DNA from: Candidatus Latescibacterota bacterium
Lineage (GTDB): Bacteria; Latescibacterota; UBA2968
Length of the DNA: 64,000 nt
Direction of reading: 5' to 3'
NCBI GenBank assembly: GCA_965207885.1
Contig: OZ242311.1
Span: 4,288,001 to 4,352,000 of the forward strand
Shown here: piece by piece, positions 1 to 64,000 of the stretch
Position numbering within the stretch: the stretch's first letter is position 1
Layout of the letters: the number at the start of each line of letters is the position of its first letter
Program-made: the position numbers and the translations under genes
Notes under the pieces: model-generated
Database searches by the model: none
What the model was told of the DNA's origin: nothing
What the model saw: the letters and a program-made list of their open reading frames with translations, nothing else

Positions 1-55
1 TGTCCAATTAATTGTTCGCGGCGAATATATAGCATTTCGAACCACTTGTCAGGAG

Positions 56-781
56 ATGTGTATGAGACGGCCAACAGATGCTGAACGGCAGGAATGGGAA
101 GATAACGGCGTGTTGTTTTTAGAAAAAGCAATTGTAGGCGAAGACCTCGCGCGGTTACAGGCGACATTTGATCGATGTGCCGCCGAGGCCAGGCGCGAAT
201 GGTTGGAGGGAATTGCGAAAGGCACGCGTCCCGCTGCCCATTTTGATATTCCAAAACCACTGGAAAAGGACGACTTATTTATCGACCTGATCGATTATCC
301 TGGCTGGTACGGGTTTTTGATGGATTTTGCCGATGAAGATCTGATCTTGCTCGCGCCGCAAATAAGAACTCTGCCGGTCTCACCCATCAGTTATGTGGGC
401 TGGCATCCGGATGTGCCGCATACGACACCACTTCATATGAAGGTACAGATTTATATTGAAGATGTTCCGGCCGATGGCGGAGCATTTGGGTATGTACCGG
501 GCAGTCATAAACCCGATGTCGGGCCGTGTCCCCTGGTTCGTCCATTGGATTCGATGCCGGGGCACAAAGTGTATCCGGGCAAAGCGGGCGATGCGGTATT
601 ATTCAATTCTTATGGATGGCATACATCGATGGTCAACCGCACGTTAAAGCCGCGCAAGTCGATTATTCTCATCTATGAAAAGTGGAGTAAGGACCGCATA
701 TCGACCAAACATTTTGCAGCCATTGCGGATAAATGCACAACGCCAGACCGCAGGCGATTGTTCAGCCTGGATGAGAGATGA
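56..781 (+). CDS. Phytanoyl-CoA dioxygenase (PhyH) family Fe(II)/2OG oxygenase
   Basis: GWHPD (HxD), VPGSH and late WH motif; 241 aa. Confidence 0.85.
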   Translation: MCMRRPTDAERQEWEDNGVLFLEKAIVGEDLARLQATFDRCAAEARREWLEGIAKGTRPAAHFDIPKPLEKDDLFIDLIDYPGWYGFLMDFADEDLILLAPQIRTLPVSPISYVGWHPDVPHTTPLHMKVQIYIEDVPADGGAFGYVPGSHKPDVGPCPLVRPLDSMPGHKVYPGKAGDAVLFNSYGWHTSMVNRTLKPRKSIILIYEKWSKDRISTKHFAAIADKCTTPDRRRLFSLDER

Positions 782-785
782 TAGC

Positions 786-1688
786 ATGCCAATTATTGAC
801 TCGCACCTGCATGTATTTGAAAAACTGTCGGACGAATTTCCCCGAGAAGTGGATGATCAGTGTCCCCCAGATAGGGCAGAGACAGCAGAAAAATTGCTGG
901 AGGTCATGGCGGCCAATGGGGTCGATCAGGCCGTGCTGACACAGATTGGCGGTGCACAATTGGCGCACCATCGGTACTTACAGCATTGTTTGAAGACCTA
1001 CCCCAATCGCTTCCGGGGAATTGGATTGATCCCCCGGGATGAATGGGACGCGCCGGAAGACCACATGGATCGGCTCGCTGAGAATGGGGATATTATCGGG
1101 TTCAGGATTAACGAAATTGGCGGATCTGCCGATCCCCTATCCCAAATGGATGTACGAACATTTACTTCGTATCGCATCTGGAAACACGCGGCTGAAAAAA
1201 ACTACGTGATGTGGCTGTATATCCGGGCGAAAGACGCGCATCAAGTCGCCTTTATGATTCAGGCATTTCCCGAAATTCGCGCCGTGTTTAACCACCTGAT
1301 GATCTGTCCAGGCGAAGGAATGTTTTCGTGGGATGACGAAGGCCGCCCACACATCAATACCCCTATACCGCCGATGACGCGCTACTCGATGCTGGGCTTG
1401 CACGAATACCCCAATATCTGCGTACATCTATCGGGACAATATGCGTTTAGCCAGGAGGCATGGCCCTATCGCGACCTGGAAAGCTGGCACAAAACATTGC
1501 ACACCAGGTTTGGCGCAGACAAATTGATGTGGGCGACAGATTTTCCCTGGATTTTGGAAGATCCGGGATATGATAAGCTGGTACAGGTAATCGATGAATT
1601 GCTACCAGATTTGAATGCGCGGCAAAAAGCAGAGATTATGGGGGGAACGGCAAAACGGGTTTTGGGCTTTCCCGACGTGGCGGATTGA
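786..1688 (+). CDS. Amidohydrolase_2 family protein (sugar lactonase-like)
   Basis: IIDSHLHV start, MWATDFPW, IMGGTA near the end; start moved to ATG 786. Confidence 0.8.
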   Translation: MPIIDSHLHVFEKLSDEFPREVDDQCPPDRAETAEKLLEVMAANGVDQAVLTQIGGAQLAHHRYLQHCLKTYPNRFRGIGLIPRDEWDAPEDHMDRLAENGDIIGFRINEIGGSADPLSQMDVRTFTSYRIWKHAAEKNYVMWLYIRAKDAHQVAFMIQAFPEIRAVFNHLMICPGEGMFSWDDEGRPHINTPIPPMTRYSMLGLHEYPNICVHLSGQYAFSQEAWPYRDLESWHKTLHTRFGADKLMWATDFPWILEDPGYDKLVQVIDELLPDLNARQKAEIMGGTAKRVLGFPDVAD

Positions 1689-3720
1689 CCCTTTTGAAAT
1701 TGACCTTGTATTGTTCGAGGGCCTCGAGCGCCTTGTTAGCGGGATGGGGATATATATCACGGGATTTCGCAAAAGATGCAACAGCTTCTACTCTCTTGCC
1801 CTGTTTTTGCAGCAGGCTACCCTTCAAGTAGTATAGCTGCGCCAGAGTTTGCTTTTTCAATGCCTCGTATTTGAGGGTCTCCGCCCTGTCTAACCACGCC
1901 GAGACTTGTTCCCAGTGCGAGCTATTTCCATGCTTTATCAGTATGCCAGCCATACCGATGAGGCAGGCATAACTACCCTCTGCGAGGCGGAATAATTCCT
2001 GCATTGAATTGAGAAGTCCCGGATCGCCCGATAAATAAATCAAACCCAAATATCGCCCGTACTGGAACAACAATCCGTTTCGCCGCACACGCTCCCAGCG
2101 ATCAATGGGCTGCAAATGCACCAGATAGGTGAAATATTCCTCTCCACGCGGATGGCGTTTTATTTCTATATCACCCGGCTTACCATCTTTAACCGCCTCC
2201 ATGAGAAAACCATAGATCCGTCCCTGGCGATTGGGAAAAATGTCGAAATCCATGGGGAAAAAGAGGGCGCGTTCTGTCGAATCAGTAAATTGTTCCAAAA
2301 CTTCCTGCTTGTTCTCTTTGGGCAGAAATGGATCGTAGAGACGTTTGCCATATACGAGACCTTGAAGATTGTACAACGCGACATCCGGACGGCGGTTCTC
2401 GATGTATTGATAATAGCCCATCGGCCCGGTTGCATCGCCAAACACGAACAGGACCGCGTCCTCTGGCAAAATATCCAATTGCATGTCTGCATAGTGCTCG
2501 GCAAAGTCGCTATCGGATCGATCATTGACCTGCCAGTGTTCGTGCACCGACCACGCAACCATCGCCGTGCCCACCAGTGCTGCCATACCAATATTGAGTC
2601 TCGGCCTCTGGGCAAATTTGGAAGGCAACCGTTCTGCTAACCAGTCGAGCACAACCTGCAAGCCAACGCCCAGCCACAGAGCCGCTATGCCATAACACAA
2701 CAGAGAGTAGGGACGGAAGATCGCGCCCCAGAAAAAGTCAAAATCAAAACCCAGCAAGGCGATCAGCACGATGCTATTGCCCAAAAATACCAGCAATCCC
2801 GAACCCGCTTTTGCGATCTGCCGCCGCCGAAACAGAATGATCAGGCCGAACACAGCGAGTGCAAATCCCGGCAGCGTCAATTGCCATAAAAATTCATTGC
2901 CAAGCCATTGCATGAACCCAAAACGATCATCCCATCCAGCGCTGGGGCTGGCATCTATATGGGCATAGCCTTGACGGGTGAAATAATGCCAAAATTCTTT
3001 CAACGTATCGATAGAGCCGTAAAAATTGATCAGGGGATCCCGATGTGACTGCCAGACCATCCATGCATAAGGCAATGCCGCACACGGCAGGGAAATCCCC
3101 AAAAGCAACGGCAGCTTCCGATATACGGTGCGCCAAATGGGAAAGACCAATATCATCAACCCCGGCGTTGAAAGCACCATCAGCGGCCAGTGATTGGCCA
3201 AACTCAATCCATAAGCGATAGCCGTGGCAATCCAGATCCCGGTGCGCTGCGGCTGGCGGAGGCCGTATAAAAGCAGCGCGTAGAAACCAAAAAAGAACAG
3301 CGTATTGAGCGTATAAACCTCGGCAATAATAGCCTGAGACCAGAAATGCTCAGAAGCGGCAAACAGCCAGGCGGCAGTCCTGGCTGGAATTGGCGATGCA
3401 CCCAACAGGCGAGCACACACATAAACGCAGCCACAGGTGAGCGCGCCCAATACCGCGCTGGACAAATGACCGAGAAAAGCAACACTGCCAAAGGGCAATT
3501 GCGTAAACAGATAGACAATGAGGGTATAGAGCGGATAGCCCGGTGGATGTGCCACACCGAGGTGCACGCCAGCCATGAGAAACAAGCCGTCATCTTCTAA
3601 AACAACAGTACGCGGCATGGTAAGCACATAAAGCACGAGCGGGCCAATAACCGATGCGGCCAGTGCGATACCATCGCGCAAGGGATTAAATGTTCCATCC
3701 TGGTCATGCACGCGATTCAT
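1636..3720 (-). CDS. DUF2723 / TMEM260-like GT-C membrane glycosyltransferase with C-terminal TPR
   Basis: EDDG...GVAHPPGYPLY, WSQAIIAEVY, NH motifs; many TM helices; TPR-like tail. Confidence 0.85.
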   Translation of the reverse strand: MNRVHDQDGTFNPLRDGIALAASVIGPLVLYVLTMPRTVVLEDDGLFLMAGVHLGVAHPPGYPLYTLIVYLFTQLPFGSVAFLGHLSSAVLGALTCGCVYVCARLLGASPIPARTAAWLFAASEHFWSQAIIAEVYTLNTLFFFGFYALLLYGLRQPQRTGIWIATAIAYGLSLANHWPLMVLSTPGLMILVFPIWRTVYRKLPLLLGISLPCAALPYAWMVWQSHRDPLINFYGSIDTLKEFWHYFTRQGYAHIDASPSAGWDDRFGFMQWLGNEFLWQLTLPGFALAVFGLIILFRRRQIAKAGSGLLVFLGNSIVLIALLGFDFDFFWGAIFRPYSLLCYGIAALWLGVGLQVVLDWLAERLPSKFAQRPRLNIGMAALVGTAMVAWSVHEHWQVNDRSDSDFAEHYADMQLDILPEDAVLFVFGDATGPMGYYQYIENRRPDVALYNLQGLVYGKRLYDPFLPKENKQEVLEQFTDSTERALFFPMDFDIFPNRQGRIYGFLMEAVKDGKPGDIEIKRHPRGEEYFTYLVHLQPIDRWERVRRNGLLFQYGRYLGLIYLSGDPGLLNSMQELFRLAEGSYACLIGMAGILIKHGNSSHWEQVSAWLDRAETLKYEALKKQTLAQLYYLKGSLLQKQGKRVEAVASFAKSRDIYPHPANKALEALEQYKVNFKRVNPPRRESPKPVLPFPP

Positions 3721-4139
3721 TGCGTACCGTCCTCCTGTTCTTCCGGGCGTTCGTCTGTCACCTCGCGAAACGTCCAGAGGGAATTGAGAAAATAGTTAAA
3801 CAATGTGGCCGGTGCAATTGCGCACCCCTGCAAAATGACCGATTGCACCGCTGGAAAAAGGAAGGAAAGCAAGACAAATGTGCCATAACTCAGCACGAGA
3901 GTCACCAGTGAAACGAGATTGTACTTCAAACCCCGAACGCGCTTTCTCCCCGCCAGTGCGCGATCGCGGAAGGTCCAGTAGTTATTGAGCAGAAAATTTG
4001 AGATAATCGACAGCTCAATTGCAACTGGCGATGCGAGCAACTTATGCACACCGAGATTGAGCAAGAATTGAAACGAACCGAGATTGACAAATACCCCCGA
4101 TAACCCCGTGAGGGCAAATTTGATAAATGTGCGAGACAT
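3717..4139 (-). CDS. GtrA family membrane protein (lipid-linked sugar flippase-like)
   Basis: FIKFALTGLSG, NFLLNNYWTF, NYFLNSLWTF; 4-bp overlap with the DUF2723 gene. Confidence 0.85.
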   Translation of the reverse strand: MSRTFIKFALTGLSGVFVNLGSFQFLLNLGVHKLLASPVAIELSIISNFLLNNYWTFRDRALAGRKRVRGLKYNLVSLVTLVLSYGTFVLLSFLFPAVQSVILQGCAIAPATLFNYFLNSLWTFREVTDERPEEQEDGTQ

Positions 4140-4273
4140 AAATTTTCCGATAAATTAGATTTTCAACTAATCAAATTAACAACACACCTTCGAGAAATCA
4201 AGCGCGAAACTCCCAAAAATCTTCTCCCGCATTTACCAGAATACACAGACAACTTGATACGGTTGACCCGATC

Positions 4274-5158
4274 GTGAAACGAATCGCTAAAATTTTGCTC
4301 ATCTCCATATTGTTATTCATTGCGTTGTCTGTTGCGCTATCCATCTGGAGGAAACCGATGCCCGATCATCCTTTTATCAAAAAAAACGCGGGTGTTGAAG
4401 TGATCGCACACCGGGGAGGCTGGCGGTTGTGGCCCGAAAATACACTGTATGCTTTTCAACATGCCGTAGATCTCGGCGTAGATATGCTGGAAATGGATAT
4501 CCGCAGTACAAAAGACGGCCATATCGTGGTCTTTCACGATGAGACCGTAACGCGCACGACCAATGGCAACGCGCGTGTAAATGATCTAACACTTGCAGAA
4601 TTGAAACAGTTAGATGCGGGATACAAATGGACGGCTGACAAGGGCGCGACTTTTCCCTTTCGCGGAAAAGGAATAGTAGCTCCAACGCTGGATGAAGTCT
4701 TCGCGTCTTTTCCGCACATGCGAATGACCATTGAAATCAAACAGAAAGAGCCAGATATTGTCGAGGCATTTGGCAACCTGATTCGCCGCCATGGGATGCA
4801 GCACCGCGTGCTGGTCGCGTGTTTTGACACCGGAACATTGAAGCGTTTTCGCAAGCTGTTTCCCGAAGTAGCAACATCGCCGGGCATGACGGAAGGAATG
4901 ATTTTTTACGCCCTGTGCTGGCTGCACCTGAGCGCGGTTTACCAGCCCAATGTCGAAGTATTGCAGTTCCCACTAAAAATGGGACCAATAAATGGCAGCC
5001 ATCCACGCCTGTTATCTGGAGCGCGCAAAAACAATATACAGGTGCAAATATGGACTGTGGATGACGAATCGAAAATGCGAATGCTGATTGAAAAAAGGGT
5101 AGATGGCATCATCACTCGCCGGCCAGACCGCCTGTTAAAAATATTCGGGAGAGAATAG
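4274..5158 (+). CDS. Glycerophosphodiester phosphodiesterase, N-terminal anchor
   Basis: IAHRGG, PENT, EMD, HD, IEIK, WTVD, GIIT motifs. Confidence 0.9.
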   Translation: MKRIAKILLISILLFIALSVALSIWRKPMPDHPFIKKNAGVEVIAHRGGWRLWPENTLYAFQHAVDLGVDMLEMDIRSTKDGHIVVFHDETVTRTTNGNARVNDLTLAELKQLDAGYKWTADKGATFPFRGKGIVAPTLDEVFASFPHMRMTIEIKQKEPDIVEAFGNLIRRHGMQHRVLVACFDTGTLKRFRKLFPEVATSPGMTEGMIFYALCWLHLSAVYQPNVEVLQFPLKMGPINGSHPRLLSGARKNNIQVQIWTVDDESKMRMLIEKRVDGIITRRPDRLLKIFGRE

Positions 5159-5183
5159 GCCTTTCACAAACGGAATAAATACC

Positions 5184-6638
5184 ATGTCTGAACAAATCAA
5201 CTTGCTTTTTATCTTAACAGACGACCAGGGATATTGGGCGATGGGATGTGCGGGCAATTCGGAAATTCGCACGCCAAATCTGGATCGATTGGCCACAACG
5301 GGATTGCGCTTTGAGAATTTCTTTTGCGCGTCGCCAGTTTGCTCGCCGGCTCGGGCTTCCATTTTAACGGGCCGCATTCCATCGCAACACGGCGTACAGG
5401 ATTTTTTGCGGGCAGGCAATTCAAATATCTACGGCGCAGATGATCGGGCTATAGAATATCTATCGGGACAAACAGCATATACAGATATCTTATCTGAACG
5501 GGGTTACACGTGTGGTTTAAGTGGCAAATGGCATCTGGGCTATTCGGAAAAACCGCAGAAAAGTTTTGCGTTTTGGGATGTTCACGCAAGTGGCGCAGGA
5601 CCGTATTACAATCCCCCGATGATTCGCGACGGCAAAGCGTATCAAACATCGGATTACGTGAGCGATCTGATTACAGATAATGCATTGGAATTTCTGCAGA
5701 ATGCAAATCAACCGTTCTGCTTGAATGTTCACTACACAGCGCCTCACGCGCCTTGGGGGCGCGAACACCATCCGCCAGAATTATTCGAAGATTATTACAA
5801 AAACTGTCCTTTTGAATCAACCCCCGATGAACCCATGCACCCCCAGCAGTTGTCAAAGACGGGGTCATCGGGTTCTTTGGGGTTTACAGAAGAAGAGCGC
5901 AGTGAAACACTCAGCGGCTATTTTGCTGCAATGACCGCGATGGACGCCAACGTGGGCAGATTGCTGGATTGGCTGGAAGCCAATGGGTTGCGGGAAAATA
6001 CACTCATCGCATTTACAAGCGACAATGGAATGAACATGGGACATCACGGGATTTACGGCAAAGGCAATGGAACATTCCCACCGAACATGTTCGACACCTC
6101 GGTGAAAGTCCCCATGCTCTTCTCGCATCCAGGTCGCGTTCCCGAAGGCAAAGTTATTTCCTCACTGCACAGCCATTACGACATCATGCCGACCTTACTG
6201 GACTATCTCAACGTAGAAAATCCCGACTCCGATTCCCTTCCCGGACGCAGCTTTTCCGCATTATTGGAGGGACGCGCTTTAGATAGCAACGACAAGGTGG
6301 TTGTATATGACGAATACGGTCCCACGCGAATGATCCGCACTGCGGAATGGAAGTACGTCCATCGCTATCCCTATGGACCTCCTGAACTCTACGATCTGGT
6401 AAACGACCCGGATGAACGACAAAATCTGATCGCAGAACAAAAACATCAAACAATAAGGGAATCGCTACAGGCCGATCTGGATGCGTGGTTTGTGCGCTAT
6501 GCCGATCCCGAGCGGGATGGATCGCGCGAAGCCGTGATGGGCAGAGGACAGTTAGACGTTGTTGGTCCTGCCGCAAAGGGACGAAAGCGGTTTGGCGATG
6601 ATGTCGTTCTTGAACGCGACAACAAACGGAGGTCTTGA
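5184..6638 (+). CDS. Cys-type sulfatase
   Basis: TDDQG, CSPARAS (CxPxR), GKWHLG, TSDNG. Confidence 0.92.
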   Translation: MSEQINLLFILTDDQGYWAMGCAGNSEIRTPNLDRLATTGLRFENFFCASPVCSPARASILTGRIPSQHGVQDFLRAGNSNIYGADDRAIEYLSGQTAYTDILSERGYTCGLSGKWHLGYSEKPQKSFAFWDVHASGAGPYYNPPMIRDGKAYQTSDYVSDLITDNALEFLQNANQPFCLNVHYTAPHAPWGREHHPPELFEDYYKNCPFESTPDEPMHPQQLSKTGSSGSLGFTEEERSETLSGYFAAMTAMDANVGRLLDWLEANGLRENTLIAFTSDNGMNMGHHGIYGKGNGTFPPNMFDTSVKVPMLFSHPGRVPEGKVISSLHSHYDIMPTLLDYLNVENPDSDSLPGRSFSALLEGRALDSNDKVVVYDEYGPTRMIRTAEWKYVHRYPYGPPELYDLVNDPDERQNLIAEQKHQTIRESLQADLDAWFVRYADPERDGSREAVMGRGQLDVVGPAAKGRKRFGDDVVLERDNKRRS

Positions 6639-7771
6639 TAATGGCAGATCTACTTGATGAACGCATTGTACGCATTGAAAAAGTAATGTTAAAAAGTCGG
6701 CGTCCCCGCTTTGTGGGCGTAAATTCCAAAGGCGGACCAGGAGGCAATATAGTTACGGATCACGTCGTTCGCATCCATACAGATAGCGGAGCCGTTGGCG
6801 TTGGCTGGTCGCGCATAAACCGCAAACAGGCCGAACAATTTTTGGGAAGACAATTGAATGAACTCTTCGCATTGCCCAACGGCTGTTTGGAAGCGGGAGA
6901 AAGTATCGACTTACCCCTGTGGGATCTGGCGGCAAAACTCTCGGATCAGCCATTGTACAAACTGCTGGGCGCGCGCGGTTCTCGGCAAGTGGAACTCTAC
7001 GACGGATCGGTCTATATCGACGACCTGGAAGCGGATGAAGATGAAGCAGTGGCAATTTTTCAGGAAGAAGTAAAAACCGGCCAGGAATACGGGTTCAAAA
7101 ATTTCAAAATAAAAATTGGGCGCGGGGCAAAGTGGATGCCAATTATGGAAGGCCTGGAACGGGATGTACTCGTCATTCAAACAATTCGAGAGGCAGCGGG
7201 ATCAGACGCCAAAATTCTCGTTGATGCCAACAATGGCACAACGCTAAATATTGCCCAGGAAATTCTCAAACAGTGTGAATCCGCAAGGATCTACTGGTTT
7301 GAGGAAGCCTTTCACGAAGAACGGGGTTTCAACGAACCTTTTAAGGCATTTATTCAAGCATCGGGTTATGACACTTATGTCGCCGATGGCGAGTCAAAAC
7401 CACCGTCGAATTTTTTTGACATGGTAGAACGCGGCTGGATTGACATTGTGCAACACGATTTTCGCGCCAGAGGATTGACCTGGTGGAAAGCGACAGCGGA
7501 TATGATCGCGCCCTGGGGTGCGCAATGTGCCCCGCATTGCTGGGGCAGTATTATCGAGCGATATGTACACGCCCATTTTGCCGCTTCGATTCCAAATTTT
7601 TGTCTATTAGAAGCAGCCCCTGCAGATACGCAGGGCATAGTACTCGACGGTTGGGAATTTCGAGACGGTCACCTCATCGTGCCAGATACGCTGGGAACGG
7701 GATTTGACCTCGCACCGGAAACAATTGCACGGGGAACACGCGAAGAAGGCGGGTTTTGCATTTTCATTTGA
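6635..7771 (+). CDS. Mandelate racemase/MLE enolase-superfamily enzyme
   Basis: DLPLWDL, KIKIG, DAN, WFEE, DGE, PHCW. Confidence 0.85.
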   Translation: MIMADLLDERIVRIEKVMLKSRRPRFVGVNSKGGPGGNIVTDHVVRIHTDSGAVGVGWSRINRKQAEQFLGRQLNELFALPNGCLEAGESIDLPLWDLAAKLSDQPLYKLLGARGSRQVELYDGSVYIDDLEADEDEAVAIFQEEVKTGQEYGFKNFKIKIGRGAKWMPIMEGLERDVLVIQTIREAAGSDAKILVDANNGTTLNIAQEILKQCESARIYWFEEAFHEERGFNEPFKAFIQASGYDTYVADGESKPPSNFFDMVERGWIDIVQHDFRARGLTWWKATADMIAPWGAQCAPHCWGSIIERYVHAHFAASIPNFCLLEAAPADTQGIVLDGWEFRDGHLIVPDTLGTGFDLAPETIARGTREEGGFCIFI

Positions 7772-7785
7772 AAAAGGATAACACG

Positions 7786-8877
7786 GTGAATAACACAACT
7801 GCCCCCCAGGACGCCGGCATGTCTGCCGACCAACTCGAACGAGCTTTTAACCTGCTCACAGCCGCCACAGAAGCCGGACAAATTGGCGCGGCCTCACTGA
7901 CGGTTACACGGCACGGCAAGGAAGTCTTCGCCCGGGGATGCGGGCAACAGCACCCTCGCACAGGCCAGCCAGTCGATGCGGACTCGATATTTCTCCTCGC
8001 CTCAATCACCAAACCCGTTACAGCCTGCGCGCTGATGATCCTCGTAGATCGAGGGCTGATCTCACTCAACGACCCGGCCATTGATTATCTACCCGAATAC
8101 ACCGGCGGCGACCGTTCCGCCGTCAAAGTGCGCCACTTGCTCTCGCACATATCCGGCATGCCCGACATGCTACCCGAAAACACCAGCTTGCGACAGGCGC
8201 ACACACCCGTAGCTGGCTTCGTAGAACTAGCACTCCAGACGCCCTTGCTCTACAAACCGGAAACCGATTTTTCCTACCAGAGCATGGGCATCCTGCTCGC
8301 AGCCGAAATTGTCGAACGAGTCAGTGGACAGCGATTGCGCGACTTCGAGCGCGAGGAGATCTTTGCACCGCTGGGAATGGCGCAAAGCGCATTGGGGATG
8401 GGCGAATGGACACTTGAAGACGTGGTATGGTGCGGAACGGATGTCGAAGAGGACGAAGAACAACAGAGCTGGGGTTGGAACTCCCCTTACTGGCGCGACT
8501 TTGGAGCACCGTGGGGCGGCATGCACAGCACTGGACGCGATCTGGCGATCCTATTGCAAACCATGCTCAACGGCGGCACTTATGGCGATCGGCGCATCTT
8601 CAGCCGCGCAGCAGTCGCAGCCATGACGCGAGATCAAAACGGGGCACTCAATGCGCCCTGGGGAATCGGTTGGAGCGTATCCGGAGCGCGGGTATGGGGC
8701 TTTTGGGGCGATCTGGTATCTCAACAAACCTTCGGACACACCGGAGCGACCGGCACAGTAGCCTGGGCAGACGCCGAGCGTCAACTCAGTTGCGTCGTAC
8801 TCACCAATCAGATGGTCGCAGAAGGCAGCCTCCTGCGACGGGTTTCCAACGCAGTCGCAGCAGCAGTGGAAGAATAG
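7786..8877 (+). CDS. Serine hydrolase, beta-lactamase class C-like family
   Basis: ASITK (SxxK), LLSHISG, YQS, GHTG; start GTG 7786 after AAGGA. Confidence 0.85.
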   Translation: MNNTTAPQDAGMSADQLERAFNLLTAATEAGQIGAASLTVTRHGKEVFARGCGQQHPRTGQPVDADSIFLLASITKPVTACALMILVDRGLISLNDPAIDYLPEYTGGDRSAVKVRHLLSHISGMPDMLPENTSLRQAHTPVAGFVELALQTPLLYKPETDFSYQSMGILLAAEIVERVSGQRLRDFEREEIFAPLGMAQSALGMGEWTLEDVVWCGTDVEEDEEQQSWGWNSPYWRDFGAPWGGMHSTGRDLAILLQTMLNGGTYGDRRIFSRAAVAAMTRDQNGALNAPWGIGWSVSGARVWGFWGDLVSQQTFGHTGATGTVAWADAERQLSCVVLTNQMVAEGSLLRRVSNAVAAAVEE

Positions 8878-8909
8878 TTTCCACCCATACATCATTTCAA
8901 GGAGACATT

Positions 8910-10631
8910 ATGAATACCGCAGCAAAAACGCGACAGACCAGACGTGACCGCGAGCGCATTGCATGGTGGGAAGAAGCGCGGTTTGGCATGTTCATTCACT
9001 GGGGCGTGTATGCGATTCCCGCGGGCAAATGGAAAGGCAAAGCCATTGAAGGCATTGGGGAATGGATTATGCGCCGAGCCGAAATTCCCGCCGAGGAATA
9101 CGAACAACTCGCCTCACAATTCAATCCGGTAAAATTCGACGCCGATGCGGTTGCCAAACTCGCGCGGGATGCAGGTATGAAATACCTCGTTATCACGGCA
9201 AAACACCACGACGGCTTTGCCATGTATGACTCCCCGTGCAGCGACTACGACATCGTCGATGCCACGCCTTATGGCAAAGATATTATGGCAGACCTATCCA
9301 AAGCCTGCCAAAAATACGGCATTCGCCTCTGCTTCTACTATTCTCAAGATCAGGACTGGCACGACCCCAACGCCTCTGGAAACAACTGGGATTTTGATCC
9401 CGCGACCAAAGACTTCGCCTATTATCTCGAAAACAAAGCCAAACCCCAGGTGCGCGAGTTGCTCACGCAATATGGGCCTATCGGCCTGATATGGTTCGAC
9501 ACTCCCGTCTCCATTTCCCTGGAACAGAGCCAATCGCTCTCCCGTCTCGTCCACGGTTTGCAACCCGACTGCCTCGTCAGTGGTCGCGTGGGCAATGGCG
9601 TAGGGGACTATGGCAGCCTGGGCGACAACCAGATCCCCACCGGTCGCCTCGAAGGCTACTGGGAGACACCCGCCACCCTCAACGATACCTGGGGCTATAA
9701 AACCGATGACCACAACTGGAAAAGCGTAAAAACACTGCTCCATCTTCTCGTTGAACTCACCAGCAAAGGCGTCAACTACCTGCTCAACATCGGGCCACGC
9801 GCCGACGGCAGTGTGCCCATGCCCAGTATCAATCGCCTTCGCGCCATTGGCGAATGGATGAACACCAACAGCGAAGCGATCTACGGCACCAAAGCCACGC
9901 CATACCCCTATGAATTTCCCTGGGGTGGCATCACGCAAAAAGGCAACCGTCTCTACTTGCTCTTTACCACATGGCCCGGTGAGGATTTCACCCTCCTGGG
10001 CCTGCGCAACCGCGTTACAAACGCGACCTTGCTCGCCGACAAAAGCGCGCACATCGACATCTCTCAAATCCGCGACAACGACTGCGATATCTTAACATTG
10101 CGCCTGCCCGAATGCCCCGACCCAAATGTCTCAGTCGTCGCCCTCGAACTCGATGGCGCACCCGATGTCGATCAAACCGCTCTCCAGCAAACCGATGGCT
10201 CTATCACCATGATCGCCAGCATGGCAAACTTGCACACGTCCGAGACGGGAACGCAGATCCGCATTGGCGAAACCGGTGTAATTCAAGACTGGTTTGACAC
10301 ATCCAACTGGATCGACTGCGATTTCAAAGTATTCAAACCCGGCACCTTTGAAATACGCGTTCACACCAGTACACTCCGCCGCGTCCGCGAATGGACAGGC
10401 GGCCACGAAGTGCGCGTTGACATTGCGGGCAACACATTCAGCAAAACCATCACACCCGACGTCTGGAGCGACAGCCCCAAAGCGCAGTATTTCCCAGAAG
10501 CCGCAACCATTATTGGCCAGGTCCAACTCGACGAACCCGGCCTTTACACCGTCGAAGTCCGCGCCGAATCCATCAACGAACAATCCCGCGCCGGACTATC
10601 CGTCTCAGCCATTTCTCTGACGCGCGAATAA
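8910..10631 (+). CDS. Alpha-L-fucosidase (GH29) with C-terminal beta-sandwich
   Basis: RFGMFIHWG, TAKHHDGF, IWFD, LLNIGP; ATG 8910 after GGAG. Confidence 0.92.
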   Translation: MNTAAKTRQTRRDRERIAWWEEARFGMFIHWGVYAIPAGKWKGKAIEGIGEWIMRRAEIPAEEYEQLASQFNPVKFDADAVAKLARDAGMKYLVITAKHHDGFAMYDSPCSDYDIVDATPYGKDIMADLSKACQKYGIRLCFYYSQDQDWHDPNASGNNWDFDPATKDFAYYLENKAKPQVRELLTQYGPIGLIWFDTPVSISLEQSQSLSRLVHGLQPDCLVSGRVGNGVGDYGSLGDNQIPTGRLEGYWETPATLNDTWGYKTDDHNWKSVKTLLHLLVELTSKGVNYLLNIGPRADGSVPMPSINRLRAIGEWMNTNSEAIYGTKATPYPYEFPWGGITQKGNRLYLLFTTWPGEDFTLLGLRNRVTNATLLADKSAHIDISQIRDNDCDILTLRLPECPDPNVSVVALELDGAPDVDQTALQQTDGSITMIASMANLHTSETGTQIRIGETGVIQDWFDTSNWIDCDFKVFKPGTFEIRVHTSTLRRVREWTGGHEVRVDIAGNTFSKTITPDVWSDSPKAQYFPEAATIIGQVQLDEPGLYTVEVRAESINEQSRAGLSVSAISLTRE

Positions 10632-10648
10632 ACGAAAAGGAGGATCCC

Positions 10649-11665
10649 ATGCCACTGGAAGTATGTGCCCTATCACCCGAAAAGATGGAACTGCGGGAAT
10701 ACGAGGAACCAAAAGTAGGAACAGGACAGATGAAAGTGCAGAGCCTGTACGCTGCGGCCAAGCACGGAACCGAGTTATCGGGGATAAAAGGTGACAGCGC
10801 GAAACGCGGACCTTATGATCCGGAACTCCAGGTATTCCCAAACACGGGCAAAGGGCGGTCGTCTCGGACGGGCAATATGTTTATAGGCACTGTAATCAGC
10901 GAGGGCGTAGATGGGTTCGTAGAAGGCGACGTAGTGCTGAGCTACGGACCATTTAGAGAAGTCCATGTCATCTCGACCGAACGATGCTGGAAAGTACCAG
11001 AAGGATTTTCGTGGAAATCCGCGGTCTGTTTGGACCCGGCGGATTTTGCCATGTGTGCGGTCAGAGATGGACAGGTAAGAGTCGGAGACGCTGTGGCCGT
11101 ATTTGGGATGGGAGCCATTGGCCTGATGGTCGTACAAATCGCCAAATTATCCGGGGCATATCCAATCATCGCGGTCGATCCATTGGAAAACCGCCAAAAA
11201 GTGGCTCAAATCTGCGGTGCCGACCTGATCCTCGATCCCACAACCTGTGATGCAGGCGTAGAAATCAAAAAAGCAACCGGGAACCGGGGCGTGGATGTAG
11301 CAATTGACTACAGCGCCAATGTACACGCCCTGCAAGCAGCCATACGCGGCGTGGCATTTGGCGGCAATGTAGTGGCTGGCGCTGCGCCAGCACCTTATGG
11401 TCCCGGACTCGATCTTGGCGCAGAAGCGCATTACAACCGCCCCAATCTCATCTTTTCGCGGTCCTGCAGCGACCCCAACCGGGAATATCCCCGATGGGAC
11501 GAAAAACGCATTTACGCCACTTGCTGGCGACTGCTCACCGAGGGAAAACTGACGGGCGAACCCATTGTAACGCCCGTAGTAGCTTTTGAAGACCTCGTCG
11601 CAGAATATCCCAAAATCACCAGCAACCCCGAGCAGAATATTAAATTAGGAGCTTATTTCAAATAG
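10649..11665 (+). CDS. Zinc-binding alcohol dehydrogenase (MDR) family
   Basis: HGTEL, GMGAIG Rossmann motif. Confidence 0.85.
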   Translation: MPLEVCALSPEKMELREYEEPKVGTGQMKVQSLYAAAKHGTELSGIKGDSAKRGPYDPELQVFPNTGKGRSSRTGNMFIGTVISEGVDGFVEGDVVLSYGPFREVHVISTERCWKVPEGFSWKSAVCLDPADFAMCAVRDGQVRVGDAVAVFGMGAIGLMVVQIAKLSGAYPIIAVDPLENRQKVAQICGADLILDPTTCDAGVEIKKATGNRGVDVAIDYSANVHALQAAIRGVAFGGNVVAGAAPAPYGPGLDLGAEAHYNRPNLIFSRSCSDPNREYPRWDEKRIYATCWRLLTEGKLTGEPIVTPVVAFEDLVAEYPKITSNPEQNIKLGAYFK

Positions 11666-11805
11666 CTCCCAGGCTTTTTTGCCATCTCGTAAGCGGACTT
11701 AGAGCAGATATGCTACGCGCTGTTCGAGGATTTGACCCGCCAAGACAGAACCCAACACAAAACAGCCATCCAATGTGGGTGGCTGTTCTAATAAGGAAAA
11801 TTTCC

Positions 11806-12900
11806 ATGCTGAAAATCAAGGTAGTTGTATTGTTTTTTCTTTTTTTATGTCAGACTGCTGAGAGCAAAGAACTAAGTCCAGACATACAGTTATTGATTGC
11901 TCATGGGTTTATTAAAGAAGCAAAACTTGAGTTGATTGCCGTGGCCCGCAATCCTGCAAATAGTGACCCAGAGAAAATACAGGCTCTATTGCTTTTGGAC
12001 ACGATAGCATCAAATAACACAGAAAAAAAAGTTGTTTTGGAGATGCTATGTGACATTGACAACAAATACTTGCCGCAGCTAAAACAATTTGAAGCTGATG
12101 TTTTAAAGGAAAAAGAGCAAGAGAAGTTAGCCCAGCAAAGGCTCCGAGATGAGGAACACGCCAAACAGTATCTTGAACATGCAAAGTTATGGAGAAAACG
12201 GATAAGAGAATGGAAGGATAGTTCCGATTATTATGACTATGAAGAGTTGGTGGCGTCTATGGAATTTTGGCTTAACAAAGCATTAAATCATGTTCCCAAC
12301 TCCGATGTATCTAAAGATGCCTTTGAGTTTTATTTTGATGTTCTATTTCAAGACCTGATAATCTACAAGCCGGGATTCTTCTCTTCTAAGTTAGATGCAA
12401 AGAATTTTGAAGAATCAATGGCCAAGATTGTCAATGGCCTTAAAATTTATGAGACAATGTATTCCGACGCTCCAGAGGTTTTGGAGTTGATGTGGAATAT
12501 ACATGACACTTTTTACCGGTTGTCTCTGCATCGTCAATGGCGGCAAGTGATTCCAAGAAAGCGTAGTGATATAAAAGGGGAACATAGGGGTTTAACTTAT
12601 ATTGGCTCTATGTTTGACATGTACATGTTGTCCCTGGAATGGTTAGATCGTATTATGAAGAAATCCGAGGATAGAGAGAATTTCTATTCTGATATGGCAC
12701 GTCGAAAATATCGATTTATGTCTCGCTACTTCCACCGTTATGTCGAGAAGGACGAAAAGAACCGATATCGCATCAAAAGTGTCCATCACTCAAGTGGATT
12801 TAGAGGTGTAACAGAAGAAGACCTAAAAAAGATACAAGAAGAACTCAGCCTAAGAGTCACGAAATACCCTGTTATAGAAATATCTTCTGTTTCCCATTAG
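11806..12900 (+). CDS. Hypothetical secreted, helical protein; AT-rich
   Basis: Signal-peptide-like MLKIKVVVLFFLFLCQTAES; visibly lower GC than flanks; no recognisable domain. Confidence 0.65.
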   Translation: MLKIKVVVLFFLFLCQTAESKELSPDIQLLIAHGFIKEAKLELIAVARNPANSDPEKIQALLLLDTIASNNTEKKVVLEMLCDIDNKYLPQLKQFEADVLKEKEQEKLAQQRLRDEEHAKQYLEHAKLWRKRIREWKDSSDYYDYEELVASMEFWLNKALNHVPNSDVSKDAFEFYFDVLFQDLIIYKPGFFSSKLDAKNFEESMAKIVNGLKIYETMYSDAPEVLELMWNIHDTFYRLSLHRQWRQVIPRKRSDIKGEHRGLTYIGSMFDMYMLSLEWLDRIMKKSEDRENFYSDMARRKYRFMSRYFHRYVEKDEKNRYRIKSVHHSSGFRGVTEEDLKKIQEELSLRVTKYPVIEISSVSH

Positions 12901-13001
12901 ACATAAAAACAGCCACCAGTGATAGGTGGCTATTTCTTTATACGTATTTGTGAATTGAACCACTATTCGCCAGAATGCCCTGCCGCCCATTGTACCGCAT
13001 C

Positions 13002-13949
13002 TCATTCTTCGGAATAACGTTGCGTAACCGCCTTTGCGGCTTCGTCAAGGCCGGGAAAAAGACTCTCACGAGTGATGTTCAGGAAGCGCAATTCTTCCAT
13101 AATATCCTGCTTACTCGTGTACGGCACCTTGAGCGTATAATAGTCGTAAACTGGAATGTCGGTGTTCCGACTCAGAATTTCTTCGCGCTCAAACCGCTCG
13201 TGAAATACCGAAATGAGAAAGGCACCGGATTGCATCCGGATGCGCTCAAACGACTGTTGAGGTTCAACCACGAAGACGCGCAAGAAATCTCTTAAGTCGA
13301 TATTTTTCAGGAAATACGGTTTCTCTTGCCGGATGAAATGGTAGAGACGATCCCAAGCCTCTTCGTGTTCTTTTACAAGGCGTTCTTTTACAAGATCCAA
13401 GTCTTCGTCCTCATCAGTGCCTTCCCCCATTTTGCTCAACAACTGATTCTGCTCTGCATAACGAAGTTTGGCGAAATTGGCGATGACGCTTACCGTGTCG
13501 CTGTTGAACGACTTAACCATGTCTCTCCACACCGAGAATACATGCAGGCGACCATCCTCGATACTGTCATCTTCGCAGGCATTGAACAGAGCGACCAAAG
13601 GATTTCGGGTTATATCGAGGAGCCGAGTCTTAAGCCCATAATGCTGTGCAAGCACCCATTGTGATAATGCTGATGTCAGCCCGCTAAACGCCTCCGGCTG
13701 ACGCGACATAAGTTCGTTCAGCATCTCGCCTTCCCATGCCCGGAATGGGAATTTATCTTTATTCTCTTCTGAACACCGCATCACGGAGGGACGTAGATCC
13801 CACGAGTCGTCGCATTCTCCTCGGAAATAGAGTTGATCATCAGGATGTTGGTTTTGCAGGTCGCGGCATGCTCCCAGCAAATTCTCAATACTTTTGATTT
13901 CCTTATTGCCGTTCTCCCGATTTGCCCCGGTATTTTGGGCTTCTTTCAT
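13002..13949 (-). CDS. FRG domain protein
   Basis: YFRGE, QHYGLKTRLLDIT.NPLVALFNA, RIRMQSGAF, LFPGLD; ATG overlaps upstream stop (ATGA). Confidence 0.88.
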   Translation of the reverse strand: MKEAQNTGANRENGNKEIKSIENLLGACRDLQNQHPDDQLYFRGECDDSWDLRPSVMRCSEENKDKFPFRAWEGEMLNELMSRQPEAFSGLTSALSQWVLAQHYGLKTRLLDITRNPLVALFNACEDDSIEDGRLHVFSVWRDMVKSFNSDTVSVIANFAKLRYAEQNQLLSKMGEGTDEDEDLDLVKERLVKEHEEAWDRLYHFIRQEKPYFLKNIDLRDFLRVFVVEPQQSFERIRMQSGAFLISVFHERFEREEILSRNTDIPVYDYYTLKVPYTSKQDIMEELRFLNITRESLFPGLDEAAKAVTQRYSEE

Positions 13950-14773
13950 ACGGCCTTCGCTTTCCACAGTTTCGCTTTCCATATCTGCGAATGCGATATA
14001 TTTGTGCCGATGAGCTTTGTAGAGACAAAATCTGCGCCAGCGACTGTCGCTTTCGTCAGGTTGGCATTGGAAAGATCGGCTTCGGAAAAATCGGCTTCGG
14101 AAAGGTTGGCACCGGAGAGATCGGCATAGGTGAGAGTCGCTCTCTTGAACTTGGCACGGGAGAGGTTAGCACCAGTCAGATTGGCATTGGAAAGATCCGC
14201 ATTGGAAAGATCGGCATTGGAGAGATTAGCTTTGGAAAGGATAGCACTAGAAAGGTTGGCACCGGTCAAGACAGCTTCAGAAAGGTCGGCTTCAAGGAGT
14301 TCGGCACAGACGAGAATTGCACCAGTCAGATTGGCTTTGGTAAGGACAGCATCACAAAGGGCGGCACCGCTAAGGTTGGCACCGGTTAAGTTAGCACTGG
14401 AGAGGATAGAAAATGAAAGGTTGGCACCGGAGAGATCGGACTTAAACAAAAAAGCCTCGGTTAAATCGGTCTCCCAAAGCCGCGCTTGATAGAGTTTGGT
14501 GTTAGAGAGTTTGGCCCGTCTAAGATTGGCGTTGTAAAGATACACACCGGTCAAGTCGGCACTATTTGAATTGGATTTGGAGGGGGCGGCCCAGGTACTC
14601 AGATCAATTTCAGAGAGAGGCATTTTCCTATTGCTATCGAGTTTGCCTGCTTCCTGAAATTTTTTGTAGAGGTTCACCCCCGCAAGATCTGGCACAAAAT
14701 TTTCACGCTCGCGCATCGCGTTCCATGATTCGGCTCCTTCGAGAAGCCATTCAATGTGTTGTTTATCCGCCAT
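13946..14773 (-). CDS. Pentapeptide repeat protein
   Basis: Long A(N/D)L(S/T)x repeat tract; MADKQHIEWLLEG..WN start after AGGAG. Confidence 0.9.
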   Translation of the reverse strand: MADKQHIEWLLEGAESWNAMRERENFVPDLAGVNLYKKFQEAGKLDSNRKMPLSEIDLSTWAAPSKSNSNSADLTGVYLYNANLRRAKLSNTKLYQARLWETDLTEAFLFKSDLSGANLSFSILSSANLTGANLSGAALCDAVLTKANLTGAILVCAELLEADLSEAVLTGANLSSAILSKANLSNADLSNADLSNANLTGANLSRAKFKRATLTYADLSGANLSEADFSEADLSNANLTKATVAGADFVSTKLIGTNISHSQIWKAKLWKAKAV

Positions 14774-15100
14774 ATCCCTTTCTCCTCTACTCAGAATTTC
14801 ATTTATCTTCCTGCTGGTATAAGACTGTTGAGGTATGCTCGGCATACCTTTCTGCTTAATCGTCTCAGACCAATATAGCCAACATCATATCATCGTGCAA
14901 GGTCATCGCTTTTTTTCGATGAATTTGGGGGCACTATCCGGCGCAAGGCCAAACGAACCCAAACGCCCTGATCTGACCTGCGGGTTTTCATCCTGATCAT
15001 CCTTTCATCACTGGATAGAACCACTCCAGTGCAGGCTCTGCCCATCCAGATGAACTGATCTGAAAATCGACCAGTTGTACACCGCTTCCGATAATGTTTT

Positions 15101-16996
15101 TCACCCCAACACCCGCACATCCCCTTGCCGAATGGTTATGCCTTGTGTATCAAAATAATTTAACAGCGGCACGGCAAATTTGCGCGTGGTGCCGATCAGG
15201 CTGCGAAAAGTCGATACATCGATCTCTCCATTTTCTTTCAGATAATCGACCAGTTGCCGCGCCACCTCTTCCATCACCTCCGGATGAAAGAGCAACGTAT
15301 CGTCCAGGCGCACCAGATTTCCCATAGCCTGCATCGCCGACACCACATCTCGCACAGAGCTGGCATTGACCTGAATCGCATCGGGCAGCGTCTTCAAGTC
15401 CTCAGGCGTCGTCCCCCCATCTTTTAATACCCGCACAATCGCATCGCGAATTTCCTCTTGTTGGGGCGTCAACGCAATTTTGTAATCGCGCAACCCGATC
15501 AGCGCGTTATCGCTTCTTAAGATACCTTCGCGAACGAGATATTCAACACCCTGCGCAAACAAATCGTCAGACGGCGTACCCTTCACCAATGCGCGAAGCT
15601 CCTCGCGTCGCGCACCTGGTCGGAGGGGATGCGCCTCGTGAAAAACCTGCACCGCATCGCCAATTCCGTCCAGCAATTCCCGCCAGCACATCGCGTGGAC
15701 ATACATCGCTTTACCCGCCTGCACATAAGAAATCACATCGCCCGAATTGGCGAGCGCGGTTAACTGACCCTCAATCCCACTCGCAGACACCGCCATCTCA
15801 GACGCGAGTTGGAGCGCAGTTCGCGGTTGCAATCGCGCGGCCTTTAAGCGCGTCAACAAAACCTGTGTGGGATCATCCTGCTCCAATTCTCGCAGTGCAT
15901 CATTGACATCGTCCCGAAACCGCCGATGCTTCACGGGTTGCGGATCCAGCACCACGCCACCGCCCAGCGTTTGCACTGGTGAATACCGCCGGATCACAAA
16001 CCGATCTCCCCGTGCGGCAACGCCCGGTTCCTCCAGGCGCAACTGCACCAGTTGCGATTCACCCGGCAACAAAGTCTCACCTTCGAGCAACACCACGCGA
16101 GCCAAAACCTCTCGCGGTCCCATAAGCAGATGTACGCGCGTGCGATTTGTCACATGCGCGGGTGCATCGGGTAGCATGTGCAAGCGCGCATCGATCATAT
16201 ACGTCGTCTCAAAATACCCCGGTTGTGCCAGAAGATCACCCCGAGACACTTCATCTACTTCGACCCCGCTTATATTAATAGCCGCGCGCGCGCCCACCTG
16301 TGCCACATCCACATCCCGCCCATGCGTTTGCACGCCGCGCACTCGAACACCTTTGCCCGCTGGCAACAGCGACAATTCGTCTCGCACGCGCACATCCCCT
16401 GAAATCACAGTACCCGTCACCACAGTTCCAAATCCCTGCACGGAAAAAGTGCGATCAACGGGCAAGCGAAAAATACCCTGGTCTGGCCGTACCTCAACCC
16501 TTGCAACCTCCGCCTCAACCGCCGCGCGCAACGCATCGATCCCCTCACCCGTGATCGACGATACGGGCACAATCGGTGCATCCTCCAAAAATGTATCTGC
16601 AAACACCTCCCGCAATTCCTCTTCCACCAGCTCCAGCCACTCTTCTTCTACCAGATCAACTTTAGTCAACACCACAATACCGCGGGGTACGCCCAAAAGA
16701 TTCAAAATACCCAGATGCTCGCGCGTCTGCGGCATCACCCCATCATCGGCAGCCACCACAAAAAGTGCCAGATCAACCGTACACACCCCCGTCACCATAT
16801 TCTTGACAAACCGCTCGTGCCCGGGCACATCGATAATGGTCACATTATCTTTCCAATACGCAAAACCAATATCAATGGTCACGCCGCGATCGCGCTCCTC
16901 GGGCAAAGTATCGGTCTCAATACCCGTCAATGCCTTAACCAGTGCCGTCTTGCCGTGATCAATATGCCCGGCCGTTCCAATAATCACATGCGCCAT
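15101..16996 (-). CDS. selB: Selenocysteine-specific translation elongation factor
   Basis: GTAGHIDHGKT, DVPGHE, TKVD; C-terminal winged helices with TRKFAVPLL. Confidence 0.96.
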   Translation of the reverse strand: MAHVIIGTAGHIDHGKTALVKALTGIETDTLPEERDRGVTIDIGFAYWKDNVTIIDVPGHERFVKNMVTGVCTVDLALFVVAADDGVMPQTREHLGILNLLGVPRGIVVLTKVDLVEEEWLELVEEELREVFADTFLEDAPIVPVSSITGEGIDALRAAVEAEVARVEVRPDQGIFRLPVDRTFSVQGFGTVVTGTVISGDVRVRDELSLLPAGKGVRVRGVQTHGRDVDVAQVGARAAINISGVEVDEVSRGDLLAQPGYFETTYMIDARLHMLPDAPAHVTNRTRVHLLMGPREVLARVVLLEGETLLPGESQLVQLRLEEPGVAARGDRFVIRRYSPVQTLGGGVVLDPQPVKHRRFRDDVNDALRELEQDDPTQVLLTRLKAARLQPRTALQLASEMAVSASGIEGQLTALANSGDVISYVQAGKAMYVHAMCWRELLDGIGDAVQVFHEAHPLRPGARREELRALVKGTPSDDLFAQGVEYLVREGILRSDNALIGLRDYKIALTPQQEEIRDAIVRVLKDGGTTPEDLKTLPDAIQVNASSVRDVVSAMQAMGNLVRLDDTLLFHPEVMEEVARQLVDYLKENGEIDVSTFRSLIGTTRKFAVPLLNYFDTQGITIRQGDVRVLG

Positions 16997-18402
16997 CAAC
17001 CCCGCGCTCCTTTTTGTACCGCATCGCCCACAATACTCACCTCGTCATCTCTGATCGTGCGCAAATCCAGAAATAACTGGTCACCGCGCACATAGCAAAT
17101 AACGGGCGGATCATAGCGGCGCAACGCATTGGAAAGGGACAAAATATCGCCACCGGAAATTGCGACTGCAACACTCGGAATATTTTCCAAAGGCAGCGCA
17201 CCACTGCCAGTTTGTGCCTGAGAATCGACCAGTTCACATGAAAAACCCTCAAGTTCACCGATCATCCGCAACAACCGCCGACCACGCCGCTCAAGCATTC
17301 CCACAGGCTCCGTCAACATGCGAAGTGTGGGATGTTCGCGCGCCAATGCCTCTGGATTTAAAAACAACTTCAACGTCGCCTCCAGCGCGGCATACGTCAG
17401 CTTTCCACAACGCAACGCGCGCATCAAGGGATTTTTGCGAATCTGTTCTACGACATTTTGTTTCCCCACAATAATCCCACACTGCGGCCCACCGAGAACC
17501 TTGTCACCACTAAACATCACCACATCTGCCCCGGCGGAAATACTATCAGATACCAGCGGCTCGTAGGGCAATCCGTAATCCCGCAAATTGACCAGCACAC
17601 CGCCGCCCAAATCGTGCGCCACAGGCACGCCGCGTTGTCGTCCCAACACCACCATATCTTCCAGTGCTACTTCGGCGGTAAATCCCATCACCCTGTAATT
17701 GCTCGGATGCACCGCCAGCATCACCCCCGTATTTTCCGTCAAAGCGTTTTCATAATCGCTCAAATGAGTGCGATTGGTCGTCCCCACCTCGACGAGTTGC
17801 GCCCCACTGCGCGACATAATATCGGGAATGCGGAACGATCCCCCAATTTCGACCAGTTGCCCGCGCGACACAATCGCCTCTTTGCCACCGGCCAGTGTAT
17901 TTAACGTCAACAAAACAGCCGCTGCATTGTTATTTGCAATCGCAGCGGCTTCGGCACCGGTCAACTCACACAGCAATTTTTCCACAAGCGTCGTACGCGA
18001 CCCGCGTTGTCCAGTCTCCAGATCCAACTCCAGATTGCTATACGAACCAGCAATATCGGCAATATGTTTCACCGCAACATCGGACAGCGGCGCGCGTCCC
18101 AAATTGGTATGCAGAATAACCCCAGTCGCATTCACAACACACCTGAGATTTGGCGCAAACCGTTCTGCTAACTCCCTCTCCACATCCCCAACAATCCATT
18201 CGGTCAACGCCTCACGCGACGCACCCACCGCCTTGCCATCGCGCATCATCCCCCGCACGCGATCTATCGCCCGTCGAATCATATCGGTCAAAACAGACGT
18301 CCCACAGCGCTTTGACAGCGTCTGAATCGCCTGTTCATTGAGCACCCCATCTACACCAGGGATAATTGAATAATCTACATTCTTTTTTAAATCACCATTC
18401 AT
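16996..18402 (-). CDS. selA: L-seryl-tRNA(Sec) selenium transferase
   Basis: NATGVILHTNLGRAP, NNNAAA, EIGGSFR, FSGDKVLGGPQ. Confidence 0.96.
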   Translation of the reverse strand: MNGDLKKNVDYSIIPGVDGVLNEQAIQTLSKRCGTSVLTDMIRRAIDRVRGMMRDGKAVGASREALTEWIVGDVERELAERFAPNLRCVVNATGVILHTNLGRAPLSDVAVKHIADIAGSYSNLELDLETGQRGSRTTLVEKLLCELTGAEAAAIANNNAAAVLLTLNTLAGGKEAIVSRGQLVEIGGSFRIPDIMSRSGAQLVEVGTTNRTHLSDYENALTENTGVMLAVHPSNYRVMGFTAEVALEDMVVLGRQRGVPVAHDLGGGVLVNLRDYGLPYEPLVSDSISAGADVVMFSGDKVLGGPQCGIIVGKQNVVEQIRKNPLMRALRCGKLTYAALEATLKLFLNPEALAREHPTLRMLTEPVGMLERRGRRLLRMIGELEGFSCELVDSQAQTGSGALPLENIPSVAVAISGGDILSLSNALRRYDPPVICYVRGDQLFLDLRTIRDDEVSIVGDAVQKGARG

Positions 18403-18413
18403 AGCCCACCGCC

Positions 18414-20030
18414 CTACGGCACAATCTTAAACGCAATCTCCTTCTTCACATCGCGATCCGCCAGCAAATCCGTCACTTTGACGCGGACTTCTTGACCGCC
18501 CGGCTCGGCGTCTTTCAAATCCAATTCGACATACGCCATATCCTCCGGGGTATCACCCGATTGCTCATAGGAAATCACCACTTCCCTGCGCTTCTCTTGC
18601 AAGCGCAACATACGACCCAATCCGCGCAGCGCGCGAATCGGCGCAAGCCCTTTTTCCTGAGCGCGAAAAGAATAATCCACGCGATACCTCGTCCGTCCAA
18701 ATTCATCGCGTTTCAAATTGTACACCTCAAAATAGACAAATGCATTTTGATCTGGGCGAAACGCCTTTGACGCCATTGGAATAATTTTTAATCCGCGTTT
18801 TTGAAACGGACCTTGCTCTTCACTCGGCCCAACAAAAAATGCGAGGGCAATATCGCTCATCAACAAATCATCGCGCTGCGAAAAATCTGATACGGCCAAT
18901 GCTTGCTGATACACCTGTGATTTTCCCGACACCACATCGCGGACCTGAAAAGAAAGATAGTGCAGCCCCGCTTCAACCTCAAACGCGAGCACACCCGGAA
19001 TAAACGCCCCATCCAACACTTGCTGGTCTGACGGCGCCTGAAATGTCAATTGATCCTGCAAGCGATAGACCTCTGTCCACAGGCTATCAAACATCGCAAG
19101 ACCCCGGTCCAGCATCACCTGATCGGTTTTTTCATCAATGGGCAACCGCGCCATTTCCTCCGCTGGCAATCCATAGTAGATTTCCAGCCGCGTCGCGCCA
19201 TCTTCGCCGCGAAACCCAGCGGGAAAATAATAAAAATCAACGGGAAGCTCGGCAATATCTGCATCGTAAACTGAGGGCTGATGCGCTGCCACTTGCCGCA
19301 AAACCACCTCACTCTGATACGCCAGCAAATCCGTTGTCAAAGACAGACTCAAGCCCTCGGGCATCGGTGCAAAATCATACCTGTCCCCCTTGCCGCGACG
19401 CACAAAATCAAACTCTGTACCGCCCTCCAAATCCGCATACACCCAGTATTCCCACCACGACATCGCCGGCACTGGGAAAATGGGTTGTCCTGGTCTGATT
19501 CTCAGAGCAATGCGTCTGCGATTCACGTAATTTTGCCGCGCATCCTGTATCTCACGATCTATCTCATTTTGAATATCGCCCGACTTGCTCGTGTGATCGG
19601 GTTTGCCAAACCGCACATAGACCTCGCCCCGATCATCCCACGGGAACTGTCCCTGACCGTAATATTGCCGCGCATACGCCACGCGTCGATAATGCTCAAT
19701 GAGCCGCTCATTTGCCTTTGTCAACGGCGAGGGATCCAGGCGTCGCCAAAAGCGGTCGATCAACTCTGCGCGTTTCTCTGTATCCGCATCCCGGTAAATT
19801 TCCAGATCATCGGGAAATGCCACCTGCGCCAAATCGCGATAGAGTGCCTGCTCTTCTTCTGACAGGTCTTTGATATACTCTTCAAACAGCGTCTGCGCCT
19901 TCGCATAATCCCGAACAGACTGCGCCTGAACCGCCTGAACCAATAGCGGATCGTCAAAACCGCCCTCCTGCGTCCAAAGCGTTGTACTCAACGCAAACAC
20001 CATCAGAAAACCCGTCAATATCGCCTGCAT
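18414..20030 (-). CDS. GWxTD domain protein, secreted
   Basis: FWRRLDPSP, EHYRRVAYA, PWDDRGEVYVRFGKP; signal peptide from ATG 20030. Confidence 0.85.
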   Translation of the reverse strand: MQAILTGFLMVFALSTTLWTQEGGFDDPLLVQAVQAQSVRDYAKAQTLFEEYIKDLSEEEQALYRDLAQVAFPDDLEIYRDADTEKRAELIDRFWRRLDPSPLTKANERLIEHYRRVAYARQYYGQGQFPWDDRGEVYVRFGKPDHTSKSGDIQNEIDREIQDARQNYVNRRRIALRIRPGQPIFPVPAMSWWEYWVYADLEGGTEFDFVRRGKGDRYDFAPMPEGLSLSLTTDLLAYQSEVVLRQVAAHQPSVYDADIAELPVDFYYFPAGFRGEDGATRLEIYYGLPAEEMARLPIDEKTDQVMLDRGLAMFDSLWTEVYRLQDQLTFQAPSDQQVLDGAFIPGVLAFEVEAGLHYLSFQVRDVVSGKSQVYQQALAVSDFSQRDDLLMSDIALAFFVGPSEEQGPFQKRGLKIIPMASKAFRPDQNAFVYFEVYNLKRDEFGRTRYRVDYSFRAQEKGLAPIRALRGLGRMLRLQEKRREVVISYEQSGDTPEDMAYVELDLKDAEPGGQEVRVKVTDLLADRDVKKEIAFKIVP

Positions 20031-20118
20031 AACAACCACCTTGTAAAATGTAGGTATGCCATATAAATAGAATCTACCCCATAATCCCCCGACCCGCAAA
20101 GAAAATTTCCCTCATTTA

Positions 20119-20147
20119 TTGACAAGCACCACACCTGCATGTATCTT
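20119..20147 (+). promoter_or_regulatory. Sigma70-type promoter upstream of fbaB
   Basis: TTGACA-N17-TATCTT. Confidence 0.5.
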
Positions 20148-20248
20148 TTTGGTCTATTTTTTAAAATACGCAAAAAACGTTTATTCCTCTCCTGTAACCT
20201 CGCATTTGTGATACGAGTTCCAATTTAATTTTTCAGAAGGAGTTCTCC

Positions 20249-21322
20249 ATGGCAGTTGCTGTTCAAAGTGGCATTGACAAAATCGCGGACTACCTCGGCA
20301 ATGAAGCCGACGACTTGCTCGATTATGAAGCACTGGTAAATAAAAACTTTCTCACACTACCCGGTCCCGACTTTATCGACCGGGTCTTTGCAGACTCTGA
20401 CCGCACCATTCCCGTACTCAACAACCTGCAACGCCTCTACGGTGCGGGACGGCTCTCGGACACCGGGTACATTTCCATTCTCCCCATTGATCAGGGCATC
20501 GAACACTCTGGCGGCGCGTCCTTTGCTCCCAACCCCATCTACTTTGACCCCGAAAACATCGTCAAACTCGCCATAGAAGGGGGCTGTAATGCCGTGGCAA
20601 CCACACTGGGCGTACTCGGGATGGTCGCCCGCCAATACGCCCATAAAATCCCCTTTATCCTCAAATTTAACCACAATCAATTACTCACGTACCCATCCCA
20701 ATACGACCAGGTCATATTTGGCCAGGTCGAACAAGCCTGGGAAATGGGATGTGCAGGTATGGGCGCCACAATTTATTTTGGCTCACCCGAATCCAACCGA
20801 CAAATTGTCGAAATCAGCGAAGCATTTGCCCGCGCACACGAACTGGGGCTATTTACCGTACTGTGGTGCTATTTGCGCAACTCGGCATTTGCAACCGACG
20901 ACATCGACTACCACGAAGCCGCGGACCTCACGGGACAGGCCAACCACCTCGGTGTCACCATTGGCGCAGACATCATCAAACAAAAATTGCCGACCAACAA
21001 CAACGGTTACACAGCCCTGAATTTTGGACGCACCCACGACAAAGTCTATACCGAACTCACATCTGATCACCCCATTGACCTGTGCCGCTATCAGGTCGTC
21101 AATTGTTACATGGGCAAAGCCGGACTGATCAATTCCGGGGGCGCATCCTCAGGCGCCAGTGATTATGCCGAAGCCGTGCGAACCGCTGTAATCAACAAAC
21201 GCGCCGGAGGCACCGGCCTCATCTCTGGGCGCAAAGCATTTCAACGCCCCATGCACGAAGGCATCCAACTCCTCAACGACATACAAGACGTCTATCTCTG
21301 CCCCGATGTAACCATCTCCTGA
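20249..21322 (+). CDS. fbaB: Class I fructose-bisphosphate aldolase (DhnA type)
   Basis: [39 protein letters not shown]. Confidence 0.94.
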
Positions 21323-21331
21323 TTCACGTAT

Positions 21332-21373
21332 AAAAAAAGCGGAGCTTTCGATCTGCCGAAGGCTCCGCTTTTT
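21332..21373. terminator. Bidirectional intrinsic terminator
   Basis: A7-GCGGAGCTTTCG...CGAAGGCTCCGC-T5 between convergent genes. Confidence 0.85.
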
Positions 21374-21392
21374 GTTTTATCTTCTCGGGCTC

Positions 21393-21830
21393 TCATTCAA
21401 CCAACTTCTCACCGTCGAAAATCATTTTATCCTTTTCGTAAATCGCACCCGTTTCTTCATCCAACTCGTACTTCATCAACTGCCCCATAGACATGTGGTT
21501 AAACACCTCTTTGGGATCGCCGTATTTTTCCAGCAATTTTTCAATTGGGCCTTCAAACTCATAGGTTCGGCGTTTGGGCCGTTCGCGCGCTCTGCGCTCG
21601 GATTCTTCCTTGCTCAAAATGGGCAATCGCTCGGCGGTGGGGCCCAATCGACTCGCGTATTCCTGCCGTCTGCGGTACTGATCGTGCCGCTTTTCAACTT
21701 CGTCCTTGTCCTCTTCTCGCTCCTTGTGACTGAGCAAATCTCCTTCCCGCTCTGACCACTTTTCCCGCTCGCGCTCGCGCACATCATCGCGGCCCACTTT
21801 TCGCATAATATCTCGCAGTGAATCACTCAT
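21393..21830 (-). CDS. Hypothetical highly charged protein
   Basis: 145 aa ORF with GGAGG RBS, ends next to the terminator. Confidence 0.7.
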   Translation of the reverse strand: MSDSLRDIMRKVGRDDVREREREKWSEREGDLLSHKEREEDKDEVEKRHDQYRRRQEYASRLGPTAERLPILSKEESERRARERPKRRTYEFEGPIEKLLEKYGDPKEVFNHMSMGQLMKYELDEETGAIYEKDKMIFDGEKLVE

Positions 21831-21998
21831 CTCTCAAACCCTCCAAAGCCAGACAAATTTAAGACTATCGAGTAACCAAAAAATAACGCACCACATCCCG
21901 CTTGTCAAAAGGTAAATCCCACTTTTAAAACATCGGGGTTGACGCGGACCCTCTTTGCATACATATTGCAGCCATACACACCCTGCGAAAGGAAATAC

Positions 21999-22784
21999 AT
22001 GTCCAACTTGGAGCAACTTATCAACATCATGGCGCAATTGAGAGGGCCTGCGGGCTGCCCGTGGGACAAAGAGCAAACGCACCAGAGTCTGAAACCCTAT
22101 CTCATCGAAGAAGCCTATGAACTCCTCGAGGCGATTGACTGCAATGACGATGGCGAAATCAAAGAAGAACTGGGCGACCTCTTGCTACAAGTCGTCTTTC
22201 ACGCGCAAATCGCCAGTGAAGAAAACCGATTTACCATAGACGATGTAGCCGAAGCCATCGCCGACAAACTCATCCGTCGTCATCCGCATGTTTTTGGCGA
22301 CACACAAGCCGACACACCCGACGAAGTCATCAAAAATTGGGAAGCCATCAAAGCCGAAGAAAAACCCAACAAAAAAGCCTCCCTGCTCGACGGAGTGCCA
22401 CAACACTTGCCGGCACTATTGAAAGCGCGCAGGCTCCAGGAAAAAGCTGCACGGGTGGGATTTGAATGGGAACACATAGCGGATGTGGCTCAAAAAGTAA
22501 GGGAAGAAACAGAAGAATTGATGCACGCACGAGAAACCGGCGCAACAGAAAAAATTCAAGAAGAATTTGGTGACTTGCTATTTGCCCTGGTCAATCTCGC
22601 TCGATTTCTCCAAATATGCCCTGAAGAAGCACTCATACAAACCAACAGAAAATTTCAATCGCGCTTCCAGTACATCGAAACCGAACTGTGCAAGCAGGGC
22701 AAAACACCTGATGACGCTACGCTTGAAGAAATGGACGCGCTGTGGGAAGCCGCAAAAAAAGAGAATCAGCCCCAAAAATCGTAG
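21999..22784 (+). CDS. mazG: Nucleoside triphosphate pyrophosphohydrolase
   Basis: GCPWDKEQT, EEAYE, EELGDLL, RRHPHVF, EEFGDLLF. Confidence 0.95.
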   Translation: MSNLEQLINIMAQLRGPAGCPWDKEQTHQSLKPYLIEEAYELLEAIDCNDDGEIKEELGDLLLQVVFHAQIASEENRFTIDDVAEAIADKLIRRHPHVFGDTQADTPDEVIKNWEAIKAEEKPNKKASLLDGVPQHLPALLKARRLQEKAARVGFEWEHIADVAQKVREETEELMHARETGATEKIQEEFGDLLFALVNLARFLQICPEEALIQTNRKFQSRFQYIETELCKQGKTPDDATLEEMDALWEAAKKENQPQKS

Positions 22785-23278
22785 TGTGCAGACAATTCTA
22801 AAACGGGAATAGGAGCCGATTCCCAATCGTCAATCCAGCAAATAATGCTATCACATGCCATATAATCGAGATTTTCGCGCTCGAAATCACTGCTGCGCAA
22901 CACGGCGTGCGCTCGAACCGGCAATTCATTACTCGACAAAATATAATTGGGAAAAGCCTCCTGGGATTTGAGCACCTCAAATCCCAACTTGTCGTAAACC
23001 CGAATAAACAACTCGCGGACATTGGTCGCATTTCGCACAGCCGGATACGTCAAAAGTAGTTCTTGCTTAACAGGAGCCAGTTGTTTTTCAATAACATCAA
23101 GCGTACTCTGAGGAACCGTAACCGACTTTGCATTTTTGCGCTCCAATTCGGCTTCGACCCGCTTGAGAGCCAATTCTGCGACCTCTTTGGAATCGCTAAT
23201 TGACTTCCGCACGCGCTTGCCCTCTTCATCGTAATACCCGATCCACCACTTCTTTCCCCGCTGATAAAGCCACGCCAT
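22766..23278 (-). CDS. Integrase arm-type DNA-binding domain fused to degenerate PD-(D/E)xK-like nuclease domain
   Basis: N-term LYQRGKKWWIGYYDEEGKRVRKS; C-term LGFEV...FPN...CDSIICW.DDW...VLEL. Confidence 0.6.
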   Translation of the reverse strand: MAWLYQRGKKWWIGYYDEEGKRVRKSISDSKEVAELALKRVEAELERKNAKSVTVPQSTLDVIEKQLAPVKQELLLTYPAVRNATNVRELFIRVYDKLGFEVLKSQEAFPNYILSSNELPVRAHAVLRSSDFERENLDYMACDSIICWIDDWESAPIPVLELSAHYDFWG

Positions 23279-23531
23279 AGTTGTGCTCCCGCTGCAAAAC
23301 GTCAGTGTGTCTTATAGATAGCCACAAAAAATGAGAAAAACAATTTACTGCTGATATTATACAATATATTGTATATCGCTCTCAAAACAAAGCACAATAT
23401 ATAAAACAAAATGTGGCTAATAGCCACAAAACGTCCATCAAATAATAATCTAAGCCACACTTTTACGCAACAAAAAGAACACACCCCAGCATCAAAAATG
23501 CTGGAGTGTTCTTATAAGCTGACGATATCCC

Positions 23532-23559
23532 TTGACATTTCTTTAGACAATTGTACAAT
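23532..23559 (+). promoter_or_regulatory. Sigma70 promoter with ATTGTACAAT palindrome (Phd/YefM-type operator) over -10
   Basis: TTGACA-N16-TACAAT; TGTACA core. Confidence 0.55.
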
Positions 23560-23620
23560 CGAACACTTAGACGGGCTGCAGACGCACTCGGTATCAACCT
23601 CGTTAATTTGGAGGGGTAAG

Positions 23621-23866
23621 ATGGAAGTATATACGTACTCGGAAGCCAGACAAAAACTCTCCAGCGTACTCGACAAAGCTGAGTCAGCGGGTAAGGTCCT
23701 TATACGGAGAAAAGACGGTAGGACTTATGCCCTGATGCCAGAACGTCCCACCGTGTCACCACTGGATGTTCCTTCAATTGACGCAGACATCTCTACGCAG
23801 GACGTCGTCACACTTGTCAGGCAACAGAGGGGTAGAATAAGAGGGTGGCGTCAACGCGCCCAATAA
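23621..23866 (+). CDS. Phd/YefM family antitoxin (orphan)
   Basis: YTYSEARQKLSSVLDKA...VLIRRKDG; GGAGG RBS; no adjacent PIN/Doc toxin. Confidence 0.8.
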   Translation: MEVYTYSEARQKLSSVLDKAESAGKVLIRRKDGRTYALMPERPTVSPLDVPSIDADISTQDVVTLVRQQRGRIRGWRQRAQ

Positions 23867-23960
23867 CGCACGTTTGAATTTAGCCGCGATTCAGAACCTA
23901 AAGGGGAAAACACTTTCATTTTCCTATCAGGCATTTGCTACAGTTAAATTTTTTCTTTTG

Positions 23961-23984
23961 ATATATGTCATATTTGACATATAT
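23961..23984. promoter_or_regulatory. Operator palindrome of the toxin-antitoxin operon
   Basis: ATATATGTCA-TATT-TGACATATAT, perfect 10-bp arms, 7 nt before ATG 23992. Confidence 0.75.
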
Positions 23985-23991
23985 TTCTTTT

Positions 23992-24327
23992 ATGAGTCCT
24001 CATGACAAACCTCTGGTATGGCTTCACGGACAAATCAAAACGCCTCCATTTTCTCCAGCAGCGAGAATTGAAGCAGGTTTTCTTCTGCGTAGTCTCCAAG
24101 CTGGTGAACTGCTTTCAATGCCCCAGGCCAGACCAATGCCCTCTATTGGAAGGCATTGTTACGAATTGAGAGTTCGAGATCAGAATGAGACCTGGCGAAT
24201 CATCTATCGCATTGATTCGGATGCCATCGTCATAGCAGAAGTTTTCACAAAAAGGACTCGTCAGACGCCCAAAAGAATCATTGATATTTGTAAAAGACGG
24301 CTACAACACTACGATTCGATAGGATGA
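23992..24327 (+). CDS. RelE/ParE-superfamily toxin (HigB/Gp49-like)
   Basis: KPLVWL, RPMPSIG...ELRV, WRIIYRID, VF.K.T.QTP. Confidence 0.88.
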   Translation: MSPHDKPLVWLHGQIKTPPFSPAARIEAGFLLRSLQAGELLSMPQARPMPSIGRHCYELRVRDQNETWRIIYRIDSDAIVIAEVFTKRTRQTPKRIIDICKRRLQHYDSIG

Positions 24328-24330
24328 CTC

Positions 24331-24645
24331 ATGAATACAAAAAAGAAAAAACTTCTCGAGGCTGCCGGATGGCGTGTGGGTTCAACAGACGATTTTCTGG
24401 ATCTGACCGACGAAGAAGCCGCTTACATTGATCTCAAAATCACGTTGAGCAAGAAAGTGCGTCAATGCCGTGAGCGAGAAAATTTGACCCAAACACAATT
24501 GGCCAAATATCTCAAATCCAGTCAATCTCGTGTTGCCAAAATCGAAGCGGGCGATCCCTCTGTTTCTGTAGATCTATTAATTCGATCCCTCTTCGCGCTT
24601 GGGGTCTCCAAATCCGAACTCGCCGAAATGCTCGTATCGCAATAG
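24331..24645 (+). CDS. XRE-family HTH antitoxin (HigA-like)
   Basis: LTQTQLAK.LKSSQSRVAKIEAGDPSVS; toxin-first gene order. Confidence 0.88.
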   Translation: MNTKKKKLLEAAGWRVGSTDDFLDLTDEEAAYIDLKITLSKKVRQCRERENLTQTQLAKYLKSSQSRVAKIEAGDPSVSVDLLIRSLFALGVSKSELAEMLVSQ

Positions 24646-24780
24646 ACCGGTCGCCCAGGGCCGATTCACTGGCATGATGGCCCCCGTATAGGCCCCGTAA
24701 TGATTCTATACGGCAAGCTGCGTCAATCACAGGCTTGAAACCCAAGCCCTAAAACTCTCCACCGAAGCGGGGTAACTCCA
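24646..24780 (+). mobile_element. Remnant right end of an IS3-family element
   Basis: 24755-24780 reads TGGAGTTACCCCGCTTCGGTGGAGAG on the minus strand, like IS3/IS629-type TIRs; degraded transposase-like tail before it. Confidence 0.45.
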
Positions 24781-25110
24781 GTTTGCGTGCCGAACACGAC
24801 GCTTATTTACCGAAAGCATCGACAAACAGCAGAAAATCGCCAATCCCTATTGTGCCATCCCCATCCAGATCAAACCGCGCATCATATCCCGCATCGCCAC
24901 GACTTAATCCGAACCGGGTTGCAAACAGCAGAAAATCGCTAATGCCAACTGTCCCATCGCCATCAAAATCAGCCACTGGCGACTCCTCCGGAACACCAGT
25001 GACCACAGCATCGATGCCCACATCTGCCACTGTTAGAGGACCTCCGCCTTTCTCCTGAACTGGAAACTCTACGCAACCAATCGTCTTTCGCTCTCCGCGA
25101 GAATTTCCTA

Positions 25111-26047
25111 GGTAGTGTCTGAAAAGTCGTAAAGTATGTATTTTAGTTGCAGCATACGCCCTAAACCAAGGAGTATGATATGCAACGGAGATATGAACTG
25201 CGCGACGAGGCTTGGCATCTGATCCAAGACCTGTTCCCACCGCCGAAGAAGATGGGTCGTCCCCGTCGGGATGATCGTACATTATTCAACGGGATCTTCT
25301 GGATATTGTGTTCAGGTGCAGCTTGGCGCGACCTGCCAGAACGATATGGTCCTTGGCAGACAGCCTTTGACCGATTCTGCAAATGGAAACAGGATGGCAC
25401 CTTTGATCGCATTGTAGAAAAGCTACATCTCAAATTGGGTGAAGATGGTCTTTTAGATTATGCGACCTGGATGATGGATGCAACCCATATTCGAGCCACA
25501 CAAGCCGCGGCAGGAGCGAAAAAAAAAGGGCAAAAAGGGTGAAGAAGAGCCCCCAGATCACGCTTTAGGACGCTCTCGTGGCGGTTTGACCACGAAAATC
25601 CATCTTCTTTGCGATGCAGTCGGGCATCCTTTAGCAGTGGATCTTCTCCCTGGTAACCAGTCAGAATCCACACAGGCTGAAAGGCTACTGTCAAAGGTAT
25701 GCATACCCACCAAACGAGGGCGTCCAAGAAACCGACCCAAGTATCTGGTAGCTGATAAATCTTATGATGTCTCACGCATCAGAGTCTATCTACGCAAACG
25801 GGGTATCAAGGCTGCTATCCCAAACAAGGCGATTCCCAAAGGCAGAAAACGGCGTAAGAGAGGACCACGGCCTAAGTGTGATAAAAGATTATATGCCAAA
25901 CGCAATATCGTGGAGCGTCTCTTTGGTTGGCTTAAACACTGCCGACGGATTGTGACCCGATTTGAAAAAAAGGCGACTCATTTTCTCACTATGGTCAAGC
26001 TGGCCTGTATCAGACAACTCTTCAAAGCTTACTTTTCAGACACTACC
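25111..26047 (+). mobile_element. IS5-family insertion sequence (IS427-like), 937 bp
   Basis: Perfect 17-bp TIRs GGTAGTGTCTGAAAAGT / ACTTTTCAGACACTACC; TA target duplication; the empty site is visible in the paralog near 30770. Confidence 0.95.
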
Positions 26048-26050
26048 TAA
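25180..26050 (+). CDS. IS5-family DDE transposase in two frames joined at an A9 run (25519-25527)
   Basis: OrfA: GRPRRDDR, WRDLPERYGPW, MDATHIRA; OrfB: GRSRGGLTTKIH, ADKSYD, RNIVERLFGWLK. Confidence 0.9.
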
Positions 26051-28423
26051 GATATCGGTTGTTATATCTGGATAATACCCCTCTGCATTGCCAATCAGAC
26101 CACTGGATTCTCCCGGAGCAACAACCCCATTGGGCAGATAATCCACATCGATCCGCTCAACCTTTATCCCATCCCGATCAGGCATACCCAACTCGCCATC
26201 GGTGATATTCCCTTCCCAGGTGAAATTGACTGGCTCATCGTCCTGCACGAGTTCCACAGTCCTCTCAGATCTCTCCATCACAAAAGCATTATTCGCAATT
26301 ACACAATCCTTAGGTGCTATACCGTTGGGATACAGTCTGTGATTACGCCCTACAACCATCGCCGGACTACATCCCATAAATGTATTAAACGCGATCAGCG
26401 CGCGCTCCACCTGCACATAGTGCTTATCCATCGTCCCATCCCTTATACACACACCAAACGCATTGAGCGAGCGGAACAGATTGTTGACAACAACCTGATC
26501 CGTTCCCTGCAAGCACACACCGCCAGCACGTAGTTCACCCTCACCAAAAAAGAAATTCTCAGACACCACATTGCCATGCCCACTCCGAAGCGTCAGCGCC
26601 CCCCGGCAATCGCGAAACGTATTTCTACGGAGAATATTGCCATTGGACTTCACAGAAATGATCTCCGACTCACCGTTACAACGCTCGAAGAGATTGTACT
26701 CAATCACTGTCTCACAATCGCCCGGCTCAGGATCTTTAGGAGCACCCTCTGTAATCAGCTGAATCGTCTCGTACCCATTGTCTCCCCTGCCCTCTGGAAT
26801 ATCGACGAAGTGGTTATGATGGATGTGATGCCTCTCACCCTGATTGAAAACCTCAAACTGAATCAACTGGCAACCACTCATCTCAACGAGATTATTGGTC
26901 TTATTCTCAAATCGGCAACGCTCAATCTCCCGGCTCAGTGCACTGACGCGTATCCACTTGCCAACCTGAACATCGGTCATCACGCAGCGACTTATGCGAC
27001 AACCTCGACCGCGAATTTTTATGCTGCCCTTCTCCTCAAAGCGAAGACCTACGAGATTAATGTAATCTCCCTTTATTGATATGGGACCCTGTATAACGGC
27101 TTTCCCGATGTTTTTTGCCTGAATTGTGATGGGATGAGTAGTGGTACCCTTTGCTACCAACTCGCACACATCGCCATCATATACTCCGTCATCTAAGGTG
27201 ATTGTGTCGCCCGCCCGCGCGTCAGATACCCGGTGTTTAAGATCGGATAATGTCATAATTCCCGTGCGAAAGGTCAACGGTGGCACCGACGCATGCCCTA
27301 TGAGTAATACCTCGACCGTATTTTCTTTTGATGATCCCAATGTCAAGGTTGTCTGTGCTCTACCTACGGTATTGGTAGTGTCAGTGACGGTACTGAGTGA
27401 GCCACCACCTGAGGTGACGGTAAAAGACACCGGCACACCAGCAAATGTTTTATCCCTCTGATCCTGCACTTCCACAACAAATGGGGTCGCCAAAGCCGCA
27501 CCAGGCGTGCCATCCTGCACTTGCCCAGAGACTATGACCAACCTCGTCGGCGTGCGGGAATCGAAGCTCACGCTGACTCCGCGACTCTGAAGGGCGGGAA
27601 TGTGTGTATTGAGGGAAGGATAGCTCAGAGGGTTGCCTATCAAATAGACCTCGTCGCCATTTCCCAATCCCATGTTTACTACCAATGGCGAGATGTCCAG
27701 AATGTTGTTTCTATGAAGCTCCAGCTTTGTCAGACCAGTTAAGTTAGAAAGCGGAGACGCATCCGAAATACTGTTGCCTCGTAGCTTTAGATGGATCAGA
27801 TGGATTAAGCCCGAAAGGTGCGAAAGATCTGACATACTGTTCCGGCTAATATCCAGAAATGTCAGACGGGTTAAGTTAGAAAGCGGAGACGCATCCGAGA
27901 TTGAGTTGCGCTCAAGATCCAGAGATGTCAGACGGGTTAAGTTGGAAAGCGGAGATACGTTCGAGATCGAGTTGCTCTGGATATCCAGCAATGTCAAGCG
28001 AGTTAAGTTAGAAAGTGGAGATACATCCGAAATACTGTTGCCTGCAAGTTTTAGCTTTGTCAGGCTGGTTAAGCCCGACAGTGGCGAGAGGTTGAAGATG
28101 TCGTTGCTGTTGATATAATGACCACCCTCTCCCCACTCGCCACCGAGATAAAGATGGGTCAATCCGGTTGCATACTCAAGCCCGGTCAGGTTGTGGATAT
28201 TCGCATCCTGCGCGTCAATGCGCGTCAATGTCGCCATTTCCGCCCGGGTAATCGTCGCACCGCTTGCCTTGTCCAACGAGTCCTCAATGACAGCCCTCAG
28301 GTTCACATCGGGGATGGTTACGGTCTGGTTCTGCGCGCTGCTTTCGCCGCAGACGGCAAAGAAAATTAAAAGTATGGTAAAGACAGAGGATATATAACGG
28401 CAAAAAATCATAAATTTCCTCGC

Positions 28424-29236
28424 TCACTTTCTGTGGATGTCGTAGTACCGGAACCCGGCGGTGAGCCAGTAGCGATTCGCAGAGCGCAAGACCCTCGGTA
28501 AGCTGATCAACGAACCACCACGCAACACATGCCTATTGCAGTCTCCAAATATCCAGGCAGAACCATCTGTAGGTGCCCCCTCGTAATTCTCATTCCAACA
28601 ATCTTGCACCCACTCCCACACATTGCCATGCATATCGTAAACACCCCACGCATTCGCCTCGAACGATCCCACTGGCGCTGTCTGCTTATCGTCCCACTGA
28701 CTACCGCATCCATCACAATTGGCGCGGTTGACACCGATGCTGTCTCCCCAGCTATACGCTGTCTCTGTCCCTGCACGTGCCACATACTCCCACTCCGCTT
28801 CACTCAATAAACGATATGTTTTACCCGTCCTCTCAGACAACCAACGCACATAAGACTGCGCATCGTCCCAACTCACATTCACTACCGGACGATTTCCGCG
28901 GCCCCAGCTATCACTCGGAATATCCGGAATATAGTTTCCACAACCTCCTGCATCCATACAGGCATACCATTCGTCAAATGTCACCTCATATACACCCACC
29001 GCAAACTGGTAATCTATATGCACCCTATGCAGCGGCCTTTCATCAGAATGACCCCTCTCACGCGTGGGTGACCCCATCCTGAACGATCCCGATGGCACCA
29101 CCACCATCTTTGGGCATTCATCACAGTCTTGAAAAGTCTCTCCAGGTGAAGGTGCACTATTCCCGGTGTTCTGTTGTGACCATAGAGGAAGGCTCAGAAG
29201 AATTAATACACCTGTACAAATACAGTGACGATCCAT
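28424..29236 (-). CDS. Secreted FGE-sulfatase/SUMF1 (CLec-fold) domain protein, C-terminus truncated
   Basis: FQDCDECPKMVVVP.GSFRMGS, RLLSEAEWEYVARAG, DMHGNVWEW, VLRGGS; terminal GFRVAR replaced by HRK*; lacks catalytic FGE cysteines. Confidence 0.88.
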   Translation of the reverse strand: MDRHCICTGVLILLSLPLWSQQNTGNSAPSPGETFQDCDECPKMVVVPSGSFRMGSPTRERGHSDERPLHRVHIDYQFAVGVYEVTFDEWYACMDAGGCGNYIPDIPSDSWGRGNRPVVNVSWDDAQSYVRWLSERTGKTYRLLSEAEWEYVARAGTETAYSWGDSIGVNRANCDGCGSQWDDKQTAPVGSFEANAWGVYDMHGNVWEWVQDCWNENYEGAPTDGSAWIFGDCNRHVLRGGSLISLPRVLRSANRYWLTAGFRYYDIHRK

Positions 29237-29311
29237 CTTGGCTCTCCTTTCATCAATTCCCCCTGCTATAGAAGATTCTTGGCCTCTAAAAAATGTCAAG
29301 TATCACCTCTG

Positions 29312-30376
29312 CTATCTGCCCTGTATATAGGTCACTTCATATATGATGGTCCCTTCCTCATCGCGGCTGACCCATTTTCCGTGCCGCTTGCCATCCGCAA
29401 ATGGGCCTTCGGATGTGCCTCCATCATAAGAAGGAAAGCTCCAGTGACCGTGCCGCTTGCCGTTCACATAAGGGCCTTTAGCTATGTGAGTTCCCCACTC
29501 AATCTCAACCCATTGTCCGTGCTTTTTTCCGTTCACATAGGAGCCGCCCCCTGTGCGACCCTCCGGGCTACGTTCGACCCATTGTCCGTGCTTCTCGCCA
29601 TCCACGTACGGGCCTTCGAATACGATATGCCTGAACCTCCGCATTTGCTGGACCCAATGCCCGTGCCGCTTGCCGTTCACGTACGGGCCTTTCTCGTCAT
29701 TGAACTTATAAAAGTACCAATAATAGCGATAGATCCATTCTCCGTGTTTCTTACCATCCACATAAAGGCCTTGCCTTACGATCTCGTCGAGGGGCATTTC
29801 GATCCAATGTCCGTACCGTTTGCCATCCCGCAAGTATCCCATTTCTTCACCTTTGTCGGTATAGAGAGTGCCGTGAAAAATAGCAACGGTCTTGAGTGTT
29901 CCCCTTCCCTGGGCAAAACCATCGGAACACTCACCCGACCAGGCCATGATCTCACCCTCTCTGAGATTATCGTTCCAGACATAGCATTTGGGGTGATTGA
30001 TCAACTCCATCCAGCAACCCGCACCTGACGGTTTTCCTTCACACGTTCCATCAGCTTTGATAATTTCGTTGTCGAACACGTCCTCGGAATCTGCTGGCGT
30101 TTCGTCACCGTCAGCACTATGCTGCGCCTTTATATATCCCTCAACCTCACGCATCAGTTCCAGAGCTTCTTTTGTCAGCACTGCGCCGCGTTCTTTTTTT
30201 AACGCTTCGAGCTTTTTCAGCACTCTCAATGTACCCCCGTAGTCGCCTTTGCCGTACAGTTCTTTTGCCAGATTCAGATAATCGCCCCATTGGGCACGTG
30301 GCGGAAATCCGGCTGTTGCAACTGTGAAGAATCCCAACATTACTGCAATAAAAAAGTTCCTGACTACTTCACGCAT
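29312..30376 (-). CDS. Secreted MORN/YwqK-like repeat protein with TPR-like and Cys-rich modules
   Basis: Signal peptide; C.GKP.G..CWMEL.NHP.CYVWN module; about 7 GPYV(D/N)GK(R/K)HG.W repeats. Confidence 0.8.
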   Translation of the reverse strand: MREVVRNFFIAVMLGFFTVATAGFPPRAQWGDYLNLAKELYGKGDYGGTLRVLKKLEALKKERGAVLTKEALELMREVEGYIKAQHSADGDETPADSEDVFDNEIIKADGTCEGKPSGAGCWMELINHPKCYVWNDNLREGEIMAWSGECSDGFAQGRGTLKTVAIFHGTLYTDKGEEMGYLRDGKRYGHWIEMPLDEIVRQGLYVDGKKHGEWIYRYYWYFYKFNDEKGPYVNGKRHGHWVQQMRRFRHIVFEGPYVDGEKHGQWVERSPEGRTGGGSYVNGKKHGQWVEIEWGTHIAKGPYVNGKRHGHWSFPSYDGGTSEGPFADGKRHGKWVSRDEEGTIIYEVTYIQGR

Positions 30377-30463
30377 GGTGTGTCTCCTTAAATCGTGCCT
30401 TATTTAACATGCGATTACTTTAAGAGGCCCCGTGCTGAGTAGATTGCGTGCCGAACACGACGC

Positions 30464-33171
30464 TTATTTACCGAAAGCATCGACAAACAGCAGAAAATCG
30501 CCAATCCCTATTGTGCCATCCCCATCCAGATCAAACCGCGCATCATATCTCGCATCGCCACGACTTAATCCGAACCGGGTTGCAAACAGCAAAAAATCGC
30601 TAATGCCAACTGTCCCATCGCCATCAAAATCGGCCGTTGGAGACGCCTCCGGAACACCAGTGACCACAGCATCGATGCCCACATCTGACACTGTTAGAGG
30701 ACCTCCGCCTTTCTCCTGAACTGGAAACTCTACGCAACCAATCGTCTTTCGCTCTCCGCGAGAATTTCCTAAAATATCGGTTGTTATATCTGGATAATGT
30801 CCCTCTGCATTGCCAATCAAACCACTGGACTCTGCCGCACAACAACCCCATTGGGCAGATAATCCACATCCACCTTAGCAATTCTTATCCCATCCCGATC
30901 AGGCATACCCAAATCCCCATCCGTCACATTCCCCTCCCACATCCAATCCACTGGCTCATCGTCCTGCACCAGCCGCACAGTCCTATCGGATCCCACAAAA
31001 GCATTATTCGCAACCACGCAATCCTCAGGTGCTATACCGTTGGGATGCAGTGGGTGATTTAGCCCCACATCCATCGCCGGACTACATCCCACAAACGTAT
31101 TAAACGCAATCAGCGCGCGCTCCACCCGCACATAGAGATCATCCATCGTCCCATCCCTCACACCCACGCCAGACGCATTGAGCGAGTGGAACAGATTGTT
31201 GACAACAACCTGATCTGTCCCTTGCAAGCGCACACCGCCAGCCCGGCGTTCGCCCTCGCCAAAAAAGAAATTCTCAGACACCACATTGCCATGCCCACTC
31301 CGAAGCGTCAGCGCCCCTCGGCAATCGCGAAACGTATTCCTGCGGAGCGTATTGCCATTGGACTTCACAGAGATAATCTCCGACTCCCCACTACAGCGCT
31401 CAAAAAGGTTGTATTCGATTAGGGTTCCAGAGTGGCCCGGTTCCGGGTTCCAAGGATTTCCCTTTATAACAAGTTGAAGCGTTTCATAGCCATTGCCCAA
31501 CTTGCCCTCTGGAATATCGACGAAGTGGTTGTGGTGGATGTGGTGGTGTTCTCCCTTGTCTAGCACGACGATTCGCATCAATTGGTGGTCAATGTACCCC
31601 TCCGCAACATGGGGAATGTCGAACCTACCGCCCTCATGATCGGTGTTGTTGGTCTTGTTCTCGAATCGGCAGTAATCAATTTCGATTTGCTGACTTTCCG
31701 GCAATACGTCCATCCAAATGCCTACCTGAACGTCTGTCATTACACAGCGACTGATGCGACAACCTCGACCGCGAATTTTTATACTGCCCTTCTCCTCAAA
31801 GCGAAGACCTACGAGATTAATGTAATCTCCCTTTATTGATATGGGACCCTGGATAACGGCTTTCCCGATGTTCTTCGCCTGAATTGTGATGGGATGGGCC
31901 GCGCTCCCCTTTGCTACCAACTCGCACACATCGCCGTCATATACTCCGTCATCTAAGGTGATTGTGTCGCCAGGACGCGCGTCAGATACCCGGTTTTCAA
32001 GATCGGATAATGTCATAATTCTCGTGCGAAAGATCAACGGTGGCACCGACGCATGCCCTGGGATTAACACCTCGACCGTATTTTCTTTTGATGATCCCAA
32101 TGTCAAGGTTGTCTGTGCCCTACCTTTGGTATTGGTAGTGCCGGTGGTGGTACTGAGTGAGCCACCACCTGAGGTGACGGTAAAAGACACCGGCACACCA
32201 GCAAATGCTTTATTTCTCTGATCCCGCACTTCCACAACGTATGGGGCAGACAAAGTCGATCCGGGCGTGCCCTCCTGCCATTGCCCGGAGGCTATGACCA
32301 ACTTCGTCGGCGTGCGGGAATCGAATCTTACGCGGACCCCGCGGCCCTGAAGGACCGGAATGTGCGTATTGAGGGAAGGATAGCTCAGAGGGTTTTCTTT
32401 CAAAGAGACCTCGTCGCCATTTCCCAATCCCGTGTTTACTACCAATGGCGAGATGTCCAGGATGGCGTTTCTAAGAAGACTCAGCAGTGTCAGATCAGTT
32501 AAGTTAGAAAGCGGAGATATATCCGAAATACTATTGTCCCACAGCTTCAGTTGCTTTAGACGGATTAAGCCCGCGAGGTGCGAGAGATCTGATATACTGT
32601 TCTGGCTAATATCCAGAAACGTAAGTAGAGTTAAGTTGGAAAGCGGAGACGCATCCGAGATTGAGTTGCGCTCAAGATCCAGAAAAGTTAGACGGGTTAA
32701 GTTGGAAAGCGGAGATACGTTCGAGATTGAATTGTGCTGGATATCCAGAAATGTCAAGCGAGTTAAGTTAGAAAGCGGAGACACATCCGAAATACTGTTG
32801 CCTGCAAGTCTTAGCGTTTTCAGGCTGGTTAAGCCCGATAGGGGCGAGAGGTTGGAGATGTCGTTGCTGTTGATATAACGACCACCTTCTCCCCACTCGC
32901 CACCGAGATAAAGATGAGTCAATCCGGTTGCATACTCAAGCCCAGTCAGGTTGTGGATATTCGCATCCTGCGCGTCAATGCGCGTCAATGTCGCCATTTC
33001 CGCCCGGGTAATCGTCGTACCGCTTGCCTTGTCTAACGAGTCCTCAATGACAGCCCTCAGGTTCACGTCGGGGATAGTTACGGCCTGGTTCTGCGCGCTA
33101 CTTTTGCCGCAGACGGCAAAGAAAATTAAAAGTATGGTAAAGACAGAAGATATATAACGGCAAAAAATCAT
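30464..33171 (-). pseudogene. LRR + Ig-like + PL6-like beta-helix + dockerin-like protein, copy 2, frameshifted near 30835
   Basis: Paralog of 24803-28411; one base shorter at about 30833-30840, splitting it into ORFs 30817-33171 and 30464-30820. Confidence 0.82.
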
Positions 33172-33183
33172 AAATTTCCTCGC

Positions 33184-33530
33184 TCACTTTCTGTGGATCT
33201 CGCATTTGACCTCTGCTCGCTCACATAGCTTTGTCCATTGATACAGCGCGGTCCCATAACTCATGCGCTGATCTTTGTATTTTCCCGTCCTGAAGAGTGG
33301 TCCCGCGGTTAAATCTTCATTGCGAAGATACGCGCGCAATAGTTTCAGGCTTTCAAACTCAAAGGGCAACGGGACCTCGCGCTCGTACTCTCCTTTGCCT
33401 CTGAACCGCATACCCTCCTGCCCAGCACTCAGGACAATATCCTCAACGTAAATGCCCAGATACGAATCCCAGTTTCGGCCAGCAGAGTGAACACCAGGCA
33501 TCTCAGCACTGTTGATCTATATCAAACCAC
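33184..33530 (-). pseudogene. Tyrosine recombinase (XerD-like) catalytic-domain relic
   Basis: CLVFTLLAETGIR (catalytic R box) in one frame; GIYVEDI, RGKGEYEREVP, GPLF in the next; stops at EIHRK*, where HxLRH is expected. Confidence 0.75.
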
Positions 33531-33578
33531 ATCTTCGATGCTCACATTATAGTTGCATAAATACACCTGATTCGCTCA

Positions 33579-34310
33579 TTACCGACACATTTCCTTATTT
33601 ACCTTTTTCCTTTCTACCTCTTGATCTTGATGATATCTAATGGACAAGCAAACTTCAAGAATACGATTATACACTAACCAGGTGCCTTCTCTTTTTCCGT
33701 TTATATATTCACGCCTTGATTTGTACCCTTCACTGAAATGAAAAACCGATTTGCCGTGCGCCTTGCCATCTACAAAGGAGATTTCCCTTACGGACCCATC
33801 TCTCTCACGGAGGACCCATTTGCCGTGCGGCTTGCCGTTCACATAGAAGCGTTCCTCTACGGCTCCATCCAAGTGACGCCAGATCCATTGCCCATGCTTT
33901 TTGCCATCCACATAGGGACCTTCCTCTACGGTCCATTTCGAGGGACGATGGACCCATTGTCCATGAAAATTGCCTTTCTGGAGGTGCCCAGTGTCCGTCC
34001 CTAAAATTTTAAGAGAGTCTCCGTCAGTAACAGCCCAGGTAAGCGTTCCTTCCCCATGAGCCAAATTTCCTGAACACTTGCCAGACCAGGTCACGGTCTC
34101 GTCTTTCTGAAGGTAAGGATTCCAGATATAGCATTCAGACTGGTTGGTCAACGCCATCCAACAACTGGAGCCTACAGGCTTTCCGCCACACGTTTTCCCG
34201 GCACTGATCTCCGGCGGCAGTTGAGCGGATGCCGGACCTGTCAACACAAGCGCCGAAATGAAAAAGCCAATAAGCATTTTTCGCCTGGCGTGTCGCTTTA
34301 TTTGATCCAT
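33579..34310 (-). CDS. Secreted MORN/YwqK-like repeat protein with Cys-rich module
   Basis: Signal peptide; CGGKPVGSSCWMALTNQSECYIWN; GPYVDGKKHGQW-type repeats. Confidence 0.8.
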   Translation of the reverse strand: MDQIKRHARRKMLIGFFISALVLTGPASAQLPPEISAGKTCGGKPVGSSCWMALTNQSECYIWNPYLQKDETVTWSGKCSGNLAHGEGTLTWAVTDGDSLKILGTDTGHLQKGNFHGQWVHRPSKWTVEEGPYVDGKKHGQWIWRHLDGAVEERFYVNGKPHGKWVLRERDGSVREISFVDGKAHGKSVFHFSEGYKSRREYINGKREGTWLVYNRILEVCLSIRYHQDQEVERKKVNKEMCR

Positions 34311-34314
34311 CCTT

Positions 34315-34980
34315 TTAAAATCGCAGCACAGCCTTTACAAATGCTTGCCGACGGGGGTAAGAAATCCCAAAAGACAATGGGGAGATGCGCCGTTTCTCGG
34401 AAAGTGATTGTATGGGAAGCATGTTTATTCTGTCTCTGATTTTACAGTAAAATTCTTGTTCTTTTCCGTTGTCAACTCGCACATGTAAGGTTTCCCCAGA
34501 TTTGTCCTTCATTACAAAATGGGTATTCTCTCGCAAGAGAACGCGTTCGGGGAATACTCCCTTTGATACCAGGGTAATCCCTGCTGATATTGTACTTTTT
34601 GCATAAGGTGATTCCAAGAACTCCCACCCATCTTGTTCATCTAAGACTGCACATAGTGCATACACTCCAAAAGTTATCCCCGCAAGACCCAGATCGTGAA
34701 AAAGTTTTCTCCACGCACCCGTTTCTCTGTGCATCCCTACTTTTACAGTATCATCCATCCCGAATTGTGCAACTAATAGGTTTGTCTTCTGGGCATATAC
34801 ACGAATTGTTTTTTCGTCACACTTGACAATTGCGGGAAACCAGTCTCCCTTATCTGAAACTCGATAAGCTGTTATTCCACCTGAAAATGTACAAATATCT
34901 GCTGACACCTCATGGGCTACCGCAACTGTGAAAAATCCCAATAAGATTGTAAAAAGAATGCCTTTGATTACGCTCTGCAT
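34315..34980 (-). CDS. Hypothetical secreted protein
   Basis: Signal peptide MQSVIKGILFTILLGFFTVAVA; ends in VLRF. Confidence 0.65.
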   Translation of the reverse strand: MQSVIKGILFTILLGFFTVAVAHEVSADICTFSGGITAYRVSDKGDWFPAIVKCDEKTIRVYAQKTNLLVAQFGMDDTVKVGMHRETGAWRKLFHDLGLAGITFGVYALCAVLDEQDGWEFLESPYAKSTISAGITLVSKGVFPERVLLRENTHFVMKDKSGETLHVRVDNGKEQEFYCKIRDRINMLPIQSLSEKRRISPLSFGISYPRRQAFVKAVLRF

Positions 34981-35085
34981 AGGTGTACCTTCCTTTCGTT
35001 GGTGATTCTGTTAGGTGTAGGTGAATAAAAAAACACCACCTCTTTTCCTTCCCACACAAGAGGTAAAGAGATAAAGAGTCAGGAG

Positions 35086-35490
35086 TTAAAGATCCCGGGC
35101 AACTCGAAAACCGATGAAGTCGTCCCGGTTCTCGGTGGGAAGCCTGAAGCGAGCCGCAGAACGCAAGAAACTCGGTAAGCTAAACCACGAACCACCACGC
35201 AACACGCGCATTCTGCAGTTCCCAAACAGCCAGGCAGATCCATCTGTCGGTGCCCTTCGTAATTCTCGTTCCAACAATCTTGTACCCATTCCTCTACATT
35301 CCCGTGCATGTCGTGAAGTTCCCATCTGTTGGCACTGAAGGAATCCACCGGAGATGAGTGTCGCTTATCCCACTGACTGCCGCAACCCGAGCAATTGGCA
35401 CGGTTAACACCAATGTCGTTCCCCCAGCTATACGTTGTTGTTGAGCCAGCACGCGCAACACAACGCCAGTAATCCAGTGACTTTAGTCAT
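35086..35490 (-). pseudogene. FGE/CLec-domain pseudogene with intact VR-like 3' end
   Basis: MTKVTGLLALC start joined by deletion to VARAG...YSWGNDIGVNRANC; frameshift near 35255; ends RGGSW...IGFRVARDL*. Confidence 0.8.
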
Positions 35491-35635
35491 CACCGCGACC
35501 GCCTAAGACCGTTTACATAGGTCTCTGTGCGTGTGCGTCCGGACGAGTCACGCCTAACATAATCGCCGTGCCTCTTGCCGTCCACATAAGGGCCTTTCTT
35601 TACTGTTCTGCCGTAAGTCTCGACCCAATGGCCCG
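35490..35635 (-). pseudogene. Orphan 3' fragment of a MORN-like repeat gene
   Basis: GHWVETYGRTVKKGPYVDGKRHGDY...TETYVNG with no proper 5' end. Confidence 0.65.
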
Positions 35636-35682
35636 GACAGCTTGCCCTGTCCACAAACGCGATCGGGAAACTTCTGCAAAGA

Positions 35683-36732
35683 CTATTGCTTCTCGCCATT
35701 CACATAAGTTGATGTTTTTGTTCTAACTATTTTGCCGCCTGCCATTACACGCTCGACCCATTGCCCGTGCCGCTTGTCATCCACATATGAGCCTTTCTCT
35801 TCTTCATATCCATCACTCCATCCCCCCCACGCGCCCCTGGATCTCAAGACCCATTCGCCGTGTCGCTTGTCGTTCACATAGAGACCTCCCCAATCTCCAC
35901 TCGCCTCCGGGTGACTATAGACCCACTGCCCGTGCCGCTTCCCTTCCTTATAGAGGCCTTTCTCTGTGGTCCTACTATCCTCCCACCGTACAACCCACTG
36001 CCCGTGCCGCTTGCCTTCCACATAGGGGCCTTCAAATATGCCCCCATTCCCCCGTTCAACCCACTGCCCATGCTTCTTGCCTTCTACATAGGGGCCTTCC
36101 TCTGTCATGAACGTACCCCACCGTACAACCCACTGCCCGTGCCGCTTGCCTTTCTGGAGATGCCCTGTTGATGTAATTGAGCCTCCGTCAGTAAAAGCCC
36201 CGGTAAGCGTTCCCTCCCCATGAGCCAAATTTCCTGAACACTTGCCAGACCAGGTTACGGTCTGCTCCGTATAGTAGTAGTCATTCCAGACATAGCATTC
36301 AGGATGGTTGGTCAATTCCATCCAACAACTGGAGCCAAAAGGCTTTCCAGCACACATTTCCTCAGCACTGATCTCAGTCCCTTCAACTTCGAGCAATAAC
36401 ACCAGTGCCTCCCTATAGAACTGTCCCTCTCTCCCTGTTGCTGACAGATACTTGTTTACCGACTCATGCGCGATCTTGATTGAATCTGCTGACCAGGCCA
36501 CACGCGCATATTTGAAGTGAAACTCGTCCGGCAATGTGAAGTTGTGCTCTTTTTGTAGCGCGATGATCTTTTCCATCACATTGAAGGCACCTGCATAGTC
36601 TTCTTTTGCATGTAACTGGTCTGCCTGAATCAGATGTTTATCTACCATGATCTCTGGCGGTAGTTGGGCAGATGCAACCGTGAAAAATCCCAGCGAAAAT
36701 AGAACGAAAATACTTCTGATGACGCTCTGCAT
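35683..36732 (-). CDS. Secreted MORN/YwqK-like repeat protein with TPR-like and Cys-rich modules
   Basis: MQSVIRSIFVLFSLGFFTVASA signal after AAGGAG; helical domain; CAGKPFGSSCWMELTNHPECYVWN; about 6 GPYVEGKRHGQW repeats. Confidence 0.82.
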   Translation of the reverse strand: MQSVIRSIFVLFSLGFFTVASAQLPPEIMVDKHLIQADQLHAKEDYAGAFNVMEKIIALQKEHNFTLPDEFHFKYARVAWSADSIKIAHESVNKYLSATGREGQFYREALVLLLEVEGTEISAEEMCAGKPFGSSCWMELTNHPECYVWNDYYYTEQTVTWSGKCSGNLAHGEGTLTGAFTDGGSITSTGHLQKGKRHGQWVVRWGTFMTEEGPYVEGKKHGQWVERGNGGIFEGPYVEGKRHGQWVVRWEDSRTTEKGLYKEGKRHGQWVYSHPEASGDWGGLYVNDKRHGEWVLRSRGAWGGWSDGYEEEKGSYVDDKRHGQWVERVMAGGKIVRTKTSTYVNGEKQ

Positions 36733-36760
36733 GATGTCTCTCCTTTCATTATTTGACCTG

Positions 36761-37390
36761 CTATCGCTGTGTGCAGCCCCACACGCGCACACGGCATGAT
36801 TTTCCACCTCTTCGTCGGCATTCGCTTAGTGCCCTGTTTTGCGCTGCCACGCTACTGTTATCCTTTCCCCAGCCATAGATGGTGCTGCCCGGCTCTTGAT
36901 CCGCCGCGAAGGCACCGCATTGGTCGCTGAATCTCATGACCACATGGCAATTGTTGCCGCACTCGGCAAGTGCCCGCTGTTCCGCCTGTTGAGCAGTCGG
37001 ATAGTTGATGGCCCAGCCCCACGACGGCCCTTGATTCGAGTCAATGGCGAGTGCTCCCCACAGCGTAGTATTCGCTGTTTGATCGCCTTGAGTCAGTGCT
37101 GGCGCATCGAAGTGGCTGCTCATACCGGACATTTCGATAACGGTAAATGTGTTCGTAAACGCCATGAACTCGTCCGCGGCCTGGTAAGCGTCCATGGAAT
37201 CGTAGGAACCGCCAGTTTGGGCTGTAACCTGGCGCAGATCCTGTGCCGCTTGCGCGTTCGGAGTCATGCTATACCCCAACAGCAAGCTATTTTTGCCATG
37301 TCCACCCTCTTGAGAAAAAGCCTGCGATCCCCAACTGATCGCAGCCACAACCATAGCGGCCTTTACCATTGTTCTTGCAATACGGTTCAT
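36761..37390 (-). CDS. Secreted DUF4189 domain protein
   Basis: WGALAI...WGWAINYPT..QAEQRALAEC...C.VV.RF..QCGAFA...RALSEC; signal peptide; AGGAG RBS. Confidence 0.75.
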   Translation of the reverse strand: MNRIARTMVKAAMVVAAISWGSQAFSQEGGHGKNSLLLGYSMTPNAQAAQDLRQVTAQTGGSYDSMDAYQAADEFMAFTNTFTVIEMSGMSSHFDAPALTQGDQTANTTLWGALAIDSNQGPSWGWAINYPTAQQAEQRALAECGNNCHVVMRFSDQCGAFAADQEPGSTIYGWGKDNSSVAAQNRALSECRRRGGKSCRVRVWGCTQR

Positions 37391-37463
37391 TGTAAGTCTC
37401 CTATATGAAGGATGAGTAGTTGCCCGCAGGGCAGTCGCCTGGGACTCGAATTTGATTTACAAA

Positions 37464-37479
37464 TGCAAAAAGCGTGCCA
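37464..37479 (-). promoter_or_regulatory. Sigma54 (-24/-12) promoter upstream of the secreted-protein array
   Basis: Minus strand TGGCACGCTTTTTGCA matches TGGCACG-N4-TTGCW exactly; 73 bp upstream of ATG 37390. Confidence 0.88.
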
Positions 37480-37510
37480 ATGTGAGCATTGTGTTCCAGA
37501 CATATACTCG

Positions 37511-37523
37511 TAACAGGTTGTTT
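37511..37523 (-). promoter_or_regulatory. IHF-like bending site
   Basis: AAACAACCTGTTA vs WATCAA-N4-TTR (1 mismatch), AT-rich flank, between promoter and UAS. Confidence 0.45.
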
Positions 37524-37589
37524 TATATAAAGAAAAAAGCCAATCTGACTATATAATATCGCCGCAAAACAGTCGGATTGGCTTTTGCA

Positions 37590-37649
37590 TAAGACTTTAT
37601 ACGGTCTTATATAAGACGTATTATGGTCTTGAGACTATAGTACGTCCTT
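37590..37649. promoter_or_regulatory. Three tandem palindromic upstream activator sites
   Basis: TAAGAC-N8-GTCTTA (37590), TAAGAC-N8-GTCTTG (37612), TGAGAC-N8-GTCCTT (37630). Confidence 0.7.
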
Positions 37650-37749
37650 TTTTGTTTGCAAGTGTGAGAGTCAATAATTATGTTTTCCTTTGCAAATGGG
37701 AGATACACTATGAACCCGTTTTTTTTCTTCACATCACAAGGTTCTTTCC

Positions 37750-40700
37750 ATGACCAAACCTCTTGACCGCACGGGCACCTGGCAGACGTATTCTCTGGAT
37801 AGCGGCCTGGCCGGGATGCGCATTGAACACATTGCGCAAGATAGTGAGGGTTGTCTCTGGTTCGCCACCTGGGACAACGGTGCCAGCCGATTTGATGGAG
37901 ACGAGTTCCGAAATTTTACCGAACGAGACGGTCTTTGTAGTGACCGGACTTTTTTTGTTCAAAAGGACAGTCGTGATCGGTTGTGGTTCGGTACATCAAA
38001 GGGCGTATGCTGGTACGACGGGGCAAATTTTCACCATTTGAAGGACGATGGCATTGCAGGCCGATCCGTGCAGTGCATCTACGAAGACAGTGAGGGACGT
38101 ATATGGTTCGGTGGCAAGAGTACTCTGGGATATTACGATGGCACTGCTTTCCACGACATGACCCCGCTCTACCTCCAGCGCTACGAGCAGCCTCCCTCTC
38201 CTAAGGTTTCTTTTTGTTGGGGTATCACCCAGGATATGGAAGGTCACCTGTGGTTTGGCTTTGACTACCTCATCCGCTTTGATGGGCAATCCTTTTACCG
38301 CTATGATGAGAAAGAGGGTTTTCCCAAAGATGCGGTCGCCTATGTTTTGGATAGAGACCATACCGGCAAAGTGTGGATCGGTCGGTTCGAAAATCGAGAT
38401 GAACTCTGGTGCTATGCCGATGGCACTTTCCAGTCTGTTCAGGTAGATTTGGGGGGGTGGCTGCGCAAAATTCAGTGTGATCGGGAAGGGCGAATATGGT
38501 TCTGTACCTCAGAGGGAGTACTATATCAGGACGGTAATAGATTCAGCAGGTTTCCCCTTGTCGATGGCTTGCATCCCGCAGTCAAAGCCGTATTTCAGGA
38601 TGGCGAGGATCAGTTTTGGTTCGCCACCTGGAGTGGCATTGGGCTTTACGATGCGCATAGTATCAGCGTTTTTGACCCCGATAAGGTGTTTCCCAAAGAT
38701 ATAGAGCCGTGCGAGATCTCTCAGCTTGTGCAAGACAGTCGTGGTGATATATGGATCGGGTATATTTCTCCCATTCTGGCTTCTCTGGGCAAAAGAGTCG
38801 CCCGTTTTGATGGTAAGGACTTTGCATTCTTAGGCCCCGAGCAAGACTTTGCTATCGACAACTGTCTTTCTATCTACGAGGACCACGAGGGGTATTTGTG
38901 GTTTGGCGGCGGCACTGGCCTGTTCCGCTACGATGGACAAAAAATAGAAAAAACGGAAATAGCGACAGGCTTAGGCGAAAAGAGTATCAGCACAATTACC
39001 CAGGACGCACAGGGACAATTCCTTTTTGGTCATTGGGAAAGCGGCACGCCAATAAATAGAGAAGATTTTCTTATCAGTCCATTAAAGCTCATTTACCAGC
39101 AAGGAGAGCAGTTCCAAACCATTTTTGTGGAGAAAGAAAAAAAAGATGCTTTTAGTCACATTAGTCGCATCGGTACTGTGATTGTCGGACGCACGGGCGA
39201 GGTCTGGTTCCATCTGGCCTACCATAATTTCTCCGACACCGACAAGGGCTTCGCGCGCTGGCATCCCAAAGATGGGCTCAAATTTTATGGACTTGAAGAT
39301 GGGCTGATAGACGATAGGGTCACCGATCTTTTGGAAGACCATCAGGGAAACCTGTGGATCGCTACTCAGGGTGGTCTGGCTTGCTTTGATGGTAGCAACT
39401 TTCAGGCCTTCACGATTGAAGATGGCTTGCCGAACAATCGCATCCGTTGTCTATTCGAGGATTCGCGAGGACACCTCTGGCTCGGTACAGACGGGGGTGT
39501 GGTTCACTACGATGGTCAGCATTTCCAAACGATCAAGTCACCGCATATAGGATTGGTTTGCAAGATACTCGAAGATCGCGATGGAAATTTCTGGTTTGGC
39601 ACTGCGCTGGGTTCTATCATACGCTACCGTCAGCGGCAAACGCCGCCACAGATTCGCCTGCTTCGGGTGATTGTCGATAAGGTCTATGAGAACTCGAAGG
39701 AAGTCATTGTATCCACGGCAGGACAGCAGGTGATTTTCGAGTACAAAGGCATGAGTTTTTCCACCCATCCCCGCGACATGCTCTATATCTATCGCCTGGA
39801 GGGATACGATTCTGACTGGCAGCCTGCGACGCGAAAGATGCGGGTGCATTACCGGGACTTGCCACCGGGAGACTACGCTTTCCAGGTCAGGGCGATAGAT
39901 CACGACCTCAATTATTCAGAGATAGCGCAAGCGCGACTCTCAGTAGAGCCTGACCCACGTATCGAAGCATTTACGGACGTAATCAACCATCGAGGAAGCC
40001 AGAAGTTTATCGGTCATAGCGCAGCACTGCGCCAGTTTCAAACCAATCTTGAAAAAATTGCACCCACCAATATAACCGTGCTGATTATGGGCGAGACGGG
40101 TGTGGGCAAAGGACTGGCGGCGCGGGTGTTACACGCGCTGAGTGCCAATAGCGAGGGGCCTTTTATAGAGGTCAGTTGCGGCGCACTGCCCGAGGCATTG
40201 ATCGATAGCGAACTGTTTGGTCACGAGAAAGGGGCGTTTACCACTGCAGTTTCCCACAGATTGGGCAGGGTGGAACTGGCGAAGGGTGGCACACTCTTTT
40301 TAGATGAGATTGGGGATATGGCTCTTGAAACGCAGGTCAAGCTGTTGCGCTTGCTGGAAGAGGGCACATTTGAGCGCGTTGGGAGCAGCGAGACACTGAC
40401 GGCGCAGACGCGCATTGTGGCAGCGACCAATCGCGACTTAAAGGAGATGGTCAGCACAGGTGATTTTCGGGAGGATCTCTATTACCGCCTCAATGCCTTT
40501 CTGATGTATTTGCCGCCGCTGCGCGAGCGCAAGGAAGATATACCGGAGTTGGCCGAGTATTTCAAGGATCGTCTATCAGCACATATAGGCAAGCAAACAG
40601 ATCCTTTGACGCCAGAAATCATCAAGATATTGCAAACCTATGATTGGCCAGGCAATGTGCGGGAACTGGAACATACCATACAACGGGCAGTGATCTTGTG

Positions 40701-40965
40701 TCCTGATTCTCAAATCGGAGTGGAGGACCTGGGATTGTATGGTTATCGAATCGAAGATATGGGTCAGCGGACCTTATCCGCTTCTCAAGACCGCCCAATC
40801 GTTCCCTTAAATGAGTTTGAACGCCGCTACATCCTCGACGTGCTCAAAGCCACCAAATATCAGATAAAGGGACCTGAGGGCGCGGCGACATTGCTGGGAG
40901 TACCGCCTTCTACCCTGTACGGCAAAATGAAAAGACTGGGTATCAAAAATCAAAAACCAAAGTAG
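37750..40965 (+). CDS. Sigma54-dependent activator (bEBP) with Reg_prop beta-propeller and Y_Y_Y sensor domains
   Basis: D..G.LW(F/I)(G/A)T repeats, YIYRLEGYD..W (Y_Y_Y), GETGVGK, ELFGHEKGAFTTA, FLDEIG, WPGNVREL, Fis HTH; no signal peptide or TM helix seen. Confidence 0.92.
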   Translation: MTKPLDRTGTWQTYSLDSGLAGMRIEHIAQDSEGCLWFATWDNGASRFDGDEFRNFTERDGLCSDRTFFVQKDSRDRLWFGTSKGVCWYDGANFHHLKDDGIAGRSVQCIYEDSEGRIWFGGKSTLGYYDGTAFHDMTPLYLQRYEQPPSPKVSFCWGITQDMEGHLWFGFDYLIRFDGQSFYRYDEKEGFPKDAVAYVLDRDHTGKVWIGRFENRDELWCYADGTFQSVQVDLGGWLRKIQCDREGRIWFCTSEGVLYQDGNRFSRFPLVDGLHPAVKAVFQDGEDQFWFATWSGIGLYDAHSISVFDPDKVFPKDIEPCEISQLVQDSRGDIWIGYISPILASLGKRVARFDGKDFAFLGPEQDFAIDNCLSIYEDHEGYLWFGGGTGLFRYDGQKIEKTEIATGLGEKSISTITQDAQGQFLFGHWESGTPINREDFLISPLKLIYQQGEQFQTIFVEKEKKDAFSHISRIGTVIVGRTGEVWFHLAYHNFSDTDKGFARWHPKDGLKFYGLEDGLIDDRVTDLLEDHQGNLWIATQGGLACFDGSNFQAFTIEDGLPNNRIRCLFEDSRGHLWLGTDGGVVHYDGQHFQTIKSPHIGLVCKILEDRDGNFWFGTALGSIIRYRQRQTPPQIRLLRVIVDKVYENSKEVIVSTAGQQVIFEYKGMSFSTHPRDMLYIYRLEGYDSDWQPATRKMRVHYRDLPPGDYAFQVRAIDHDLNYSEIAQARLSVEPDPRIEAFTDVINHRGSQKFIGHSAALRQFQTNLEKIAPTNITVLIMGETGVGKGLAARVLHALSANSEGPFIEVSCGALPEALIDSELFGHEKGAFTTAVSHRLGRVELAKGGTLFLDEIGDMALETQVKLLRLLEEGTFERVGSSETLTAQTRIVAATNRDLKEMVSTGDFREDLYYRLNAFLMYLPPLRERKEDIPELAEYFKDRLSAHIGKQTDPLTPEIIKILQTYDWPGNVRELEHTIQRAVILCPDSQIGVEDLGLYGYRIEDMGQRTLSASQDRPIVPLNEFERRYILDVLKATKYQIKGPEGAATLLGVPPSTLYGKMKRLGIKNQKPK

Positions 40966-40966
40966 A

Positions 40967-41923
40967 TTATACATTATCGCGAATTTTTCCCCAAACAGTA
41001 GCCGCAGCGTGGACATCTTGAATCGCCAGACCGCTCGAATACGCAATACATCCCTGCCCGCGCAAGTGTTCCAAATGTCCCAATGCTGCATGCCCGATAT
41101 TTAATATCTCATCCCCCTCGCCTTTTACCCAGCGGGGCGTCTCCTCTCTCTCGCACAACGCGAGAAACTCCCCCGACTTCAGCACCTGATCACCGTGATC
41201 AGGCACCATAAATCGCCGCGTCAACAATCCCGGATCCAATTGCGTGGAGCGCCCATCGCCTCCAATCACAGAAATATGCACCTGGCTTTCCACATCGAAT
41301 AGAATCGGCTCAGGCGTTGGCACAGAAGTAAAAATGGCATCTGCCCCATCAATACAGGACTCAATATCCGCAACCACCTCCAGATCACAGGAAATATCCC
41401 CTCCAACTTCTGCTTGATATGCCGCACGCCTCTCGGGCGTCCTGCTCGTTACGCGTATGGTCTCTGGCGCCAGAGCCGCATCAATACACCTACCCAGTGC
41501 CTGTGCAATGCGCCCCGTCCCCAGAATCGCCGCCGTGCGTACCGGCGACTTAGCCAAATACTTCGCCCCCAACGCGCCCGCCGCGCCCGTACGCATATTG
41601 GTAATACGCTCGGCATCAAACGAAATGCGGTCGCCCCTCCGCACATCCTCCAACTCGATCACAGCGGTTCTCGAACCCAACCGCCCCACCTTGACATCCG
41701 AACGCTCCTCAATAACCTTTTGTCCCGTAAATCTCCCCTTCCACCAGCCCGGCATCACCAGACGAAAAAGATCCATCTCACCCTCGCGCGAAACCTCTTC
41801 TTTCCGCAGCGGACTGACCATTTTCCCAAGACCATAAAGCCGAAACGCCTCGTCGCAACTCTCGACAAAATCCCGTGTCGTCATCACCGAAGCAATTTGC
41901 TCATCTGAAATATACTGTCGCAT
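40967..41923 (-). CDS. Ornithine cyclodeaminase / mu-crystallin family
   Basis: ITNMRTGAAGALG, GTGRIA, SSGLAIQDV. Confidence 0.85.
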   Translation of the reverse strand: MRQYISDEQIASVMTTRDFVESCDEAFRLYGLGKMVSPLRKEEVSREGEMDLFRLVMPGWWKGRFTGQKVIEERSDVKVGRLGSRTAVIELEDVRRGDRISFDAERITNMRTGAAGALGAKYLAKSPVRTAAILGTGRIAQALGRCIDAALAPETIRVTSRTPERRAAYQAEVGGDISCDLEVVADIESCIDGADAIFTSVPTPEPILFDVESQVHISVIGGDGRSTQLDPGLLTRRFMVPDHGDQVLKSGEFLALCEREETPRWVKGEGDEILNIGHAALGHLEHLRGQGCIAYSSGLAIQDVHAAATVWGKIRDNV

Positions 41924-41960
41924 GTATTCCTCACTTAAGAATGGGCAAGCCCCACCCAAC

Positions 41961-41987
41961 GGGCGGGCACGGGGGCACCGCCCCTAC
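41961..41987 (-). repeat. GTAG-type REP element
   Basis: Minus strand GTAGGGGCGGTGCCCCCGTGCCCGCCC: GTAG tetranucleotide plus GC-rich imperfect hairpin, intergenic. Confidence 0.65.
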
Positions 41988-42112
41988 ATTGATTGAATTA
42001 TCATACTGACATTGTGCTGCACGTGTGCCTGATCATTGACATTTGTTTTTGGGCGATCTATTTTAAGGCTATAGGGATACAATGTAATCAACTGAACCGG
42101 ACGAGGTAATGA

Positions 42113-42874
42113 GTGAGATTATTTACACTCAAAACAGCCTCTCTGATCTTACTTCTTGGGGAGATTTTCATGGCACACCCAACTCATGCCGATCGCCCAA
42201 TGTACACTATTTATCGCGCAGGCACACCAATTGTAATTGACGGACGCCTGGATGAACCCGCATGGGTCGCGGCCCCAGACGTGGGAGCCTTTGTATTTCC
42301 GTGGTACGAATCGGGCAAAAAAGAACAAACCATAGCCAAAATGCTATGGGACGACAATAACTTATACGTCTCATACATCTGTGAAGATGCACATATTTGG
42401 GCAGAACACACCACGCGCGATTCCGACGTGTGGAAAGACGACACCGTCGAAGTATTCACAGCACCCAATCCCAATCAGCCCCAGGCTTATTTCAATATCG
42501 AAATGAACGTACTCGGCATCTTTCTCGACCAGTTTCATCCACAAGGTCCAGATGCACCCGTACCCGGCGAGTGGAACGGCGAAGGTATTCAAATCAAAAC
42601 GCAGATAGCAGGCACATTGAACGATGACAGCGACGAAGACGAATACTGGATATTGGAAGCCGCCATACCCTTTGCTAATTTTGCACACGTCGCCGTACAT
42701 ACCCCACCCAAAACCGGTGACATCTGGCACTTAAATCTAAATCGCCTGGGCGGAAAAACCAATGAGCAATTTAGCCAGTGGTCGGGCAGCCGCACGCCGG
42801 AGCCGCAGTTTCATTCGCCAGATGATTTTGGGCGGGTAGTATTCTCGGATAAAGCGAGTCCATTCTCGCGATAA
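42113..42874 (+). CDS. CBM9-like carbohydrate-binding protein
   Basis: IDGRLDEPAW, MLWDDNNLYV, DTVEVF, LEAAIPF, FH.P..FG. Confidence 0.82.
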   Translation: MRLFTLKTASLILLLGEIFMAHPTHADRPMYTIYRAGTPIVIDGRLDEPAWVAAPDVGAFVFPWYESGKKEQTIAKMLWDDNNLYVSYICEDAHIWAEHTTRDSDVWKDDTVEVFTAPNPNQPQAYFNIEMNVLGIFLDQFHPQGPDAPVPGEWNGEGIQIKTQIAGTLNDDSDEDEYWILEAAIPFANFAHVAVHTPPKTGDIWHLNLNRLGGKTNEQFSQWSGSRTPEPQFHSPDDFGRVVFSDKASPFSR

Positions 42875-42892
42875 TCGCAAAAGGAGAAAAAC

Positions 42893-43969
42893 ATGTCACA
42901 GACATTGCCATTGCTCGAAGTCAGTGGTTCGCCAACAGAGCGAGGTCAGGCGCAGGGTGAGACATTTAAGGAACTGATTCGGGACCTTGTCACCGTCAAT
43001 TTTGAGGATATGGTCCACGGAACACAGGGCTATCTGACAAAAGAGCGCGTGTATGAAATTGTATCAACTTACGCGGGACCCAACCGCGACTATGCACCCC
43101 ATCTGTTTGAAGAGATGGAAGGAATCGCCGAGGCAGCGGACGTACCCGTAGAAGACCTGCTCGCATTAAACGGCTTTTTGGAATTACACGATTATTATTC
43201 CGATGCATTTATGGTATCGGGTTGCACATCGTTCATGGTTCCGGGAAGCACATCGGGCGAAGGCGCGTTAATCGCGCAAAATTACGACCTCTCGTCAATC
43301 TATGCAGCGGCAGCAATCTTGATCAAAGTCAAAAACGAACACGCACCCGACGCGCTCTTTTACACATCTGCCGGCATGCTGGGCTGTGCGGGCGTAAACG
43401 ACGCGGGCATTGGCGTCGTCATCAACAACCTCGTGCCATCAGATGCATCGGGTGGCGTGCTTTATCCCCTCATCATTCGGCGCATCCTGGAATCCGTGCG
43501 AATTGGAGATGCCATAGATGCAGTGATAGCAAAACCGAGAGCATCGGGTATGAATTACGTAATATGCGATGAAAATGGCGAAATATACGATCTCGAAACC
43601 ACGGCGAGAGAATACGAAGTCATCTGTCCCTTTGATGGTCCCATGGCCCATTCAAATCACTACCTGACGGATCGGCTCAAGCCCTTTGAAAGGCGTCAAT
43701 GGGATCAGCGCGGCCAGAGCATCTTGCGCTGGGGACGTGCGACCAGATTATTAAAATCCTGCGACAAACGCAATGCGGACGCCCTGAAAAATATGCTATC
43801 AGACCGCGTAAATACCCCCGTGGGTATATGCCGCCACAACGAAATCCACAATGGCGAAGTCTGCGGTCAAACCATTGCCGGCATCGTGCTCGATCCCCCG
43901 GGACGAAAAGCGTGGTTCACCAGAGGACCGACCGGTGAAAACGAGTGGGTTGAATATCGTCTAAACTAA
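42893..43969 (+). CDS. Peptidase C45 / AAT-family Ntn hydrolase
   Basis: ERGQAQG, GCTS autocleavage site, AQNYD, GVNDAG, HSNHY. Confidence 0.85.
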   Translation: MSQTLPLLEVSGSPTERGQAQGETFKELIRDLVTVNFEDMVHGTQGYLTKERVYEIVSTYAGPNRDYAPHLFEEMEGIAEAADVPVEDLLALNGFLELHDYYSDAFMVSGCTSFMVPGSTSGEGALIAQNYDLSSIYAAAAILIKVKNEHAPDALFYTSAGMLGCAGVNDAGIGVVINNLVPSDASGGVLYPLIIRRILESVRIGDAIDAVIAKPRASGMNYVICDENGEIYDLETTAREYEVICPFDGPMAHSNHYLTDRLKPFERRQWDQRGQSILRWGRATRLLKSCDKRNADALKNMLSDRVNTPVGICRHNEIHNGEVCGQTIAGIVLDPPGRKAWFTRGPTGENEWVEYRLN

Positions 43970-43988
43970 AAAAAGCCGCATTCCTGTT

Positions 43989-44030
43989 AAGGCCGTTGCG
44001 AGAGATGATCCTCCTGCAACGGTCTTTTTT
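43989..44030 (+). terminator. Intrinsic terminator
   Basis: GGCCGTTGC...GCAACGGTC-T6. Confidence 0.7.
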
Positions 44031-44031
44031 C

Positions 44032-44060
44032 TTGAATAATATACAAATGTGCAGTATACT
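44032..44060 (+). promoter_or_regulatory. Sigma70 promoter of the radical SAM gene
   Basis: TTGAAT-N17-TATACT. Confidence 0.6.
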
Positions 44061-44094
44061 TCTCAGGAATTAAAGCGAACGGGAGGCGGAAGAC

Positions 44095-44868
44095 ATGCCA
44101 TCATTGCACATTGACGAGACCAGTGTAAAATCGGTACTCGTGCCTCAAAATCCACCTGGCGAACCCATAACGGAATACACGCTCAACCCCTATTCCGGCT
44201 GTGGCATGGGATGTGCCTATTGCTATGTAATGAAGTTCCCATTCGCCTACGAATATCCCAAAGCATGGGGTAAATGGGTGCAGCCCAAAATGAACGCGCC
44301 ATTTTTGTTAGGCAAGGCGCGTGCCAAAATTTATGGGCGCAAAGTTTTCATGGGATCAGCAACCGATCCCTATCAATATATCGAGCGGAAATATCGATTG
44401 AGCCGACGCTGCTTAAAAGTGATGGTAGATTGCAATTTGAAGGCTCTAACCGTACATACGCGCAGTCATCTGATCTTGGACGACCTGGATTTGTTGGTGC
44501 GATTTGGCAGTCGATTGCGGGTGGGATTTTCCGTGCCGACGAATGACGATCGGGTACGCAAACGCACAGAGCCGAAAGCACCAAAAATCGGCGTACGTCT
44601 CAAAGCGATGAAGCGATTGCGCGAAGCCGGCATTCACGTCACCGCATCGCTTGCCCCCGTACTGTATTGTCAACCACGCGAATTTGCCCAACAAATAGCC
44701 GAAGCAGCTGACGGGGTATATTTTGGCAAAATGGATTATACAGACAGGACTGGGATAGCGTCCATGCCAAAAGCGCGACGCTATTTTAACAGCCTTACAT
44801 ATCGAGAATTGATTGCAGAACTCAAAGCGGAATTGATCAATGTAGGGATGTTGAAAAGCGAAAAATGA
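44095..44868 (+). CDS. Radical SAM protein, spore photoproduct lyase (SplB)-like family
   Basis: NPYSGCGMGCAYCY, SATDPYQ..E. Confidence 0.85.
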   Translation: MPSLHIDETSVKSVLVPQNPPGEPITEYTLNPYSGCGMGCAYCYVMKFPFAYEYPKAWGKWVQPKMNAPFLLGKARAKIYGRKVFMGSATDPYQYIERKYRLSRRCLKVMVDCNLKALTVHTRSHLILDDLDLLVRFGSRLRVGFSVPTNDDRVRKRTEPKAPKIGVRLKAMKRLREAGIHVTASLAPVLYCQPREFAQQIAEAADGVYFGKMDYTDRTGIASMPKARRYFNSLTYRELIAELKAELINVGMLKSEK

Positions 44869-44875
44869 CCTGCGC

Positions 44876-46285
44876 TCATCTCCCCCCACTCGCCGCCGTA
44901 ATAAATCGCCTCTCCCTTTGACTCTTGAGCACCTGCTGTTCAATCTCTTCTGGATCACCCCAAATTTCCAATAACCGCTCGCGCATGGCATCGCGTATTT
45001 CTCGGTGTTGTGCCGACTCTGACAGATCGTTAAACTCATTCGGATCTTCTGCAATATTGAACAACTCGAGCGGATCTCCCGGGCTCATATTGAGCTTGTA
45101 ATCGCCCTTCTTGAGCATACCCACAGGGTGGATAACACCGTGGGCGAGGTATTCGCAGAAGGCTTCATCCTTCCAGGTCTCAATCTCACCATTGATCAGT
45201 GGCAAAAGGCTATCGCCGTCCAGAGGCGCAATATCCATCGAAGCGCCAGCGGCTTCGAGTATGGTAGCCACGAGATCGACGAGTGAAACATTTTGCGCCA
45301 CGCGCAAACCACCCGGAATATGCCCGGGCCAAACAATCTGAAGAGGCACGCGGGAGGACGCCTCATACATATTTGATTTGCGCCACATGCCGTGTTCACC
45401 ATTCATCTCCCCGTGATCTGAGGTATGCACAATAATGGTATTTTCAAGCTGGCCGGTTTCTTCGAGCGCATCGATGAGCTGGCCTATTTTTTCGTCCAAA
45501 TACGAGATAAGTCCGTAATAACCCGAGCGTCCCCTGCGAACGAGTTCTTCGGGAAAATCGGTCATACCAAACATCAGGCGCAGGCGTTTGTAAACCGGGT
45601 GCATATTCTCCATATGGCCTTCGGGGATATCGGGCATATCGATTTGATCCCGCGGATACATATCCCAGAACCGCCGCGGAACCACAAGCGGAAAATGAGG
45701 CGCGATAAACCCCACATTGATACACCAGGGCTGTTCTTTGCGAGCGGGATCTTTGATATACGCGAGAGCAGCTTCTTCAACCTGATCGTCAACCTGTATT
45801 TCAGTCGTTGTACCTGGCCCCGCCTGTGCAATACCCCCCCAGGGTCTCTGAGCTTCCACAACCCCCGCATCCCAATTGCCCTCGCCGCGCGGAACACCAT
45901 TCTTTGTCCACAATTCCGCATGCAAATCGCGCGCGAGTTGCGTGCGAAAACCGTGCAATTGATCGAGACCACAAAAATGCTGTTTACCCGATATCACAAC
46001 ATCGTAACCGACATTTCGCAAGCGATGCGCCCACGTAACCGTATCCGACGACATAGGAAAACCATTGTCATAAGTACCAATACGATTGATATAACGCCCC
46101 GTCATAAATGACATGCGCGACGGACCGCAAATCGGCGAATTGCAATACGCATTATCAAACGTGGCCCCCATATCGGCCAGACGCTCCATATTGGGCGATT
46201 GCACCAGTGAATGCCCGTGAATACTGCTGTATTGGGGGGCATGCTCATCAGACATAATAATCAGAATATTGGGCTTATCAGACAT
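44876..46285 (-). CDS. Sulfatase (choline-sulfatase-like)
   Basis: PNILIIMSDEH, CGPSRMS, PHFP, TSDHGEM. Confidence 0.9.
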   Translation of the reverse strand: MSDKPNILIIMSDEHAPQYSSIHGHSLVQSPNMERLADMGATFDNAYCNSPICGPSRMSFMTGRYINRIGTYDNGFPMSSDTVTWAHRLRNVGYDVVISGKQHFCGLDQLHGFRTQLARDLHAELWTKNGVPRGEGNWDAGVVEAQRPWGGIAQAGPGTTTEIQVDDQVEEAALAYIKDPARKEQPWCINVGFIAPHFPLVVPRRFWDMYPRDQIDMPDIPEGHMENMHPVYKRLRLMFGMTDFPEELVRRGRSGYYGLISYLDEKIGQLIDALEETGQLENTIIVHTSDHGEMNGEHGMWRKSNMYEASSRVPLQIVWPGHIPGGLRVAQNVSLVDLVATILEAAGASMDIAPLDGDSLLPLINGEIETWKDEAFCEYLAHGVIHPVGMLKKGDYKLNMSPGDPLELFNIAEDPNEFNDLSESAQHREIRDAMRERLLEIWGDPEEIEQQVLKSQRERRFITAASGGR

Positions 46286-46300
46286 AAATACTCCTGTTCT

Positions 46301-47338
46301 TCACGCCGAAACCACATCCACAGGTTCACCGGCTTGATCGGCGAGCGCGGTATCAAAAATATTCTCAAGTGTACACTGCGGGTCGTATCCTATCAGCGTG
46401 CGCGCCTTGCTATTATCAGACCAATAGACCCACTGCATAGGAACCTCAACCGCAAAAAGAGGAACACCCGTTATCTCCGCGAGATAATCTGCCACCTCGG
46501 GAAAAGCGAGCGGCCGGTAAATCGGCGCATTGAACACCTCGCCAACAGCCGCGGGATGATCCAGCGCGCAAATACACGCCCGCGCAGTATCGCGTGCATC
46601 AGAAGGCGACCACATCCACGGACGCCCCTCGCGATCAGTAACAGCACATGGTTGATCGGGACGCTCGGCGTGGTCGAGCATATCCCGTGCAATCGCCGCG
46701 CCATCCGGATGGTAAATACCACTTTTCGGATTATTAGCGGCATCGCGGATGCGTCCTGCCACAAACTGAACATTCCAACGCCCCAGCACCTCTTTGCCCG
46801 CAAACATGCCAGAAGGACGAATAATGGACAATTGGAGATCGTGTCCATTCATATAGCCTTCGGCCATCGCTTCGTTGATATATTTCAGCGTGCCATAAAG
46901 TCCACTCGGGCGTTTGGGATGGATTTCATTCACCGGCTGATAACAGGGCGGAATATGCTGATTGCCCATCGGATAAACCGCATCGGTACTAACATGGACA
47001 AATCGGTAAAGGTGATCTGCCAACGGTGCTGCCGCTTCAAAAAGATTGTACGTACCCGTAACATTAATCTCGTAAAACGTCTGATTGTCCATACCGCGCG
47101 GTGGACCCAGAATATTTGCCGTATGAACAACCGCATCTACACCATCCACAATATCGCGACACAACGCCGCATCTCTGAGATCGCCCTCGATCTTTTCAAT
47201 ATCAAAAGGATCGAGCTTGAATTTCTTGGGATCATCGGGAAGAATCAGCGCGCGAACATCATCCCCACGCTCAACCAACTGCTTGACCACATTCGCGCCC
47301 AAACGCCCCGTAGCACCCGTAACGAGGATTTTACTCAT
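46301..47338 (-). CDS. NAD-dependent epimerase/dehydratase (extended SDR)
   Basis: TGATGRLG, YGTLK. Confidence 0.88.
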   Translation of the reverse strand: MSKILVTGATGRLGANVVKQLVERGDDVRALILPDDPKKFKLDPFDIEKIEGDLRDAALCRDIVDGVDAVVHTANILGPPRGMDNQTFYEINVTGTYNLFEAAAPLADHLYRFVHVSTDAVYPMGNQHIPPCYQPVNEIHPKRPSGLYGTLKYINEAMAEGYMNGHDLQLSIIRPSGMFAGKEVLGRWNVQFVAGRIRDAANNPKSGIYHPDGAAIARDMLDHAERPDQPCAVTDREGRPWMWSPSDARDTARACICALDHPAAVGEVFNAPIYRPLAFPEVADYLAEITGVPLFAVEVPMQWVYWSDNSKARTLIGYDPQCTLENIFDTALADQAGEPVDVVSA

Positions 47339-47359
47339 AGTTTGCCTCTAATAAATTCT

Positions 47360-47662
47360 CTATACTCTGGACAAGCGATGTACAACTTCAAACCGCTCGG
47401 ACTCAGTCGGCTGCGACCAGAGATCACTTGCGCCGCTCATAACGGCCTCCCGCTCGGGACTGGCGCGCCAGCCCTCGTAGATATCTTCATTCTCCCAAAT
47501 GACGAGCGTCGTAATCTTCGTCTCGTCGGCGAGACCGTGAAGCGTCTGACGGCTAACAAATCCGGGAGCCTGACTCTGGGCAATACCGTTGCGATTCAAA
47601 AGATCGCGAGCTTCATCAACACAATCATCTTTAGTCCAGTGATGCGTAAGAACGCCAATCAT
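47360..47662 (-). CDS. Antibiotic biosynthesis monooxygenase (ABM) domain protein
   Basis: PGFVS, VIWEN...W..S pattern; 100 aa; GGAGG RBS. Confidence 0.75.
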   Translation of the reverse strand: MIGVLTHHWTKDDCVDEARDLLNRNGIAQSQAPGFVSRQTLHGLADETKITTLVIWENEDIYEGWRASPEREAVMSGASDLWSQPTESERFEVVHRLSRV

Positions 47663-47695
47663 TAAAAACCTCCATTCGCTGTCTTCTTTCTTACT

Positions 47696-48553
47696 TCACA
47701 CTTCACACTTCTCCCCCGACTCCTGCGACTTCTCGAGCGCCTCGAGCACAGCAACGGGCGTGAGAATTGAGCCATCTGTTTCATCTGTCTCACCCGTACT
47801 GAACATACGACAAAAATCGAGAACACCTGTAAGATACGTATTCTCATCGTATCCGATCACGCGATCAGTGCGTCCCTTTTCCCCAATCACAGAAACGTGG
47901 AACCCCACGCGGCCTTCGCCAACGAGATTCATCGTTGAAATTGCGCCACTTGCAGAATAAAGCGTCGCAGTGTGATTTTGCTCCCCGCGATTGAGCTGTA
48001 CATGCGTAATATCCCAATCGAGCAGGCGCACGACCATATCGACCTGATGAATCCCGTAAAAAAAGACACCGCCATATTCAGAATCAATATCGCAGGGACC
48101 CGTCGAAACAACTGAAATAATGCGCCCGAGTTCTCGAACATCTTCTTGCAACTGCGCGAAAGACGCCTGCTTGGGCAAAACCGAAAACGAACACACAGGC
48201 ACATTGAGTTCACGCGCCCGGGCCAGAAATTCTTTGCCTTCGTCGAGACGATAGCAAAACGGCTTATCGACAAAAAGCGGAATCCCAGCCTCCAGCAATG
48301 GACGCACCGCAGGCAGGTGATATTTGGGATGGCGATGATCCACAATAGCCGCATCGACCTGCCCAATCAAATCTTCGGGATCTTGCACAATATTGGGAAT
48401 CAGCCCTCGCTCCTGTGCATCTTTCGCATCGTCCGGCGTCTCCCCCCAAACATGGGTAACGCTAAAACCGGACACGAGTTGATCAATATTAATCGTCTTT
48501 GCAATCGCCACAGTATGGCTATTCTCTGCGCCAATAATACCAATATTAGGCAT
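47696..48553 (-). CDS. Gfo/Idh/MocA oxidoreductase
   Basis: IGIIGAENSH, FVDKP, YGIH. Confidence 0.82.
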   Translation of the reverse strand: MPNIGIIGAENSHTVAIAKTINIDQLVSGFSVTHVWGETPDDAKDAQERGLIPNIVQDPEDLIGQVDAAIVDHRHPKYHLPAVRPLLEAGIPLFVDKPFCYRLDEGKEFLARARELNVPVCSFSVLPKQASFAQLQEDVRELGRIISVVSTGPCDIDSEYGGVFFYGIHQVDMVVRLLDWDITHVQLNRGEQNHTATLYSASGAISTMNLVGEGRVGFHVSVIGEKGRTDRVIGYDENTYLTGVLDFCRMFSTGETDETDGSILTPVAVLEALEKSQESGEKCEV

Positions 48554-48596
48554 AGTATCGCTCCTTTTGGTTATCTGTTTTCTGTTCCCTCTACCC

Positions 48597-49838
48597 TCAA
48601 CTCCACAGCCTGTCATTCACCTGTTCATCATTCCACGCATCTGTCGGTTCAAAATAGCCGGGCAAATTGGGATTGATATGTTCTTTAATCGCTTCCTCAT
48701 TCAAATCAACGCCGAGTCCGGGCGCGTCGGGCACCTGAATATAACCATTTTGAACAATGGGATTGGGCAAGCCAGTAACGAGCGTATTCCACGGCGGATA
48801 ATCAACCGCGTGGCATTCCAGAACCAGAAAATTATTTGTCGCAGCCGCGCAATGCACGCTCGCCATCGTCGCAACCGGCGTCGCCGCCATATGCAGAGCC
48901 ATCGCAATGCCGTGTTCCTCCGCGTAATCCCCAATCCGTTTGGTCTCGAGAATCCCCCCCGACGTGGCGAGATCCGGGTGAATAATCGAAACGGCTTTAT
49001 TATCGATCAGCGGCTTGAAATGTTCCAGAAGATAAATATCTTCACCCGTGCAAACCGGGGTCGCAGTTGCGTTCTTGAGGCGCACCCATTGATCGGTAAG
49101 TTGCCATGGAATCATATCTTCCAGCCATGCGAGATTAAACCGCTCGAGTGCGCGCGCAAGGCGAATACACGACTCCACATTGATATGCCCGAAGTGATCC
49201 GCAGCCAGAGGAATCTCGTACCCCACAATATCGCGCACAACGCCCACATATTGAACGAGAACATCGATACCCTTATCGGTAAGCTGAATACCCGTAAAAG
49301 GATGCATAACCTGCGTGGTTTCCAGCATACCCGCGGGGGAAGATACCGTACCCGGAATACCTTTGAGCAAACGCACGCCAATATCCATCTTCAAAAAAGT
49401 AAAACCCTGCTCCATGCGCGCCTTTAAGCGATTGCCCATCTCTTCGGGATCCGGCGTTGTGTGAGTATCGCAATAAATGCGGATCTGATCGCGGAATTTC
49501 CCACCTGCGAGCTGATAACAGGGCACGCCATAAGCTTTGCCCGCCAGATCCATCAAAGCCATCTCCACACCACACACACCGCCACTCTGTCGCGCATGCC
49601 ACCCGAACTGTTTGATCTTGCGAAACAGCTTATCCACATTACAGGGATTTTCACCCAAAAGCTGGCGCTTCAGTTGCAAAGCGTAAATATGACTGGCCCC
49701 ATCGCGCACCTCTCCCAAGCCATAAATACCCTGATTGGTATCCAGGCGAATAAGCGTAGAGCGCATAGGCACACCGGAAAGATTGACAACGCGCATATCG
49801 GTAATTCTGAGATCTGACGGGGATGAATGAGTATTCAT
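48597..49838 (-). CDS. Mandelate racemase/MLE enolase-superfamily enzyme
   Basis: EMALMDLAGKAYGVP, KMD, ADH, WLED, TGE, PGLG. Confidence 0.9.
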   Translation of the reverse strand: MNTHSSPSDLRITDMRVVNLSGVPMRSTLIRLDTNQGIYGLGEVRDGASHIYALQLKRQLLGENPCNVDKLFRKIKQFGWHARQSGGVCGVEMALMDLAGKAYGVPCYQLAGGKFRDQIRIYCDTHTTPDPEEMGNRLKARMEQGFTFLKMDIGVRLLKGIPGTVSSPAGMLETTQVMHPFTGIQLTDKGIDVLVQYVGVVRDIVGYEIPLAADHFGHINVESCIRLARALERFNLAWLEDMIPWQLTDQWVRLKNATATPVCTGEDIYLLEHFKPLIDNKAVSIIHPDLATSGGILETKRIGDYAEEHGIAMALHMAATPVATMASVHCAAATNNFLVLECHAVDYPPWNTLVTGLPNPIVQNGYIQVPDAPGLGVDLNEEAIKEHINPNLPGYFEPTDAWNDEQVNDRLWS

Positions 49839-49862
49839 AAAATTCTCCTGTGCATTCTTTCA

Positions 49863-51068
49863 TCACGGTCGCATGGGCGACCCATCTGGTGCCCGCGTTT
49901 GCGTCCACATAATAACCTCATCTTCGGGCGGATATTTTGCAGCGAGATCCTCGTCAATATCAATGCCCAGACCGGGATCATCATTGGGATACATATAGCC
50001 CCCGCGCACCTCGGGCAGCCCGGGAAACATATCATAGACGAGATCGTTGAAACGGCACCACTCCTGAATACCGAAATTGGGTGCCCACAGGTCAAGGTGC
50101 AAATTGGCCGCGTGACCAACAGGTGATGTATCGCCGGGACCGTGCCACGCCGTGCGCACATTGTACATATTGGCATAAGCAGCGACATTGCGCGCAGGAG
50201 TAATACCACCCATCTGGCTGACGTGCATGCGAATAAAATCAATGAGCCGATCTTGAATGAGAGGCATCCACTCGTGCGGATGATTAAACAGTTCGCCCAT
50301 CGCCAGGGGCGTAGCGCACTGCGCGCGCATGTGGTGAAAATACGCATTGTCTTCCGGCGCGAGAGCATCTTCCAAAAAGAAAAGCTTAAAAGGCTCTACA
50401 TCTTTGGCGAACTGGATCGCGTCAATCGGGCGCAAACGCTCGTGAATATCGTGCAAAAGCTCGACCTCAGGCCCGATCTCTGCGCGCACATGCTCAATCA
50501 TATCGCACATACGACGACAATATTCTCGCGGATGATAATAAGCACCATCGGGCGCACCATCGGGTTTTTGAATCGTATCTGACTGCCCCCCATATCCCCC
50601 CATCTGCACGCGGATGTGGCGATAGCCCTGTGCCATAAAGTGACGCACGCTATCCACCACTTCGTACTTGTCGCGCCCACTGGCATGAGCATACGTATCT
50701 GCCGCCTCTCGACATTTCCCGCCCAGAAGTTGATACACGGGCATACCCGCGCGTTTGCCCTTAATATCCCACAACGCCTGATCCACCCCCGATATGGCAT
50801 TATTGAGCACGGGGCCATTGCGCCAGTACCCATTGACCATGCTCATCTGCCAGATTTCCTCAATGCGATCCACATCGCGGCCAATAACAAAAGGCTTGAG
50901 ATGTTTTTCAATAGCCGTACGCACCGCGTGGAACCGCTGCGTAAACGTCGCGCAACCCAACCCGTAAAGACCGGGTTCTGACGTAATAAGTTTGACAATA
51001 ACGAGCCGCGAACCCGCAGGCTGCGTCACAATGGTTTTAACGTCTTTAATAGTTACAATTTCTGACAT
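49863..51068 (-). CDS. RspA/mannonate-dehydratase-like enolase
   Basis: GYWRNGP, RVQ, LLHDIHERL, MGELF, WHGPGDTSP. Confidence 0.9.
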   Translation of the reverse strand: MSEIVTIKDVKTIVTQPAGSRLVIVKLITSEPGLYGLGCATFTQRFHAVRTAIEKHLKPFVIGRDVDRIEEIWQMSMVNGYWRNGPVLNNAISGVDQALWDIKGKRAGMPVYQLLGGKCREAADTYAHASGRDKYEVVDSVRHFMAQGYRHIRVQMGGYGGQSDTIQKPDGAPDGAYYHPREYCRRMCDMIEHVRAEIGPEVELLHDIHERLRPIDAIQFAKDVEPFKLFFLEDALAPEDNAYFHHMRAQCATPLAMGELFNHPHEWMPLIQDRLIDFIRMHVSQMGGITPARNVAAYANMYNVRTAWHGPGDTSPVGHAANLHLDLWAPNFGIQEWCRFNDLVYDMFPGLPEVRGGYMYPNDDPGLGIDIDEDLAAKYPPEDEVIMWTQTRAPDGSPMRP

Positions 51069-51083
51069 ATCTGCTCCAAATCT

Positions 51084-52124
51084 TTACAGCCCCTCGGGCA
51101 ACGCGAGATTAAATCGCCGCGCGGCTTTGCGGAGTTTTTCCGCCGTACCCGCTGGAATGGGAATACCTTCGGCAGCGCGTTCGACAAGGGTGCGATTTTC
51201 GGGTTCCCCTGGCATGAGCACATCGTCAAAGCCATCTGCTCTGGGCAGTGCTTTGAGTTCATCGATCAAATTATCGACGTGGTCTTTGTAATCATCCAGA
51301 TCAACAAAAAAGGAAATATCAATCGCAGCGACAATGCCGTTTTGCTTTCTCGAATTCTCGCCCCCGCGCAATACGGGAACGAGCAGAGGATTATTGACCA
51401 TCAAACTGGACAAACACTGAAAAACCAGAGCCAGACCCGATCCCTTGGGACCACCTGCCGGACGCAAGATAACCCCCTTACGCGCATCCGTCGTCGGATT
51501 GCCCTCGGCATCGAGTGCCCAATCTTCGCCCAGCGGCACGCCCTTATCCTGCGCGAGCTGAAGTTTGCCCCCCGCTGCCACACTTGTCGCCATATCGAGA
51601 CTGATGGGATCGCGTTTATTCGCCGGAACCGCAACGGCTATCGGGCTATTGTGTACGCCCGCTGCCTTCGCGCCAAAAGGGGCCATATTGGGCGGACTGC
51701 AAACAATGGCAATCCCGGCAAAGCCCTCCTGTGCCGCCATCAAAGAATAATAAGCCATCGCGCCCTGATGCGTAACATCGCTGAGCAACACCCATCCGAT
51801 ACCCACATTTTTTGCCTTCTCAATGGCTTTTTTCATCGCAGGCACAGTCGCCACAGGTCCAAGAGCGCGGTCGCACGCAATGTGGGCAACCGCTGGCGAC
51901 TCTTTCACAACGCGAATATTGGGCCGAGGATTCATCGCGCCTGTCTCAATATTGTTGAGATACGAAATAATGCGCAAAACCCCGTGAGAATCGACCCCAC
52001 GCAGATTCGCCCAAATAAGCACTTCTGCTTCTATGGCGGCATCTTCGGGCGGCATACCCGCGTTTTCAAAAACGGATTGGATAAACGGTTCCAGATGTTC
52101 TGCGCGAATGCGAATGTCCGACAT
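51084..52124 (-). CDS. Ldh_2 family (malate/L-lactate/L-sulfolactate dehydrogenase-like)
   Basis: RGVDSHG, DMATS, GGPKGSGL, MPGE. Confidence 0.9.
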   Translation of the reverse strand: MSDIRIRAEHLEPFIQSVFENAGMPPEDAAIEAEVLIWANLRGVDSHGVLRIISYLNNIETGAMNPRPNIRVVKESPAVAHIACDRALGPVATVPAMKKAIEKAKNVGIGWVLLSDVTHQGAMAYYSLMAAQEGFAGIAIVCSPPNMAPFGAKAAGVHNSPIAVAVPANKRDPISLDMATSVAAGGKLQLAQDKGVPLGEDWALDAEGNPTTDARKGVILRPAGGPKGSGLALVFQCLSSLMVNNPLLVPVLRGGENSRKQNGIVAAIDISFFVDLDDYKDHVDNLIDELKALPRADGFDDVLMPGEPENRTLVERAAEGIPIPAGTAEKLRKAARRFNLALPEGL

Positions 52125-52271
52125 GGCAATCCTTTCTAATAGGCTTCAAGAGACCTTGACTTTGAAATTTTTTTCCGCTATGCTGTCTGACAAATTAGTT
52201 TCGCGTTTTTGAAGCGTCAAGATAATAAATCCCAACGAAAAAAAGAAAAACAACTTCTGGAGGGCCTACTT

Positions 52272-53831
52272 ATGAAACAATGTTTTGAACATTATCGGAC
52301 ATTGCGAAAAGAGATGGATGCGTGGTTAGACCAGAGCCGCCGGATGGACCCGCCGAGCAGACATGGCGGAGGCGAAGATGAAGCGAACTATTCGCTGGCC
52401 TGGTTCCCTCACTATCTCATCACGGGAAATGACGGGGTGCGAGAGCACTTTGAACACCTGCGCGATATGCTCGCCGGATGGGTGGAACGGGACTGCCTGC
52501 ACGGTTATGAACCCGAAGCCGAAGCCCATCACGGAACCGAACCCTTTCTGCTCTTTTTGCCGCGTTACCTGGGATTATTTCCCAAAGACGAAAAAGCAAA
52601 CGCACTCCTACAAGACGCTGCCGAACACATCGGCAACTGGGTTGAAGACATTCCCGAATGGTTTGACTGGGAGCGCAATCGGTTTTACGGATATTATATT
52701 GGCACGCGCACAGTAGGACGAGACGATGGCTACGACGCCGAAATAGCCGAGCACTTCCGATTTGTCCACATTGCCCTGGCCGCACACAGAATGACGGGAC
52801 AAAACCGGTATCTGGATTGGGCTTTGCAATACGGTAAGCGCCGGGCAGAGATGATTGTCGCCATACCAGATGGTCCCTTGCCCATTGCCTGGGATGCAAA
52901 CGGACAACCGAGATTTGGCAAGCAGGCGACTGGAAAACAAAAAAAGGCGGCACAAGCCGGGCATCACGTCCCTGACGATCCGCTCATCGGAGTCGAAGTA
53001 CTGCTGGCTTCCGGCGTCATATACGCCCTGGGCGATCTATTCGAAGCATCGGGGGACGCTGTATTTCACCAGGCGGCGCGGCGAATTGCAGAACCGATGA
53101 TCAATGAATTGCTGGACCCGTATTCGGACCCCGGCGCAGCGGCGATCTCCCATTTTAGACGACAGTTCTCCGATCCCTCTCTGGACGAGGCAATTCAGGC
53201 ACAAATCGCGCGTTTTTCCGACCTGCAAGAAGGCGAAATAGCCATGGTCTTTCCACAGGCGCGCCGCCGCGATTGGCCCGGCGTGGGCAAGCGCAACGAC
53301 ATGACGTATTGGGGAATATGGAATGGCGACGGCTCTGTAACACCCACAACAGAACCGAGCACAGCGGCACTAACGCTGGCCTATCAGGTGACGGGTGATG
53401 AGCACTATGCCGAACGCGCATTAAAGCAAGCAGCTGACAAGCTGATGATGGCGCGTCGGGTGCTACGCGGTGGCAGAGAACACGCCGATATGGGAGGCGC
53501 AATCTGTTCGACAGCAGCCGGACACGGACGTAACTGGGGCATTGGACCCGTGACCGGGTGTTACGGCCCATTGCTCTTGGGCACGCGAGAAGTAAAAAGC
53601 AACGTGACGCCAACAGTCGAAGTAAAACACGCCACTGGCGAGCGTGGCATTCCCCATCAAATTCTTCCACTCGTAATCCATTCCGGAACAGATGTGGATG
53701 GCGTGATGTTTTACAATGGCGGCGATTCAGACATCTCATTCTCGTGGCGATTTGAGGACAACGGATGGCAGATCCTCACAGTGGAAGCTGGCGAAGTTGC
53801 CAATTGTGGTGTGACAGGAGTCATGGCATGA
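52272..53831 (+). CDS. Hypothetical protein, possibly alpha/alpha-barrel glycoside-active fold
   Basis: 520-codon ORF, ATGA-coupled to the next gene; RYLDWA-type helical repeats. Confidence 0.65.
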   Translation: MKQCFEHYRTLRKEMDAWLDQSRRMDPPSRHGGGEDEANYSLAWFPHYLITGNDGVREHFEHLRDMLAGWVERDCLHGYEPEAEAHHGTEPFLLFLPRYLGLFPKDEKANALLQDAAEHIGNWVEDIPEWFDWERNRFYGYYIGTRTVGRDDGYDAEIAEHFRFVHIALAAHRMTGQNRYLDWALQYGKRRAEMIVAIPDGPLPIAWDANGQPRFGKQATGKQKKAAQAGHHVPDDPLIGVEVLLASGVIYALGDLFEASGDAVFHQAARRIAEPMINELLDPYSDPGAAAISHFRRQFSDPSLDEAIQAQIARFSDLQEGEIAMVFPQARRRDWPGVGKRNDMTYWGIWNGDGSVTPTTEPSTAALTLAYQVTGDEHYAERALKQAADKLMMARRVLRGGREHADMGGAICSTAAGHGRNWGIGPVTGCYGPLLLGTREVKSNVTPTVEVKHATGERGIPHQILPLVIHSGTDVDGVMFYNGGDSDISFSWRFEDNGWQILTVEAGEVANCGVTGVMA

Positions 53832-54805
53832 AATATCGCACACTGGGACAGACTGGCCTCGAGGTATCGGAAATTGGATTGGGTGCCTTTCCCATCTCGG
53901 GAAGACAACAGCGGGCAGATGGAAGTATCGAAGTGTGGTCGGGCACAAGCGATGCGGAATCCATCGCGCTGATCCATCGCTGTGAAGAACTCGGTGTAAA
54001 TCTAATCGATTCTGCGGAAGGCTATGGAGACGGACACAGCGAAGAACTCGTCGGACAAGCCCTACAGGGACGGCGAGATAAATGGATCATTGCGACCAAA
54101 GTGCAGCCAAACCGGGACATTGACCAGAACGATGAGCAATCAGTACACAACCGAATTGTCGAAGCATGCGAAAACAGCTTGAAACGCATGCAAACGGATT
54201 TTATCGACATTTATCAACTACACGCGATCCCGCACGAATGGGCCATGCCCGCCGTAATGAAAACCCTCGAAAAATTGCACCAAGAAGGCAAAATCAGATG
54301 GTACGGTATCTCGACCAACAACCGGGAAGCCATCGACAAACTGCGGACGTTGGGCCACATCCACATCTTGCAGATCGGATACAATTTGTTAGAACGCAGT
54401 GCCGACGAATTACTGCACTGGTCAAAAGAGCAAAAAATAGGCACACTCATCCGCGTACCCCTTGCAAAAGGCCAATTGACCGGAAAATACTTTGGACAGA
54501 ATGCCGAGCAAATACCGCAAAACGATTTGCGGTACGAGCGGTTTCAACGTCCTGCAGTGCAAGAGGGATTAAAAAAACTACCCGAACTTTTGTTTTTACA
54601 AACAGAGCATCGAACCATGGCACAGGCAGCCCTGCGGTTTGTGTTAGACCACCCCGGTGTATCCTGCGTCATTGCCGGCGCAAAAAATCGACAACAAGTT
54701 GAAGACAACACAGCGGCATCAGACATGCCACCGCTCACACACGAAGAACTATCTCGCGCCCTTCCCATCGCAGATGTGATTGGCACAGCGGGATGGATTG
54801 GGTGA
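53828..54805 (+). CDS. Aldo/keto reductase
   Basis: YRTLGQTGLEVSEIGLG, DSAEGYG, ATK, DIYQLH. Confidence 0.92.
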   Translation: MKYRTLGQTGLEVSEIGLGAFPISGRQQRADGSIEVWSGTSDAESIALIHRCEELGVNLIDSAEGYGDGHSEELVGQALQGRRDKWIIATKVQPNRDIDQNDEQSVHNRIVEACENSLKRMQTDFIDIYQLHAIPHEWAMPAVMKTLEKLHQEGKIRWYGISTNNREAIDKLRTLGHIHILQIGYNLLERSADELLHWSKEQKIGTLIRVPLAKGQLTGKYFGQNAEQIPQNDLRYERFQRPAVQEGLKKLPELLFLQTEHRTMAQAALRFVLDHPGVSCVIAGAKNRQQVEDNTAASDMPPLTHEELSRALPIADVIGTAGWIG

Positions 54806-54820
54806 ATCAGGAGGATTATC

Positions 54821-55960
54821 ATGAAAATCACTGCATTAAAAACATTCATTGCGCCCACAACGGGAAATTTTTTCGTCAAAGTCGAAACAGACGAAGGTAT
54901 TTACGGCCTAGGAGAAGCGGGCGTAATACATCGCGGAACCGCGATAGCCGAAGTGATCCGCTCGTTTTCCCCAGACGTTATCGGGCAAGACCCCTTTCGG
55001 ATCGAATATTTGTGGCAGGTCATGTTTCGCGGCGGATTTTTTCCAGGCGGCGTGGTACAGTCAGCGGCAGTGAGCGCCGTTGACATCGCGCTCTGGGACA
55101 TCAAAGGCAAAGCTCTGGGCGTACCCGTCTATGAACTCCTGGGCGGAAGAACCCGCGACAAAGTGGCGTGTTATCCGCATGTTGGCGATAAGAACAATAT
55201 CGATCGGCTGGTCGCAAACTGTGTGCAACGACAGGAAGAAGGCTGGAAATTTGCCCGATGGAGCATGAGCGACCCCACAGGTCCCAATGTATTTGAACCT
55301 TCGCGCGCCGTGCGTTATGGCATTGAACAGGTAAAAGCCGTGCGCGAAGCCTGTGGCGATGAATTCGAAATCTGTGTCGATGTTCACACGCGACTGGACC
55401 CCACCTGGGTCATTGCATATTGCAAAGGCGTGGAACCCTATCGCCCATTTTTTATCGAAGATCCATTGCGAAGTGAAAGCACGCAGAGCCTGCGCCTCGT
55501 GCGACAAAATACGCATCTGCCCTTAGCCATTGGCGAACAATTCGATAGCAAGTGGAAATTCCAGCAGGTAATCGAAGAGGATTTAATGGACTATTGCCGC
55601 GTTGACCTCTGCATTGCGGGCGGTTTGACCGAAGCAAAAAAGATCGCGGGCTGGTGCGAGACACATTATATTCACCTGGCTCCTCACAATCCACTGGGAC
55701 CCGTGTCAACAGCCGCGTGTTTGCACCTGTGTCTATCCTCTTCTCTCGTCGGCGTACAAGAATTGCCCAGATCCACCATGACCACCTTGACAGATGTATT
55801 CCCCAAACAAATGCCCTATGCAGACGGCCATCTGCTCGTCCCCGAAGGACCGGGATTAGGCATTGAATTTAACGAAGACGCGATTGCAGACGCAACTCCT
55901 CCCGAACCCTCTACAGGCTGGGGTTACCGCCGCGAAGACGGATCGTACGCAAATTGGTAA
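54821..55960 (+). CDS. Galactonate-dehydratase-like enolase, tandem copy 1
   Basis: DIALWDIKGK, DVH, IEDP, IGE, HNP. Confidence 0.9.
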   Translation: MKITALKTFIAPTTGNFFVKVETDEGIYGLGEAGVIHRGTAIAEVIRSFSPDVIGQDPFRIEYLWQVMFRGGFFPGGVVQSAAVSAVDIALWDIKGKALGVPVYELLGGRTRDKVACYPHVGDKNNIDRLVANCVQRQEEGWKFARWSMSDPTGPNVFEPSRAVRYGIEQVKAVREACGDEFEICVDVHTRLDPTWVIAYCKGVEPYRPFFIEDPLRSESTQSLRLVRQNTHLPLAIGEQFDSKWKFQQVIEEDLMDYCRVDLCIAGGLTEAKKIAGWCETHYIHLAPHNPLGPVSTAACLHLCLSSSLVGVQELPRSTMTTLTDVFPKQMPYADGHLLVPEGPGLGIEFNEDAIADATPPEPSTGWGYRREDGSYANW

Positions 55961-56091
55961 AAAAGGAGTATTAAAGATGCGGATACAATAGTACCTCGGC
56001 CTGCTCTCATTGATTTATTTGCGCGCCCAACGCACAACTTTAATACAACTCAGAAGCATCTGTATGTATCCATCTTTTCAGGAGAATAATC

Positions 56092-57231
56092 ATGAAAATC
56101 ACCGCATTAAAAACATTCGTCGTTCCCACAACGGGAAATTTTTTCGTCAAAGTCGAAACAGGCGAAGGTATTTATGGTCTGGGAGAAGCGGGCTTAAAGC
56201 GTCGCGGAACCGCGATTGCCGAAGTAATACGTTCGTTTTCCCCAGACGTCATCGGGCAAGACCCCTTTCGGATCGAACATTTGTGGCAAGTCATGTTTCG
56301 CGGCGGATTTTTCCCGGGCGGCGTGGTACAGTCAGCGGCAGTAAGCGCCGTTGATATCGCGCTCTGGGATATCAAAGGCAAAGCCCTGGGCGTACCCGTC
56401 TATGAACTACTGGGCGGCAGAACCCGCGACAAAGTGGCGTGTTATCCGCATATTGGCGAACGGGACAATATCGACCGCCTGATCGCAAATTGTGTGCAAC
56501 GACAGGAGGAAGGCTGGAAATTTGTGCGATGGGGCCTGAGCGATCCCACAGACCCCAATGTATTTGAACCTTCGCGCGCCGTGCGTCACGGCATCAAACA
56601 GGTAAAAGCCGTGCGCGAAGCCTGTGGCGATGAAATAGAAATCTGCGTCGATGTTCACACGCGACTGGACCCCGCCTGGGTCATTGCATATTGCAAAGGC
56701 GTGGAACCCTATCGCCCATTTTTTATCGAAGACCCATTGCGAAGTGAAAGCACGCAGAGCCTGCGTCTCGTACGACAAAATACGCATCTGCCCTTAGCCA
56801 TTGGCGAACAATTCGATAGCAAGTGGAAATTTCAGCAAGTAATCGAAGAGGATTTAATGGACTATTGCCGCGTTGACCTCTGCATTGCGGGCGGCTTGAC
56901 CGAAGCAAAAAAGATCGCGGGCTGGTGCGAGACACATTATATTCACCTGGCCCCCCACAATCCACTGGGACCCGTGTCAACAGCCGCGTGTTTGCACCTG
57001 TGTCTATCCTCTTCTCTCGTGGGCGTACAGGAATTGCCCAGACCTCCCATGACCACCTTGACAGATGTATTCCCCAAACAAATGCCCTATGCAGACGGCC
57101 ATCTGCTCGTCCCCGAGGGACCGGGATTGGGCATTGAATTTAACGAAGACGCGATTGCAGACGTATCCCCTCCCGAACCCTCTACAGGATCGGGATTCCG
57201 CCGCGCGGACGGATCGTACACAAATTGGTAA
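56092..57231 (+). CDS. Galactonate-dehydratase-like enolase, tandem copy 2
   Basis: Same length (379 aa) and near-identical to copy 1. Confidence 0.9.
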   Translation: MKITALKTFVVPTTGNFFVKVETGEGIYGLGEAGLKRRGTAIAEVIRSFSPDVIGQDPFRIEHLWQVMFRGGFFPGGVVQSAAVSAVDIALWDIKGKALGVPVYELLGGRTRDKVACYPHIGERDNIDRLIANCVQRQEEGWKFVRWGLSDPTDPNVFEPSRAVRHGIKQVKAVREACGDEIEICVDVHTRLDPAWVIAYCKGVEPYRPFFIEDPLRSESTQSLRLVRQNTHLPLAIGEQFDSKWKFQQVIEEDLMDYCRVDLCIAGGLTEAKKIAGWCETHYIHLAPHNPLGPVSTAACLHLCLSSSLVGVQELPRPPMTTLTDVFPKQMPYADGHLLVPEGPGLGIEFNEDAIADVSPPEPSTGSGFRRADGSYTNW

Positions 57232-57246
57232 AAAGGAGCACTAAAA

Positions 57247-58029
57247 ATGCGGAAACAACAATACCCCGGCCTATTAGCACTAATCGCTTGCATCCTCCTG
57301 CAGCCGGCCGCGGTAATCGCCCAAACCTCATTCCAATTTCAATACGGCAAACTCACAAACCCGTTTTCCGGGGCCGAGGAATACACCTCTATTCTCACCG
57401 TGCAACAGGCAGCGCAGTGGCAATATGGCGACAGTTTCTTTTTCATCGACTTTCTGGAAGATGGCGTTCCGGATGGCTTCAACGACAAAAGTATCTACGG
57501 CGAATGGTATCCGACCCTCAGCATTGGCAAACTGACGAACACAGAGATCAGCATCGGTCCCATCAGAGATATTTCCATAATCGCTGGATTCAATGCCGAT
57601 TCCGATGCCAATGTCCTCAAATACCTGCCCGGCGTCCGGGCTTCGTGGAACGTGCCTGGCTTCTTCTTTGTCAACACCGACCTGACCGCCCTGGTCGACG
57701 CCAGCAGCGGCACAGCGCACGGCGGCGCGCCCACAACGAGCAACAGCTTTGTATTCGACATCAATTGGGGAACAGCCTTCGGGACCGACAGCCAGACCTT
57801 CGGTTTCTTCGGTCATGCAGAATACATCGGTTCTCAGACCAACGAATTTGGCAGCGAAGTCAAAAGCTGGCTCCTCGTGCAGCCACAACTCACCTATGAC
57901 TTGAGCAAAGCGATAAACGGCGAGGGCAACACGCTCTTTGTCGGCATAGAATACCAGTACTGGTGGAACAAACTCGGCACCACCACTACCGAAAATGTCG
58001 TGCAATTACTGGTCGTGTGGCAACTCTGA
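57247..58029 (+). CDS. Tsx/OmpK-like nucleoside-channel outer-membrane protein
   Basis: Signal peptide; W.YGDSFFFID, YGEWYP.LS, GIEYQYW.NKLG. Confidence 0.8.
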   Translation: MRKQQYPGLLALIACILLQPAAVIAQTSFQFQYGKLTNPFSGAEEYTSILTVQQAAQWQYGDSFFFIDFLEDGVPDGFNDKSIYGEWYPTLSIGKLTNTEISIGPIRDISIIAGFNADSDANVLKYLPGVRASWNVPGFFFVNTDLTALVDASSGTAHGGAPTTSNSFVFDINWGTAFGTDSQTFGFFGHAEYIGSQTNEFGSEVKSWLLVQPQLTYDLSKAINGEGNTLFVGIEYQYWWNKLGTTTTENVVQLLVVWQL

Positions 58030-58060
58030 TTTCTTTGAAAAAACAAAAAGGAATTTCACC

Positions 58061-59317
58061 ATGAAAGTGCGAATCGGCATCATCGGATGTGCGCGAATAC
58101 TAAACGCCCATTTGCGTGGCTATAAAATCCTGCAGGAAAACGGTTTTGGCGATCTCTTTCAGATCACAGCTTTGTGCGCACGCAAAGAAGAAGACGCCCA
58201 CCGCTTCCGAAAGCGAGGCGAGGGGCCCGGTCCTCGTCCCGCACCTGTTGACGCGCCCGGGGATCCGCTCAATGCACCGCATTCATTTATCAATGACCTG
58301 CATCCCGATAGCGATGCAGAAGTGTACATCAACTACAACGAAATGTTGGAAAAGGGCAAAATCGACGCAGTGATCATCTTGACCGGACACGACAACCACC
58401 ACAGCATCGCCATCGACGCCATGAGAGCAGGCAAACACGTCTCGGTCGAAAAACCAATGGCAATCTCGGTCAAAGCAGCCCAGCGAATGTGCGAAGTCGC
58501 CGACGAAACCGGACAAATTTTGAGCATAGACGAAAATGTGAATTTCAATCCCTCTACCTGGGCCAGTCAGTGGGCAGTAGAAAAGGGCCTGATTGGCGAT
58601 GTACAAATGCTCTATCGCGGCGTCATCGGATTTCGCAATTCGCGTCCAGACCTCGTGGCCGCGCGAACGCCCTGGCGTCAGAGCAAACTGGGCGCGGGCG
58701 GGGGTGTTGCCATCGATCTGGGCGTCCACCTTTTTAACGGCGTCCGCACAATTTGTGGACCCGTAAAATCCATTCAAGCCCTGTGGCGCACGCTCGAATC
58801 TGTGCGCGTCTTGATGTCCGACGATGATCGCGCCGTAGTCGATCAAATCGAAAATCAGGTGGATGATGCTTTTTTTGCCAACTTTGAATTTGAAAACGGT
58901 GGCATCGGGCACATGGCTGTATCGAGAAGCGCGCGGGGAACACAGGTCGGCGTACCGGGCGGCACGAATATTTGGGGCAGCAAAGGAGCGATCTCAGACG
59001 GGCAATTATTTGGCGAAGACGGTACATCGGAAAATGTGGAAGATCGATTTCAACGCGAAGCCGATCCATCGCGCATATCCGAAGTCATGCCGAGCGGAAT
59101 CACCGATGCATTTGCGCTTGAGAACCTGAACTGGCTGCAAGCCATCGTAAACGGCAAACCCATCCAGATGAGCGGCGAAGAAGGCACCATCGACCTGGCA
59201 TTGAGCTATGCGATTCTCGAATCTGGCATGCTCGGACGCGCCGTCACTTTAGACGAAATGTTAAAAGGTGAAGTGGATGGGTATCAGAAAGAAATCAATG
59301 ACTATTACGGATTATAA
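58061..59317 (+). CDS. Gfo/Idh/MocA oxidoreductase
   Basis: IGIIGC, GKHVSVEKP, DLGVH. Confidence 0.88.
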   Translation: MKVRIGIIGCARILNAHLRGYKILQENGFGDLFQITALCARKEEDAHRFRKRGEGPGPRPAPVDAPGDPLNAPHSFINDLHPDSDAEVYINYNEMLEKGKIDAVIILTGHDNHHSIAIDAMRAGKHVSVEKPMAISVKAAQRMCEVADETGQILSIDENVNFNPSTWASQWAVEKGLIGDVQMLYRGVIGFRNSRPDLVAARTPWRQSKLGAGGGVAIDLGVHLFNGVRTICGPVKSIQALWRTLESVRVLMSDDDRAVVDQIENQVDDAFFANFEFENGGIGHMAVSRSARGTQVGVPGGTNIWGSKGAISDGQLFGEDGTSENVEDRFQREADPSRISEVMPSGITDAFALENLNWLQAIVNGKPIQMSGEEGTIDLALSYAILESGMLGRAVTLDEMLKGEVDGYQKEINDYYGL

Positions 59318-59331
59318 TCCTGGAGCACGCG

Positions 59332-60093
59332 ATGAAAATCTCACCAGAACACCGGCAACAGTTAGACGAACAGGGCTATGTAATCATCCCCAATGTACTC
59401 TCTGAATCCGAGATATCGCACTATCGCGCACTACTGCTACGCCTCGCTGAACAAGAGCGCGGAGATGGCTCGGGACGGGTGCATACCAGTGGCAGGGGCC
59501 AGCATGTGCGGTGGCTGGTGAACAAGGGAAAACCATTTGAAAAGCTGGTGGCACATCCCAAAGTCGTGCCCTATTTTGAATATATGCTGGGCGAAGATTA
59601 TACCCTCAGCACACTCACGTCAAATGTGATTTATCCGGGCGCCGAAGACAACGCGTTTCACGTTGATAATGCGCTTGGCAAAATGCCAGAGCCGCTGCCC
59701 TCATTCCCCATGTTTGTCAACACCCTGTGGCTCCTGAACGACTTTACCCCACAAAACGGGGGCACGCGCTTTGTGCCCGGCAGCCATAGGTTCTTAAAAA
59801 AGCCCCCGCCAACAGACCATCCACACGCGCTTTGCCATCCCGACGAAATGCGGCTCTCAGCCCCAAAAGGCTCAGTATTCTTGTTCAACGGCGCAATATG
59901 GCACGCCACAGGATCCAACCGCACAGATGACGCCCGCGTATGCCTGATCTGCTTTTGCTGCCGATCATTTCTAAAGCCGATGTTCGATTTTGTACACTAC
60001 CTCAAACCCGAAGTGGTGGATCGAGCCACGCCGGAAATGAAGCGCATCTACGGATTTAATTCTCAACCCCAACCGCCGGATGTGCGCGATTAA
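59332..60093 (+). CDS. Phytanoyl-CoA dioxygenase (PhyH) family
   Basis: FHVD, NGGTRFVPGSH, WHATG.N. Confidence 0.88.
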   Translation: MKISPEHRQQLDEQGYVIIPNVLSESEISHYRALLLRLAEQERGDGSGRVHTSGRGQHVRWLVNKGKPFEKLVAHPKVVPYFEYMLGEDYTLSTLTSNVIYPGAEDNAFHVDNALGKMPEPLPSFPMFVNTLWLLNDFTPQNGGTRFVPGSHRFLKKPPPTDHPHALCHPDEMRLSAPKGSVFLFNGAIWHATGSNRTDDARVCLICFCCRSFLKPMFDFVHYLKPEVVDRATPEMKRIYGFNSQPQPPDVRD

Positions 60094-60183
60094 ACTGACC
60101 TCACAAATGTACGCATTAATCGCGCCCCCGATTCACCGTTGAATCGGGGATATTTTTGGATAATCCAACAAAAGAGGCAAGCC

Positions 60184-61323
60184 ATGAAAATTACCGACGT
60201 CAAAGCCACAACATTGAAGGGCTACAAAGATTGGAACTACGTGAAAGTAGAAACCGATGCTGGCATATCGGGCATAGGTGAAGCACATCCGGGCGAAGGC
60301 ATAACCGATGCGGTGACAAAATGCTTGCGCCCCATGCTCATCGGGCAAAATCCCCTGAATGTCGAGCCACTCTACACGCGGATGCTCGACCGTTCTACTG
60401 GGCAATCTACCGCCGGGATACTCCTCGGCGCAATCGGCGGTGTGGAAACAGCTCTTTGGGATGTCGCGGGCAAAGCCATTGGCGTGCCAGTCTATCAATT
60501 ACTCGGCGGAAAATATCGAGACCGACTGCGGATGTACGCCGATGTGGGCAGGGGACGAAATCGTACAAACACCCCCGAGACATGGGCCGAGCGCGCCAAA
60601 GAGGGCGTGGCAGATGGGTATCAGTCCATCAAATTCGACATCGACGGATCGGCAAACGAATTGCAACATGACCCCGTAGATCGCGGGTTATCACTCGCCG
60701 AATTGGACAAAATGGAAGCCATGGTATCCGCAGTCCGCGACGCTGTCGGATACGACATCGACCTGTGTATTGACTGCCACGGAAAATACAATGTGCGCGA
60801 CGTGCTCTTACTCGCCCAGCGCCTGGAAAAATTCAACCTGATGTTCCTCGAAGACCCCGTACCCCCGGAAAATATCGACGCCATGGGCAAAGTAACGGCT
60901 TCGACATCCATACCGATCTGCACGGGCGAATGGGTCCACCGCAGAGATGGATTTCGCAGGCTAATTGAGAATCAGGCATGCGACATGCTACACATCGATA
61001 TCTCAGCGACCGGCGGCATGCTGGAAGGCAAAAAAATCGCCGACCTGGCAGATCTGTACTATATGCCCGCCGCATTCCACAACATCGTATCGCCGCTGGG
61101 CATGGTAGCATCCGCGCATGTAGGCGCAACCGTAAGAAACCTCCACACCCTGGAACTGCCCTACCACGCAGACCAGATAGAATGGCGATGGGACCTCGTA
61201 ATCAGCGACGAGCCATTAATTCAGGATGGACAATTTGTCCTCCCAGAAAAACCGGGCCTCGGCGTCGAATTTAACGAGGATTTGGCACGCGCGCATGTGA
61301 AAGAAGGGTATGATTTCTTCTGA
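60184..61323 (+). CDS. Mandelate racemase/MLE enolase-superfamily enzyme
   Basis: ETALWDVAGK, KFD, DCH, LEDP, TGE, PGLG. Confidence 0.9.
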   Translation: MKITDVKATTLKGYKDWNYVKVETDAGISGIGEAHPGEGITDAVTKCLRPMLIGQNPLNVEPLYTRMLDRSTGQSTAGILLGAIGGVETALWDVAGKAIGVPVYQLLGGKYRDRLRMYADVGRGRNRTNTPETWAERAKEGVADGYQSIKFDIDGSANELQHDPVDRGLSLAELDKMEAMVSAVRDAVGYDIDLCIDCHGKYNVRDVLLLAQRLEKFNLMFLEDPVPPENIDAMGKVTASTSIPICTGEWVHRRDGFRRLIENQACDMLHIDISATGGMLEGKKIADLADLYYMPAAFHNIVSPLGMVASAHVGATVRNLHTLELPYHADQIEWRWDLVISDEPLIQDGQFVLPEKPGLGVEFNEDLARAHVKEGYDFF

Positions 61324-61346
61324 ATCGAAAAATTGGAGGACATGCA

Positions 61347-61529
61347 ATGAGAGACCACTACACCTACCGCATCACATGGTCTCCTGAAGACAACGCGCAT
61401 GTGGGTCTATGCGCTGAATTCCCATCACTAAGCTGGCTGGCACCTACTCCCGATGAGGCTTTGGACGGTATCCAGCGACTTGTGCGCGAATGCCTTGCAG
61501 ACATGCAAAGAACAGGAGAAGCGATTTAA
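61347..61529 (+). pseudogene. Truncated HicB-family antitoxin
   Basis: YTYRITWSPEDNAHVGLCAEFPSLSW...EALDGI; stops before the RHH domain; no hicA nearby. Confidence 0.72.
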
Positions 61530-61619
61530 CCAACTTTAGTCGTTGACAAGGGATGGCAGATTTCTATATTGATGCGGCTTTTGAGAAAATCTTAGATGCA
61601 CATAGAAAAAGGAGACACT

Positions 61620-62777
61620 ATGGAACTCAACATCGGCATGATCGGATATTCATTCATGGGCAAAGCGCACAGCAATGGATTCCGCCAATTGCCCGCATTT
61701 TTTCCCGAACTCGGTGTAACACCCGTATTAAAAGTAATCTGTGGACGCAACCCCGACGCCGTAAAAGATGCGGCTGAAACATATCAATGGGAAGAATACG
61801 AAACCGACTGGGAAAAAGTCGTCAATCGAGACGACATCGACGTCATCGACATCTGCACACCCGGCGACCAGCACCTGCCCATGGCACTCGCCGCATTGAA
61901 AGCCGGCAAACACGTCATCTGTGAAAAACCCCTCACAAACACCCTCGCAGAAGCCAGAGAATTGTTGGCCGTGGCAGAAAACACCAACAAAAAAACCATG
62001 GTTGCATTCAACTACCGCCGCGTGCCCGCAGTGGCATTGGCTCGGCAATTGATCGCCGAAGGGCGGATTGGAGAAATTTATCACTGGCGCGCCGTGTACT
62101 TGCAAGACTGGATCATCGACCCCGACTTCCCACTCGTCTGGCGATTGGAAAAAGACAAAGCCGGTTCGGGACCGCACGGCGATCTGAACGCGCACATCAT
62201 CGACCTCGCCCTCCATCTCGTAGGCGACATCGACAGCGTAGTCGGCGCAGATACCACCTTCATCAAAGAACGCCCGCTGCTCGAAGCCGTTGATGGGGGC
62301 CTGGGGGCGCAAGGTGGCGAACAAATGGGCCAGGTGACCGTTGACGATGCCACCATGTTTTTGGCCCGGTTCCAAAACGGCGCACTCGGCACATTTGAAG
62401 CCACGCGATTTGCCGCCGGACGGCGCAACTACAACCATTTTGAAATCAACGGAAGCAAAGGCAGTATCGCATTTAACCTGCAAAAAATGAACGAATTGCA
62501 ATTCTATTCGCGCGACGACGACGATCACATCCAGGGCTTCCGAGAAATCATCGTAGGTGAAGGCAGTCAACCCTTTATGGGCGCGTGGTGGCCCCCGGGA
62601 CACATAATTGGCTGGGAACACACATTCACGCATGAATTCAGGGATTTCTTTGAAGCGATTGCACAGGATGGAACCTTTTCTCCCGACTTTGCCGAAGGCA
62701 CAAAGGTACAGGCCATCCTGGAAGCCGTAGTCGACTCAGCAGCGTCAAAAACCTGGCAAGACGTGCCAAAAATTTGA
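61620..62777 (+). CDS. Gfo/Idh/MocA dehydrogenase, levoglucosan-dehydrogenase-like
   Basis: GYSFMGKAHS, EKPL, FNYRR.PAV, YLQDW, GDL.AH; TTGACA-N16-TATATT upstream at 61543. Confidence 0.88.
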   Translation: MELNIGMIGYSFMGKAHSNGFRQLPAFFPELGVTPVLKVICGRNPDAVKDAAETYQWEEYETDWEKVVNRDDIDVIDICTPGDQHLPMALAALKAGKHVICEKPLTNTLAEARELLAVAENTNKKTMVAFNYRRVPAVALARQLIAEGRIGEIYHWRAVYLQDWIIDPDFPLVWRLEKDKAGSGPHGDLNAHIIDLALHLVGDIDSVVGADTTFIKERPLLEAVDGGLGAQGGEQMGQVTVDDATMFLARFQNGALGTFEATRFAAGRRNYNHFEINGSKGSIAFNLQKMNELQFYSRDDDDHIQGFREIIVGEGSQPFMGAWWPPGHIIGWEHTFTHEFRDFFEAIAQDGTFSPDFAEGTKVQAILEAVVDSAASKTWQDVPKI

Positions 62778-62796
62778 ACTAAAACAGGAGTAAAAA

Positions 62797-63795
62797 ATGG
62801 CAAGACCAGTTACGTTATTCACCGGACAATGGGCGGACTTGACACTGGAAGTCATGCTGCAAAAAGCCAGAGACTTTGGCTATGACGGCGTGGAACTCGC
62901 CTGTTGGGGCGACCACATGGACGTGCGCGAAGCCGCATCGAACGACGGCTATGTGCGCGAAAAAAAGGAATTGCTCGAACAATACGGCATGCAGTGCTTT
63001 GCCATTAGCAATCACCTGGCCGGACAGGCCGTATGCGACAACATCGACGAACGGCACGAGGCAATCTTGCCGCCCCATGTATGGGGCGATGGCGACCCCG
63101 AAGGCGTGCGACAACGCGCCGCCGAAGAAATGATAGCAACAGCCGAAGCCGCAAAAGCCATGGGCCTGGCCGTGGTCAATGGCTTTACCGGATCCTCAAT
63201 TTGGCATCTGTTGTACTCTTTTCCCCCGGTGTCACCCGATCAGATCGACGCGGGATTTAGCGACTTTGCAGACCGCTGGAACCCGATTCTGGATGTCTTC
63301 CAAAATAACGACGTGCGATTCGCACTCGAAGTGCATCCAACGGAAATCGCATTTGATATAGCCTCATCTGCCCGGGCATTAGAAGCACTGGAAAACCGAC
63401 CGGAATTTGGCTTCAATTACGACCCCAGCCACCTGGTCTATCAAAATGTGGATTATGTCGGCTTTATCCGCGAGTTCAGCGACCGGATCTATCACGTCCA
63501 CATGAAAGACTCGTACCTATCGCCCAATCCCAAACGCGCAGGTATATTTGGTGGGCATACAAATTTCGGCGACCCGGACCGCAGTTGGGATTTCCGCTCA
63601 GTGGGCCGCGGCAGCGTGGATTTCGAAGAAATCATTCGCGCATTAAACGACATTGGCTACGATGGACCGCTCTCCGTCGAGTGGGAAGATTCGGGCATGG
63701 ACCGCGAACACGGCGCAACCGAATCCTGCGCCTTTGTCAATGAGATCGACTTTGAACCCTCAGACGTGGCATTTGACGCGGCGTTTGAAGAATAG
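62797..63795 (+). CDS. Sugar phosphate isomerase/epimerase (AP_endonuc_2 TIM barrel)
   Basis: [35 protein letters not shown]. Confidence 0.88.
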
Positions 63796-63820
63796 CTTTC
63801 AGCAGTCAACTTTCAGTGGT

Positions 63821-63876
63821 CAGCCCTCCCATCCACCGCCCCAACAGGGCGGAATAGTGAGGGCTGGCATTTTTTT
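63821..63876 (+). terminator. Intrinsic terminator-like hairpin
   Basis: CAGCCCTC...CCGCCC...GGGCGG...GAGGGCTG followed by T7. Confidence 0.6.
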
Positions 63877-63888
63877 GGGGAATACACA

Positions 63889-64000
63889 ATGGCACGTTAT
63901 CTATTTCTCGCAATATTGATGCTAATAACCGCTTGTGGACAACAGACCGGGCGCACGGTCGTCTTTGGGCGCGGTGGCGATTCTGTCGGACTGGATCCCG
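63889..64000 (+). CDS. ABC transporter family-5 substrate-binding lipoprotein (partial, runs off window)
   Basis: MARYLFLAILMLITAC lipobox, then VVFGRGGDSVGLDP. Confidence 0.75.
   Translation, partial: MARYLFLAILMLITACGQQTGRTVVFGRGGDSVGLDP

Follow-up and report, generated by a model that had tools for sequence, protein, structure and literature searches.

We analyzed a window of 64,000 nt from contig OZ242311.1 of the assembly GCA_965207885.1 (Candidatus Latescibacterota bacterium); all coordinates below are positions within these 64 kb. The window contains a 12.6-kb gene array that lies behind a -24/-12 promoter and is divergent from the gene of a sigma-54 activator (bEBP). According to the ORF calls, all genes from 37390 down to 24803 are on the minus strand, with the single exception of an IS5-family transposase gene (25180-26050, plus strand; Pfam and NCBIfam). 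The gene order, strand and content described for this region in an initial annotation were reproduced by the ORF calls and Pfam. The signal peptides described there also reappeared: in all eight intact array products, a hydrophobic stretch at the N-terminus precedes an AxA-like site, as judged by a hydropathy heuristic and not by a signal-peptide predictor.

The first gene behind the promoter (36761-37390) encodes a secreted DUF4189 protein of 209 aa (Pfam E 7.8e-25). Its domain has six cysteines, the gene is single-copy in the genome, and the protein weakly matches Rv1813c (7NHZ). Next come a secreted MORN-repeat protein (35683-36732; about 349 aa when the ATG at 36732 is taken as the start) and two remnants, a MORN fragment (35490-35699) and a frameshifted piece from the 3' part of an FGE gene (35079-35460). 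The remnants (35079-35699) are collinear with the FGE 3' end and the next gene in genome G003, and the sequence 34062-36011 is identical in the contigs of runs X1 and X2. Two further secreted MORN-repeat proteins have 243 aa (33579-34310) and 354 aa (MORN354, 29312-30376). An intact gene at 28424-29299 encodes a secreted protein with an FGE-sulfatase domain of the C-type-lectin fold (Pfam E 2.8e-56); its nearest NCBIfam model is PvdO (219.6 bits, below the cut-off of 500). Thus the DUF4189, MORN-like and LRR-Ig-lyase genes of the annotated cargo list are present, but the second FGE gene listed there is only the fragment at 35079-35460. One gene (34315-34980) was absent from the list. It encodes a 221-aa protein of no known family that has a signal-like N-terminus and, internally, a hydrophobic segment; just four other clusters were found for it among 5.8 billion sequences.

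The FGE-sulfatase fold is used by the variable proteins of DGRs. If the FGE/C-type-lectin-fold genes were DGR targets, the array would be a DGR-varied binding repertoire, and a reverse-transcriptase fragment in the syntenic array of genome G015 (RVT_1 E 9.7e-9) is consistent with this. However, the fragment has only 145 aa, the three reverse-transcriptase genes of our genome are located at 3.12, 4.08 and 5.77 Mb with none in the window, and none of the repeats found is a template-like, non-coding copy of the FGE 3' end. We therefore consider DGR-type diversification, which had been proposed for these genes, extremely improbable.

The array also contains two minus-strand copies of an LRR/Big_1/PL6-like (Chondroitinase_B) lyase gene; the E-values of the Chondroitinase_B domains are 1.7e-45 and 2.2e-43 (Pfam). 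Copy 2 (30464-33171) comprises an ORF (30817-33171) and a dockerin/EF-hand-like tail (30464-30820), and is split in the assembly at approximately 30820-30836. At full depth, the contigs of runs X1 and X2 contain an additional base after 30836. Its inclusion yields an uninterrupted frame of 902 aa, whose product has 83% full-length identity to an intact 888-aa protein of genome G008. The frameshift is an assembly error. Copy 1 (26050-28411, ORF 26036-28411) is separated from its tail (24803-25108, minus strand), which forms the left end of the array, by an IS5-family element of 941 bp with terminal inverted repeats (25109-26049, plus strand; NCBIfam transpos_IS5_3). In silico, the frame is open over about 887 aa once the element is removed. 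The read depth of the element is about 20 times that of its flanks. The tails of the two lyases match at 97%; they were not mentioned in the initial annotation. The dockerin-like module has 61 matches genome-wide, 43 of them above the cut-off. The cargo is a MORN/FGE/LRR-Ig-lyase-dockerin unit that has been duplicated in tandem and has decayed.

A tyrosine recombinase relic had been described as well. It is present as a weak match in a 105-aa minus-strand ORF (33184-33501; Phage_integrase E 0.015), whose 15.5 bits are below the cut-off of 27.1. At the far flank, a 170-aa gene (22766-23278, minus strand) weakly resembles the arm-binding N-terminus of an integrase (Arm-DNA-bind_4 E 0.018, below the cut-off) and is 94-95% identical in genomes G010, G015 and G020. 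Such relics could belong to a rAID-like island of periplasmic immunity proteins, gathered by a recombinase against the toxins of neighbours. A further link is provided by XAC2611, a DUF4189 protein that, according to a preprint, guards Xanthomonas against its own T4SS (10.64898/2026.05.09.723464). Moreover, MORN_2, the YwqK-type repeat, is matched by 16 of the 45 members of the array's MORN family. The MORN-like proteins are individually below the Pfam cut-off. Their family profile does match MORN proteins (MORN1 6T6Q E 3.4e-15), and that eukaryotic ones are matched best argues against an immunity role. The same is true for the lack of an intact recombinase, for the absence of repeats at the cargo gene junctions, including attC-like or other inverted repeats, in a repeat search, and for the largest genes, which encode the LRR-lyases; sister loci encode giant LRR, WD40 and cadherin proteins (600-2700 aa), which are also unlike immunity proteins. 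No known immunity family was found beyond the single DUF4189 protein, and neither VirB4 nor TssC was found in the genome, which is 97% complete. Poly-immunity is thus a very unlikely function of the array. An interaction with hosts or surfaces, the other role suggested at the outset, is a better fit to LRR, MORN, WD40, cadherin/fn3 and dockerin-tagged proteins.

The control region lies between the array and the divergent activator gene. A sigma-54 promoter, TGGCACGCTTTTTGCA (37464-37479, minus strand), precedes the DUF4189 ATG by 74 nt. Its match to the -24/-12 consensus is perfect, as had been annotated. It is one of two exact matches to TGGCAC-N5-TTGC in the 64 kb (0.21 expected) and the only zero-mismatch match to TGGCAC-N5-TTGCA. 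Upstream of it is an IHF-like site, AAACAACCTGTTA (37511-37523, minus strand), with one mismatch to the IHF consensus WATCAANNNNTTR. Two enhancer-like elements follow. UAS-2 (37535-37586), detected by an inverted-repeat search, has 16-nt arms that are 94% complementary, spaced by 20 nt and followed by a T-run; there is no second copy of the full site in the 6.23 Mb. UAS-1 (37591-37646) consists of palindromes, GACGTACTATAGTC / GACCATAATACGTC and an overlapping one, and is unique in the genome. Two direct repeats, TCTCNCANTTGCAAA (37655-37703), adjoin the activator start and are possibly the activator's own promoter or operator.

In an alignment of 12 related loci, the promoter, the IHF-like block AAAACAAcccTTTAcGAgTAT, UAS-2, the direct repeats and the UAS-1 palindromes are all kept, the last with symmetric changes, and the cargo differs. 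Among related loci the HTH classes of the activators match the palindrome classes, although this match is confounded by kinship. One palindrome of the control region scored as terminator-like, and the palindromes could also act as hairpins.

The activator (37750-40965, plus strand) has 1071 aa and contains Reg_prop, Y_Y_Y, Sigma54_activat, AAA_lid_14 and HTH_8 domains (Pfam). Residues 1-745 form a double-propeller and Y_Y_Y sensor, which is followed by the AAA+ domain and HTH_8. No membrane segment was detected: no 19-residue Kyte-Doolittle mean exceeds 1.04. Its initial description as a soluble beta-propeller sensor-activator divergent from the array therefore holds. The whole family is soluble: in 119 of 120 relatives, the hydropathy mean does not exceed 1.6 in any segment. 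Because membrane segments are absent, the sensor is expected to be cytoplasmic. The textbook sigma-54 contact loop is GAFTGA; here it is GAFTTA, and among the 120 relatives GAFTSA is found in 92 and GAFTGA in 11. The AAA+ part scores with the NorR, NifA and MobR models, always below the cut-off, and the protein reaches 304 bits with the PrsR model TIGR02915 (cut-off 502.6). rpoN is single-copy in this genome.

The sigma-54 switch might act only on the promoter-proximal DUF4189 gene, perhaps also on the first MORN gene, and the remainder of the array would then be a decaying hypervariable island of genes that are silent or have their own promoters. The gene remnants (35079-35699 and 33184-33501), a 408-bp gap ahead of lyase copy 2 and the IS within lyase copy 1 fit this explanation. 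In addition, in some related arrays another sigma-54 site follows after 4.6-5.2 kb (L032, 2920; L038, 3511), which suggests that a single site is not enough for a very long array; a site scan of our array revealed no second site. On the other hand, the genes are on one strand and mostly separated by short gaps (28, 99, overlap, 88, 12-75 and 13 bp). Terminator-like sites are not in excess (13 vs. a shuffle mean of 15.6), none with a good T-run is situated at a gene end, and no sigma-70-like match was found in the gaps ahead of MORN354 or lyase copy 2. On balance, control of the proximal genes only appears unlikely.

At the syntenic locus of four congeners, homology stops at 37462, 37441, 37441 and 37449. 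Cargo turnover thus begins directly past the promoter, within about 25 bases of the -12 element, and the cargo beyond differs in all four. The fifth congener (G010) has lost the array and promoter along with the first 360 activator codons, and the deletion joint is at 24783. Variability of the array content between relatives was accordingly observed in every congener compared. The recombining repertoire proposed initially is appropriate if it means a hypervariable island that undergoes duplication, deletion and IS insertion, but not in any stricter sense.

The main part of our result is not this single locus but the family-wide association of the activator with the promoter. The activator family has eight copies in this genome and 0-11 in congeners. 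Six of the eight paralogs are less than 3 kb from one of five strict sigma-54 sites, of which the 6.23-Mb genome has 50 in total; the other two have no sigma-54 site, and IS elements are located beside both. Of 12 loci from the same genus, 11 have a divergent sigma-54 site, at a distance of 258-300 bp from the start codon. We also used a wider sample of 64 Latescibacterota loci from genome contigs, which partly overlaps these 12. In this sample the site is divergent in 20 loci and located 161-440 bp after the stop in 25; a defined near-gene position was found in 42 loci, and just one site lies elsewhere. Among the 59 evaluable loci, 41 have a site with at most one mismatch at one of two fixed places, 18 have none even at one mismatch, and same-sized control windows inside genes have none (0/59). 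The proposed linkage of the activator and the -24/-12 promoter to varying sets of genes for secreted proteins therefore extends to homologous loci.

Genes behind the family-linked sites encode mostly secreted LRR, cadherin/fn3, WD40, FGE and dockerin-tagged proteins, i.e., the cargo is eukaryote-like. Among the first ORFs behind 45 promoters, 39 have an N-terminal hydrophobic stretch; nine encode LRR proteins, six cadherin/fn3/Calx/LDL/SWM proteins, two WD40 proteins, three GH2-like proteins and one a TonB-dependent receptor. Neighbours of the paralogs in our genome include cadherin/fn3/Calx-beta proteins, an LRR and EF-hand protein, three WD40 proteins and, at paralog P6, a 2694-aa fn3-cadherin-GH5-LRR-dockerin protein. 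The GH5, GH2-like and receptor genes, together with the Chondroitinase_B domains, might indicate a catabolic PUL-like regulon, in which a degradation product of a sulfated or acidic polysaccharide is the ligand of the sensor and the cargo, including the FGE-like protein, serves feeding and not host recognition. The sensor is indeed homologous to the periplasmic sensors of Bacteroides hybrid two-component systems, which recognize glycans (3V9F, E 2.3e-45; 4A2L, E 2.4e-39). However, PUL sensors are not cytoplasmic, most of the cargo has no enzyme domain, and Pfam revealed no transporter or SusC/D-like pair in the array. We regard the feeding role as rather improbable.

The Bacteroides hybrid systems and their PULs (e.g., BT4663; solved sensor structures 4A2L/4A2M and 3V9F) nevertheless share with our family the double-propeller and Y_Y_Y sensor, many paralogous sensors per genome, each by its own set of exported proteins, and a lyase in the cargo. 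The BT4663 sensor binds its ligand. The output of these systems consists of a kinase, a receiver and AraC, while here it is a sigma-54 AAA+ domain with HTH_8; their targets are Sus-like transport and degradation sets, unlike the repeat proteins that prevail here. One-component sigma-54 activators of the XylR/DmpR, NorR and MobR type, whose N-terminus binds a ligand, have the same fusion of a sensor to AAA+ and HTH domains. They are likewise positioned beside the promoter that they control, which has palindromes and an IHF-like site upstream. Their sensors are V4R, GAF or PAS domains instead of a 745-aa double propeller, and their targets are catabolic or detoxification enzymes instead of secreted repeat proteins; our family also differs in having up to 11 copies per genome and the loop GAFTTA/GAFTSA. 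Integrons and Bacteroides rAID arrays are rows of exchangeable genes, and the divergent gene of an integron encodes the integrase. One-strand exchangeable genes, a fixed promoter, a divergent conserved gene and nearby recombinase-like relics are common features, but here the divergent gene encodes an activator, the junctions have no inverted repeats, and the genes are large and often tandem-duplicated.

PEP-CTERM proteins are paired with the sigma-54 regulator PrsK/PrsR (PMC1569441); as here, many secreted proteins with a common sorting or anchoring tag are associated with a sigma-54 activator. In our case the tag is the dockerin-like module, the activator is not PrsR and has no receiver domain, and the cargo adjoins the regulator. 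Eukaryote-like LRR, WD40 and fn3 proteins, i.e., the same classes in the same phylum, are described for sponge-associated bacteria including Latescibacterota (PMC12993501); the sponge association is a feature of the bacteria of that paper. In that paper such genes are counted, their control is not treated, and the word "sigma" does not occur. None of the papers searched contains both Latescibacter and sigma-54.

Taken together, the region is probably one copy of a conserved regulatory module that combines a cytoplasmic one-component sigma-54 activator with enhancer palindromes, an IHF-like site and a -24/-12 promoter and is placed before exchangeable genes of secreted surface or host-contact proteins, a role suggested by the protein classes. 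As the sensor has no membrane anchor, it would bind its signal inside the cell; a glycan fragment is our best guess, given its homology to periplasmic glycan sensors. Binding would free the AAA+ domain. The activator, presumably sitting via its HTH on the palindromes 60-180 bp upstream, could then open the sigma-54 closed complex, provided that the variant GAFTTA loop is active. Transcription would proceed into the DUF4189 gene and then possibly through the MORN, FGE and LRR-Ig-lyase-dockerin genes. The combination of a conserved switch and a cargo that varies between genomes suggests a way in which these bacteria may regulate the proteins of their surface and of host contact.

The window, G000:C1:4288001-4352000, is part of a genome of 6.23 Mb in a single contig (G000, contig C1). 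ORF calls agree with the initial annotation in that all genes from 37390 down to 24803 lie on the minus strand, except one IS transposase. The first gene of this array encodes a DUF4189 protein (36761-37390; Pfam E 7.8e-25). It is followed on the same strand by genes or pieces for a MORN-like protein (35683-36732), a MORN fragment (35490-35699), a frameshifted 3' fragment of an FGE gene (35079-35460), a 221-aa protein of no family (34315-34980), another MORN-like protein (33579-34310) and a weak integrase relic (33184-33501; Phage_integrase E 0.015, below the cut-off). Then come an LRR/Big_1/Chondroitinase_B gene (copy 2, 30817-33171), a dockerin/EF-hand-like piece in a frame other than that of the copy-2 lyase (30464-30820), a MORN-like protein (29312-30376), an FGE-sulfatase-domain protein (28424-29299; E 2.8e-56) and a second LRR/Big_1/Chondroitinase_B gene (copy 1, 26036-28411). 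A 941-bp IS5-family element with terminal inverted repeats (25109-26049) separates the latter from a second dockerin-like piece (24803-25108, minus strand). Signal peptides had been noted for nearly all of these genes; an N-terminal hydrophobic stretch with an AxA-like site was found in eight of eight intact products, as called by a hydropathy heuristic, not a signal-peptide predictor.

Family assignments were made as follows. The Chondroitinase_B model (PL6-like beta-helix, PF14592) matches one LRR-Ig gene at E 1.7e-45 over model positions 5-416 of 426 and the other copy at E 2.2e-43; by this match over most of the model, both genes are predicted to encode PL6-like polysaccharide lyases. With 19.3 and 20.9 bits, the dockerin-like tails stay under the Pfam cut-off of 22.9. 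The MORN-like proteins of the window are singly sub-threshold in Pfam (E 1.3e-4 to 0.033). At E <= 1e-5 their family comprises 509 relatives, and a profile of 45 members matches, among sequences of solved structures, eukaryotic MORN1 (6T6Q, E 3.4e-15) as well as RSPH1 and junctophilin. In a Pfam scan of these members MORN_2 was matched by 16/45 and MORN by 12/45. Judged by these family models, the MORN-like genes of the array belong to the MORN-repeat proteins. DUF4189 fusions occur among their relatives, which ties together the first two genes of the array. The DUF4189 protein itself weakly matches Rv1813c of M. tuberculosis. Elsewhere in the window are a gene for a pentapeptide-repeat protein (13946-14845), HetL-like below the cut-off, and the selenocysteine genes selB and selA (15101-18402), both over their cut-offs.

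The proposed -24/-12 promoter is present in front of the array. Its sequence, TGGCACGCTTTTTGCA, lies at 37464-37479 on the minus strand, 74 nt before the ATG of the DUF4189 gene, and has the correct GG/GC spacing. The exact pattern TGGCAC-N5-TTGC has two matches in the window, one of them being the promoter, with 0.21 expected, and TGGCACGCTTTTTGCA is the only site in the window that matches the promoter 16-mer with zero mismatches. A sigma-54-like site at 44311-44326, which has one mismatch and is antisense inside a plus-strand radical-SAM gene, was taken as a chance match. The genome encodes RpoN once (Sigma54_DBD, E 1.2e-57, a 496-aa frame). Upstream of the promoter are a block at 37511-37523 that we take to be IHF-like, an inverted repeat with 16-nt arms (37535-37586) and a group of palindromes (37591-37646). 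Both palindrome sets were found only at this locus in the whole genome. In an alignment of the control region over 12 loci the palindromes, the IHF-like block and the promoter are near-invariant, and the genes behind them differ. The palindromes, conserved and genome-unique, lie 60-180 bp upstream and are candidate binding sites of the enhancer-binding protein (bEBP). Half-sites of these enhancer-like palindromes at 14174 and 14324, within the pentapeptide-repeat gene, were considered accidental.

Two further observations concern promoters elsewhere in G000. An orphan copy of the promoter on the minus strand at C1 4180815, upstream of a small HTH gene and 145 kb from the nearest activator, has the IHF-like block and no palindromes; it probably remains from a module that has been lost. 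Strict sigma-54 promoters of a second class, which share an upstream motif of their own, occur at C1 403885, 495375, 1410728, 1830810 and 2193266. Each of them precedes a gene for a protein of about 800 aa, whose N-terminus we assume to be of the MacB/FtsX permease type.

The gene divergent from the array (37750-40965, plus strand) is a bEBP, as had been stated: it encodes 1071 aa with the Pfam domains Reg_prop (E 7.6e-49), Y_Y_Y (E 1.8e-12), Sigma54_activat, AAA_lid_14 and HTH_8. The AAA+ domain (PF00158, E 7e-65) contains GETGVGK and LFLDEI. The sigma-54 contact loop reads GAFTTA instead of the textbook GAFTGA; among 120 close relatives it reads GAFTSA in 92, GAFTGA in 11, GSFTSA in three and GAFTTA in one, and no loop was found in 13. 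Residues 1-745 match the periplasmic sensors of Bacteroides hybrid two-component systems (HTCS): 3V9F at E 2.3e-45, 4A2L/4A2M at E 2.4e-39, and also 3OTT. No membrane-like segment was found in the activator (the highest 19-residue hydropathy mean is 1.04), and the open frame extends only 12 codons upstream of the ATG. These three features together point to a periplasmic glycan-sensor fold that is placed in the cytoplasm and fused to a sigma-54 engine. Reg_prop propellers and a Y_Y_Y domain are common to the activator and the HTCS proteins. However, the HTCS sensor is anchored in the periplasm through membrane helices on either side and acts through a histidine kinase, a receiver and an AraC-type output, whereas the activator has an AAA+ domain and HTH_8 as its output. 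The lack of membrane helices, kinase, receiver and AraC domain rules out membership in the hybrid two-component family. Identity with PrsR was also ruled out, as TIGR02915 scores below its cut-off.

Of 7999 proteins scored in a search with the sensor alone, 4181 reached E <= 1e-10. Identity is 68% or more in the best 120 relatives, almost all of which show the same set of domains. In a protein atlas the single named cluster with the architecture of the activator is from Latescibacterota. Syntenic activators of three congeners (G008, G015 and G020) are 67-71% identical to the window copy in the propellers, 89-91% in AAA+ and 80-100% in the HTH. Thus the sensor diverges far faster (67-71%) than AAA+ (89-91%) and the flanking genes (91-99%). 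Different HTH classes go with different palindromes, an association confounded by kinship.

Segment 24780-30376 is repeated in 30441-36732, with DNA blocks 82-97% identical, and the array reads as a decayed tandem duplication of a MORN / FGE / LRR-Ig-lyase-dockerin unit. In the promoter-proximal unit most of the FGE gene is gone, and the 221-aa gene, the short MORN gene and the recombinase relic stand in its place. The FGE fragment is real, since 34062-36011 is identical in contigs of two public sequencing runs, X1 and X2, which come from one sample, possibly the source sample of the genome. The same contigs have one extra base after 30836 in lyase copy 2, at depths of 64.3/64.3 and 164.5/164.5. 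With this base added, the ORFs of 784 and 118 aa become one open frame of 902 aa, whose product matches an intact 888-aa protein of G008 over the full length at 83% identity. The extra base at full depth, the long frame and the intact homologue lead us to read the copy-2 frameshift as an assembly error. The metagenome-derived assembly of G000 therefore has at least one single-base error in this region, and other apparent frameshifts may share this cause. Lyase copy 1 is truly interrupted by the 941-bp element, which is covered about 20-fold more deeply than its flanks in the X1 and X2 contigs; its removal in silico restores an open frame of about 887 aa. One-unit forms of the array suggested by contigs of another run, X5 (28680 joined to 35365; 24880 joined to 30612), were set aside because of matching sides of 20-26 letters and a mixed sample. 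The same IS5-family element is also found at 4328-5217 of L013, a related locus, beside the 2694-aa cargo gene of the activator paralog P6.

The whole 12.6 kb may be transcribed as one unit, and we place this just short of an even chance. The single strand, the short gaps and the lack of a sigma-70-like match in key gaps favor it. Internal terminators, which the initial annotation named as grounds for refutation, show no excess (13 terminator-like sites vs 15.6 in shuffles), and this also counts for one unit. The length of the array, the gene remnants and a 408-bp gap speak against it, as do second sigma-54 sites in some longer related arrays. At the end of the array (24640-24830, minus strand) RNA folding revealed no terminator (z -0.78), and no Rfam family reached its gathering score in 22000-42000.

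Comparison with five congeners bears on the suggestion that array content varies between relatives. The flank proteins, i.e., MazG and a 170-aa gene product on the left and the products of an ornithine-cyclodeaminase-family gene, a CBM9 gene and a C45 acyltransferase gene on the right, are 91-99% identical in all five. The content between these flanks differs in four congeners. G003 has a 278-aa protein, FGE and the 221-aa gene, cut by the contig end. G008 has a 393-aa protein, FGE, a 338-aa protein, FGE, the intact 888-aa LRR-lyase-dockerin protein and a MORN fragment. G015 has a 194-aa protein, FGE, a MORN-FGE remnant, a 402-aa protein and a reverse-transcriptase fragment (145 aa, RVT_1 E 9.7e-9, at 2176-2613 of the fetched locus L040). 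G020 has a 376-aa protein, FGE, proteins of 205 and 505 aa and a transposase. In these four genomes DNA homology spans the activator and the control region and ends at 37462, 37441, 37441 and 37449, i.e., at most about 25 bases past the -12 element. In the fifth congener, G010, the array is absent: 24783 is joined to 38829, so that the array, the promoter and the first 360 activator codons are gone together. Toxin-antitoxin-like genes (Phd/YefM-like, Gp49/HigB-like and HTH_3) at 23411-24645, between the conserved flank and the array, are shared with G010 and not found in G015 or G020.

The association of activator and array at homologous loci, predicted at the outset, was observed as well. At 11 of 12 same-genus loci, which were fetched around the closest relatives, a divergent site lies 258-300 bp from the start codon; at the remaining locus the site follows the stop codon on the same strand. 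In a set of 64 loci, drawn from genome contigs, that partially overlaps with these 12, at least one such site is present at 42: divergent at 258-354 bp in 20, 161-440 bp after the stop in 25 and upstream on the same strand in two. Only one site was located elsewhere. With up to one mismatch allowed, 59 evaluable loci gave 20 divergent sites, 24 downstream sites and 18 loci with none, and none of the 59 (0/59) had a sigma-54 site in two control windows of the same size inside each gene. Two loci from the other family of the order carry one-mismatch sites, located 281 and 288 bp downstream of the stop codon. The compared genomes are kin, so these counts do not represent independent events.

G000 itself has eight activator copies, 67-73% identical to the window copy, one of them split in two. 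The strict pattern TGGCA[CT]-N5-TTGC[AT] has 50 matches genome-wide, and five sites lie within 3 kb of six of the eight copies. The two copies that lack a site have IS elements alongside; these differ in kind from the IS5-family element of the array and have DDE transposases of 371-374 aa. An activator match at E <= 1e-100 is present in 25 of 41 related genomes (G000 included): in the genus in 16/20 genomes, with 0-11 copies each, and in the second family of the order in 6/16. At E <= 1e-150, 55 of the 168 genomes in a sample of the phylum have a match.

Different proteins stand behind the sister promoters. In G000 the paralog sites precede a 1111-aa cadherin-like/fn3/Calx-beta protein followed by two more large proteins, a 2694-aa fn3-cadherin-GH5-LRR protein with dockerin, an LRR protein with an EF-hand-like piece, and DUF1800 proteins; three WD40 proteins lie alongside the split copy. 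Cargo classes were counted on the first ORFs behind 45 promoters of the 64-locus set. LRR proteins make up nine of these ORFs, cadherin, fn3, Calx-beta, LDL-receptor or SWM proteins six, a family of 376-414 aa with only a weak NCH3 match five, GH2-like proteins three, and WD40 and Imm_superinfect proteins two each. Ten are singletons (TonB-dependent receptor, FGE-PKD, redoxin, multicopper oxidase, GPP34-P450, receiver-AraC, HAD, FRG, DUF6851 and a weak peptidase) and eight have no family. A hydrophobic N-terminal stretch is present in 39/45, and in many first ORFs a dockerin-like repeat directly follows the signal-like segment. By these predictions the cargo is mostly secreted and eukaryote-like. 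G000 has 61 dockerin-like matches (43 over the Pfam cut-off, eight at activator loci) and only two cohesin matches, in giant frames of 3038 and 1268 aa at C1 722612-726841. Such numbers may mean that a few scaffolds display many secreted proteins, much as in a cellulosome.

Activators of a subfamily with the HTH motif ITNYQISGDRGAA have a small membrane protein as the first ORF behind the promoter (Imm_superinfect, E 3e-16); such ORFs lie at 3714-4085 of L061, 6449-6820 of L066 and about 16160 of L010, upstream of a second activator gene. At 630-2594 of L095 the first gene behind the divergent promoter encodes a fusion of GPP34 (Golgi phosphoprotein 3) and cytochrome P450; a recent study reportedly links GPP34 to sponge symbiosis in Actinobacteriota (PMC11706023).

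The initial annotation had regarded the array either as a host-recognition arsenal or as a poly-immunity locus reminiscent of rAID arrays. The protective role of DUF4189 is reported for one member, XAC2611, in a 2026 preprint, which also notes that the secreted Rv1813c shares its fold (10.64898/2026.05.09.723464). A poly-immunity array, on the other hand, is not supported. There is no intact recombinase, the relics matching Phage_integrase (E 0.015) and Arm-DNA-bind_4 (E 0.018) below the cut-offs, and Pfam and NCBIfam name no known immunity family in the window. In addition, there is no VirB4 or TssC in the genome, the cargo consists of large repeat proteins, and junction repeats are absent. 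The idea of C-type-lectin-fold genes diversified by DGRs had to be abandoned: there is no RVT_1 match in the window and no non-coding copy of an FGE 3' end. An integron was rejected, as the divergent gene is a bEBP and not an integrase, and so was an integron-like cassette exchange, as there are no junction repeats and inverted repeats outside the coding repeats are confined to the control region.

We consider it fairly probable that the module controls at least the proximal cargo and that this cargo serves surface or host contact. Until it binds a cytoplasmic signal, the sensor would keep the AAA+ domain switched off. The activator would sit on the palindromes, with DNA bending helping, and then open the sigma-54 complex, after which transcription would pass into the cargo genes. 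Because relatives of the propeller/Y_Y_Y sensor bind glycans and the cargo includes a PL6-like lyase, a glycan fragment is our first guess for the signal; the guess is weakest for the LRR-only copies. A broader reading, which we regard as rather unlikely, is a PUL-like logic for the exported proteins of Latescibacterota. They would be encoded in plug-in cassettes, each equipped with a cytoplasmic propeller sensor that evolves fast, an enhancer of its own and a sigma-54 promoter. Each cassette would answer a different cue, possibly host-derived, and turn on its own secreted eukaryote-like or matrix-acting proteins, and the cargo would be exchanged from the transcription start onward with the switch kept.

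No genomic mark of animal symbionts, those of sponges among them, is better known than their eukaryote-like repeat proteins. Taken one by one, sigma-54 activators, propeller sensors and proteins of this eukaryote-like kind have all been described before. New in the searched literature is their combination: a cytoplasmic double-propeller sensor on a sigma-54 engine, expanded into numerous private copies that each have their own exchangeable secreted repeat proteins to serve. We found no description there of the control of symbiont eukaryote-like proteins or of its signals, and Latescibacter and sigma-54 occur together nowhere in it. The best-ranked literature matches combine neither sigma-54 with eukaryotic-like proteins or sponge symbionts, nor 'regulator propeller' or 'Y_Y_Y' with sigma-54 or an enhancer-binding protein. 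A study of sponge-associated Latescibacterota counts eukaryote-like proteins and, in its available text, never mentions sigma factors (PMC12993501).

The locus and its sister copies give a concrete, testable answer on control: a defined activator family, a very large ligand-binding domain and defined DNA sites. Since a promoter of the sigma-54 type is silent without its activator, the switch lends itself to reconstruction in a laboratory host, where candidate ligands could be screened. The periplasmic glycan-sensor fold of Bacteroides appears here to be re-used inside the cell on a sigma-54 engine. If the proposed logic is true, no regulatory system devoted to the eukaryote-like proteins of symbionts would have been described before this one.

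Follow-up and report, generated by a model that had tools for sequence, protein, structure and literature searches.

Former DGR variable regions in two FGE-sulfatase-type genes of a sponge-associated Candidatus Latescibacterota bacterium, probable relic targets of a lost retroelement

Known DGR targets and the genes under study

A DGR target with a C-type-lectin fold of the FGE-sulfatase type, TvpA, is known from Treponema denticola, where the system is intact and both RT and template repeat (TR) are present. The genes considered here resemble that system, by description rather than by sequence or structure comparison, in their FGE-sulfatase-type C-type-lectin (CLec) fold, in a variable region (VR) at the extreme C-terminus and in the sharing of one TR by remote targets. 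For cyanobacteria, passages of PMC7517822 describe paralogs with CLec domains, alone or fused to Ser/Thr kinases, that are dispersed in the genome, some of them with no more than a remnant of a DGR footprint; the authors propose there that the components of diversification were removed after fixation of variants. According to the same passages, the combination of a kinase with an FGE domain has so far been described in cyanobacteria. The present locus shares with that system CLec paralogs bearing a remnant DGR footprint and differs from it in two respects: (i) phylum and habitat, the genome being that of a sponge-associated member of the Latescibacterota, and (ii) state of decay, with a whole genome devoid of a DGR, damage to both gene copies and RT fragments in several stages of decay among relatives. 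In the open-access literature searched, we found no publication that deals with DGRs of sponge symbionts or of Latescibacterota. Leftover DGR targets are a known kind of system, and what is new is this instance.

The source genome (GCA_965207885.1, contig OZ242311.1) is a single contig, a 6.23-Mb chromosome that is 97% complete, and the window, by which we mean the whole analyzed stretch of 64,000 nucleotides (4,288,001 to 4,352,000), holds the two genes, whose coordinates below are window positions. Gene 1 (28424..29299, minus strand), delimited by its ORF and by Pfam, encodes a secreted protein of 291 amino acids with a signal peptide and the FGE-sulfatase/C-type-lectin fold, matching PF03781 (FGE-sulfatase) at 191.5 bits over HMM positions 2-245 of 255. 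Gene 2 (about 35086..35460, minus strand), delimited by Pfam pieces and BLAST, is an FGE-sulfatase pseudogene fragment that covers only HMM positions 114-255 of the same family, split over two frames at chromosome positions 4323235-4323480 and 4323095-4323274 (pieces of 52.2 and 34 bits). Neither gene gives a full-length match to the domain, and homology places both in the FGE-sulfatase family as incomplete members. A third paralog, at chromosome positions 1258628-1259443, is intact. In both window genes the VR site is the C-terminal end of the FGE/C-type-lectin-fold domain, the fold being taken from the PF03781 match. We consider it very probable that both 3' segments are former DGR VRs, that the element has been lost from the lineage and that the two genes, both damaged, are relic targets.

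Adenine-directed differences and the DGR of a congener

A MAG of the same genus (G016, Candidatus Latescibacterota) has an Avd gene, an RT, a TR and six VRs. Its Avd scores 106 bits against NF033474, for which the cut-off is 80, and also matches PF22296; its RT, of 375 amino acids, matches RVT_1 and contains the motifs YVDD and IGNLTSQ, the latter in accord with [LIV]GxxxSQ, a motif that a passage of PMC3575424 names; and the TR begins directly after the RT stop codon. Over 113 nt the six VRs have 18-20 mismatches to the TR at its 34 A sites and 2-3 at its 79 non-A sites, and the TR/VR boundary is at positions 111-113, which are different in all six VRs. Judged by these features, G016 carries a bona fide DGR.

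Both window segments align with the G016 TR without gaps and codon for codon. The putative relic VR of gene 1 (28436..28528, minus strand) takes in 93 nt from GTGTTGCG to ATC, while that of gene 2 (35096..35205, minus strand) takes in 110 nt and keeps the conserved 3' end GGTTTTCGAGTTGCCCG. Mismatches to the TR fall at 20/32 A sites versus 9/61 non-A sites in gene 1 (p = 4.4e-6) and at 21/33 versus 12/77 in gene 2 (p = 1.6e-6), an enrichment at adenines of about 9.5-fold in either segment, which confirms against a real TR of a congener the DGR footprint that a first-pass annotation had claimed for these gene ends. The TR predicted in that annotation matches the G016 TR at 44/47 positions when compared by eye, and its statement that neither gene copy is AAC-rich can be read directly from the sequence. 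Eight non-A mismatches to the G016 TR are common to gene 1 and gene 2 and point to one lineage-specific template for both.

The targets of G016 and the window genes have in common the C-terminal FGE/C-type-lectin-fold domain, the VR length, codon register and 3' end, and a similar CT-rich 3' flank, at about 60% protein identity. They differ in that (i) G016 possesses an avd-RT-TR cassette, whereas the genome of the window is without avd, RT and TR; (ii) at least six targets of G016 are Pkinase+FGE proteins, whereas the window genes combine a signal peptide with the FGE domain alone and are no kinase fusions; and (iii) the window VRs leave 9-12 non-A mismatches to the G016 TR, so that their cognate template would be a diverged version of it.

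The comparison of the two window genes with each other leads in the same direction. Over the aligned 93 nt (28436-28528 in gene 1, 35113-35205 in gene 2), all ten codon pairs listed in the first-pass annotation (AAT/GCT, TAC/TTC, TGG/AGG, ACC/CCC, GCC/ACC, GGG/GAG, TTC/AAC, TAC/GAC, TAC/GAC and GAC/TTC) are present, at codons 275, 277, 278, 280-283 and 285-287. Differences at codon positions 1, 2 and 3 amount to 10/31, 6/31 and 4/31 in this segment and to 18/85, 12/85 and 40/86 in the 256 nt upstream, in agreement with its remarks that third positions are kept in the 3' segment (Fisher p = 0.001) and that the upstream differences are largely third-position (40/70). Ordinary divergence of paralogs, with diversifying selection on the binding-loop residues of a lectin and no retroelement at any time, could be proposed instead, given that an excess of non-synonymous change is frequent in the binding loops of paralogs and that the excess at positions 1 and 2 in the VR (16/62 versus 30/170 upstream, p = 0.19) is not significant on its own. 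We regard this as very unlikely, as it leaves unexplained the four-fold lower divergence at third positions, the NNC pattern of the codons and the coincidence of the variable sites with the adenines of a real congener TR (p about 1e-6); moreover, the G016 repeat is a TR, from which its VRs do not differ equally at all four bases, and RT fragments are found at syntenic and related loci.

When the sites are sorted by the TR, gene 1 and gene 2 differ at 15/32 A sites versus 5/61 non-A sites (p = 3.5e-5), and the latter fraction is also well below the 70/256 differing sites upstream (p = 0.0012). Because the non-A sites of the VRs are alike, the A sites different and the gene bodies diverged, a single template would have served to rewrite both VRs at a time when the paralogs were already diverged. 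The likeness of the non-A sites relative to the gene bodies is also what gene conversion would produce, had it homogenized both 3' ends and left random differences; this is scarcely credible, because conversion should have homogenized the A sites as well, almost half of which differ, and the differences sit at template adenines rather than at random. The few non-adenine changes, which had been put down to later drift, were rightly read in this way. The two VRs have five non-A differences, and in the scaffold of gene 1 RGGSW has changed to RGGSL, where, by the codon table and the TR alignment, TGG, a codon without A, became TTG.

Absence of the element from the chromosome and damage to both genes

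A search of the chromosome with PF00078 returned three RTs only, all with Intron_maturas2 and HNH domains, YADD and no DGR motif, which are group II intron RTs; a DGR-clade RT with the [LIV]GxxxSQ motif was not found in the 6.23 Mb by profile search, and tblastn with the RTs of G016 and G045, a second genome of the order with an intact RT, retrieved from the chromosome only the same three intron RTs at 23-25% identity. For Avd, the chromosome gave no match to PF05635 or PF22296, a best NF033474 match of 12.5 bits (E = 0.76; cut-off 80) and, in tblastn with the G016 Avd, E values of at least 0.32. A TR was found in the chromosome neither by BLAST with the window VR or with three real TRs nor by an ungapped scan with A as a wildcard, in which the best site outside the family still had at least 27 non-A mismatches. 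These searches cover the assembled chromosome; a DGR might reside on a plasmid or phage of the source sample. The first-pass annotation had named, as what would refute its reading, the absence of a DGR RT and TR from this or related genomes, or mismatches to the best TR without enrichment at adenines. RT and TR are indeed absent from the source genome, but both occur in related genomes, and the mismatches of the window VRs are enriched at adenines.

Beyond the genome, the best TRs (those of G016, G029 and G045) leave 9-15 non-A mismatches to the window VRs, and an exactly fitting TR was found nowhere we searched; we infer the cognate template, and a fitting one would be an AAC-rich repeat with the end ATCGGTTTTCGAGTTGCCCG beside an IGNLTSQ-type RT. 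A TR DNA query over the phylum (168 genomes, E <= 1e-20) retrieved only G016, G029 and G045, none nearer to the window VRs than G016. The pattern CGGNNCNNCNNCATCGGTTTTCGAGTTGCCCG had no match in JGI metagenome contigs, and a relaxed template pattern had none in IMG/VR. The relaxed pattern's sole match in JGI metagenomes (L198) is the VR-like end of an FGE gene of another organism and was rejected as a TR.

The genes themselves are damaged, in ways that the first-pass annotation had overlooked. In gene 2, a 1-nt deletion near 35256, seen in the BLAST alignment as a single gap at TACGA-AGGGC, accounts together with the lost 5' part for its appearance as a 5'-truncated, frameshifted pseudogene, from which a full protein could not be made. 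In gene 1 the reading frame is unbroken, yet the C-terminus has been swapped for other sequence: relative to PF03781 the terminal IGFRVA is missing, and the GFR that it does contain is a chance product, seven codons before the family's terminal GFR motif, so that the true C-terminus is absent. A junction tail, ATC CAC AGA AAG TGA (28424..28438, minus strand), identified by junction alignment, has displaced the 10 final codons (GFRVARDL and stop) of gene 1 together with the conserved VR 3' end, where gene 2 and the third paralog carry GGTTTTCGAGTTGCCCGG. The tail matches the upstream flank of copy 2 of an LRR + chondroitinase-B-like gene, with identity that sets in exactly at ATCCACAGAAAGTGA, and an ORF upstream of that copy (33184-33501) ends in ...EIHRK*, the same tail as that of gene 1. 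Copy 1 of this gene (26036..28411, minus strand; ORF, Pfam and junction alignment) lies beside gene 1, and copy 2 (30817..33171, minus strand; ORF) is the likely source context of the tail; by this alignment, gene 1 would have been truncated by a duplicated segment of copy 1.

The first-pass annotation had taken both genes for remote, trans-served DGR targets. Such live targets could be served by a DGR outside the assembly, on a plasmid, in the prophage of another strain or in a phage of the sponge community: the GGTTTTCGAGTTGCCCGG end and a 3' flank like those of the active targets of G016 are still present in gene 2 and in the third paralog, which is intact; G016 too has VR matches remote from its cassette (e.g., 668800-668912); and DGR RTs taken from two families of the order share 79% identity (their TRs, 88%), as would befit a mobile cassette. 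We nevertheless find it unlikely, and the claim is not supported, in view of (i) the complete chromosome, which yielded no DGR RT, Avd or TR; (ii) the broken state of gene 2 and the loss of the VR 3' end from gene 1; (iii) the five non-A differences and the scaffold W>L change, signs of time passed without rewriting; (iv) the metagenome and IMG/VR searches, with no TR among their matches; and (v) the static VR of gene 2. As regards the last, the gene 2 VR showed 0, 0 and 1 differences in contigs from three studies, these being assembled contigs that may hide rare variants; record 9 of X12 (spanning 35083-35396) had no difference and record 16 of X3 (spanning 35094-35244) had one, and both sets are of low depth (2-3x) with rare variants dropped, so that low-level diversification would be possible. 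The comparison was made on Logan contigs at 80% likeness, to which many paralogs of other organisms mapped, so only long near-identical pieces were used; it took in the VR of gene 2.

Under the relic reading, an ancestor of this bacterium would have borne an avd-RT-TR cassette like the intact one of G016, and cDNA from a single template repeat, with random bases opposite template adenines, would have replaced the terminal ~110 nt in several genes with the FGE/C-type-lectin fold after their bodies had diverged. The cassette would later have been lost from the lineage; gene 2 would have lost its 5' half and taken on the frameshift. In gene 1, the duplication of the neighboring LRR gene would have removed the 10 final codons along with the conserved VR 3' end, and the scaffold tryptophan would have mutated. 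This order of events is our reconstruction.

DGR decay across the order and the surroundings of gene 2

An intact DGR RT and cassette occur in 2/53 genomes of the order (G016 and G045, both RTs with IGNLTSQ), and RT fragments of 79-93% identity in 4/53 (G006, G015, G009 and G029), G029 having an RT stub of 30 aa next to a TR of 90% identity; DGR decay is common in the order. From the intact cassettes through the RT fragments and the intact TR of G029 to the source genome, in which nothing is left, these genomes form a natural series of decay stages in which the manner and causes of DGR loss could be studied, and the kinase+FGE targets of G016 extend that architecture to Latescibacterota. The footprint can be recognized from two paralogs alone and outlives the retroelement, which means that surveys starting from the RT would miss such genes, while those starting from the VR end would over-call active targets.

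Gene 2 keeps GGTTTTCGAGTTGCCCG and the homologous 3' flank, both of which gene 1 lost at the LRR-duplication junction. The conserved VR 3' end would, if the Bordetella phage system is taken as a guide, be an IMH-like docking stretch, and to a newly supplied cassette gene 2 would still have the appearance of a competent target. It is conceivable, although we lean against it, that DGR cassettes are short-lived visitors in sponge-associated Latescibacterota, which arrive (possibly by transfer), rewrite the FGE/lectin family and decay, while frozen variants persist with the VR 3' end and flank kept for the next cassette, a cycle of "diversify, freeze, re-arm" rather than simple loss.

Window segments 37441-40491, 36394-36751 and 35047-35456 are syntenic with a locus of G015, in which the orthologous FGE gene is followed some 1.6 kb downstream by an RT fragment, beyond which no TR is visible; a cassette may once have adjoined gene 2 as well. 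Upstream of gene 2 lies a repeat protein (35683..36807, minus strand), for which a Pfam search found no family and whose repeats suggest that it is MORN-like. In the syntenic G015 locus its N-terminal part is joined directly to a full FGE domain: window 36394-36751 is 78% identical to L089 9859-10216, and the ORF at L089 9310-10335 matches FGE HMM positions 2-145. The CT-rich 3' flank of gene 2 (35028..35085, minus strand), delimited by the L089 match, motif and fold, has a hairpin and a T-run; it shows homology to the flanks that accompany DGR targets in congeners, with 83% identity between window 35028-35113 and L089 11414-11500, and has the CTCTTTACCTCTT...GTGGG motif in common with the VR flanks of G016.

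Variable-region footprints at the two gene ends and the template repeat of G016

The window corresponds to G000:C1:4288001-4352000; its genome, G000, is a single contig of 6.23 Mb (97% complete), and the runs holding the window DNA are sponge metagenomes. Gene 1 (28424-29299, minus strand) encodes 291 aa with a signal-peptide-like N-terminus and matches Pfam FGE-sulfatase at 191.5 bits over HMM positions 2-245 of 255, gene 2 is a minus-strand fragment whose Pfam pieces (HMM positions 114-205 and 193-255) lie in two different frames, and a third, intact FGE paralog is located at G000:C1:1258628-1259443. By BLAST, gene 1 and gene 2 share 259/349 identities, with one 1-nt gap at TACGA-AGGGC. All ten codon pairs that the first-pass annotation had named at the two 3' ends are present in a codon-by-codon table of the genes, and the kept third positions it described are real: across the last 93 nt (28436-28528 vs. 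35113-35205), codon positions 1, 2, and 3 differ at 10/31, 6/31, and 4/31 sites, compared with 18/85, 12/85, and 40/86 in the 256 nt upstream of the variable region (VR), the reduction at position 3 being significant (p = 0.001) and the surplus of changes at the first two positions falling short of significance by itself (p = 0.19). The GFR string near the end of gene 1 only resembles the motif, since it lies out of register, aligned to the template repeat (TR) codons GAA AAC CGG.

A PF00078 profile search over 41 relatives revealed a 387-aa reverse transcriptase (RT) open frame within a tandem array of FGE genes in G016, a member of the same genus. A 20-kb stretch of that genome (L087, G016:C1:4209001-4229000) contains a gene for the accessory protein Avd (L087 6525-6923; NF033474, 106 bits with a cut-off of 80; PF22296, 67 bits) and the RT (L087 6853-7980; RVT_1, 62 bits) with IGNLTSQ and YVDD, the former agreeing with the DGR RT motif [LIV]GxxxSQ named in the available portion of PMC3575424. 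Seven copies of a 118-nt repeat family occur in L087: one, AAC-rich, directly follows the RT stop codon, and the other six form the 3' ends of Pkinase+FGE genes. Compared over 113 nt with the copy after the RT, the gene-end copies carry 18-20 mismatches at its 34 A sites and 2-3 at its 79 remaining sites; all six are changed at positions 111-113, which mark the repeat boundary. The G016 repeats are a textbook TR/VR set. The tandem array (L087 688-6390 and 12391-19724) encodes at least six proteins (547-653 aa) in which a Ser/Thr kinase is fused to FGE, diversified by the G016 DGR, and in this one sponge-associated Latescibacterota genome the fusions have the same architecture as in cyanobacterial DGRs.

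Both window segments align with the G016 TR without gaps and codon for codon, with mismatches at 21/33 A sites and 12/77 non-A sites in gene 2 (p = 1.6e-6) and at 20/32 and 9/61 in gene 1 (93 nt; p = 4.4e-6). Because eight of the non-A mismatches are identical in gene 1 and gene 2, the template that wrote the window VRs would be related to the G016 TR but diverged from it; those of two other genomes, G029 and G045, fit no better (9-15 non-A mismatches). Compared by eye, the TR string predicted in the first-pass annotation agrees with the G016 TR at 44/47 positions. Set against each other, the two genes differ at 15/32 TR-A sites and 5/61 non-A sites (p = 3.5e-5), and their non-A difference rate is 8% in the VR versus 27% (70/256) upstream (p = 0.0012). 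Three explanations can be weighed: (i) gene conversion between gene 1 and gene 2, which would also have erased the A-site differences; (ii) selection on the residues of the two ends, which would not have spared the third positions; and (iii) template-directed rewriting with adenine mutagenesis, which explains both the differing A sites and the kept third and non-A positions. On the sequence comparison, both window VRs are best read as written from one template, later than the divergence of the genes.

DGR components in G000 and its relatives

The TR beside an RT or Avd that was expected to emerge from a whole-genome BLAST was not found in G000 by BLAST, tblastn, profile searches, or an A-wildcard scan. 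PF00078 identified three RT open frames in G000 (584, 604, and 604 aa), which, since they carry Intron_maturas2 and HNH domains and YADD without the DGR motif, are group II intron proteins; tblastn for a DGR RT with the G016 and G045 RTs returned only these three, at 23-25% identity. No Avd was detected in G000 by tblastn with the G016 protein (best E = 0.32) or with profiles (PF05635, none; PF22296, none; NF033474, best 12.5 bits, with a profile cut-off of 80). In the search for a TR, BLAST with the VR and three real TRs recovered only the 3' ends of the three paralogs and weak scaffold matches, and in an ungapped scan of both strands with genomic A as a wildcard no site outside the family had fewer than 27 non-A mismatches. 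Identical 604-aa copies of a group II intron RT/maturase/HNH protein lie at G000:C1:3116309-3118123 and 5764602-5766416, and a third, different protein of this kind lies at G000:C1:4083237-4084991; the group II introns of G000 are probably active or recently active.

With the G016 RT as the query, full-length relatives in 53 genomes of the order were those of G016 and G045 (79% identity), and fragments were found in G006 (residues 63-177, 93% identity), G015 (residues 227-348, 84%), G009 (residues 1-114, 79%, with one TAG), and G029 (residues 345-374, 83%), all remaining matches being at most 44% identical. G029 retains an AAC-rich TR 90% identical to that of G016 (1375-1495 of L096, G029:C1:558830-561919), beside which only the last 30 RT residues remain, i.e., a template without its enzyme, and G006 has kept the 3' half of a TR. 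TR-like DNA matches (E <= 1e-5) occur in 18/53 genomes of the order, mostly as VR-like gene ends, and in a search of 168 genomes from the phylum TR-grade matches (E <= 1e-20) were confined to G016, G029, and G045. Gene 1 has its closest orthologs (78-82% identity) in G017, G013, G008, G007, G006, G020, and G003, where the G016 RT query found no DGR RT except the G006 fragment.

Three window stretches (35047-35456, 36394-36751, and 37441-40491, the last at 80% over 3077 nt) correspond to a single G015 locus, with order and orientation conserved. Since the FGE ortholog in G015 is followed, ~1.6 kb past its VR end, by the RT fragment (L089 7076-7513), the lost cassette is likely, if not proven, to have lain just downstream of gene 2. 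In G015 the FGE N-terminal half is fused to the same N-terminal region, whereas the window is occupied there by a spacer and coding sequence for a repeat protein, a contrast that would explain the 5' truncation of gene 2.

Damage to the targets

In gene 2, HMM positions 1-113 are missing and the reading frame is shifted. The final codons of gene 1 are ...ATC CAC AGA AAG TGA; the corresponding sequence in gene 2 and the third paralog is ATC/GAC GGT TTT CGA GTT GCC CGG GAT... From ATCCACAGAAAGTGA on, gene 1 matches, without a difference, the flank that precedes copy 2 of an LRR/chondroitinase-B-like gene, so its last 10 codons were removed by duplication of the LRR segment. Lost with them was the conserved VR 3' end common to TR and VRs, which, if the Bordetella phage system is a guide, would be the homing site. 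Gene 1 also has RGGSL for the family RGGSW, through a G>T substitution at a template position other than A.

The two diverged copies of this large secreted LRR + Big_1 + chondroitinase-B/beta-helix gene lie at 26036-28411 and 30817-33171, their duplication added to gene 1 a stretch of 15 nt from the end of a gene lying upstream, and an EF-hand/dockerin-like ORF (30464-30820) follows copy 2. Three paralogous secreted repeat proteins (29312-30376, 33579-34310, and 35683-36807), with GxxHGxW-type repeats that are MORN-like by eye and no Pfam match, are interspersed among the FGE and LRR genes, which gives the region the look of a hotspot of recombination between genes for surface proteins. Flanking the duplicated segments are a DDE transposase fragment (25478-26050; DDE_Tnp_1, 62.7 bits) and a short ORF resembling a recombinase C-terminal fragment (33184-33501), for which Pfam gives no match.

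Among assembled contigs, in which minor variants are dropped and depth is only 2-3x, a near-identical one from X8, possibly the source of the assembly, shows 0 differences over the whole stretch, a 314-nt contig from a second study (X12; 35083-35396) shows 0, frameshift included, and a 151-nt contig from a third (X3; 35094-35244) shows 1, which argues weakly against ongoing diversification of the gene 2 VR.

Known cases

Relic DGR targets are already a known kind, of which G000 is a further instance. In the available text of PMC7517822, cyanobacterial CLec paralogs occur alone or fused to Ser/Thr kinases, one paralog has "remnant TR-VR homology" with no RT nearby, and it is suggested that diversification components are removed once an optimal variant is fixed; in that of PMC5758913, "remnant" is used only of prophages. 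The G000 case adds a complete genome without any DGR component and with two visibly decaying targets, and its relatives together show every stage of cassette decay. FGE-only proteins with 55-65% identity to gene 1 are found in many unrelated MAGs (Binatia, Nitrospirales, Gemmatimonadota, Entotheonella, and Alpha- and Gammaproteobacteria), several of them complete chromosomes apparently from the same kind of project, and there are hints that this family is exchanged among co-habiting bacteria.

What the first reader, a model, noticed from the sequence alone, without database searches (positions are those of the whole stretch)
29312..36732. MORN-like proteins built as conserved-core / hypervariable-loop arrays
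Seen: three paralogs plus a fragment repeat a core G(P/L)YV(D/E/N)GK(R/K)HG(Q/H/E)W. It is conserved at DNA level (CCCACTGCCCGTGCCGCTT recurs at about 35922, 35994, 36130). Cores are separated by unique 9-18 aa loops of very different chemistry (YRYYWYFYKFNDEK, QQMRRFRHIVFE, VRWGTFMTEE, YSHPEASGDWG, LRSRGAWGGWSDGYEEEK). No loop is shared between paralogs. All three have the same Cys-rich cap (C.GKP.G..CWM.L.N...CY.WN...WSG.CS). Inference: a modular binder scaffold, conceptually like VLRs or TALEs, whose loops are exchanged by recombination between cores.
Basis: partly seen in the sequence, partly recalled or inferred. Interest (0 to 1): 0.7.

Follow-up and report, generated by a model that had tools for sequence, protein, structure and literature searches.

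The report
Secreted MORN-repeat proteins, diverged paralogs
These are three ordinary, exported MORN-repeat proteins of a sponge-associated bacterium whose "variable loops" are simply the less constrained half of each repeat and are kept in related strains, so there is no special loop-swapping diversity machine.

Summary
Three minus-strand genes (29312-30376, 33579-34310, 35683-36732) and a 69-aa fragment carry tandem units with the core YV(D/E/N)GK(R/K)HGxW. An exact 19-mer occurs three times. All 13 loops in the window are unique, and all three proteins share a 4-Cys cap.

The proteins are true MORN-repeat proteins. The units have a 23-aa period. The family profile hits solved MORN1 at E=5e-20. 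The AlphaFold2 model (pLDDT 92) matches TgMORN1, RSPH1 and junctophilin. The "loop" is the rest of strand B plus the distal turn.

The loops are not hypervariable. In the closest relative of gene 1 they are 87% identical (cores 83%), colinear, and the odd aromatic loop is unchanged. Over 20 close pairs, loops are 72% identical against 85% elsewhere.

No donor cassettes and no nearby reverse transcriptase were found. The arrays do evolve by duplication or deletion of whole units and by recombination between paralogs: gene 2 is a mosaic.

The genes lie in a decaying island of exported repeat proteins. Their N-terminal module also heads ankyrin and FGE-domain proteins. The likely role is a surface or host-matrix binder. 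This is a new member of a known kind, of modest interest.

The parts
29312..30376 (-). MORN gene 1 (P0001, 354 aa): signal peptide, helical N-domain, 4-Cys cap, 6 core-bearing units with periods 27, 25, 23, 23, 23
   Evidence: close relatives P0124-P0127 at 78-87% identity
33579..34310 (-). MORN gene 2 (P0002, 243 aa): signal peptide joined directly to the cap (no helical N-domain), 4 units of period 23; a mosaic of two paralog lineages
   Evidence: Pfam MORN 22.1 bits against a cut-off of 22.5
35683..36732 (-). MORN gene 3 (P0003, 349 aa from the ATG at 36732; a GTG at 36807 would add 25 aa and overlap the DUF4189 gene)
   Evidence: AlphaFold2 model pLDDT 92.4; Foldseek and PDB profile hits to MORN proteins
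36667..36732 (-). Gene 3 signal peptide (aa 1-22, ...LGFFTVASA|QLPPE). The same leader, 65-72% identical at DNA level, heads gene 1 and the 221-aa ORF at 34315-34980
   Evidence: repeat family D8; invariant GFFTVASAQLPPE; cleavage site judged by eye, no predictor was run
36373..36666 (-). Gene 3 helical N-domain (about aa 23-120, five helices). The same module heads ankyrin and FGE-domain proteins
36235..36354 (-). Gene 3 Cys-rich cap (aa 127-166; C127, C136, C146, C165), short strands ahead of the first hairpin; 84% identical in DNA to the cap of gene 2
   Evidence: (D4)
35686..36234 (-). Gene 3 MORN beta-hairpin array (aa 167-349), including the three exact 19-mers
35490..35699 (-). Out-of-frame 69-aa remnant with one clear core; its end (...TYVNGLRRSR) resembles the C-terminus of P0004/P0005 (...TYVNGRLQSR)
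   Evidence: similarity of the ends judged by eye
28424..29299 (-). FGE-sulfatase-domain protein directly downstream of gene 1; a broken copy lies at 35086-35460 downstream of gene 3
26036..28411 (-). LRR + Big_1 + chondroitinase-B-like lyase, copy A (copy B is 30817-33171; 85.7% nt identity over 2.4 kb)
30817..33171 (-). LRR + Big_1 + chondroitinase-B-like lyase, copy B

Best explanation
The three genes are diverged paralogs of one large family of exported MORN-repeat proteins in a sponge-associated Latescibacterota-type genome. Each protein has a Sec-type signal peptide, a roughly 95-aa helical N-domain (missing in gene 2), a cap with four conserved cysteines (probably two disulfides), and an array of 23-residue beta-hairpin units. 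The hairpins stack into a long antiparallel sheet. The 'loop' is the rest of strand B, the distal turn and the start of the next strand A. There only a skeleton (V, R, G, V, EGP) is constrained, while alternate positions and the turn length vary. The arrays grow and shrink by duplication or deletion of whole units. They are occasionally reshuffled in blocks by homologous recombination between paralogs in a gene island, after which each unit drifts by point substitution. The likely function (inferred, not shown) is a periplasmic or surface binding scaffold for a host or matrix ligand. That would make it one of the eukaryote-like repeat proteins of sponge symbionts, alongside the neighbouring LRR-lyase, ankyrin and FGE-domain proteins.
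For: Fold and family: the profile of 83 members hits solved MORN1 chains at E=5e-20, and also RSPH1 and junctophilin. The AlphaFold2 model has pLDDT 92.4 and pTM 0.77. Foldseek gives TgMORN1 6t6q at E=1.5e-11, with 46 hits at E<=0.001, the top ranks all MORN proteins. The periods are 23, 23, 23 in gene 2, 27, 25, 23, 23, 23 in gene 1, and 22, 24, 24, 31 in gene 3. The 23-residue hairpin definition is taken from passages read in PMC7725318. Unit logo from 311 period-23 units: entropy is under 1.1 bits at positions 4, 7, 8, 10, 11, 13, 17, 22 and over 3.4 bits at 12, 14, 18, 20. Loops retained in relatives: (gene 1 versus P0124: N-domain 89%, cap 95%, cores 83%, loops 87%). Whole-unit duplication: 47 loop pairs at 80% identity or more within one protein, and the extra unit in P0044. 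Recombination. Export: a conserved hydrophobic leader ending ASA|Q. Island context and shared N-module: 4 of 6 tested N-module ORFs from relatives are ankyrin proteins and 2 of 6 are FGE-domain proteins; there is one ankyrin protein in the own genome. Habitat: contigs from a sponge metagenome run (X2) match 330, 340 and 416 nt with 0 differences. 9 of 13 related loci are titled Latescibacteria or Latescibacterota.
Against: None of the three proteins reaches Pfam's MORN or MORN_2 gathering score: 22.1, 14.9 and 14.5 bits against 22.5, and 13.0 against 29.6. The canonical GxG and YEGEW signatures are replaced by HGxW and YVxGK. Loops do evolve faster than the rest in gene 3's lineage: P0003 versus P0004 shows loops 73% against 92-95% elsewhere. 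Pooled over 20 pairs, loops are 71.8% against 84.6-85.8%. In the one close pair with DNA, omega is 0.76 in loops against 0.20-0.30 elsewhere, with wide intervals. So some diversifying selection is not excluded. Export, the disulfides and any ligand are inferred only. No expression data were examined.
Confidence: 0.72

Rival explanations
1. Diversifying (positive) selection acts on the variable face and distal turns. This would be an arms race or ligand-tracking binder family without any dedicated mutagenic mechanism.
For: Loops diverge 1.9 times faster than other parts over 20 close pairs (28% versus about 15% differences). In P0003 versus P0004 the difference is about 4-fold or more. Omega in loops is 0.76 and in the tail 0.91, against 0.20-0.30 elsewhere, in the L011/L012 pair. 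High-entropy positions alternate along strand B. Presence is patchy within the genus (5 of 12 congeners).
Against: Gene 1's loops are as conserved as its cores (87% versus 83%). No region has omega significantly above 1 (bootstrap interval for loops 0.14-2.55). Faster change is equally expected from relaxed constraint. Only one close DNA pair was available.
Confidence: 0.2
2. A programmed variation system in the manner of VLRs, TALEs, pilin or vls cassettes, or DGRs. Loops would be swapped in from donor copies by recombination at the conserved cores.
For: Cores share DNA identity beyond what the amino acids require: the same codon is used at 174 of 271 identical residues within genes, against 0.38 expected. 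There are three exact 19-mers. Mosaic genes and a unit-number variant exist. A truncated gene and an out-of-frame fragment lie in the locus.
Against: The own genome has only 8 protein matches, all at this locus except an N-domain on an ankyrin protein and a 74-aa cap-only ORF. DNA of the array matches only the local paralogs, at 72-83% over 114 nt or less. The nearest reverse transcriptase is more than 200 kb away. Loops are colinear and retained in relatives. Repeats are only 60-88% identical at DNA level, unlike TALE repeats. Same-codon use is nearly as high between genes (0.55) as within genes (0.64).
Confidence: 0.04
3. A structural or oligomerising envelope protein. Like MORN1, which forms tail-to-tail dimers and meshes, the array would build a periplasmic or surface lattice rather than bind a host ligand.
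For: The best structural matches are MORN1 dimers. Passages read in PMC7725318 describe dimerisation and mesh formation, and its title and abstract announce a re-evaluation of the assumed lipid binding of MORN repeats.
Against: Several divergent paralogs and patchy presence among congeners fit accessory functions better than a core envelope part. The genes cluster with ankyrin, LRR and FGE-domain exported proteins.
Confidence: 0.15

Closest known systems
Eukaryotic MORN-repeat proteins with solved structures (TbMORN1, TgMORN1, PfMORN1; RSPH1; junctophilins; MORN4)
   Same: 23-residue units, each a beta-hairpin, stacked into an elongated sheet. Profile E=5e-20 and Foldseek E=1.5e-11.
   Different: The window proteins have a signal peptide, a 4-Cys cap and a helical N-domain. 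The signature is YVxGK(R/K)HGxW instead of YEGEW...GxG. Several units carry insertions of up to 8 residues in the distal turn. The eukaryotic proteins are cytosolic.
Bacterial MORN_2 (PF07661) proteins, e.g. YwqK-type proteins and the MORN2 proteins of Fusobacterium (names recalled; a Fusobacterium paper was seen only in the listing)
   Same: A bacterial variant repeat with a Y.nGk.hG-like motif. Some relatives carry precomputed PF07661 hits.
   Different: The window proteins score 13 bits or less against a cut-off of 29.6. The N-module and cap are not part of PF07661.
Leptospira LIC20035-family adhesin (NCBIfam NF033566)
   Same: Weak local similarity over about 85-110 residues of the repeat array (E=3.5e-8 and 9.6e-6).
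   Different: Scores of 32.7 and 24.7 bits against a cut-off of 250. Not a member.
Eukaryotic-like repeat proteins (ankyrin, LRR, TPR) of sponge symbionts
   Same: Repeat scaffolds in sponge-associated genomes, in multiple copies. The N-module is shared with ankyrin proteins. The abstract of PMC13747020 reports that single such genes alter bacterium-sponge interaction.
   Different: The only listed paper in my searches that holds both 'MORN repeat' and 'sponge' concerns amoebal giant viruses, not sponge symbionts. No function was tested here.
Lamprey VLRs and TALE repeats
   Same: A capped repeat array with variable positions on one side. As recalled, extracellular LRR arrays, VLRs included, also carry Cys-rich caps.
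   Different: No cassette assembly, no near-identical repeats with defined variable residues, and no donors.

Membership tests
MORN repeat (structure-based definition, PMC7725318) | Tandem units of about 23 residues | tested here: met
   Periods are 23, 23, 23 in gene 2, 27, 25, 23, 23, 23 in gene 1 and 22, 24, 24, 31 in gene 3. DNA spacing is mostly 69 nt. 311 of 963 family intervals are exactly 23 and 471 of 963 are 22-24, found with a loose pattern that also gives false short intervals.
MORN repeat (structure-based definition, PMC7725318) | Each unit is a beta-hairpin and the array forms an elongated antiparallel sheet | tested here: met
   AlphaFold2 model, pLDDT 92.4, strands as mapped. 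Foldseek top hits are MORN1, RSPH1 and junctophilin. This is a predicted structure, not a solved one.
MORN repeat (structure-based definition, PMC7725318) | Sequence-profile similarity to proven MORN proteins | tested here: met
   The A2 profile against PDB sequences gives 6t69 at E=5.1e-20, with 23 distinct chains at E<=0.01, all MORN-type or SET7/9.
MORN repeat (Pfam PF02493) | Score at or above the gathering threshold (22.5 bits) | tested here: not met
   22.1, 14.9 and 14.5 bits. Some relatives carry precomputed PF02493 hits.
MORN repeat (structure-based definition, PMC7725318) | [quoted passage not shown] | tested here: not met
   The family consensus is Y V D G K R H G Q W V x R x A D G x V x E G P. 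The glycines and an aromatic are kept, but the motifs differ. It is a divergent variant.
MORN_2 (PF07661) | Score at or above the gathering threshold (29.6 bits) | tested here: not met
   13.0 bits for gene 1 and none for the others.
LIC20035 adhesin (NF033566) | Score at or above the cut-off (250 bits) | tested here: not met
   32.7 and 24.7 bits.
Cassette-based variation (VLR, pilS or vls type) | Silent donor copies of the variable segments elsewhere in the genome | tested here: not met
   8 protein matches and 6 DNA matches in the own genome. All repeat-bearing ones lie in this locus, and DNA identity is 72-83% over 114 nt or less.
TALE-like repeats | Near-identical repeats that differ at fixed variable residues | tested here: not met
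   Copies are 60-88% identical to the reference over 51 nt, and loop lengths differ.
Diversity-generating retroelement | Reverse transcriptase and a template/variable repeat pair at the locus | tested here: not met
   The five RVT_1 matches lie at 3.12, 4.08 and 5.77 Mb; the locus is at 4.317-4.325 Mb. The self-comparison of 25000-37500 shows no near-identical repeat over the arrays.
Sponge-symbiont eukaryotic-like proteins | A eukaryote-type repeat domain in a sponge-associated bacterium, typically exported | tested here: inconclusive
   The repeat type is met. Sponge metagenome contigs are identical over 330-416 nt. Export is inferred from the leader sequence only.

The most novel reading that the evidence does not exclude
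The conserved leader plus helical N-domain would be a lineage-specific export or anchoring platform. On it, sponge-associated Latescibacterota would display interchangeable binding modules: Cys-capped MORN arrays, ankyrin arrays and FGE-type domains. Recombination among paralogs inside these islands would reshuffle blocks of MORN units, giving each strain its own repertoire for recognising host or matrix ligands.
Probability: 0.2. Interest if true: 0.55.

Novelty: new member of a known kind. Interest (0 to 1): 0.3.

Why it matters
The finding places a large, mostly unnamed protein family in the MORN superfamily. The family has 667 and 1041 hits at E<=0.001 in two searches, and few of the 120 best-listed hits in each carry a precomputed Pfam domain. 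It shows that a striking core/loop pattern read from raw sequence can be the normal signature of a beta-hairpin repeat. The useful leads are the disulfide-type cap on an exported MORN array and the N-terminal module shared with ankyrin and FGE-domain proteins. These mark out a set of candidate host-interaction proteins in sponge symbionts. If the loops proved to be under diversifying selection, the family would be a tractable natural binder scaffold.

Tried and rejected
Retrieving DNA of the close relatives for dN/dS failed. A genome-contig scan with P0124 found no relative. A genus-wide search with P0001 found at most 49% identity outside the own genome, and relatives of P0003 reach at most 63%. 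Only one close DNA pair (L011/L012, 90% aa identity) was available.

Read laying on four runs gave short metagenome contigs from many strains and paralogs. No clean variant table for cores versus loops could be drawn from them, and parts without cover are not evidence.

The surface mapping of variable positions therefore rests on the secondary-structure string and on the alternation of entropy.

The Atlas search of residues 22-170 scored 0.85 or less. It gives leads only: TPR plus MORN architectures.

The search of earlier findings returned nothing, by place or by sequence.

Paper searches: 'morn'+'sponge'+'symbiont' (179 papers) gave 15 listed papers whose titles and abstracts concern general sponge ecology; the 'morn' hits may be words such as 'morning', which I did not check. 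'MORN repeat'+'Latescibacteria' gave 0 papers. With 'MORN repeat', 'sponge' and 'eukaryotic-like', the only listed paper holding 'MORN repeat' concerns amoebal giant viruses.

A YwqK-type cytoplasmic antitoxin reading was rejected because of the signal peptide and the conserved cysteines.

The 81 loop pairs at 80% identity or more between proteins below 60% overall identity are not evidence of loop transfer. The 40 of them that I looked at are canonical 13-residue loops whose shared skeleton already gives about 11 of 13 matches.

Full report
**What is there.** Three ORFs lie on the minus strand: 29312-30376 (P0001, 354 aa), 33579-34310 (P0002, 243 aa) and 35683-36807. For the third, the ATG at 36732 gives 349 aa (P0003) and matches the start of its relatives. 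A 69-aa ORF at 35490-35699 holds one more core and is in another frame.

The repeat finder gives 16 copies of a 51-nt unit and 18 copies of a 28-nt unit, spaced mostly 69 nt apart. Among the 13 inter-core segments in the window, none of the 78 pairs exceeds 50% identity. The four cysteines of the cap are invariant or nearly so in 83 family members.

**What kind of protein.** Pfam alone is not decisive. MORN scores 22.1, 14.9 and 14.5 bits against a cut-off of 22.5, and MORN_2 scores 13 bits. NCBIfam gives only a weak local match to the LIC20035 adhesin, 32.7 bits against 250.

Other evidence is clear:
- A profile of 83 family members hits solved MORN1 chains at E=5e-20, followed by RSPH1, FAP266 and junctophilin.
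- The AlphaFold2 model of P0003 has mean pLDDT 92.4 and pTM 0.77. It shows five helices (residues 26-117), short cap strands (136-166) and then hairpins to the C-terminus.
- Foldseek returns TgMORN1 (E=1.5e-11), RSPH1, PfMORN1, TbMORN1 and junctophilin-2.
- The structure-based definition is a 23-residue unit: a hairpin of two strands plus a connecting loop (passages of PMC7725318). The periods found here fit it: 23, 23, 23 for gene 2; 27, 25, 23, 23, 23 for gene 1; 22, 24, 24, 31 for gene 3.

I laid the secondary structure over the sequence.

The canonical family unit comes from 311 units of exactly 23 residues: Y V D G K R H G Q W V x R x A D G x V x E G P. Entropy exceeds 3.4 bits only at positions 12, 14, 18 and 20. 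So the loop has a conserved skeleton, and the variable residues alternate along a strand.

**Are the loops hypervariable?** The family is large: 667 and 1041 proteins at E<=0.001 in two searches.

Gene 1 has close relatives at 87, 82, 79 and 78% identity. Against the closest (P0124), identity is N-domain 89%, cap 95%, cores 83% (50/60) and loops 87% (61/70). The aromatic loop IYRYYWYFYKFNDEKGP is unchanged, and VQQMRRFRHIVFEGP differs at one residue.

Gene 3 against P0004 gives 93, 95, 92 and 73% for the same four parts, and the loops are colinear.

I then pooled 20 close pairs. 22 were tried; 2 were dropped because the cap pattern was not found. Identity is 85.8% (N-domain), 84.6% (cap), 84.6% (cores), 71.8% (loops, with 57 gapped positions beside 1941 aligned) and 74.6% (tail).

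Loops thus change up to a few-fold faster, but they are inherited, not replaced. In addition, 47 loop pairs at 80% identity or more lie within a single protein, for example four identical loops in P0022. Units therefore arise by whole-unit tandem duplication and then diverge.

**Selection.** Only one close pair with DNA was available (L011/L012, 90% aa identity). This fits relaxed constraint and does not show positive selection.

Between the window's paralogs, the loops are at saturation: aa identity is 20-46% and dS is 1.2 to beyond measure. This is what old paralogs would show.

**Recombination.**
- At identical residues in cores, the same codon is used in 174 of 271 cases within genes and 317 of 581 between genes. 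Window codon usage predicts 0.38. DNA-level similarity is therefore real but only slightly higher within a gene.
- The cap of gene 2 and gene 3 is unusually similar: dS is 0.36 and the same codon is used at 38 of 44 identical residues. Their cores have dS of about 1 and their loops are saturated.
- A sliding identity plot shows blocks. P0005 and P0044 resemble gene 2 from the cap to unit 2 (73-100%) and gene 3 afterwards (72-100%). Gene 2's C-terminal units resemble P0010/11/34.
- Trees agree. In the cap-to-unit-2 region, gene 2 pairs with P0044 (99/96) inside the gene-3 lineage. In the C-terminal region it joins P0010/11/34 (100/100). AU tests reject the opposite groupings (p=0.003 and 2e-6), but I chose the groups after seeing the plot.
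- P0044 has one extra 24-residue unit.
- One 709-nt contig of run X3 joins 29471 to 29685 at about 96% identity. This is an in-frame loss of 213 nt, exactly the three units between two GPYVNGKRHGHW cores that share 20 identical bases. It is a single metagenome contig, so an assembly join cannot be excluded.

These are the ordinary dynamics of tandem repeats in clustered paralogs. A dedicated mechanism is not supported:
- The own genome holds no donor copies.
- The nearest reverse transcriptase is more than 200 kb away.
- No near-identical repeat pair covers the arrays.

**Context.** The locus is a rearranged island. A cassette of LRR-Big_1-chondroitinase-B-like lyase, FGE-domain protein and MORN protein is present twice:
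- lyase: 26046-28442 against 30768-33202, 85.7% nt identity;
- FGE: 28436-28784 against 35113-35460, 74%;
- MORN: 72-75% over short stretches.

A DDE transposase (25478-26050) sits in an insertion at the end of lyase copy A. A tyrosine-recombinase fragment lies at 33184-33501, and the second FGE copy is broken.

The leader plus helical N-domain of genes 1 and 3 also heads an 803-aa ankyrin protein elsewhere in the genome (56% identity over 117 aa). Of six N-module ORFs from relatives that I tested, four are ankyrin proteins and two are FGE-domain proteins, several of them inside the same islands.

The family is patchy. 5 of 12 congeners in one draw had a match to P0003, and 7 of 20 had a match to P0001 at E<=1e-30. 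It is clustered in islands that also contain genes with internal stops.

Related loci are mostly titled Latescibacteria or Latescibacterota (9 of 13), and one protein is named Candidatus Poribacteria. Contigs of a sponge-metagenome run match three pieces of the region without any difference.

**How it most likely works.**

Shown:
- MORN-type fold (predicted, with strong profile support);
- a conserved skeleton with alternating variable positions;
- vertical inheritance of loops;
- unit duplication and inter-paralog recombination.

Inferred:
- Sec export, from the leader;
- two disulfides in the cap, from four invariant cysteines in an exported protein;
- a binding role for the variable side of the array;
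- a link to host or matrix ligands, from the neighbouring exported LRR-lyase, ankyrin and FGE-domain genes and from the sponge habitat.

The abstract of PMC13747020 reports that single eukaryotic-like proteins change bacterium-sponge interaction. MORN proteins were not seen there.

**Verdict.** This is a repeat binder scaffold with recombination in its history, not a loop-exchange diversity system. It is a new member of a known kind, of modest interest.

Noticed in passing
window 25000-26050 and 30661-30771: A DDE transposase ORF (25478-26050) lies in an insertion of about 0.9 kb at the 3' end of lyase copy A. 25000-25110 is 99% identical to 30661-30771, which is the uninterrupted sequence downstream of copy B.
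   Followed up: partly
window 30464-30835: Lyase copy B appears frameshifted near its end. ORF 30464-30820 continues the protein in another frame (it repeats the ...GNAEGxYPDITTDILG... end of copy A) and carries two DxDGDG-type dockerin- or EF-hand-like repeats, with no Pfam hit. Contigs of other runs show 1-nt insertions at 30835 and 30839.
   Followed up: no
G000:C1:2843496 (L004 1486-3351); L035 10399-13146; L037 12931-15384; L039 2164-4800; L014 11833-13797; L041 2881-3954; L009 4804-5598: The leader plus helical N-domain of the MORN proteins also heads long ankyrin-repeat proteins and FGE-sulfatase-domain proteins in this genome and its relatives. It looks like a shared N-terminal module for exported proteins of this lineage.
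   Followed up: partly
window 34315-34980 (-): A 221-aa ORF with the same signal peptide (DNA 65-72% identical to those of genes 1 and 3), but no Pfam or NCBIfam match.
   Followed up: no
window 36761-37390 (-): A DUF4189 protein lies directly upstream of gene 3. Two MORN family members in the database (P0162, P0167) carry DUF4189 (PF13827) in the same chain.
   Followed up: no
window 33184-33501 (-): A 105-aa fragment weakly similar to tyrosine recombinases or integron integrases (E=0.004), lying between lyase copy B and gene 2.
   Followed up: no
L011 and L012 (MORN genes of two Latescibacterota MAGs): dS differs about 7-fold along one gene pair: 0.32 in the N-domain, 0.29 in cores, 0.05-0.06 in the cap and loops. 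This suggests a recent exchange of the middle part between strains.
   Followed up: partly
window 13002-18402: Selenocysteine machinery (SelA at 16996-18402, SelB at 15101-16999) lies next to a pentapeptide-repeat protein (13946-14845) and an FRG-domain protein (13002-13982).
   Followed up: no
G000:C1:1260921-1261049 (L007): A 74-aa open frame that matches only the Cys-rich cap (51% identity over 43 aa), far from the locus.
   Followed up: no
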